From: Octopus bimaculoides | Lineage: Eukaryota | Reading direction: 5' to 3' | Length of the DNA: 36,674 nt | Assembly (NCBI RefSeq): GCF_001194135.2 | Contig: NC_068983.1 | Coordinates: 149,560,600 to 149,597,273, forward strand | In this document: in pieces, positions 1 through 36,674 of the stretch | Numbering within the stretch: the stretch's first letter is position 1 | Layout: each line of letters starts with the position of its first letter | Program-made: the position numbers and the translations under genes | The notes under the pieces: generated by a model | What the model saw: only the letters and a program-made list of their open reading frames with translations | Database searches by the model: none | Told to the model about the DNA's origin: nothing

Positions 1-149
1 GATTAAGCTTAATGTAATATAAAGCTGAAGCAAATTAACACCAAATATACAGTGCGTGTGTTTTTATTGGCTAAACTGGCAATATGACCATCCCCAAGTA
101 CAACAACATATATATATATATATATATTATATATTATATATATATATGT

Positions 150-345
150 GTGTGTGTGTCTTTGTCCCCCCCCACCACCACCACCACTGCATGACAATCA
201 GTGTAACTTAGCAGTTCAGCAAAAGAGAACGGTGGAATAAGTATCAGGCTTATTCTAGTACTGGGGTTGATTTGCTCAACTAAGTCTTCAAGGTGGTGCC
301 CCAGTATGGCCACAGTCTAATGACTGAAACAAGTAAAAGAAGATA
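150..345 (+). mobile_element. SINE-type repeat ending ...ccccagtatggccacagtctaatgactgaaacaagtaaaag; related copies about 36085-36365 (+) and 23640-23755 (-)
   Basis: Shared 3' segment among copies; preceded by a (TA)n/(TG)n microsatellite at 108-159. Confidence 0.65.
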
Positions 346-679
346 ACCAAATGATTACAAAAACTGCAGAAAATATGAAATAGAATAGTGGTAGATATGT
401 ATTAGTAGACTGTTTGAATATAAGCTTAATTCCAAAATATTAACTACTAACCAAATTATCTAGTTTTTGTACTTACCAAGAAAATATGTGAAGTAAAATT
501 TATGGATTAATTAACTTTAACTGGAAACTTTTCAAAAACATGCAACCAAATAAATACCTGCCATTAGACATCTACCATACTCTGAACATCTTCCTTCCCT
601 GGCATGGACACAGAAGAAATCTGGCATCTGGCAATTGATTTGGTAGACATCCTCAAGATTATTCAACAATAATCTTGAG

Positions 680-962
680 CATCATCATCATCATCATCGT
701 TTAACGTCCGCTTTCCATGCTAGCATGGGTTGGACGATTTGACTGAGGACTGGTGCAACCGGATGGCAACACCAGGCTCCAGTCTAATTTGGCAGAGTTT
801 CTACAGCTGGATGCCCTTCATAACGCCAACCACTCAGAGAGTGTAGTGGGTGCTTTTACGTGTGACCCGCATGAAGGCCAGTCAGGCAGTACTGGCAACG
901 GCCACGCTCGGAAATGGTGTCTTTTATGTGCCAGTCCAGGGGCACCGGCAACGATCTCGCTT
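680..962 (-). mobile_element. Short retroposon with RTE-type 3' tail and (GAT)n end (young copy)
   Basis: Reverse complement differs at 3 of 134 nt from the copy at 29119; (CAT)n at 680-698. Confidence 0.85.
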
Positions 963-974
963 GAAAACCCTACG

Positions 975-1335
975 AAGGCCAAAAATTTTATATGTCTAAC
1001 ACTCATGGACATGCTTACAAAATCAAAAAACAGCACTGCACCCATGATTTTCAAAAACATTTTCACATGCTCAGAATTGCTGAAGTGCAGAATAAACTAT
1101 CCACATCAGTTGTTAGCTGTCAGAACACTACATCTTTCAAAACTTCCATGCTTCCTGAAATCTGCCAACAGTACACCTGAAGTCACCCCACTTCTTTCTT
1201 TTTTAAACAACTCATTCACTGTTCACTTCCTGTGCATATTCTGTTAACTGTTCATACACTTTTGGCTTTTTTTTTTTTTTTTTTTGATGAGTTGTAGTGC
1301 ACCTGAGCACTATATACAATAAGCTCATTATTCAT
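975..1335 (+). mobile_element. CR1-clade LINE 3' end (ORF2 C-terminus and 3' UTR)
   Basis: ORF 992-1180 SNTHGHAYKIKKQ...QKHF...NKLSTSVVS..SFK resembles the CR1 C-terminus; homologous to 5975-6650 and 21345-21560. Confidence 0.8.
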
Positions 1336-1679
1336 TATCATAATCATTTAATCTCTATTTTCCATGCTGGCATGGTTTGGACAGTTTGACATGAGCTGGC
1401 CAAGGCTCCATGTCTGTTTTGGCAGCTGAAGAAATATACTACCAAACAAGTGGTTCATTATCCTTGAGTTAATATCCTGCATCTGGGTATACTTGTCTCA
1501 ATATGAAATAGTGAATACTGCAGGTTTAATAAAAAAAAATCTAAAAACCTCTCACCACACATTTTGGTTTGGCACCTTGAAATGATTTTATACAAGTAAA
1601 TGTAGAAACATTCAAGGTAATAATAAATGAATAGGTTTGTGGGGATGGGAAAAAATTTGCTGTTGAAGATCATTCAGTC

Positions 1680-1922
1680 CACGCTGTAAAGTGGTTGGCA
1701 TTTGGAAGGGCATCCAGCTGTAAAAATCATGCCTCGCCTGTGCTGGTACTACGTAAAAAGCATTTAGTTCTCTTTGCGGAGTGGTTGGTGTTAGGAAAGG
1801 CATCCAGCCGTAAAAACCGTGTCAAAACAGACACAGACGTTTGGTTCAGTCTTCTGCCTCAGCTCCTGTCAAACCGTCCAACCCATGCCAGCACGGAGGG
1901 CGGACGTTAAACGACGATAATG
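1680..1922 (+). mobile_element. RTE-tail short repeat (two overlapping tail segments); another minus remnant at about 1355-1425
   Basis: gtggttgg...ggaagggcatccagc twice, then aacccatgccagcacggagggcggacgttaaacgacgat. Confidence 0.75.
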
Positions 1923-1939
1923 ATTTAATTTTGAAGAAA

Positions 1940-4350
1940 TGTGAATTAAAATCTATAAACGGCGATCGTCGGTGAAACAAATCTGTTGTTTGTTATTTTT
2001 TATTCCATAAACTTTTCTGGGATTATCTTTTCCTTGTAACCTATTAACTCTCAAAACTTTTCCTTCGGTAATTGGTAACATTCGTGCACTGATAACCTTC
2101 GACCCCTCTTCACTTTCGAGTAATTGTGTTGGTATATATACTACTGTGTATACTAGCTAGTTCACCTATCTTTTTCTTGGAAAATAACTTCGCTATCACT
2201 GTATGATAAAAAATAAAAATTAAAAAAAAAAAAAAGCCGAGTTCAGATGAATATCAAGTTACGTTCTCAACAAAAGAAATTCACGCCTTTTTATTTATAA
2301 CAAAAACGTTCCTATTATTTGTAGTAGGAGGTTACTTAATGTTTCTCGTTCGTATTCTCGACAAATTTGCAAGAAAGTTTCACTTGAACAGCATTTTTAA
2401 ATAGTAGCTCAAGAAAGAAGACACACTTCGGAATATATTACAAAGTTTTGTCAAATTGTTATTTTACTTAACCCGTGGAGGAATTGTTTACAAGTAACTT
2501 TTGTTTAACTATATTAACTATAAAGAGATGAACCAGTCACATATTACTCGTTTATTGAGACAAACTTTCATTACAACATACCTTCAGCATAGGAAATCAT
2601 CTTCACAGGTTATTATAATATTTTTTCGCATTTATTTTTCTAATTCTTTACCAACATATGTGAAAAAAAAGTTAAAAAACTAAAATGCTTGTTTGCTCTC
2701 TCTCTCTCTGGTAAAGAATACGTACACCACCAGTTTTCGGCGTAACAAAAACCCTAACCCCAAACATCGGGTGTATATATTCTTTACTTTCGCCTTTATA
2801 TATCTATATCGTCCGTAAACATAAACCCGAAAACAGAAGTTATAGAGCAGTATATATTAAAGTTAAAAAAGGTCAATTTATGGGATTGCCTTAGGTTTCA
2901 CGTCCATTCCCTACAAATATAACATACTCGAAATGTTTTCAGGTTTACATATATATTTTCATCAAGTTCAAAATATGCCAGTTACAGGTGGGTCGATAAA
3001 ACGCGTACAAGTTATGAGCTGGAAATCTACAGCAACAGGAATTGGCCTATGCCAGAAGAATAATGAATCAATGTTGATATAATTACGGTGCTAGTGCAGT
3101 GCACTCAATTATCCTGTTTGTTTACAAAGCAAATGATTCGGATGTGCACGAGCAAAATTTCATTAAAGCAAATGATACGAGTCCACGTGTATAAAAGATT
3201 AAGAATACGTGGATACATGCGAAGAAAATAAAGCAATATTCACATCAGTTTAGTTATTTCGTGTTGCATATAAGTTCATAATTACCAATAACTGTCATGT
3301 CCCCAGACAATTCTTAAGAACAAAATAAAAACTTAGATATACAGTGTCAGTTATGAGGAGGCGGTGTCATTCACCCGCCTGTTTCAGCCTGGCTTCTGTT
3401 GTCTATGTCAGGGGTTTTCAAACTTTTTGACTTGCGGACCCCTTTGTATTTCAGGCTTTACCTTAGGGACCCCCTTATAAACGCTTATGACATTTATACA
3501 TAAATATTTGCTTAAAATAACATATATTTTTACATTTATTTATTTAACAGTATTTAACAAATGGGTTTATTGTCAATTAAAAGATTTCGATTAAAAAACA
3601 TATATAAAATCAAATTGCCCATAAAAAGTATCTGCTGTCCACGGACCCCCTGTCTTGTCCTTGCAGACCACAGTTTGAAAACCCCTGGTCTATGTCATGA
3701 GGAAGGTTGTGTGGGTGAATGATATCGTATACCAGTATCAAAGAATTTCCCTTATTACTCGAATTGTTATTATGATTTTAGGATTGCAGCTGAAAATTGA
3801 ACGTGGGTTCCCAAATGGTGCGTTACCACATATTGAAATTCCGTAAGATATAGAGGTGTGGCGAAAATATAAAAAAATTATTTTGTAAATGAAAAATACA
3901 AGCCGAAATTCTAAATATACAATCTTTATTACTATGCTTCATTTATTGAATAACGATCTCAATATCTAATAATTTGCTGTAGTTTAAATTATATTTATAT
4001 GCTAAAATTTATAATACTTTGTTAGATACATTTTTAAAAACTATACGCAAAGTGAACCTAACTTTTATTTACTTAAAATGCCACGAAGGGGAAAAAATGT
4101 TTGGAAACCACTATCTTATTTTAGCGATTATAGAGATATTTTAAGACTTAAAGAGACTTAACTAAGTAAAGAAAGTACTTAGCCCGGTTTCTTTTACAAA
4201 TGATTATCAGCTTATGGTCAAACTAATAGTTTGATCCAACCAGTCATTAGAATATTTTATTTTTGGTCTGCTATTCCTAATTTGCATCAAAAGGCGTTTG
4301 TCGGCTATATCGTTTTCACAACCTTGTTACAATAGAGTTCTGAAGGTTTA
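1940..4350. promoter_or_regulatory. CpG-retaining region, probable promoter/5' region of the cysteine synthase gene (possibly bidirectional)
   Basis: CG dinucleotides are visibly frequent here and scarce in the downstream introns (qualitative; o/e not computed). Confidence 0.4.
3409..3687. mobile_element. hAT-type MITE, 279 bp
   Basis: Perfect 16-bp TIR CAGGGGTTTTCAAACT; 8-bp TSD GTCTATGT (3401-3408, 3688-3695). Confidence 0.9.
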
Positions 4351-5536
4351 TATTAGTACTACTGCTGGATGTAGTAGTGTAATAGTTATCATCAGTATGT
4401 ATTAGTTACTTACAACTAGGTTTGCAGCTGATAACAATATAAACCACCAAACTCTCAGCATTTATGCCTAAGCATGCTGGTTCAAGTAGAGATCTTTTTA
4501 AGGCAGAATTCTGGTTTAAGCACCACATACAACACCTCATAACTTTTTTAGTTTTTAGAATTTTCAGGAATTTTTGCGAATCTGTGTTCAACATATAGGT
4601 ATTCAGTCGATTATGCAAAAAAAAATATTATGTAATGTAAGGGCTATTTAGCTGTTATTTTTAGCACATCTCACAGCCACCTGATACCTTCCTCATTTCT
4701 TTGTCACTTTGACATGTATTGATGTTCTTCAGTATTTTTCTCTCCATAAATACATTTGATGGCATGGTGATACACACAGGGCTGGTCTATTGTTGGGATC
4801 TAAGGAAAAAAATTCGGACTGTTTGTATTTTAAACTAGAATTTTAAAGATAAATTAATTTTCAGCTTTATTATCCACATTCTTTCATTACTTTTGAGCAT
4901 CAGAGTTAGAAGATAAGAAAAAAATGCTTTGTGGTAATTGTTCTGGTTCTTTGTTCTGAGTAAAAAAAAAAACCCTGCAGAGGTTAACTTTACCTTTCAT
5001 CTTTTCAGGGTTGATAAGATAAAGTACAAATCAATGGAATTGACTAATATCCTTCCATAAAAATTTGAGGCAGTGTGATATCATTGTTAAAAGGTTGCTT
5101 TTGGCATTTACTATGTGCTATATATTATACATTGAGGTTTTGTATCCTCAGTAGATAAGTCACATGCTAGATTTTACAGTATATTTTCGTAGTAAAAATG
5201 TATGATTTATACACAAGAGTATATGGTAATTTAGGTCCATGTTGTAGGGACAGAAAATTCCAGATGGCCTATGTTCTAAGAAAGGACTGGGTATAATGGT
5301 TTATACAGGGGCTGATAGACATAATGTATGTGATGAAAGGAAGAAATATGAGTAAATTGAAGAGAGCCTGTCTAATGGTAGCATGAGACCACCCAGTTCT
5401 GAAGAACAGATACCTTTGTAGTTGCTGTAGAAAAAACAGAAACAACATCTGAAGCTATTCAAAATTTAATTCCAATGTAATCTAACTCTTTTTTTTAACT
5501 GGAACTAACTGTTATGCTGTGCCTATCTATTTCCAG

Positions 5537-5574
5537 AACTTAATTCGAGATGGCATTGTTGGAATGGTTGGAAA
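5537..5574 (+). CDS. cys11: Cysteine synthase exon 1 of those identified ([12 protein letters not shown]+AA)
   Basis: ttccag acceptor with a ctaac branch-like motif upstream; gtaagt donor; phase 0 to 2. Confidence 0.85.
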
Positions 5575-8500
5575 GTAAGTACAACAATATTTTACTATTT
5601 TAACAAACACACACACATACACACCCTCTCTCATTCATCATTATCCTAAAGGCCATCATGGATGAGGTTAAGACTGGCCGTCCATGTAAACTCCTATTTC
5701 TGATGATCTAGTTCTCATAACTGAATTTATCAGTGAAAATTCCAGGCTTGGAAGCTAAACCTAGAATAGAGATGTTGAAGATACACTTAATTAAGATAAA
5801 GGTTTTAGTGAGTTGGTAAGAAGACAGAACTGTGGTATCTTCAGGGAAATGGCCTTGCTCAATAGGCAGAAAAGGAGTTGGCAAAAATTCAAACTGTGCA
5901 ACCAAGGACAATAATGATGATGATTCTGAAAATATTATATCTATCATATCCATGTATTAAAAAAATGATAATAATAGTAATACTGAAATTATTATGTATA
6001 ATGCTCAGGTGCACTACAACTTATCAAAGGTGCATGTATAGTACATAGAATTACGGACAAATGTCAGGAAAATGAACAGTGTATGAACCATGATATACAT
6101 TTTTGCATGCATATGGAGGTAGGGATATCAGGTGTAGTGTTGGTGAATTTCAGGTAGCATGGAGGTTTTAAAGGATGCAATATCTCAACAACTAACAATT
6201 GATGCAGGTAGTTTGTTCCATGCTTCAGCAACTCTGAGTGTGAAAAAATGTTTCTGAAAGTCATGGGAGCTGTGCTGTTTTCTGACTGAGTAGGAAAGCC
6301 CATGTGTGTTAGACACATGGAGTTCAAAAATGTGCTCAAGGTGGTTGTTGGTACAAGGATTAATAATGTTGTGGATGTTTACCAAGTCAGTTGCCAGACA
6401 TTGGAGCTTCAATGTATCTATGCCCAGGGAAACAAGGCATTCAGATTATGGTAGATATCTGATGGAGGGTATTCGCTTGGTTGCATGTCTCTGAACAGTT
6501 TCCAGGAGGGAAATTGCAAGATAGGGGTTCCAGACTGTTGATGCAAATTCCAAATATGGCTGCATCATAGCCATATACAGCCTTAAATAGATAGCTGGAG
6601 AGCAGCTACAAGATTTATCTTGTAGGATATGTTTAGTATGGAAAGGCAATGAGCTGGTAGAAACATTAGCATGCCAGGCGAAATGCTTAGCAGTATTTTA
6701 TCTGTCTTTACATTCTGAGTTCAAACTCTGCCAAGGTCGACTTTGCCTTTCATCCTTTCAGGGTTGATAAAATAAGTACTAGTCGATCTAATTGACTGGC
6801 CCACTCCCCCCAAAATTTCGGGCCTTGTGCCTAGAGTAGAAAAGGATTTGTTTAGTATGGAGGTCTGGGTTGGGTGAAATACAGTAGCAATAAAATATTC
6901 ACCAACTCAGTATGGTGATAGGTTAGGAGTGAAAGTTCTCAGTGTTGTTTGTCAATTAGCTGAATTCTTTTTTTCCTCTTGAGTGATGTTTGTGATACTT
7001 GTTAGTATTGTGGAGTCCTTGATTATCTCTGGTCAAGCAGATCTGTTACTAAAAGTGCTCCACCTATGGCCATCTTAACTTTTATTTAAGTACACTGCAT
7101 CTAGGCCTACATTATTCACTGTCCTTGCTTTATTTTAATATGGTGAGGTATGATTTAAAAAAAACTTGGCTGTTATTTCTAGCTGATTGAGAAGCTTCCT
7201 TATTTGCTCATCTCTGATGCTAGTGATCAGAAGAGGGGCATGTTACAAATATAGGAGAAAAACTCCTTAGTGGGAAATATTTAGGATATTTATTATGTAA
7301 TCGTTCTGTATTGATTCAAAGCAATTTTTCTTTCTGTTCCCAGTACGCCTTTGATTAAGCTAAAACAAGTGAGTAAAGAAACAGGTAAGGTATTGAATCT
7401 TCTATCATTATTCAATATTATTGGTATTTGTAATGTTTACTGAATCTCTACTATTGTTGATCTATAAATACTCACTCACTGCTTTTTGATTGCATTCCAG
7501 GTTGTGAGATTCTTGCTAAGGCAGAATTTTGCAATGGAGGTGGTTCTGTTAAAGACAGAGCAGCTTATTACCTAATAAAAGATGCTGAAAAAAAAGGTAT
7601 GTGTATTGATTTATTTCAGAAGTGCAAGATCCAAATTAAAGTTTTAGAGAAAGGAATTTTAAGAGTTGGTTCAGAGAATTTTATGGTACTTACTTTACTG
7701 ACCTTTCTCCAATTCTTCAGAGAGAGATGGAAGATGATCTGAGTAGGATTTGAATATAAGATTGAAAGTGGATTAGAATGTAATCTTACTTCAGACTATT
7801 ATCCTTATCTTCAAATTTGAAATACTTTTAAATATTTACATCTGACACAGTCTCTTATTTTGCTGGCATTATGACAGGAGAGAGAGACAGACTGATAAAG
7901 ATGGTGATAGAGGGAGATTGAATATAGCTAGATCTAGTGCCATCTTTTGTTACATGTGTGTGTATGTATGTATGTATATAAAACTAACATACAAGAGAGA
8001 AGTTAATACAGATGCTGATATGTGATTTCTATAGAAGGCAGCAGCTACATCAAACCATGTCGTGTTTTGAGAATCTTAAGTTGGCTCCATTAAAAAGTTT
8101 CTTGAAATTTTGGGTGATGTGTTATGCTTTAAGCTTTTATGGGAAGAATATATTTCCTCCAAAAGTAACAGTTGCGCAGTGTTTTATAACAGTATACAGA
8201 TTTCCAAACTAGTTGAATACAGAATGCTCCATCTAAAACGTATATCTGAAGCATCATGGAATACATCTGTCTGTGAATGCTTTACATGGCATACTCATTG
8301 AATTCAACTCATTTCAGAAGATAACACACCTCAATTAAGACTAAATATCTTGCTATCAATAGAGTATACAAACATAAACAAGTTGCTGTAACAACATTGC
8401 ACAAAATACTCAAGCTGTGGCACATTGTGTATCAAAGTTATGCATACAGGCCATGGTATATTGTGTATCAAAGTTATGCTATTACTACTATATGGAAGAT

Positions 8501-11350
8501 ATTATAAGTTCCAACACTTTCACAGCTGTACATCAACTTTAGTTCTTGATGAACAGAGCTTCCTGCATGCAGCTATGTGGAACTTATTTCTCACCAGAAA
8601 CATCTCAGCCAACTGCATACAAACTTTGAGAAGTTGAATGTACAAATACCTCTTCTCAGTTTTTCATTTAAAAATGCAGTGAATCAGTGACTAACCCATT
8701 GGACTCCTCTTTGAGTTCAAGTTTCCAATGAGGTTCATTAATGCTTATACTAATTTTTTTTACTGTAGGCACAAGACCTGAAATTTGGAGAGAAGGGACC
8801 AGTTGATTACATTGACACCAGTGCTTAACTGATATTTATTTTATCAACCCAAAAGGATATTAATGATTCTGCTAGCTCACCACCTTAATATAATAATAAT
8901 AATAGATAAGCATTTGTATAACTGTACCTTGGTTAAATAATATATATTTTCATTAATAAAGGACAACTTCAGCCTGGAGGTACAATTGTGGAAGGCACTG
9001 CTGGAAATACTGGAATTGGTCTTGCACACATGTGTCTTTCTCTTGGTTATAAATGTGCAATTTTCATTCCTGATACTCAATCCAAGGTTAGTATAACTTC
9101 TAATTCTTCAGTCTATGTATGTATGAAGTTAACTTAGTCTTTTACAAGTATGAAACTTTTCATTTATAGAGGTACATGAAGTGTTAAGTTCAGGTTTATG
9201 AACACCATAAAATAGGTAAATTTTTAACAGTAGTCTGACTTGGTTTTAATTCCTAACTGAGGTTCTCTCCCCTTCATGTAGATTTTTTTTAAAACTTTCA
9301 CAGAGAACTTGAACATAAGAATTCCCATTTATTAGTTCCTCTAAAAATCTTAAACATCAGATGTGCTTGTATATGTGAACATTGTGTAGGTAATTGTTGC
9401 ATTTATGTTATTTTCAAGATTTCATGCTTACTAATACCAGTCACACTGGATAAATCAGGTAATTCTTCTGTAGAATGATATAATTTTAGTTTTACGTCAG
9501 TTATATGAAATTCATAGAATCATTTTACTGTAAGGTTCTTGTCTACTTTTTCCAGGAAAAGCTTGACATGCTTAAACTTCTTGGTGTGCAGTTATTTCCT
9601 GTTCCTGCTGTACCACTTACTGACCGAAATCACTATAACCAACAGGTGAGATGAAGACATATCTCTCTTCTTCCTGCTTCTTTCTTCTTGAATGGTGAAA
9701 AGAACTGTGTCATCGACCCATTAGTTTAGTTTGGCTGTCTTCACAGACACTTCAGTGATTTCACACAAGCGTGCCATCCATCACTGTCCTCCATGCATGT
9801 TCTTAATTTATCAACATTTGTCATTCCACTGTCCTGAAGCAAGTTGTCCACGTAGACTAGACATTTTCTTCCCTTCTCGATTCTTCCTTCAACTGACTTC
9901 CATAAAACCAATTGACATACAGGTTCTTCTGGATGCCTGATGCAATGACCAGCAGCTCTCATTGTTCTCTGCTGAATCTTCTCAGTCACTCTGGGTAGAT
10001 CTTGATAAAGCTGCTTGTTACTTAAATTAGCTCACCATGTAACATTCAGAACCGTTTTTAACATTATTTTGTAACAACCATCTATTTGTTGGTGAGGATC
10101 CAAGTTTCAGCACCATATAACAAAACTGACTCTACTGTGGAGACAAAACCTAATTTTCAATTGACATGCCATCTTAGAACTCCAGATTTTATGCAGTTTG
10201 TAGCACACACTCCGAGTAAGTGTCATCTGTACAGCAAAATCCTTTCCACTCCTTTTCATCCAAGCACCAAGGTACTTAGTAATTTCCTTAAGTTCTTTTC
10301 TGTTTCTTGCAAAGAGGTAATTTGGTTGCTCATGATCTTGACTGAATGTCTGGTATTCAGTCTTATCTGAATTATAATACAGGTCAACTTTTGCAGCTTC
10401 AAATTCTAGTCTATTGAGCATTTCTTGTACCTGATGTATCTCTTCAGAGATAAAAGCACTATCACCTGCAAAGTCAAGATCTGTAAGTATCTTTGGTGTA
10501 ACTCATCTACTTCTCCATCTCTCCAACTTAAACCTCACTTCCTCCTCTTTTCCTTGTAAGGTATTGTACATTACATAGTCTAGCACCAGAACAAATTGCA
10601 GGAATACGTCATATTAGTGACCTGTGAAAGTCTTTCTTTCCAGACCCAACCAGTAAAGATGAGAAAAATCATACAATTTTGTCTTCTCCTATCATATTCT
10701 TTCTTACAATTTTTAATGAATTCCATATTGTTTCCTGCTGCAGGCACGAAGGTATGCTGAAAGCATAGAGAATGCTGTGTGGACAGACCAGTTTGATAAT
10801 CTAGCAAACCGACTTGCTCATATGGAAACAACTGGACCTGAGATATGGCGAGAAACTAGTGAGTGTATGCTACAATGGAATTATTCACAAACATGTTGCT
10901 TTCAGGCATGCATGCTTGCTTGGTTCAGATTTTAAGAATTTTAGTTGATTGTATTGCACTCACAGGTCACAGTATGCTTGAATATGTATGTATGTAGCAT
11001 CATCATCATATCTGCTTTCCATGCTGGCATAGGTCATCACTGTTTGAGTCATTTGTTGGAAGCCACTACTCCTATAGCCTAGTGCTTGTATGTGTCATTT
11101 GATTTGGTTTCTATGGCTGGTTGTTGTTCCTATTGCTAATCACTTTACAGTGTTCTGAGTGCATTTTCTCATGACACCAATACCTGGGAGTTTGAATAGT
11201 CTTAAGTGAGACAGAGCCATAGGAACCTCACAGCCCCATACTTTCTTTACTCATCTGTTAACCACTTTTCAGAGTGTACAGGGTGCATTTTCCATGGCTC
11301 CAATACTAGAGAGGTTGTCATGCTCTCTACTCTCACCAGAGGGGAATGAT

Positions 11351-11384
<34 letters not shown>

Positions 11385-12491
11385 CTGAAAAAGGAGCACA
11401 CTCTAAAGCATTAGAACAGTAATATATTTTTTTAGGAAGTTAAAAGTTATGGTCAGTTATAGAGTGACCATTGGTTTTACACCTATAAAGCACCTAGCAG
11501 TATAGATGACTCATCAGACTCAAATAGCTGAAGGCACATAATCTAGAAACTGGAGAAAGAAATACGTAACAGTCAGTTGATTTTGTAAATAAAAAATAAT
11601 TGCCCTGACTGTAGGCTGGACGAGGTTATCCTCCTTTACATCAGCTCCGGCCATGGTGATATTTAAAGGAGCTGTGGTGGGAATATTCAACAAATAGAGA
11701 ATTCCAAGTCTGAAGTAGGAAATGTTTTAGATGTTGGTATTGGCTGAATACTTAATTCCTGGAGTTTAAAATGTTTCTCGGGTTAAACAAGTTTATTAGG
11801 CTTTTTGCCCTCTCAGCCAAGCAAAGCTTACATTGTTTGTTCCCATTTATATAGGCCCTTAGTTGTTTAAGGAACTTCCAATTAATTATGTATGGGGTTC
11901 CTTTCTCTTTTAAGCACCATACATGGCTGGCCAGGGACATGATGTACCTTTCTAGTATCCTAAAAGAGGACCTATGGTTGTTCAAAAGTTGCTTAAACAG
12001 GGGCACAGTTGAACTGATACATTTTTGTGTCTGTGTATTGGGTGTGTTACCACTGCCAATGGCTGTTTCATCAACTCAGGTCTAATGCCATTGTTGTTGC
12101 TGGAGTTGTTTCCAGTGCTGATATTCCTGAGCATGATTCTGGTGGTTCTGCTGTTACTGATTTAGCAGCCCATTTCCAGCCACAAAGTTAGTGCTACTGC
12201 TGTCTTTGTAGCTGTTGGTATTGTTGTCTCTGCTGCTTGAAACTCTGCTGTTGCCACCACTGCTATCACTATCATTGTTGTCATTATTGCTGTTGTCAGT
12301 GGGTGCACCATTGCTGCATATGCTGTTACTCTGGCCACCACTGTTGCTGCTGTCATTCTTATCATTGTTGGTGTTGTTAGCGATGCACCTTCAGCCATTT
12401 GAGTTTGACAATTCGCTTATGCTGCTAAGTGCTTTATAGGTGCTAAGTGCTTTATATATATTTACGTGTAATACATGGTGGTGATGATGAT

Positions 12492-12523
<32 letters not shown>

Positions 12524-15500
12524 GCTAACTACTCTTACCCTTATCTCACTACCCACTCTTATACCATTAGAGTACCCTCTAGCCATTCTTCCTCCCACTA
12601 CTCACCTGCATTCAAACTCTGCTCTTACCTGCAACCTTTATTGTACCCTCTAGTCTCTTTCTTCTTGTTGCTCACATTGCATTTACCCTCTGCCTCATTT
12701 TCTATCACTGCCTTCTTACAACTTCTTTGTCTCCTTAATACCTTCACTCAAACTGCCTTCTCTGGCCTTCACCATTGACCCCAAGCTTTTGAAGACCTCT
12801 GGAATAACCCCACTCTTCTTTTCTGAAAACAAGTAAGGATGACAGGAAGAGATCTACTGTATAATCCTGCCTTAAATAACTCCCTCACCAAACCCATGAT
12901 AGCATGGAAAAATGGACATTAAACAAATAAATAAGCATATATAAAGGAGACACACAACAGTATAAACATTCTAGAAATGCAAAGAACTCACTACATTGAT
13001 ATAGTGTAGTTTACAGATTTATTTGAGACCTATTGAGTTAAGTACACCAACATCAACAGCAATATCAAAATCAAATCAAATTATAGTTGTGAGCCCCGTG
13101 CAGGTAGCACATAAAAGGCACCATCCGAACATAGCCGATGCCAGTGCTGCTTTCACTGGCTTTCATGCCAGTAGCACATAAAAAGCACGAAAAAAGCATC
13201 CACTACATTCTCGGAGTGGTTGGCATTAGGAAGCGCATCCAGCTGCAGAAACATTGCCAGATCAGAATGGGGCCGGTGCAGCCTCCTGGCTTCCCAGACC
13301 CCAGTCGAACTGTCCAACCCATGCCAGCATGGAAAACAGACGTTAAACAATGATGATGAAATTATCTAGATATTGAATATAAGTTTCATGTTTTACTGGT
13401 TTTTATTGAATCCTGATACCAAAGCTCTGGAGACAGTCCTTAGTTTTATGTTACAAACTTCCTATTGTAAAGAGTTCTAAATTAAAACCGACCAATAAAA
13501 TTTTGTACTGAATTGTTACAAGTATAACCTCAGCAATAAGAAAGTTAGGATCTTTTTTAAAACGGGGGCCACATTTTTCATTAACGAAACGCTTTGAAAC
13601 TTGGAACACTGGTAGAATGTGTCATATAAAACATCTTTTTCTCTTAGTGTTCTTTAAAAAAAAAGAAATCCATAAGTTATTCCATGTTAAAGTTGTATTT
13701 CTGTAATTTCAACCAATCACTGACGTCCATTCAGCCGATATACATTAAGTGCCGACTACATAAACAAACGATTCTGAAACAATTAACCCTAACCCTAACT
13801 CTAACCCTAACCCTAGGGTTAGGGTTAAAGCAAACTTAAAATGAAAAAAGCAAATAAAACGAAGGTATGGAGATTAAATACGCTTTACATCGCTTAATCA
13901 GCCAAAGGAGTAAATGTAAACAACTGAATACTTGTCAGTGATTAGTTGAAATTATCGAAATAAGACAACTTTTTACATGAAATAAATTCGAATACAGAAA
14001 TATTTTTCTGTTCTATAACACAAAATAGATAAGTATACGAAGTTTGAAAGTCTTTCCGTACCAAAAACACTACGTAAAACATTAATGAAAAATGTGGCCC
14101 CCGTTTTAAAATAGATCCGAAAGTTATTTTACTAAGTTCTTCATTATTTTCAAAATTAATTGAAACAAAGGCAGTGTATTCAAAAAAAAAAATGATATAA
14201 TGGAAGGGCTAAGCAATCAATGAAATAAATGAAACTATTTCAGATTGCTACATAGAATGATGATAATGATGATAAATTATGACCCTATTAAATTATGAAA
14301 CTTGACAATTTAAAACTTTTAGTTATTAAATGCTGGTGTACAAGGTTAACATCAATCATTTGCATGATAATCTTTTTGATATATGACAACATTTTATTCA
14401 TATTAACTTAGAATGTGGATTAATGTATTTTCCAACTATTCAGTTTTCAGCCATTTAGTGAGTTAAAATATTTGAAAAAAATATTTTGATTTTGGGCTGA
14501 CAAAAAGATATTGACTCTGAAACAATATATTAATTTTGTCTGAGAGACAAGTGAAACTCACAGCCTTTGTTACGTTATTGTAATATAGTCCAAGGTATTT
14601 TGATAAACATATGTATAAAGATTTTCCTGGATTTCTAAAAGAATACTCAAGCTGATTAAATTGTCCTTTAAATTTTATTTCTTCTTAACCCAACTAAAGT
14701 GAATTATTTGTTGTAAGTACTGTGGCACAATAAACTATAGGTTTTGAAAGACTTGAATTGGTTAACTAACAACTGAATGGTAAATAATAAATAAAGACTG
14801 TTGTTTAAGAATTTTACTATTGATGCTTGCTATTTCTGTGGTAAAATTGTGTACAGCTTAAGCTAAAATTAACATTAATTCTATTAAAAATTTTAGAATA
14901 TTTTATATTTTTTAATCATAGATAAAAGTTTTAAAAAAAGTGATTAGCAACACATGTACTTGTATCGACTTTAAAACCAAATGACTTTGTGTTTTATATT
15001 TTTTAAGTGTCTGACAATTATTATTATGTATAACTAATTTTATCTGTAAACCTGCTTCATTTTAATGCTTCATTGTAATAAGGAAATGCTTTGTTGAAGG
15101 AAGATTTATCTGTCAGGTGAGATACTGGATAGCTGTGTTCTAATATTTCTTATGAAATCACTTAGGCCTTTGAAAGATCTGCCTGCTCAATAAACCAATT
15201 TCATTAACTAACAACAAACTCTTTTTCTGTTTCAACTCTCAATGGAAAAATATATGCAACTAAATATTTGTAACTGTGTAATAATACATTTTATGCTGCT
15301 GCTTTTTAAGATTTTTAATACAGCTTAAGGAACTCAAGTACTATCTTTGTGGGGCCCCTAGGGTTCCCAGATGCCAGTATGGGGACACTACAATAGGGGT
15401 TTGAAAACAGTCAAACCTTGTGTAAAAAAAAAAAAAAAGAAGTGAAGGTCAATGATCTCGATAATGGAATATTATTTCTTAATTAACATTAGAAATTAAA

Positions 15501-18500
15501 CATCGTATAGGTGCAAGTGTGGTTGCATATTCGAGAAGTTTGCTTCACTGCCACATGGTTCCAGGTCAACCGAAGCCTTGTAAGTGGGTTTGGTAATTTT
15601 GGTTGATGGGAATTGAAAGAAGCCCATCATGTGCCTGTGTGTGTGTGTATGAAAAAATATCTAGTACATTCTGTAAAGTGGTTGGCATTAGAAAAGGCAT
15701 CCAGCTGCAGAAATCATACTAAAGATGGCATTGGAGCTAACACAGCCCTGCAGTTCACTGGTTCCCTGTCAAATCATCCAACCCATGCGATTATGGAAAG
15801 CAGGTGTTAAATGGTGATGATGGTGTGTGTGTGAGTGTGTGTGAGTGTGACTCACACAATAGTTGTGAAAAGATAGTCACTGTCCTACAAGCAGTGTCAT
15901 TCATTTTCATTCTCCTGCTAAAGCATGTCTGGCCATGAGAAAATAAAACCTTGCTTGGAAACAGGTGAGAGTTGATGACAGGAAGAGCATCCAGCCATAG
16001 AAAATCTGCCTCAATAAAATTCTCTGATCTGTGCAAGCATGGAAAAGTACTCAAAACTTTTGAAATTGGTATTTAGTTGTTATCCTGCTCTGAGTTAAAC
16101 TTCTTCATTTTTACAAAAAATAAATCTTTAATTAGACATCAACCTTGTTACTGTTGTATTAACATTTTTTTACATTGTTTTCTAGAGGGTAGAGTTGATG
16201 CTGTTACATTTGCATCTGGAACTGGTGGGACATTTTCAGGTAATATCTTGCTAAAAATATTTCAATTGCAGTGGTTTTGTTTTTTTAATAACTTACAATT
16301 GTGAGGTTTTGACAATGCATAAAAGACACCTCAACAAGAAACACACTTCTATTTCTTTCCACAATGTGTGCCTGTATGCATAAATCTCTCCCCACCCCAT
16401 ATATGTGTGTGTGACATAATTGCCTGCTGACTCTTCTATTTCAATCCACAATGTGTGCCAGTATTCATAAATACCTTACCACCCACATATGTGTGTGTGT
16501 GTGTGTGTGGCAACTTGCTTGAAGACCCTGTGCATCCACAGACGCAACTCAGAGTGGCAAAAGACTGACTCAACCAAAATAAATCTATTTCTAATCTCTA
16601 CTATTGTGTCGAGTATTCTTTTTCACCTTTTCTCTGATAGTTAACATTAAACAACAGGGATATATATATATATTTATATACATACACACATCTAAATATA
16701 GATGCACACACACACACACACACATTCATTCATGCAAAACAAAGTACAATGGTCATCTGCAAGCAAGTATGACAGTCTAGCAAGTAGCATGCTTTCACTA
16801 GATGTCTATTTAGTTATGAGCGGATACAAATGCTTTCTCCACTCTTATGCTCTTGTCTCAAAGGAACATTGAGGATAAGGCAGTGAGAGGGAGTGAGGGT
16901 TGCACCAGTACTCATCTGATACTCAGTTTCAGCTGAGTAGACTGGAGCAATATGACATGAAATGCATTGCTTAAGAACACAACATGCCACTCAGTCCAGG
17001 AATTGAACTTGTGATCTTAAAACAATAAAGTCAACATCCTAATCACTATGTCACATGCCTTGCACGCGCACACACATACACACACACACCCACACACACA
17101 CACACACGCACACACATACACACACACACTTTTTCTTCTCTTAATCTGAGCCCCTTCAATCTATGTAAGTCATAATCATGTTTATATAAAAGACATGCAT
17201 AAATACACAATCTTATTTCTACCACATAATCTCTCTCTTCAGAGGGACCATCACTGCCACATAATCACACCCCCACTGTTCTCTGACAGAAAGGTTTTGT
17301 GCTTGTGAAAGAACATTATTATATTAGTTAAATGTATGAATATCATACAATCTTATTTTCCTTCTCTTACAAATCTGAGAAATTGTGCCTATGTAAATAA
17401 TTGAATATTTTGATAATTTATTCCCTTGTTCCCAACTCTTCCTATAGGTGTGGGTATGTACCTGAAAGAGAAAAATCCTAATATACAGGCTGTTCTTGCT
17501 GACCCACCTGTAAGTTAATTAAGTTTGCTGAAACTTTTAAATTTGATTTTTCCTTAAAAATGTGATTGTAAGATGTTTTCTTCATGTTCTTTATTTCAAT
17601 AATGTGATTTCTCTCTCTGTGTATATATGTAATTGGTAGAATAGATGCATTCTAGTTGTGGAGCATATCACTGTAGGATTTAGAATTCAAATCATATGGT
17701 CCATTTAAAAAAATTCAAAATAATATATTGTGAGAAATTCAGAAAGTACATTACTATGTGTATTAGGAGTGTTTGGAAATAATACTTTATTTTATATATA
17801 TATACGGACTGGTTAAGCGACACTGGCATCAGCTATGGCTACGGTCTCACTTGACTTGCGGGGTCTTCTCAAGCACAGCGTATCTCCAAAGGCCTCGGTC
17901 ATTCTTGTCATTGCCTCTGTGAGGCCCAACGTTCAAAAGTTGCGCTTCACCATTTCATCCCATGTCTTCCTGAGTCTACCTCTTCTACAGGTTCCCTCCA
18001 CTATTAGGGTGTGAGACTTCTTCACGCAGCGGTCCTCATCCATACGCAACATGACCATACCAACACAGTCGTCTCTCTTGCACACCATATCTGCTGCTTC
18101 TTATGTCCAACTTTTCTCTCGGTGCATACACTCAGTCATGTATGCACACTGACATTACACATCCAGCGGAGCATACTAGCTTCATTCCTTTCTAGCCTAT
18201 GCATGTCCTCAGCAGTCACAGCCCATGTTTCACTGCCATGTAGCATGGCTGATCACAGACATGCATCATACAGTATACCTTTCACTCTGAGAGAGAGGCC
18301 CTTTATTATCAGAAGAGGTAAGAGCTCTCTGAACTTTGCCCAGGCTATTCTTATTCTAGCAGCTATGCTCTCAGAGCATCCGCCCCTGCTACTGACTTGG
18401 TCACTTATGTAATGGTAACTATCAACAACTTCTAGTTTTTTCCCCTGGCATGTAATGGAATCTATTTTCTGTGCATCTTCAATGTTTATTGCACCTGTGC

Positions 18501-21500
18501 ATCTGTCACACACAAAAACTATCTTCCCAGTTAACCTTCCTTTGGTACTGCTGCACCTCTTATGTGTCCGTAACTTACACTGGGTATATCTTATGGAGTT
18601 TCTACTTATACTTTTTCTACAGATTGAGCAGAGCCATCTACCTGAAGGGATTTGTGATTTGTCTACCTTCCTACTTACTAAGACTTTGGTTTTTGCTAGG
18701 TTGACTCTAAGGCCCTTCGATTCTACACCTTGCTTCCACACCTGAAACTTCTGTAGTTCTGGTAGTGACTCAACTATTAGAGCAAGGTTATCAGGATAGA
18801 AGAACTCGCAGTTATTGCCTGGAGGACTACAATGAATAAAAGGAGGCTGAGGACTGATCTTTGGTGAACCCCTACTTCTACCCAGAATTCTTCACTATAC
18901 TCATTGCCAACCCTCACCTTACTGACAGCGTCCCTGTATATGTCTCTCACCAACCACTCATCTATCCCTAGTTTCCGTATTGACCACCAAATAAGGGATC
19001 GAGGGACCCTGTCAAAGGCTTTCTCGTGTCAACAAAAGCCAAGTACAGAGATTTACCTTTGGCTGTGTATTTCTCCTGCAGCTGTCTCACCAGAGATATA
19101 GCATCAGTGGTGCTTCTTCCTGGCACAAACCCAAACTGCATCTTGTCTAAACTAATTCTCTCCCTAATTAGTTGGGCTATGACCCTCTCTGTGACTTTCA
19201 TCACCTGATTCAACAATTTGGTACCTCTGTAATCATTCTTGTCTAATGCATCACCTTTACCTTTGTAGCAGTTGACTATGGTGCTGCTACACCAGTCATT
19301 CGGTATGGCTCCTTTATGTACCACTTGGTTCACTATATAGGTCACTAGACTATAGCCTACACTGCCAGATATTTTAAGCATCTCAGTAGTGATTCCTGAT
19401 GGGCTGGGGGCTCTTCCTATCTTCATGCCCTTAATTGCTTTATCTACCAAGGTACTGTCTATTGGAATAGCTGGTCCCTCTGTTGGATTGACGTTTGGCA
19501 ACTCTCTTTCTCCCATTCATTCTCTCCATTTAGCAATCTTTCATAGTGGCCTCTCCAAGTCTCTCTTTGCAGCATCATTAAATGCAAGTGTGCCATCATC
19601 TATGCAGACATTTCGCTCTTATGGCATCTCTCATATACTGTTTTGCAATACGAAACACTTGAAGTCTCTGGTCCTCACGATGCAGAACATTGGTAAATTT
19701 TTTCTTATCTGCTTCCCCTCTGGCTAAGTAAACCTGTTTCCTAGTTTCCCTTCTGGCGATCTGATACAGTTTCCTGCTATCACCACACTTCAAGTCCTTC
19801 CATGCCTGTTTCTTTTCCCTAATGGCCTTGTCAACTACATTGTTCCACCACCACATTACCTTAGGTTGAGAGGGGACTTTGCACCAGCCATAGATCTGGT
19901 CAGTAGCCCTCAACAGGTTTTCCCATAGGAACCTCCAGTTATCCTCCACATTATGTGATGCTATATCCTCTTTTTTGTCAAAAGCTTCAAGTAATACATC
20001 TCTAAATCTCTGTCCATTCAGAGGATCCTTAAGCTTCCAGACCCTTCTTTTCCATGCTGGTCATCTTCTGGGCAGCCATTTAGCCCTGATCTGGAAGTCA
20101 CTAACTACTAACCTATGTTGTGGGGTGCATTGTTCACCTGGGAAAGTTTTGACGTTTATAAGTAGCCATCTTTCTCATTTCCTGGCGAGAATGTAGTCAA
20201 TCTGACTAGTGTGTCCACCAGACTGGTAAGTGAACAGGTGACTGGCAGGTTTCCTGAAGTTAGTATTATAGATCATAAAATCATTTATATGTATTAAAAA
20301 GGGCATCCAGCTGTAGAAACCATCCCAGAACAAACAATGGAGCCTGGTGCAGCTGGCCTTACTAGTTCTTCTCATCATCCAATCCATGCCAGCTTGGAAA
20401 ATGGATGTTAAATGATGATATATATGTGTGTTTGTGTGTAATTTGTTTATATATCTTCTCTTAGTCAAATAGCAATGTATTTGTCTAAATTTTCAAATAT
20501 GTAATAATGTTGGCAGCTATCATATGAGGTGTTTAGTAACAGAGTGTCATAAGTGCCACCCTGGCCATTTTCGAGGTTAGTATATCATTTTCTTTGTCTC
20601 GATGTCTAGAATCCAAAAAAGTTGAGAGGAAGAACCAGTAAGGCTTGCAATAATATCGAAAATCCAGCTGCAAAAAATTGTACCTCGACACTATTGACAC
20701 AACTCTCGCTCACCCAAACTTGAACCAGAGTGTTTAGTAACACATCATTGTAAGCACACACACTCAATCAATAACTTTGGTGTGGTCCTGTATCATTTTC
20801 CAAGGTGTTATGGCTCATTTTCTAATATTCCTTGTTACCATCATAATGATAATGGATAATAATCTTACTATCTTGTCTTACTTACCCCTTAAAGATACTT
20901 ACCTTGTTATATCAAAATACAAACAATACCTTGGGGTGGGGGGTCTCTGTATGTTTTTTCTAGGTACTATGGCTAAAATGTACAATGCAATGCACTGTTT
21001 CATAGTAACCAGTATATTCTACAAAATGAGAAAGATGCAGTCATTGTTTCATCTTCCAAATACATACATAAATAAATAATTTTACATAGGTGAAATGATT
21101 AGAGGAGGTCTTCAGTCATTTTAAGACCAAAACCAGCTTCCTAACTTCATTCCTCGTCAAGATATCACATTCTGAAAGTCATAAAACTTCCACTGCATCT
21201 TTCTCAGCCTCTAAGTTGTGGTGCTTATGACGGTCTGTTACTAAATGTTACTAAATGCCTCATAAGATCTTGAGATCATAAATTAAATATAATGGTTCTA
21301 TGTTTTTATAGGTAAGTTAGATGATGAGAGTAGTAGTAATAATAATAATAATAATAATAATGAACTTATTGTATATAGTGCTCAGGAGCATTACCACTCA
21401 TTAGAAAAAGTAGCTAAAAAGGCATAGACAGTACATACAGTTAATTCACAGAAAGTGAGAAAATGAGCTGTTTTAAAAAGAATAAAAGTTTGGGTGTGAG

Positions 21501-24500
21501 ACATTAGGTGTACTGGTGAAATTCAGGAAGCATGGAAGTTTTGAAGACTGTAGATAATGCTTTTTAGAAACAAAATTATATTTTCGTTTTTTTTATGGAA
21601 CTTTCATATAACTTTTTGAATGGAAAATTTATTTGGAAATGCTCTTATTTAATTTTCTTTTTAATTAAAATGCTATTAAAATTGCTTTTGCTAGGGCAGT
21701 GTTGTCTACAACTGGTTTAAACATGGCAAGCTTGAGAGAGCAGGTGATGTATCCATCACTGAAGGAATTGGCCAAGGAAGAATAACTGGTAACATGCAAG
21801 GAGCTTTAGTTGATGATGCTTTGTTAGTTTCAGATTCAGAATCTGTGGAAATGGTAAGTTTTTGTAACTAATAAACTTTGTGGAACTTCCTTTAGTCATG
21901 ACTACCATGGATTTCTGCACCTGGTAAGGTCCTCTCCATAGTGTAGATAAGAACAAATTGTTTTTTTTTTAACAGTTGCTCATGCATGCAAGTCTCTATG
22001 CTACTGATGATGTCTCAGGGAAAGGCAAGGCTTGCTTGGTACCACTGTCATTGCAAATGAACCTATCAGAGCATAAGAACCATAAAATGCTGCAAGATGT
22101 GTTGTCTAATGCTTTACCATTTCCAACAATCTTATCACCCTGCATGGGGACTTTTTTATTGACTCTTAAAAAGATGAAAAGTGAAGTTGATCTCAGCAGG
22201 ATTGAACTCAGAGCATAGAGAATCAGAATAAATACTGTGAGGTATCCCGACACCATAAGAACTCTGTTAATTTCCCACCTTTAGTCAATTCTCCCACTCA
22301 AATGGTAATTATTCCAGTCGTGGCCATCCCATTTTTTATTCAGATGTAGTCTAAGAACATATTACCTAATGTGCTCTTTCTTTCTTTTAAGATGTGCAGG
22401 CATGGCTGTGTGGTTGAGAAATTTACTTTCCAGCCTTTTGGTTTCAGGTTCAGTCCCATTAAGTGACACTTTGGGCATCTGTCTTCCACTATATCCTTGT
22501 GAGTAGATTTGGTAGACAGAAACTGAATGAAGCCTGTCGTCTATATGTATGTGTGTACCCTTGTCTTGATATCATGTGATGGTTGTAAACAAGCATCACC
22601 TTCATATAATTGATGTTCATTTCCAGTATGTGAAAAACATGTCTGGCTATAGAGAAATATCACTTTGCTTGGAGGGTTGGTAACTGGATGAGTATTCAGC
22701 TGTAGAAAACCTTCAACAAAATCCATCTGATTAGCATGAGAAATTAAAATGATGACAACAATAATGACAGGGTATTTAATGATGATTTGGCTGATATTTT
22801 TTGTGGGTTATGTAAAGTTTCCCTCATTGGCTAGAATCACAGAGGTTCACAAAACTTCAATGTAACTCTATTTTCTGTAATGAAAAGTAGGTAGTAGATA
22901 AATTCCTCACTAGAGAGTAAGTTAACATATTTCAGTTAATTTTCATGTTACCTGTAAACACCTGGTTATAAGTCTTCCAACTAAAGGAAGTAGAATTAAA
23001 TGTCTGCAGGTGAAAGTTTCATAGTAGGATAGACTTGATGACTTTCGAGATTGTAATCTGTTATCTTGACTATTAATCTGCCATTTCAACCTTGTCTAAT
23101 GCTACTCTGCTCAAACATTAATTGGGTTAGAACTCATAGCATTAGAGTCAATAATTCTGCATTTAATACACAGCCACTGTGATGTCAAGAATGAAAATGG
23201 CACGAGAACTTAGCAGTTGTAAGATTAGGATCCATGACCTCTGATCTCATTTTCATGAATCAAAGTCATGTTTTTCTCTATGATTGTTTCAGTCTCCTTA
23301 GCTGCTAACAGATACAACACCTACTATACAGTTCAGGTAACATAGTTGTTCAGTCTTTGATTTAATTTATGAGATGAAGAATCAATATACCTTGATATAG
23401 TGACACTAGCATCCTCACCCAGATGAAGATGATCTAAATATATCTATGCTTAGTAATAGCTATAAAAAATTTTTTCCAGTAACAATATGCAAATATCTTG
23501 CAATGAAATGTAGAAACACAACAGCAAAAGTGAAAAACATGGATATCTGTCTCCCTATAGTATTTATTATAGCATTTAAATTTTCTGTTAATATAAATTT
23601 TGAAGTTCTAGCAATGGCCGTTGTCAAATTATTAGTAATACTCTTTTACTCGTTTCACTCCTTGAACTACAGCCATTTTGGGACAACACTTTTATTGGGG
23701 ATTTTAGTCAAGTATATCAACCCTAGTATTTAGTTTGGTATTAATTTTATCAAACAGTTTATGTTCTTTTAGTGGATCACTTCCATTCTAAGAACTTACT
23801 ACAATGTATTTTAGATTAGTTTACACTAGTACACTTTCACACACATACATGCATATATGTATAAAAATATATGTACACACACACATACATATACATGTCA
23901 TTTGTAAGGCGGCGAACTGGCAGAAACATTAGCACGCCGGGCGAAATGCTTAGCGGTATTTCGTCTGCCGCTACATTCTGAGTTCAAATTCTACCGAGGT
24001 CGACTTTGCCTTTCATCCTTTCGGGGTCGATCAAATAAGTACCAGTTACGCACTGGGGTCGGTATAATCGACTTAATCCGTTTGTCCCCTCTGTGTGTAG
24101 CCCCTTGTGGGTAGTAAAGAAATAATACATGTCATTTGTTGGCACCAGTGGTGCACCAGCATGACCGCAGCCACTTGGCTGAAACACATAAATAAATAAA
24201 TTAGGAAGGGCATCCAGCCATAGAAACCATGTCAAAGCAAACATTGGAACATGATGTCCTTCAAAGTGTTAAATCCTGTCAAACTGTCCAACCCATGCCA
24301 GCATGAAAGGCAGACATTAAAAGTTGATGATTCATTCTTTCTTTGTTTTTCCATACTAGAATGGTTAAGCAAATATGTATATTCTGAGTTTAGTTTGACT
24401 GACTCTGTCCTTTTCTATGAAGTTGTAACTTTGTGTCTTTGTAAGAAATTGTAAAACAAGAAAACTGATTATAGAAAAAGTATGAGATCTTATTTCCATT

Positions 24501-27500
24501 TTATGGCCATTATTCCATATTGATATGTGCAGAAAAACAGAGAAACATCTGCAATATAGCTGGAAAACTTGAGGGAAGATTAAGGAATATTTAAGGTTAA
24601 TGGGGAAACTCAACAGGTAGAACTTTATTTTTAATATACCATTTTATCTTTGATCTCTTTGTCACTGTTGTTTATTTCCCCATTAAAGGTCTTTCGACTC
24701 TTAGGAGAGGAAGGTTTCTTTGTGGGTGCATCTTCAGGGCTTAATGTCGCTGCAGCTGTTCGTGTGGCAAAATCTTTAGGACCAGGACATACAGTGGTAA
24801 CTTGTCTTTGTGATACTGGCCAGGTATGTTATTTTTTTTATTTTTTTATTTTAATATTATGTATTCAGAGATAAGACACTTGATAATGACTGGAGATCAA
24901 ACTGAACAAAATGTATAAATGTAAATATCAAATGTTTCATCTTTAACGATGGAACATTTTTCTTGAAATCTAAAAATGATAATCATATTAACAATAACTT
25001 AGATATTTTAATACTTTCAGAAGAATCAGCAACAGAATGTTTTTTGTGGCACTAGTAATAGAAAGATAACCATATCCTTGCCATATCTAGAGGGACATAG
25101 TTTATTCATAAATGTGAATAAACCTTGAAGTATGAAAAACAAAATCTTTAAGTCTCATCTAGCATGCTTATATCACATCTGTCATGATGTAATTTTACCA
25201 TGTTATTTTTGAAAACATAACACTCAAACACATATAAGAAAGCATCAGTCTTGTACCATTCTGCAAATTAACTTTTGCTAAATAATATACTTATTTATAT
25301 ATTTGTAGGGAAGTGGTTATACACCATTAGGTGTACACTGCTTCCGGACATTAAATTTCTAGAAGAAACAACGGAATGCAGATTCTGAACAACATAACAA
25401 TATTTATTTTACAGTGGAATTCAGTCCACGCTTGGAAGGAATTCGGTAGCTCGTCGCCCTCGGTTATTGAGACGCCTTCTGAATGATTTCCGTGGTTATT
25501 TGTGAAGCTCTGGTGCTGACATGTGAGAGAGCTCTGTTGGACGTCTTGGCTCGACGGAGATCAGTCAACGAAGAGATTGAGAAAAGGCGCCAAAGCTGGG
25601 TGTCGAACTCTACGCATGTGCATGAGACTCTTCCTGTATTCCTTCCGGAACTAGTCCCTGCGCATGCGTGGATAAAACTCCGGACATTGAACATATAACA
25701 GTCGTCTGCTATAAGGTGTCACTACATATTAATAAATAACCTTCAATTACTCTCAGTAATAGTTTGATAAGGAAAGGTAAATGCATCCATATGAAGTGTT
25801 AAATAACAATAAAACCATTCAGTTCAATTCTTCATCCAAAGTAGAAAAACCTAAATTTCCCAGAAAATTTAACAGGTATGGATATGAGCCCACTTCATCA
25901 TTTTTATGTTTGCTTTCCATGCTTATATGGGTAGGGCAGATTATCACAGTCTGAGATGGTTCTTATTCAGAAATATTTCTCTCTTCGATGGTTGGAGGAT
26001 CATGTCTTGCTATGTTCCATGACTTTTATATTGCTTTGTTTCATATTTCAGAGGTATTACAACAAGTTGTTCAGTGAAACAGAATTGAAAAAGAGAGGTA
26101 AAGGATTTCTATTTGCTTAGCGTGTTATTTTATTTACTCTTTCTCTCTGTAAAGTTGTTTTTAGTTATCAATCTACCCATAAGTAGTAGACAGATAATTG
26201 GAAAATAGTTTTATTGTGTGTAGTATAGGTAGTATTTGACAAATATGTTAAAGTTAATTAAACTGAGCAAATTTCTAAGATTAATTATGACTTTCATCTC
26301 TTAGCATGATGTAGTATATTATCTGTGTATAAACATAGTCTGGCTGTAAAGGTTATTTGGGTTTGAAATTGAAGTTTGTGTGAAAACATAAATAGGAAAC
26401 ACTCTCTGAGTGGTTGGCGTTAGGAAGGGCATCCAGCTGTAGAAACTCTGCCAAATCAGATTGGAGCCTGGTGTTGCCATCCGGTTTCACCAGTCCTCAG
26501 TCAAATCGTCCAACCCATGCTAGCATGGAAAGCGGACGTTAAACGATGATGATGATGATTATAAGTATTTCAAGTTCTCTTAGTTGCTTTTCAAGCACTT
26601 TGAGATTATAATGGCCCTTAATCTGCTTTGGAATTTTTTTAACCCTTTAGTGTTCAGCTTAGTCTCTCAAATAAAATGCTTATTTATTCACATTGTTTTT
26701 AATTAATCATTTATTTTCTTGTACCTTCAAGATTTCGATCATATGATTGTTTATTTTTAGAAAGACATTGTAAGGGAGGAGTTATAAGCCAAATCTGGCT
26801 TGTTCCAGAACAGGTAGAATATTTGGGTCACATGTGGTTGGTTTAAATGCTAAAAATTGTTAATGTTTGCATCATGCACGAAAACATGGTCAAGTAATTA
26901 ATAAGTTTGCTTTACAATCATATCTTTTAGGTATGACACCCTACATGGTGTCTTCAGCAAATTTCTTTTATGATAACCTTTGATTGACCTAAGCCTTATG
27001 AAAGAAAATGAATTAATGGAAGCTGTGAGGAAGTCCATTGGATAGATTATGTCATGCTTATTTCAGATGAGAATTACGTTAGGAGTGCATGTGTCTGAGG
27101 AATACTTGGCCTTCCACGGAAATTTAATGAGCGAATAGTCTAGAGTTGATCAAACAATTGAAAGCTCATCATCAAAACATACAGATAATCTATCAATGTG
27201 TGTGTGATATATGGCAGAATTGTAGTATTTAATTACAACTCTTTACATTCAGATTTTAAATTCCACTAAAGTTGACTGTGCCTTTCATCACTCTAGGTTT
27301 CATAAAAATAAGTACTGATATTGTACTAAGATCAGTTCACTTGATTATAATCTTCCCCTGGCAAATTTGTGTGTCTTTATGTCAATTCTTTCCATGTGAA
27401 ATGGATGTTGATATGATGATAATTGGTCTTTCACTTTTTAGGATAAAATTTGAGTTAGGTTAACAAGCTTCTGACTACAGATCAAGTACGACTAGTTTGT

Positions 27501-27910
27501 TTCTTGACATTCTTTCTGGATTGTCATTTTAACTCTTTAAGATTTCTATCCATTGTGAAAACAAAAATAGCTCTAGGTATAGTAATTTTGGTTTATCCGA
27601 AAATAGTACTTCAGAGAGATTCTCTGGATTTTGGTTTGTCTGAAATATTCTTCTTTACCTAGCTGTATCTTGTAATTTACTGTGTGCTAATTTAATGAGC
27701 TTTCACCTACAGAAAGAGGTCAAGACTTTTGTCAAGAAGTAAACTTGTACTGTGGATAGAAGGGTGTTAACTTAATTGGTTTCATTATTAAGTATGCTGT
27801 TCTGACAACATCTCTATATTTGACATGTTTATTTCATTATCATTTTAGGATTGTACGAAGCTGTGCCAGAACAATATCGTAGTTTCCTTCACACACCATT
27901 GGAAAACTGA
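5537..27910 (+). CDS. cys11: Cysteine synthase (O-acyl-serine sulfhydrylase), fungal Cys11/Cys1a-like; 12 coding exons, 340 aa, N-terminal exon not identified
   Basis: Exons joined at GT-AG sites keep phase and total 1023 nt ending in TGA: [19 protein letters not shown]...[17 protein letters not shown] (PLP Lys)...[10 protein letters not shown]...TDQFDNLAN...[10 protein letters not shown]...SGTGGT...ADPPGS...[10 protein letters not shown]...[11 protein letters not shown]...[12 protein letters not shown]...PLEN*. Motif set matches the fungal/alphaproteobacterial cysteine synthase clade as I recall it. No CBS domains. Confidence 0.93.
5645..5905 (+). mobile_element. RTE LINE internal fragment (same family as 17805-20291)
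   Basis: Degenerate ...DDLVLI...IKVLVS...[15 protein letters not shown], aligns to ORF 18253-18741. Confidence 0.7.
5975..6650 (-). mobile_element. CR1-clade LINE 3' portion
   Basis: [20 protein letters not shown]...[14 protein letters not shown] and [11 protein letters not shown]...[21 protein letters not shown]. Confidence 0.85.
6650..6845 (+). mobile_element. tRNA-type SINE with central ctttgcctttcatcctttc.gggt.gataaaataagtac domain (Meta-domain-like); best copy 23905-24125, remnants near 4975-5060, 8770-8860, 22050-22260, 34790-34900
   Basis: B-box-like gagttcaaa followed by a conserved core shared among copies. Confidence 0.7.
7344..7384 (+). CDS. cys11: Cysteine synthase exon 2 ((N)[13 protein letters not shown])
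   Basis: cccag / gtaagg; completes the GNTPL motif. Confidence 0.92.
7501..7596 (+). CDS. cys11: Cysteine synthase exon 3 ([32 protein letters not shown]), contains the PLP lysine
   Basis: ttccag / gtatgt; SVKDR motif. Confidence 0.95.
8962..9086 (+). CDS. cys11: Cysteine synthase exon 4 ([42 protein letters not shown])
   Basis: taaag / gttagt; substrate loop TAGNTG. Confidence 0.95.
9556..9645 (+). CDS. cys11: Cysteine synthase exon 5 ([30 protein letters not shown])
   Basis: ttccag / gtgaga; 30 codons, phase 0. Confidence 0.93.
9700..10560 (-). mobile_element. Second RTE-clade LINE family, RT C-terminal fragment
   Basis: LTDLDFAGD (degenerate FADD), [27 protein letters not shown]...[13 protein letters not shown]. 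Confidence 0.85.
10744..10858 (+). CDS. cys11: Cysteine synthase exon 6 ([38 protein letters not shown])
   Basis: ctgcag / gtgagt; QFDN and TTGPEIW motifs. Confidence 0.95.
11000..11320 (-). mobile_element. Two degenerate RTE-tail repeats
   Basis: catcatcatcatatctgctttccatgctggcat...; aaccacttttcagagtgtacagggtgc. Confidence 0.6.
11390..12440 (-). mobile_element. Penelope-like element fragment (GIY-YIG endonuclease C-terminus, low-complexity linker, 3' repeat)
   Basis: [19 protein letters not shown]...[38 protein letters not shown]...LNSRN is the typical PLE GIY-YIG pattern. Confidence 0.8.
11462..11521 (-). ncRNA. Degenerate minimal type I hammerhead ribozyme in the PLE 3' repeat
   Basis: Minus strand: GAGT-CTGATGA-GT-CATCTATA/TATAGGTG-TAAA(A)-CCAATGG-TC-ACTC; the CGAAA core reads TAAAA. 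Confidence 0.55.
13090..13360 (+). mobile_element. RTE 3' UTR/tail repeat, longer copy
   Basis: atagccgatgccagtg...gtggttggcattaggaagcgcatccagc...aacccatgccagcatggaaaacagacgttaaacaatgatgatg. Confidence 0.8.
13548..14118. mobile_element. Non-autonomous DNA transposon (MITE), 571 bp, GG-starting TIR (MULE- or Merlin-like), central telomeric palindrome
   Basis: 37-bp TIR with 1 mismatch (GGATCTTTTTTAAAACGGGGGCCACATTTTTCATTAA); 8-bp TSD GAAAGTTA (13540-13547, 14119-14126); second internal inverted repeat of about 45 bp. Confidence 0.9.
15510..16050 (+). mobile_element. Cluster of SINE and RTE-tail fragments; similar SINE at about 22395-22750
   Basis: tRNA-like head, (TG)n, tail aacccatgcgattatggaaagcaggtgttaaatggtgatgat. 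Confidence 0.55.
16186..16239 (+). CDS. cys11: Cysteine synthase exon 7 ([18 protein letters not shown])
   Basis: ttctag / gtaata; phosphate-binding GTGGT. Confidence 0.93.
16515..16560 (+). ncRNA. Second degenerate hammerhead-like motif (PLE repeat remnant)
   Basis: TTGC-TTGAAGA-CC-CTGTG/CACAG-AC-GCA-ACTCAGAGT-G-GCAA; three core mismatches, palindromic stem III. Confidence 0.35.
16760..17065 (-). mobile_element. tRNA-derived SINE followed by a (CA)n microsatellite (17065-17130)
   Basis: Minus strand A-box-like TGACATAGTGATTAG and B-box-like GTTCAATTCC. Confidence 0.65.
17448..17509 (+). CDS. cys11: Cysteine synthase exon 8 ([21 protein letters not shown])
   Basis: ctatag / gtaagt. Confidence 0.93.
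17805..20420 (-). mobile_element. RTE-clade LINE, 2.5 kb degenerate body (endonuclease end, RT, PHD finger, C-terminus) on -, with its 3' tail on + (20293-20420)
   Basis: [30 protein letters not shown]; [33 protein letters not shown]; [12 protein letters not shown]; frameshifts and stops. Confidence 0.92.
20525..21262. mobile_element. Old TIR element with TA flanks (Tc1/mariner-like, non-autonomous)
   Basis: 35-bp TIR, 29/35 identical after removing a 10-bp duplication in the right copy; TA at 20523-24 and 21263-64. Confidence 0.55.
21345..21560 (-). mobile_element. CR1 LINE extreme 3' end with (TAT)n tail
   Basis: Homologous to 1140-1335: gtgcacctgagcactatatacaataag. Confidence 0.75.
21695..21853 (+). 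CDS. cys11: Cysteine synthase exon 9 ([53 protein letters not shown])
   Basis: gctag / gtaagt; EGIGQG motif. Confidence 0.95.
23905..24330 (+). mobile_element. Well-preserved tRNA-type SINE (23905-24125) followed by an RTE-tail repeat (24205-24330)
   Basis: CpG-retaining ggcggcgaactggcagaaac...gagttcaaattc...ctttgcctttcatcctttcggggtcgat. Confidence 0.8.
24689..24823 (+). CDS. cys11: Cysteine synthase exon 10 ([45 protein letters not shown])
   Basis: ttaaag / gtatgt; lies within ORF 24650-24874. Confidence 0.95.
25304..25726 (-). mobile_element. Solo LTR (probably Gypsy), 423 bp
   Basis: TGTAG...CTACA termini; 4-bp TSD TATT (25300-03, 25727-30); minus-strand AATAAA at 25408-25403; CpG-rich. 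Confidence 0.8.
26052..26097 (+). CDS. cys11: Cysteine synthase exon 11 ([15 protein letters not shown])
   Basis: tttcag / gtaaag; continues the D-x-G-x-R-Y motif. Confidence 0.9.
26400..26559 (+). mobile_element. Young RTE-tail repeat with (GAT)n
   Basis: 1 mismatch in 134 nt versus 29119-29273. Confidence 0.9.
26643..26859. mobile_element. piggyBac-type MITE, degenerate right end
   Basis: TTAA|CCCTTTAG left end; right end ...gctaaaaattg|TTAA (decayed CTAAAGGG). Confidence 0.5.
27849..27910 (+). CDS. cys11: Cysteine synthase terminal coding exon ([20 protein letters not shown]); AATAAA candidates near 28139 and 28357
   Basis: ttttag acceptor, phase 1 matches exon 11, TGA at 27908-27910. 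Confidence 0.85.
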
Positions 27911-29118
27911 TCCCCAAAGAATGTGCAAATGTAAATTAATTATACAAGAAAATATTGAAGAAATCAAAACAAATTTACAAAATGATGTATATTTTCTTTA
28001 ATTTATAAAGTATAATACAGTAAGTATAGAGGATAAATGGACTTCAAATTTAGGACAGAAGGCAGCATACATTCGCTGGATGATATAATAATCAGGTATA
28101 TACCAAGTTATCTCGACAGATCCCAGAGTTTTCATTAAAAATAAACAATTTTTCATACAGTGCGCAATACATGTGGCAGAAATGTTTAGAATCTAAAGGC
28201 TACTCTCATCAATTTGTAGCAATATGAAACTTTTTGTAAGAATTTAACCACACATATTTGGAGTGAATTGTATCTGAGATATATTTGCTATTGTTGGAAA
28301 TTTTTTCAGATCAGTAGTAGTGACTAAAGATTGTTAATCTTTTTTTTCTTCTGAAAAATAAATGATTAAAAAAATTTTAATTCAATTATTTTTGTTAGTG
28401 TTTGAAGTGGCTGAGACAACCACATCCAACTAAAAATTTTACAGTATTAAGTTTCATCCTTTTCGGTTCCAAATTTAGATCCTGCAAGGATCAACTTTGC
28501 TGATCTCGAGTGTATAAACTAAGTACCAGTGACATGCTAAGGTTCCATTCCAACAGCTACACACCTCACCTAAAAAAAATTGATTTTATGCTTATGTTTT
28601 ACATTCAGTGATTAATAACTATTTTTTTAGAATATTGACAGGCCTTCCTTGATTTATCTAAAACACACTCTAATGCTTTGTAAATTAATTATACACAAGT
28701 TTCACAAGGAGTTCCATAACAAATTCTAGACTGTACATCACAGTTCATTTGTACTTTAAGGTCATTTCAGCAGTTAATATACAACTAATATTTCAAACAA
28801 ACTATAACCTACCAGCAGGTTAAATCAAAAGACTTTTTTTTTAATGATAGCAAATACTGATAGGCATATGTCTACACTGTAGGTGTAGCAAGCATATCTT
28901 GTGCTTTATTAAGATAACTGTTTAATACAATAATCAAATCTGCACCATTTTATACATAGAAACCTACTTACAAATAAACTTTATTAATCAATAATGAAAA
29001 TCCTTAATTACTAACTTAATAAATACCATATTTTTATTAACATTCACAAATTTCTGGGTTCACTTCCACCATATTTCTAACAGTAACATCTAATTCCTTT
29101 GACTAAAACTGTTTTTAT

Positions 29119-29273
29119 TGGTTGGCGTTAGGAAGGGCATCCAGCTGTAGAAACTCTGCCAAATCAGACTGGAGCCTGGTGTTGCCATCCGGTTTCACCA
29201 GTCCTCAGTCAAATCGTCCAACCCATGCTAGCATGGAAAGCGGACGTTAAACGATGATGATGATGATGATGAT
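29119..29273 (+). mobile_element. Young RTE-tail repeat with (GAT)n
   Basis: Near-identical to 26411-26559. Confidence 0.9.
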
Positions 29274-29420
29274 ATATATATAAGAAAAAAATGCATGTGA
29301 GGTGTCAACTATTGTGTAGTCCTGGTTATAGTGTTTTTGCATATTCTATCAACATGAAGATGGTGTGTTTGTGTGTGTGTATATATAATAGATAGCTTGT
29401 ATTACATTAACAATGTAGAT

Positions 29421-29666
29421 CGGTGATTTTCAAACTGTGGTCCGCGGACCTCAGGGGGTCCGCAAACAGCAAATACTTTTTATGTGCAATTTGATTTTAT
29501 ATATGGTTTTTAATTGAAATAAACCTATTTGTTAAATAAACAAATGTAAAAATGTTATTTTAAGCAAATATTTATGTATAAATTTCATAAGCATTTATAA
29601 GGGGGTCCCTAAGGTAAAGCCTGAAATATAAAGGGGTCCGCAAGTCAAAAAGTTTGAAAACCCCTG
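29421..29666. mobile_element. hAT-type MITE, second copy, opposite orientation to 3409-3687
   Basis: Right TIR AGTTTGAAAACCCCTG, left TIR decayed; 8-bp TSD ATGTAGAT; internal homology to the first copy. Confidence 0.88.
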
Positions 29667-30129
29667 ATGTAGATAATTCAGGCAATAAAGTGGTGAAAGG
29701 TTAGTCGATTGTTTATATTCTATTACATGTACTGCATTATGTTCATGGCCAAGATTCTCAGTGTCACAGCCACATAATCATAAGCAACAGCAGCACTAAA
29801 TTAAATCTTTTGTCAGTTTACTGTGTTAAGGACAAGTCTTTGCTCTAAGTGTTGCTTCTGTAATCTAACCACATTACAAACACTGAAATGCCAAAATTTC
29901 CAACATGCCAATCTTAAAATCTATTTCTTGTTTTAATTACTGAGAGGAATAATTCATTATTATACAATGATATATTTAGACAAGTATACTAATGTTGGTT
30001 GTTAGTCATAATGTTTTGACTGTTGTGCCCTCCAGCCTTCAGTCCATAAAACAGAGACCATGTCATTCCATTTAGTTTTCATTATTTTGATATGGACAAC
30101 TAAATAAGAACAATCCATCCTTGTAGATT

Positions 30130-30690
30130 TAATAAAGGGATCAGTTTGAAATTCCATCTCCCTATATTCACTCCTATATACCCGGGATCTCAGTCTTTGA
30201 GCATCCCCCACCCTACTTTTTGTACTGTCACTCATCACTTCCTCCTCTTTGGCCCACTCCTATTTCTTTCACCCTCCTTCAAACTGATATTCACTACTGA
30301 CCACACACCTCCATGTTTCCTAAGTCCTTATATTCCCCACCACTAACCATCTGTCACTTACCTCACACCCTTGCAAACTTAACTGGTTCTCTGCCCCCAT
30401 CCCTCATGTATTCACCCTCTTGTATCTTTTGGGTACAGCCTGACACCTCATCACCACCGTTTTCTCCTCTTATAAAACCACCTCCCTCAATTCTACACAT
30501 TTCAATGAAGGGGTCTTGTGAGCTACTTGGTGACATAAAAGAGCACCCAATACACTCTGTAAAGTGGTTGGCATTAGGAAGGGCATCCTACAATAGAAAC
30601 CATGCAAAGACAGGCATTGGAGCTTGACACATTTCTCTGACTCGTTGGACTCTGTAAAAATGTTCAACCCATACCAGCATGGAATATGAA
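30130..30690 (+). mobile_element. Pyrimidine-rich body plus RTE tail; similar elements 12520-12930 (+) and 32640-33250 (-); plain tail remnant 31885-32050 (-)
   Basis: C/T-rich degenerate tract directly 5' of gtggttggcattaggaagggcatcc...aacccataccagcatgg. Confidence 0.6.
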
Positions 30691-31345
30691 TCCTAAATAT
30701 TATGGTACATGAAGGTTGGATGGGGAAAAAAAACCAAAACAAAGTGACTTACAACAATCAAGATGAGGACACCAGTCTAAATGTATTAGTGTATAATAAG
30801 AGTTTATTTCGTTTCAGTGCTTAGCTTTAATATTTAACTTTTTAAAAATACTAAAAGATGGATTATAATCCTTAAATAATAAAATCACATACCATAGCCC
30901 AATGTAAACTCATTCAGATCGCTTTCTCACTACAATTATAATTCAGAAAATCTTCCAGTTAACATTTTATCTCACTTTTTATTGTATAATTACATACAGC
31001 TCCATTTTTTTTAAAGCCATATCCAATCCAGATTTTTTAAATATAAGCATTAACATATTTAATAGTTTATGATATGGAATTATTAATTAATCAGTGACTT
31101 TTAAATATTTCAAAATTAATCTTTTGGAAAAATATTAGGAAATTTTGAATGGAAGGATGTGTTTTACAGTGATAAACATTATTTTTATGGATTCATGGCA
31201 GTAAGAGATGACTTTAAAGAAAGACCTTGGAATAGTAAGAAAATTGAAAATACTGATATCACCTGCCACAGCAACATGTTCATAGATTATAAGATATGCC
31301 CCATTGACAACTCACAGCATTTTAAAATATCTACTTCAATATATG

Positions 31346-31534
31346 TCACTCTTTAGAAGTATCTGATGGGTTTTCCTCCGAAATAGTAATATCTGGGATA
31401 ATGTTTTCATCTCCTCTGAGAATGGCAATTTCTTCAATAGGAATTTGAATTCGCATCTCTTTCTCCAGCATTAGGTCTACAATATCCTGCAGTTTACTAT
31501 CTCCAAGCATAGTAATGGCATCTTTGTAAAGGGC
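31346..31534 (-). CDS. NRDE2: NRDE2 terminal coding exon (ALYKDA...DTSKE*); minus-strand AATAAA candidates near 30980 and 30805
   Basis: gttgcag acceptor; TGA at 31348-31346. Confidence 0.9.
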   Translation of the reverse strand, partial: ALYKDAITMLGDSKLQDIVDLMLEKEMRIQIPIEEIAILRGDENIIPDITISEENPSDTSKE

Positions 31535-33960
31535 CTGCAACAAAAATATTAGGTAAAATTTAAAACTTTTATATTCTCCAATGAAAAAAAGATGCGTATG
31601 TCAGTGTGTTATAAAATGAAGTAGACAAATATCTACTTCATAATCCAATTCATGTTCATAGACAATCACTAAACTACCATAGTCTATTAAATATTTTAAC
31701 TTATAAAATAAAAGATAACTTCTTTCTTCAATTTGTTAGGTAAAATAAGAAGGAATTTGCATACCATTTATATCCTTTTCAAAGATGCAGTAAAACTTGT
31801 ATAAAGTTCAAGTATTTACTTCTTCTTCTATGGTACTAACCACAGCAATATTTAGCTTCTTTTGTTTAAGCATAAGGACATCATTTTTACCATGTTGGCA
31901 TGAGTTGGAAGGTTAGAGAAGAACTGGTGAACCAGAGGACTATACCAAACACCACTGTCTCTGCTTTGGCATAGTTTCTAGGCCTAGGCACACCTTCCTA
32001 ATACCAATCACTTTATAGAGTATATTGGGTGTTTTGTACATGCTACCAGCACAATCTTTCAAAAATCAACTTCAGTTTGTCATTGACACTTACTTTATCA
32101 AGAATGGGAAATTGAATAGAAGCATAAAAGACTAATGTAAAATATTTGGTATGGTAGTCTGTTATTTTTTGCCATCTCTCAACCCTAATAAATTTCGAGG
32201 GTATTTTCTCCATTTTATTAAGATAATAGGTCACTTGGTAAAAGATCAGTATAATTAATGAAATAATGAAAAGCAAAGTTAATTCCAACAAACTAATAAT
32301 TAATATTGAATGTGTTTGAGGGCAGTGGATTGGTGAAATCAGCAGGGCTTTGTGCATTTTACTTCTGTCCTGACTTCAAATGTAATCAATACCATTGAAG
32401 TTCTGGCTGTAAATCTAAGTGACTATAGCCCCACCCCAAATAAGATGTGGACTTGTACTTATGTTGGAAATCAATACTGAATGCATTTAAAGATATAAAA
32501 ACATTTAGTGTAAGTAAGTGGACACAAAGTTACCTTGGCCCAGGGGCAGTGTTGTAAGGCTCGGTAATAAAGTCCTGTAGCTCTCTCAGCTTCACCATAT
32601 TTATGCTGAAACAAATAATGAATTTCATTAATTACATCAATATTCATTTTCTATCATAGCAACTTGACATATTCCTATGTTGGCATGGGTTGGATAGGTT
32701 GATGCAGTTTGAGTTAACTCATTCAGAGTTACTACCCTCCTAGAACCAAATCTCATTTTATACATTCTATTTTTGGCCTTAGTCTTGTTTCTGTGACTGG
32801 ATCCTGTTGTTAATACCAACCACTTTAAAGTGGATGGATTCAGGGGAGAGAGAGAAAAAAGAAGTGAGAGTATAATGGGTGGGGAAGCAGAGTAAGTGGG
32901 ATGGCAGAGCAAGGAAAAAAGAGAGAGACTGTTATGGCAGAAAGTAATAACAACTACATGTTTACTTGGAAGAGAGCGAATAAGGGAATGATTAATGATA
33001 AGAGTGAGTGGTGGCTGTCAATATTAAGTGACTTAGGAGAGAGAGAGAGAGAGCGTGGTAGTTAGCAGGTAAAATAGAGTGCAAGTGATGTATGTCAATA
33101 AAGAGTGAGCAGGAAGAAAGAGAATGACAGCTACCAGTACAGGAGGATGATGTACCACATCACACAGGTATCGTGAAAGGAGAAAGCTTAAAACATTGAT
33201 AATGAAGATAAAGTGGGCAGAAAAACAACATTCAGGAAGCAAGTTACTTTTGGCAACATGGGTAAACTTAGTCCTATCTACCTTTTTGTATGGTCAATCA
33301 TGTGTAGTGCTGTATGACAAGTTAACCAGAAAGCCAGCTACAACTAAGAGAGAAGAAGATTCTAAGTAGACTTAAAAAAGAAAACGTAAGTGAAAAACAA
33401 CTGAGTATCTTCCATTGATTAAAGCATGAAAGCGATGTAGGAAGATTAGGGACTTTAGAAAGTTGGGCTTCACAATGAATATAATACAATGAAATGACAC
33501 AGAAGGATCGGATTTACATTCATATTCTTTTAACATTAAGTGAACATCAAAATAAATTTATGGCAAACCAATGATGATACTTACCTCAATATATAAATAA
33601 AGTCTCCATATTAGAGGGCAACTGCAAATTTGTGGCTGATTTAAGCCTCTTTCAAATAATGAACGTAAACGATGCAATGTTCCAGAGGTTGCACATACCA
33701 CTCCATCTAGAGAGAGTAGACAACACACTATACAATAAACAGGTGTCAAACATTCATTAATATTGTTAATATTTTAATATCCTATTTTAATGTAATATGC
33801 ATTGCTCTGATTTGCAACTGAAAACAAATGTTGAGAATAAATGAAAAAAAAAAGAGCAAGTGTATAATGAAATACCTAAATTGTTTATATAAACTCTTTG
33901 GTTGTTCTGCTTTGTAATAAATGCCCTGCTAAGTAAACAACATTGCTGCTTATACAAGTA

Positions 33961-34024
<64 letters not shown>

Positions 34025-35609
34025 ATTTTGACTGATTCCAAGAGATCGACTTCATAACATATTTAATAACCATTAAGTGCTTAAGAATTGGAAGACACTG
34101 GCTGATATACAGATGAGACAACTCTGTTGGATAATGTATTATCCAACAGATAATGAAAAAACATTATGTGAAAGAAATTGTTATGAATTAGTAGCAAAAT
34201 GTATCTAAGAATAATTAGGAAGAAGTAGATTTGATTTAACAATATCAGGGTTCGCAACTGCATGCATATAAAGGTACATGGTAGTTGTGATGCTGATAAC
34301 TATCTATGCTGTAGCTTTGTTACTATGATAGCAAGTACACTGCAAATTGTAACCGACTTTAATATTACAGGCCTATAATCTGCTTCATCGCCTAACCTTC
34401 ATCAAGGCCTCCTTTTCTTCAGCTTTGATCAATTGCTGACTCTCTACAAAGAAGTTTCCAAAATGGAATAAAGCCATCATGCTTAGAATGCTATACCTTA
34501 CTGTCATACAAACATCCTAGACACACAGAAAAAAAAAAAAAGCCACTAGTTTGATTAACAAATATTTATTCTCCAACAATAGATGTTACCTTGCTACTAC
34601 AATGGCCTAAACTCATCAGAACAAGCATGTTGCATATTACATAAACTCAGGCCCACTCAATGCAACCATTTTTCTTCTTGTCACTCAGGCACTATTCTAA
34701 CCACTATCCAATACTTCTTCCCCATTATTGTTTCAAATTTTTAGCACAAGATCAGCAATTTTTTTTTTTTGTAGAGCAAGTGGTTATCCAATTGCATCAA
34801 CCCCAGTACATGACCAGCACTTTTATTTTATCAACCCTCAAAAAACAAAAGGCAAAGTTGGCCTCAGCACAGAAAGCTGAAGTAATGCTGCTTAAGCATT
34901 TTGATGTGCTAATGATTTTGCCAGCTTGCTACTTTTTTCCCACAATGCCAACCCATTGGAATTCCCTTCCTGTCAACAGGAATATTAACTGCATCATTCT
35001 TACTAGTCTAGAAAGACCTTTAAAGGTCACGGACATTTTCCCATCCTTCTGACTAAGCCATAAAAAAATAGTTTTTGTTTTGATGAACACAACTGAATAG
35101 AGCTAATCAATAATAACAATGTTATACTTAGTAATATAGTTGAAAAAAAAAAGAACACTAAACGAAAATCCAGCTTAGCAATACTCTTTTAACTTGATTT
35201 AAAACTAATATTTTAAAAAAATTAGAATAATCAAAAATCATTTGAATATATCATTAAATGACAATAAGAAAATTGAAGAGAATGAAATGGCCTGCCTTAC
35301 CAATTGATGCTTGCTTTTCCAGTTTGTTTTGATGTTCTAATTCATAGCTTAAAGCAAATAGGAGCAGAACAGGTGAAGCCAAAGTTGAGCTGAGAAGGCA
35401 GCGATCAAAATATCTTCGAAGGTTTCCCATTAGCCAGGAACTTTGTTCAATGTGAACTAAAATCTTAAGGAAATATGGATGTGAAGGGTGCCTTTCAGTA
35501 GCTTTCTTGATCAGTTGCTTCAAGGATCCCAGGGCTAGATGATGATGAGTCATGTGATACAATGATAATTTCATAGCAATTCTATCACAATGAAGAATGA
35601 TTTGTTTCT
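31346..35609 (-). CDS. NRDE2: NRDE2 (nuclear exosome regulator / nuclear RNAi defective-2 homolog), C-terminal four coding exons; gene continues beyond the window
   Basis: Spliced product ...LRRYFDRCL...LLFALSYELEHQNKLEKQASIDGVVCATSGTLHRLRSLFERGLNQPQICSCPLIWRLYLYIEHKYGEAERATGLYYRALQHCPWAKALYKDAITMLGDSKLQDIVDLMLEKEMRIQIPIEEIAIL... matches the NRDE2 C-terminus (CPLLWRMY...YKALQNCPWAKVLYLDA...DLMTEKELRVRLPLEE in human, from recall). Confidence 0.9.
32534..32605 (-). CDS. NRDE2: NRDE2 exon (HKYGEAERATGLYYRALQHCPWAK)
   Basis: gtttcag / gtaact; 24 codons, absent from the ORF track. Confidence 0.92.
33585..33706 (-). CDS. NRDE2: NRDE2 exon (DGVVCATSGTLHRL...CPLIWRLYLYIE)
   Basis: ctctctag / gtaagt. 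Confidence 0.9.
33962..34026. repeat. (TA)n microsatellite
   Basis: About 30 TA units; other (TA)n/(CA)n tracts at 11360-11385, 12495-12522, 35648-35685. Confidence 0.95.
35301..35609 (-). CDS. NRDE2: NRDE2 exon (103 codons, phase 1 to 1)
   Basis: gtttcag / gtaagg; inside ORF 35254-35625. Confidence 0.85.
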
Positions 35610-36424
35610 CTGAAACAGTAAACACTCAAATTAATATATGAACAGATTGTGTGTGTGTGTATGTATACACACACACACACACACATCATAAAACAATGTC
35701 ATGATATAAAACATGTACAGTAGTCAAATGGTTCATCATTCAAAGACCAATGGAATAAATACTTCATTTTGAAATAAGGATTGGCAACTGAAAGGACATC
35801 TCGCCATAGACAAGCTGCCCTGAAAAGTCAGCATGGAAAAAAATGGAGATAAAAATGATATGAAATAATTTTTTTATCTATACTTTATTTTGTGTGAAAC
35901 TAAGAGCCTTTACTCTAAACAAAGGGTATTAACGCTCTTATCAATGACATCAGACAAATGTACATCCTTGTCAAACAGTGTAAAAGTAAATATTAATGAA
36001 TTTTCCATCTAACAATCTTACATAGAATAATACGCAAGCATGATAAAGTAGATGTTTCATGGGCAAGTGTCTACTATTATAGCCTTGAGCTGACCAAAGC
36101 CTTGTGAGTGGATTTGGTAGATGGAAGCTGAAAGAAGTCCATTGTATGTGTATGTGTTTGTGTCTATGTTTGTTCCCCTGCCACTACTTGACAAGCGGTG
36201 CTGGTGTGTTTATTTAGCAGTTTGGCAAAAGAGAGATAGAATAAGTATCAGGCTTATAAAAAAAACAAGTACTGGGGTTGATGCATTTAACAAAAAATTC
36301 TTCCAGGCAATGCCCCAGCATGGCCACAGTCTAATGACTGAAACAAATAAAAGATAAAAGAAAGATATCATCCACATAATGTATAAGTATATATATGTGC
36401 GTGTGTGTGTGTATGTATATATAC

Positions 36425-36674
36425 AGATGGCCCTGCTCAGTATGTAGAAAAAGAGTAGGTAGTAACTCTATAAGATGTACCCGGTGCAAGCTATGGACAC
36501 ATAAGAGGTGCAGCAACATCAAAGGCAGGTTAACTAGCAAGTTAGTTTTTGTTTGTGGCAGATGTTCAGGTGCAATAAACACTGTAAACAAACAGGAAAC
36601 AACTTCTATCTCATTCCAGGGTGAAAAACTAGAGGTAGTCGATAGCTTCCGCTATCTGGGTGACCAAGTTAGTA
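36425..36674 (+). mobile_element. RTE LINE fragment with intact C4HC3 PHD finger, runs to window end
   Basis: Open frame RWPCSVCRKRVGSNSIRCTRCKLWTHKRCSNIKGRLTSKLVFVCGRC...LEVVDSFRYLGDQVS. Confidence 0.88.

Follow-up and report, generated by a model that had tools for sequence, protein, structure and literature searches.

Animals can make cysteine by an O-succinylserine route, established across phyla outside the vertebrates, arthropods and nematodes (Salazar et al. 2022, Sci Adv; PMC9506716); the first-pass annotation of this DNA was right that the route is not itself new in animals. Cys1a and Cys2 of the coral A. loripes complement the corresponding S. pombe mutants, and formation of cysteine from O-succinyl-L-serine and sulfide, with rescue of S. 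pombe cys1a-delta, is known for the A. loripes orthologue only (PMC9506716). On the fungal side, A. fumigatus Cys1a (AfuCys1a) has been assayed with O-acetylserine, which it turns over in vitro; permissive use of sulfur donors was argued, the physiological substrates were left to be identified, and the Cys1a signature was given as a TAGNT asparagine loop with a GTGGT phosphate loop, TSGNT being the asparagine loop of CysK, CysM and CBS (bioRxiv 10.64898/2026.06.04.730285).

The octopus gene described here belongs to the same orthologous group as A. loripes Acys1a, and the two have in common a single-domain architecture, introns and a Cys2 partner (PMC9506716); Acropora millepora Cys1a is 66.7% identical to the octopus protein over 324 aligned columns. 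The coral has no CBS and would rely on the O-succinylserine route, whereas a CBS is listed for the octopus; and the coral pair has been put through yeast complementation (PMC9506716), whereas the octopus pair is known here from sequence. With S. pombe Cys1a/Cys11 (O59701) and A. fumigatus Cys1a the octopus protein shares TAGNT, GTGGT and the conserved TQ and S-x-TE substrate-loop residues, but its gene has 12 introns; an N-terminal presequence is predicted for AfuCys1a (bioRxiv 10.64898/2026.06.04.730285) and is plausible for the octopus protein. Bacterial PRK10717-type enzymes (NF007989; B. abortus OASS, 5JIS) supply the best NCBIfam model and the best structures (1e-107, 52.5% identity), but they have neither the N-terminal extension nor introns and fall outside the opisthokont clade of our neighbour-joining (NJ) tree. 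Human and Drosophila CBS share the fold-type II PLP core and GTGGT, but carry a haem domain and a C-terminal CBS pair that the octopus protein lacks, and have TSGNT where it has TAGNT. CysK and CysM, including plant OASTL and nematode CYSL, have the beta-replacement chemistry and the PLP lysine motif in common with it but differ in their loops (TSGNT in both, GTTGT in CysM). They are partnered by a SAT of the CysE type and not by a MetX-type Cys2.

The gene is already known: RefSeq and UniProt have it under the name "cysteine synthase 1(-like)", and the 2022 paper gives its accession. Our spliced reading frame matches exactly O. bimaculoides XP_014780795.1 / UniProt A0A0L8GIK4 ("Cysteine synthase 1"), which Salazar et al. 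enter in their data S3 under "Cys1a" and include, classed as Cys1a, in their IQ-TREE analysis (PMC9506716). The result carries little weight as a discovery and its value is confirmatory: the first-pass reading holds, and all of its suggested checks that we ran favoured it. The best explanation, to which we give a probability of about 0.85, is that this is the nuclear gene for O. bimaculoides Cys1a, the enzyme for the second reaction of the O-succinylserine route.

Gene model and protein features

The window, by which we mean the whole 36,674-nucleotide stretch analysed, is identical to part of GCA_001194135.2 chromosome CM046603.1, so that "probably cephalopod", the earlier guess, was correct. 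It holds an intact 367-aa reading frame on the plus strand in 13 coding exons separated by 12 GT-AG introns (2528-27910, in agreement with the 25,383 bp given for the gene in the annotation). Exons were placed by tblastn with the O. vulgaris orthologue as query and a splice model; in it all 12 introns begin with GT and end with AG behind a polypyrimidine tract, and their phases fit together. Coding exon 1 (2528-2608, 27 aa, MNQSHITRLLRQTFITTYLQHRKSSSQ) starts with the ATG at 2528 and is supported by tblastn, the splice model and an in-frame stop upstream. It had been overlooked: the first-pass model of 340 aa over 12 exons is exactly exons 2-13 (367 - 27 = 340), its start at 5537 and its end at 27910 falling precisely on the start of exon 2 and on the stop codon, whereas its count of eleven introns falls one short of the 12 coding introns present, exon 1 lying outside its coordinates.

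Exon 2 (5537-5574, 38 nt) is supported by tblastn, the splice model and an intron position common to mussel, amphioxus and Nematostella, and exon 3 (7344-7384, 41 nt), followed by an intron of 116 nt, by tblastn, the splice model and intron-position comparison. Exon 4 (7501-7596) encodes SVKDR (7545-7559, aa 69-73) with the PLP-binding, Schiff-base lysine K71 at 7551-7553. Exon 5 (8962-9086) encodes the asparagine loop TAGNTG (8997-9014, aa 98-103), in the Cys1a-type variant with Ala and not Ser, and T124/Q125 (9075-9080). Exons 6 (9556-9645), 7 (10744-10858) and 9 (17448-17509) were placed by tblastn and the splice model, and exon 12 (26052-26097, 46 nt) by the splice model. The PLP-phosphate loop GTGGT (16218-16232, aa 207-211) lies in exon 8 (16186-16239), the second substrate loop SITEGIGQG (21752-21778, with GIGQG at aa 258-262) in exon 10 (21695-21853) and GASSG (24725-24739) in exon 11 (24689-24823); in this fold it is the GASSG serine that touches the PLP pyridine nitrogen. 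Exon 13 (27849-27910) ends in the stop codon TGA (27908-27910). All four motifs named by the first-pass annotation (SVKDR, TAGNTG, GTGGT and GIGQG) are thus present in the spliced product. The octopus residues T124, Q125, S254, T256, E257, Q261 and G262 are counterparts, by motif offsets and not from the AfuCys1a sequence itself, of Thr127, Gln128, Ser259, Thr261, Glu262 and Gln266-Gly267 of AfuCys1a, for which a role in specificity is only proposed (bioRxiv 10.64898/2026.06.04.730285).

The protein consists of a single PALP domain (Pfam PF00291, aa 37-329, E 2e-72). Pfam finds no CBS domain or CBS pair in the complete 367-aa protein, and only 36 aa lie ahead of the catalytic core, too short for the haem-binding extension of CBS; the earlier statement that both regions are absent also holds for the full-length product. 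The N-terminus encoded by exon 1 is basic (four R/K, no D/E) with an amphipathic moment of 0.72, and it resembles a mitochondrial presequence on composition and a hydrophobic-moment calculation only.

A candidate partner gene and the proposed route to cysteine

A search of the same genome for a Cys2-type acyltransferase, which had been suggested as a check, found a candidate elsewhere in it: LOC106867363 (P0177, 464 aa), of the MetX-G3c acyltransferase type. Its identity is 61% to oyster Cys2 (E 3e-156) and 59% to that of A. loripes, and none of the four signature elements published for serine O-succinyltransferases (SST) is missing: GLSA, S-L, Arg and Asp are all there. If the pair works as its coral orthologues do, Cys2 would move succinate from succinyl-CoA onto L-serine; Cys1a, with PLP on Lys71, would then expel succinate from O-succinyl-L-serine to leave an aminoacrylate intermediate, to which sulfide or a related reactive sulfur species would add, giving L-cysteine. 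The basic, acid-free N-termini of octopus Cys1a and Cys2 suggest that the route, and with it both enzymatic steps, may be located in mitochondria.

The alternative that survives best accepts the family but supposes that the enzyme serves mainly in handling sulfide or reactive sulfur (H2S detoxification, use of mitochondrial persulfide, or release of H2S from cysteine) while bulk cysteine comes from the diet and CBS/CGL transsulfuration. A CBS is listed for O. bimaculoides in data S3 (A0A0L8H496, 547 aa; PMC9506716), so that Cys1a may be dispensable for cysteine supply. Metazoans lack sulfate assimilation enzymes (PMC9506716), and since reduction of sulfate to sulfide is not known in animals, the net role could be sulfide handling and not de novo synthesis of cysteine. 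The presequence-like N-terminus is in keeping with this, as is the AfuCys1a preprint, which predicts localisation in the matrix, reports that a broad range of sulfur donors is tolerated and refers to a suggestion by which S. pombe Cys1a is fed with reactive sulfur from SQR (bioRxiv 10.64898/2026.06.04.730285). Against it, a Cys2 partner with serine-succinyltransferase signatures is kept in the same genome, which makes sense only if O-succinylserine is made and consumed, and hence cysteine formed; the coral orthologue pair restores cysteine prototrophy to yeast (PMC9506716); and detoxification and biosynthesis are one chemical reaction, making the difference one of emphasis, not of mechanism. 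We consider a predominantly sulfide-handling role possible, though distinctly less probable than a role in the route to cysteine; in either case a sulfide-fixing or detoxifying role in the octopus is one that we infer from the orthologues.

It is also possible, though less likely than not, that in the octopus, and probably in most non-vertebrate animals, Cys2 and Cys1a are both imported into mitochondria, where succinyl-CoA from the TCA cycle and serine would capture sulfide or SQR-derived persulfide as cysteine. The pair would then form a matrix sink parallel to sulfide:quinone oxidoreductase, and might for that reason have been kept beside a cytosolic CBS. The main text of the 2022 paper contains neither "mitochondri" nor "localiz", and the paper does not take up where the enzymes are located or how old the animal genes are on intron evidence (PMC9506716).

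Assignment to the Cys1a family

Judged on family models, signatures and phylogeny, the octopus protein is orthologous to the fold-type II PLP enzyme Cys1a, known as Cys11/Cys1a in S. pombe and as Acys1a in A. loripes. It passes the cut-off of NF007989 (PRK10717, cysteine synthase A) with 461.4 bits against 387 over model positions 4-329 of 334, and matches to octopus and other animal orthologues reach E 1e-170, where chance is not an issue. The top PDB matches are 5i7w, 5jis and 5jjc (about 1e-105 to 1e-107), 5JIS being Brucella abortus OASS (bioRxiv 10.64898/2026.06.04.730285). A phylogeny, also suggested as a check at the outset, agrees: in an NJ tree of 29 sequences the octopus protein groups with S. 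pombe Cys1a/Cys11 in an opisthokont Cys1a clade (93% bootstrap) which joins the bacterial 5i7w at 100%, and it lies outside the CBS clade (100%) and also outside CysK, CysM, CysO and Cys1a-like; bootstraps at deep nodes within the animal clade are 1-32% and meaningless, and no inference is drawn there. "Fungal-type", as the first-pass annotation had it, is a historical label only: members of the family are found throughout the opisthokonts, in other eukaryotes and in bacteria. The term follows a convention of naming and does not tell where the gene came from, the animal clade being sister to the fungal clade and not nested within it.

That the protein is instead a CysK-type O-acetylserine sulfhydrylase, a beta-cyanoalanine synthase or a non-catalytic CYSL-like sulfide sensor, and so not an O-succinylserine enzyme, we regard as improbable. 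The PALP fold and the SVKDR lysine are common to all these proteins, the octopus protein scores 254.6 bits on the CysK model, and AfuCys1a accepts O-acetylserine, as noted above. Yet that CysK score stays below the cut-off of 351 (TIGR01139), as do the CysM scores (TIGR01138 and NF008735, 208 and 213 bits against 394 and 413); identity is 35-38% to CysK/CysM against 59.6% to S. pombe Cys1a; and the asparagine loop is TAGNT, not TSGNT. The nematode CYSL proteins resemble plant CysK and belong to another clade (PMC9506716, supplementary text), CYSL being absent from our tree. Curated model cut-offs, loop signatures and the position in the tree also led us to reject membership of CysO and of the algal Cys1a-like group.

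Still less credible is the reading as a cystathionine beta-synthase, truncated or diverged, with a role in transsulfuration; domain content and phylogeny refute it. CBS entries do form the second-best PDB group (about 1e-65 to 1e-60) and TIGR01137 aligns over aa 30-352, but its score of 291.7 bits falls well under the cut-off, which is 510; the protein, complete with its 367 aa, has neither CBS pair nor haem extension, is 36-38% identical to CBS catalytic cores, falls outside the CBS clade, and coexists with the separate 547-aa CBS listed for the species (PMC9506716).

Inheritance, constraint and intron contents

Intron positions and phases are shared with Mytilus at 12 of 12 introns, with Branchiostoma at 11, with Nematostella at nine and with Capsaspora at three, and the exon-intron structure is older than the bilaterian-cnidarian split. 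Orthologues of the same structure occur in O. vulgaris and O. sinensis. The chromosome that carries the gene is 168 Mb long, and the neighbours on either side, PI31 and NRDE-2, are animal genes, the latter identified from the precomputed annotation of the full minus-strand gene downstream; Pfam gave no match for single exons among the open reading frames of that gene. Old vertical inheritance, claimed at first pass, is strongly supported by the intron positions common to mussel, amphioxus and sea anemone and by the interspersed repeats and decayed reverse transcriptase within the introns; we take the gene to have descended vertically from the opisthokont ancestor.

Although the nearest solved structures are bacterial and the first members of the family to be characterised were fungal, bacterial or fungal contamination, recent horizontal transfer and a dead pseudogene are refuted by the chromosomal setting, the 12 spliceosomal introns at conserved positions, the SINE-like repeats common to introns and flanking DNA, the orthologues in O. 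vulgaris and O. sinensis, and an intact reading frame with a dN/dS of 0.08 against both species. The gene is under strong purifying selection, exons being 97.4% and introns 90.9% identical to those of O. vulgaris. No O. bimaculoides transcript contig with the exact protein was found in the collections searched, which returned genome records only; a decapodiform cephalopod orthologue is present in Logan as an intronless transcript contig. The gene is real and almost certainly working.

An animal with a listed CBS gene thus keeps both genes of the alternative route, with Cys1a strongly constrained and its structure of pre-bilaterian age, which lends support to the published interpretation of the pathway as an ancestral one that the lineages of the major model organisms have lost (PMC9506716). 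For work on cephalopod cysteine and sulfide metabolism, the analysis offers a clean gene model in which the first exon is included, together with a candidate for the partner gene.

The introns had been described as filled with host repeats. Repeats are present, but those detected by within-window comparison account for some 2.7 kb of the 24.3 kb of intron, a lower bound, so that the description is borne out in part. For an intronic repeat family of about 150 bp, ARAGORN and Rfam (gathering threshold) found no tRNA-derived or other known RNA in the window. Intron 9 contains decayed fragments of a non-LTR retrotransposon reading frame on the minus strand (18253-19949; RVT_1, E 4e-6 for 18968-19516). 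This element is host mobile DNA and not part of the enzyme, and a related copy lies at 36425-36674.

A catalogued Cys1a gene of 13 exons

The cysteine synthase gene at 2528-27910 (+ strand) is already known and catalogued, an ordinary representative of Cys1a in animals. Its 367-aa product matches exactly O. bimaculoides XP_014780795.1 / UniProt A0A0L8GIK4 ("Cysteine synthase 1", LOC106876675), and the same sequence is listed as "Mollusca, Octopus bimaculoides, A0A0L8GIK4, Cys1a, 367" in data S3 of the study that described the O-succinylserine route (Cys2, then Cys1a) in animals (Salazar et al., 2022; PMC9506716). There, Cys1a and Cys2 of A. loripes rescue S. pombe strains mutant in cys1a and in cys2, and both route genes are reported from every animal phylum except vertebrates, arthropods and nematodes. 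Because the gene is both annotated and listed in data S3, the first-pass annotation, which had proposed the sulfhydrylase of this route, is a correct re-discovery, sound in observation and interpretation. Our additions are modest: exon 1, a comparison of intron positions, a selection estimate, an octopus Cys2 candidate and a hint of a presequence.

The window is AT-rich eukaryotic DNA (GC 32-44%), identical to part of chromosome CM046603.1 (assembly GCA_001194135.2). The peptide blocks read initially lie in stop-free stretches of the + strand, and tblastn with the O. vulgaris protein returned 13 blocks, one of which (2528-2608) is upstream of the 5537-27910 interval called at first. After refinement of the junctions by eye and script, the model has 13 coding exons and 12 introns, all 12 GT...AG with pyrimidine-rich acceptors, a coding length of 1104 nt (367 codons plus TGA) and the same span as the annotated gene. 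Exon 2 begins at 5537 and the stop codon ends at 27910, and the 340 aa first reported are the 367 minus the 27 of exon 1. The initial observation is thus confirmed with one more exon and intron: exons 2-13 stand, but the count of 12 exons and 11 introns does not. The spliced product carries all four motifs originally noted (SVKDR, TAGNTG, GTGGT and GIGQG). Intron 3 (7385-7500) is exactly 116 nt in both O. bimaculoides and O. vulgaris; the other introns (0.5-5.3 kb) differ in length between the two. Read-through of the intron 12 donor (26098-26124) ends in a stop and gives a C-terminus identical to that of an O. vulgaris isoform annotated at 354 aa (CAI9719567.1), so that an isoform that retains this intron and lacks the final 19 residues may be conserved in both octopuses.

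Family placement, descent and constraint

A similarity search with a rough concatenation of the blocks retrieved octopus, argonaut and cuttlefish proteins (E 1e-149 to 1e-170) and orthologues of ~60-70% identity in bivalves, gastropods, annelids, hemichordates, amphioxus, tunicates, echinoderms, cnidarians, sponges, Trichoplax, Capsaspora and a chytrid. Pfam finds a single PALP domain in the 367-aa product and nothing else, in line with the reported lack of CBS domains. Among NCBIfam models, cysteine synthase A (NF007989 / PRK10717) scores 461 bits against a cut-off of 387, CBS (TIGR01137) 292 against 510, cysK (TIGR01139) 255 against 351 and cysM (TIGR01138) 208 against 394. Among solved structures, 5i7w, 5jis and 5jjc match best (about 1e-105 to 1e-107), ahead of CBS entries (about 1e-65); 5JIS is a Brucella abortus OASS that served as search model for A. 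fumigatus Cys1a, AfuCys1a (bioRxiv 10.64898/2026.06.04.730285). Identity is 59.6% to S. pombe Cys1a, 52.5% to the Brucella-type bacterial enzyme, 42-45% to algal "Cys1a-like" proteins, 36-38% to CBS, 35-38% to CysK and 35-36% to CysM. In a neighbour-joining tree (29 sequences from data S3 of Salazar et al., 2022 and the similarity search; 324 columns, 100 bootstraps), the octopus protein falls inside a holozoan clade sister to fungal Cys1a, the opisthokont clade having 93% bootstrap support, with the bacterial enzyme and then Cys1a-like branching beyond. The loops agree: TAGNT plus GTGGT is the Cys1a signature, and both occur in the octopus protein (as TAGNTG and GTGGT), whereas CysK, CysM and CBS have TSGNT in the asparagine loop and CysM has GTTGT (bioRxiv 10.64898/2026.06.04.730285). 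Equivalents of the specificity residues proposed in that preprint are T124, Q125, S254, T256 and E257.

Intron positions were compared by mapping exact proteins to fetched orthologue loci, a shared intron having the same alignment column and phase. All 12 octopus introns are shared with O. vulgaris and Mytilus coruscus, 11 with Branchiostoma floridae (the twelfth is one column off, within the poorly aligned N-terminus), nine with Nematostella (plus the same N-terminal near-match) and three with Capsaspora; Trichoplax has three introns of its own and shares none. These shared positions speak strongly for vertical inheritance from before cnidarians and bilaterians diverged, as the first-pass annotation had argued from introns. 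A phase-0 intron at column 186 is common to Nematostella, Capsaspora and Trichoplax and found in none of the bilaterians examined, and another at column 325 is common to Nematostella and amphioxus and found in no mollusc; both cases suggest that old introns were lost in particular lineages. The Mytilus gene spans ~66 kb with introns of 31 kb and 12.7 kb among the same 12 positions, and two contigs of <2 kb, presumably transcripts, carry its full protein.

O. bimaculoides and O. vulgaris Cys1a differ at 29 nucleotides and 6 amino acids (dN/dS 0.077; 0.081 against O. sinensis). Identity is 97.4% in exons and 90.9% in introns, the latter over the alignable 79% of intron sequence. A search for the exact octopus protein returned genome records only, and no transcript contig, in the collections covered. 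Spliced Cys1a mRNA nevertheless exists in cephalopods, since 329 aa of an orthologue, 91% identical to the cuttlefish protein, can be read without a break in the intronless Logan contig SRR27666068 (1205 nt).

A candidate Cys2 partner and the probable metabolic role

Because the octopus is missing from the MetX sheet of the published data (PMC9506716), we searched for Cys2 with the oyster protein K1Q6X7. A candidate for the partner anticipated at first reading was found: LOC106867363 (464 aa; 61% identity, 94% coverage, E 3e-156), on another contig of 97.8 Mb, along with an Argonauta "serine O-succinyltransferase-like" protein. The octopus candidate shows 59% identity with A. loripes Cys2, 50% with S. 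pombe Cys2 and 38% with a MetX-G2 enzyme, and has all four elements given for serine succinyltransferase activity (GLSA, Ser-Leu, Arg and Asp; PMC9506716). What the analysis shows is an intact Cys1a-type gene under constraint, with a Cys2-type gene in the same genome. Judging from orthologues, Cys2 would convert serine and succinyl-CoA to O-succinyl-L-serine; Cys1a, with PLP on Lys71, would eliminate succinate, and sulfide would react with the aminoacrylate intermediate to yield cysteine.

Succinyl-CoA is a mitochondrial metabolite. Residues 1-30 of octopus Cys1a include four R/K, no D/E and an amphipathic stretch, SHITRLLRQTF (hydrophobic moment 0.72); N-terminal extensions in ~100 animal orthologues have a median of 31 aa, with 5 basic residues and 1 acidic, and the N-terminus of octopus Cys2 is of the same style. 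A mitochondrial location is predicted for AfuCys1a (bioRxiv 10.64898/2026.06.04.730285). Taken together, these points make a matrix location of both octopus enzymes plausible.

The main live alternative, that octopus Cys1a mainly handles sulfide rather than supplying cysteine, appears rather unlikely. In its favour, data S3 also lists an octopus CBS (A0A0L8H496, 547 aa) and metazoans are stated to lack sulfate assimilation (PMC9506716), so that the balance may lie with either role; the alternative differs from the cysteine-supply reading in emphasis, however, and the chemistry is the same.

Repeats and neighbouring genes

The introns had been described as filled with host repeats. Repeats recurring within the window cover ~2.7 of 24.3 kb of intron, a lower bound that bears this description out in part, and no exon base lies inside a repeat. 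A ~150-bp, SINE-like family is present in nine or more copies, in both orientations, within introns and in flanking or intergenic DNA (among them 680-844, 1779-1924, 13205-13359, 15643-15825, 20299-20419, 24201-24331, 26399-26562 and 29119-29271); ARAGORN and Rfam gave no hit over the whole window. Three copies (680-844, inverted, 26399-26562 and 29119-29271) are mutually 97-99% identical, which suggests recent activity. Intron 9 holds a decayed non-LTR retrotransposon with broken reverse-transcriptase ORFs (18253-19949, minus strand; weak RVT_1, E 4e-6), and an inverted fragment 79% identical to it lies at the window end (36425-36674). Microsatellites are (AT)21 at 108-147, (CA)30 at 17069-17129 in intron 8 and (TA)32 at 33962-34026.

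In the precomputed annotation, a PI31-domain gene lies upstream, outside the window, and the 3' part of an NRDE-2 homologue (1256-aa product, PF08424) occupies ~31346-36674 on the minus strand, running off the window end; Pfam gave no match on its single-exon ORFs. This homologue and the cysteine synthase gene are convergent.
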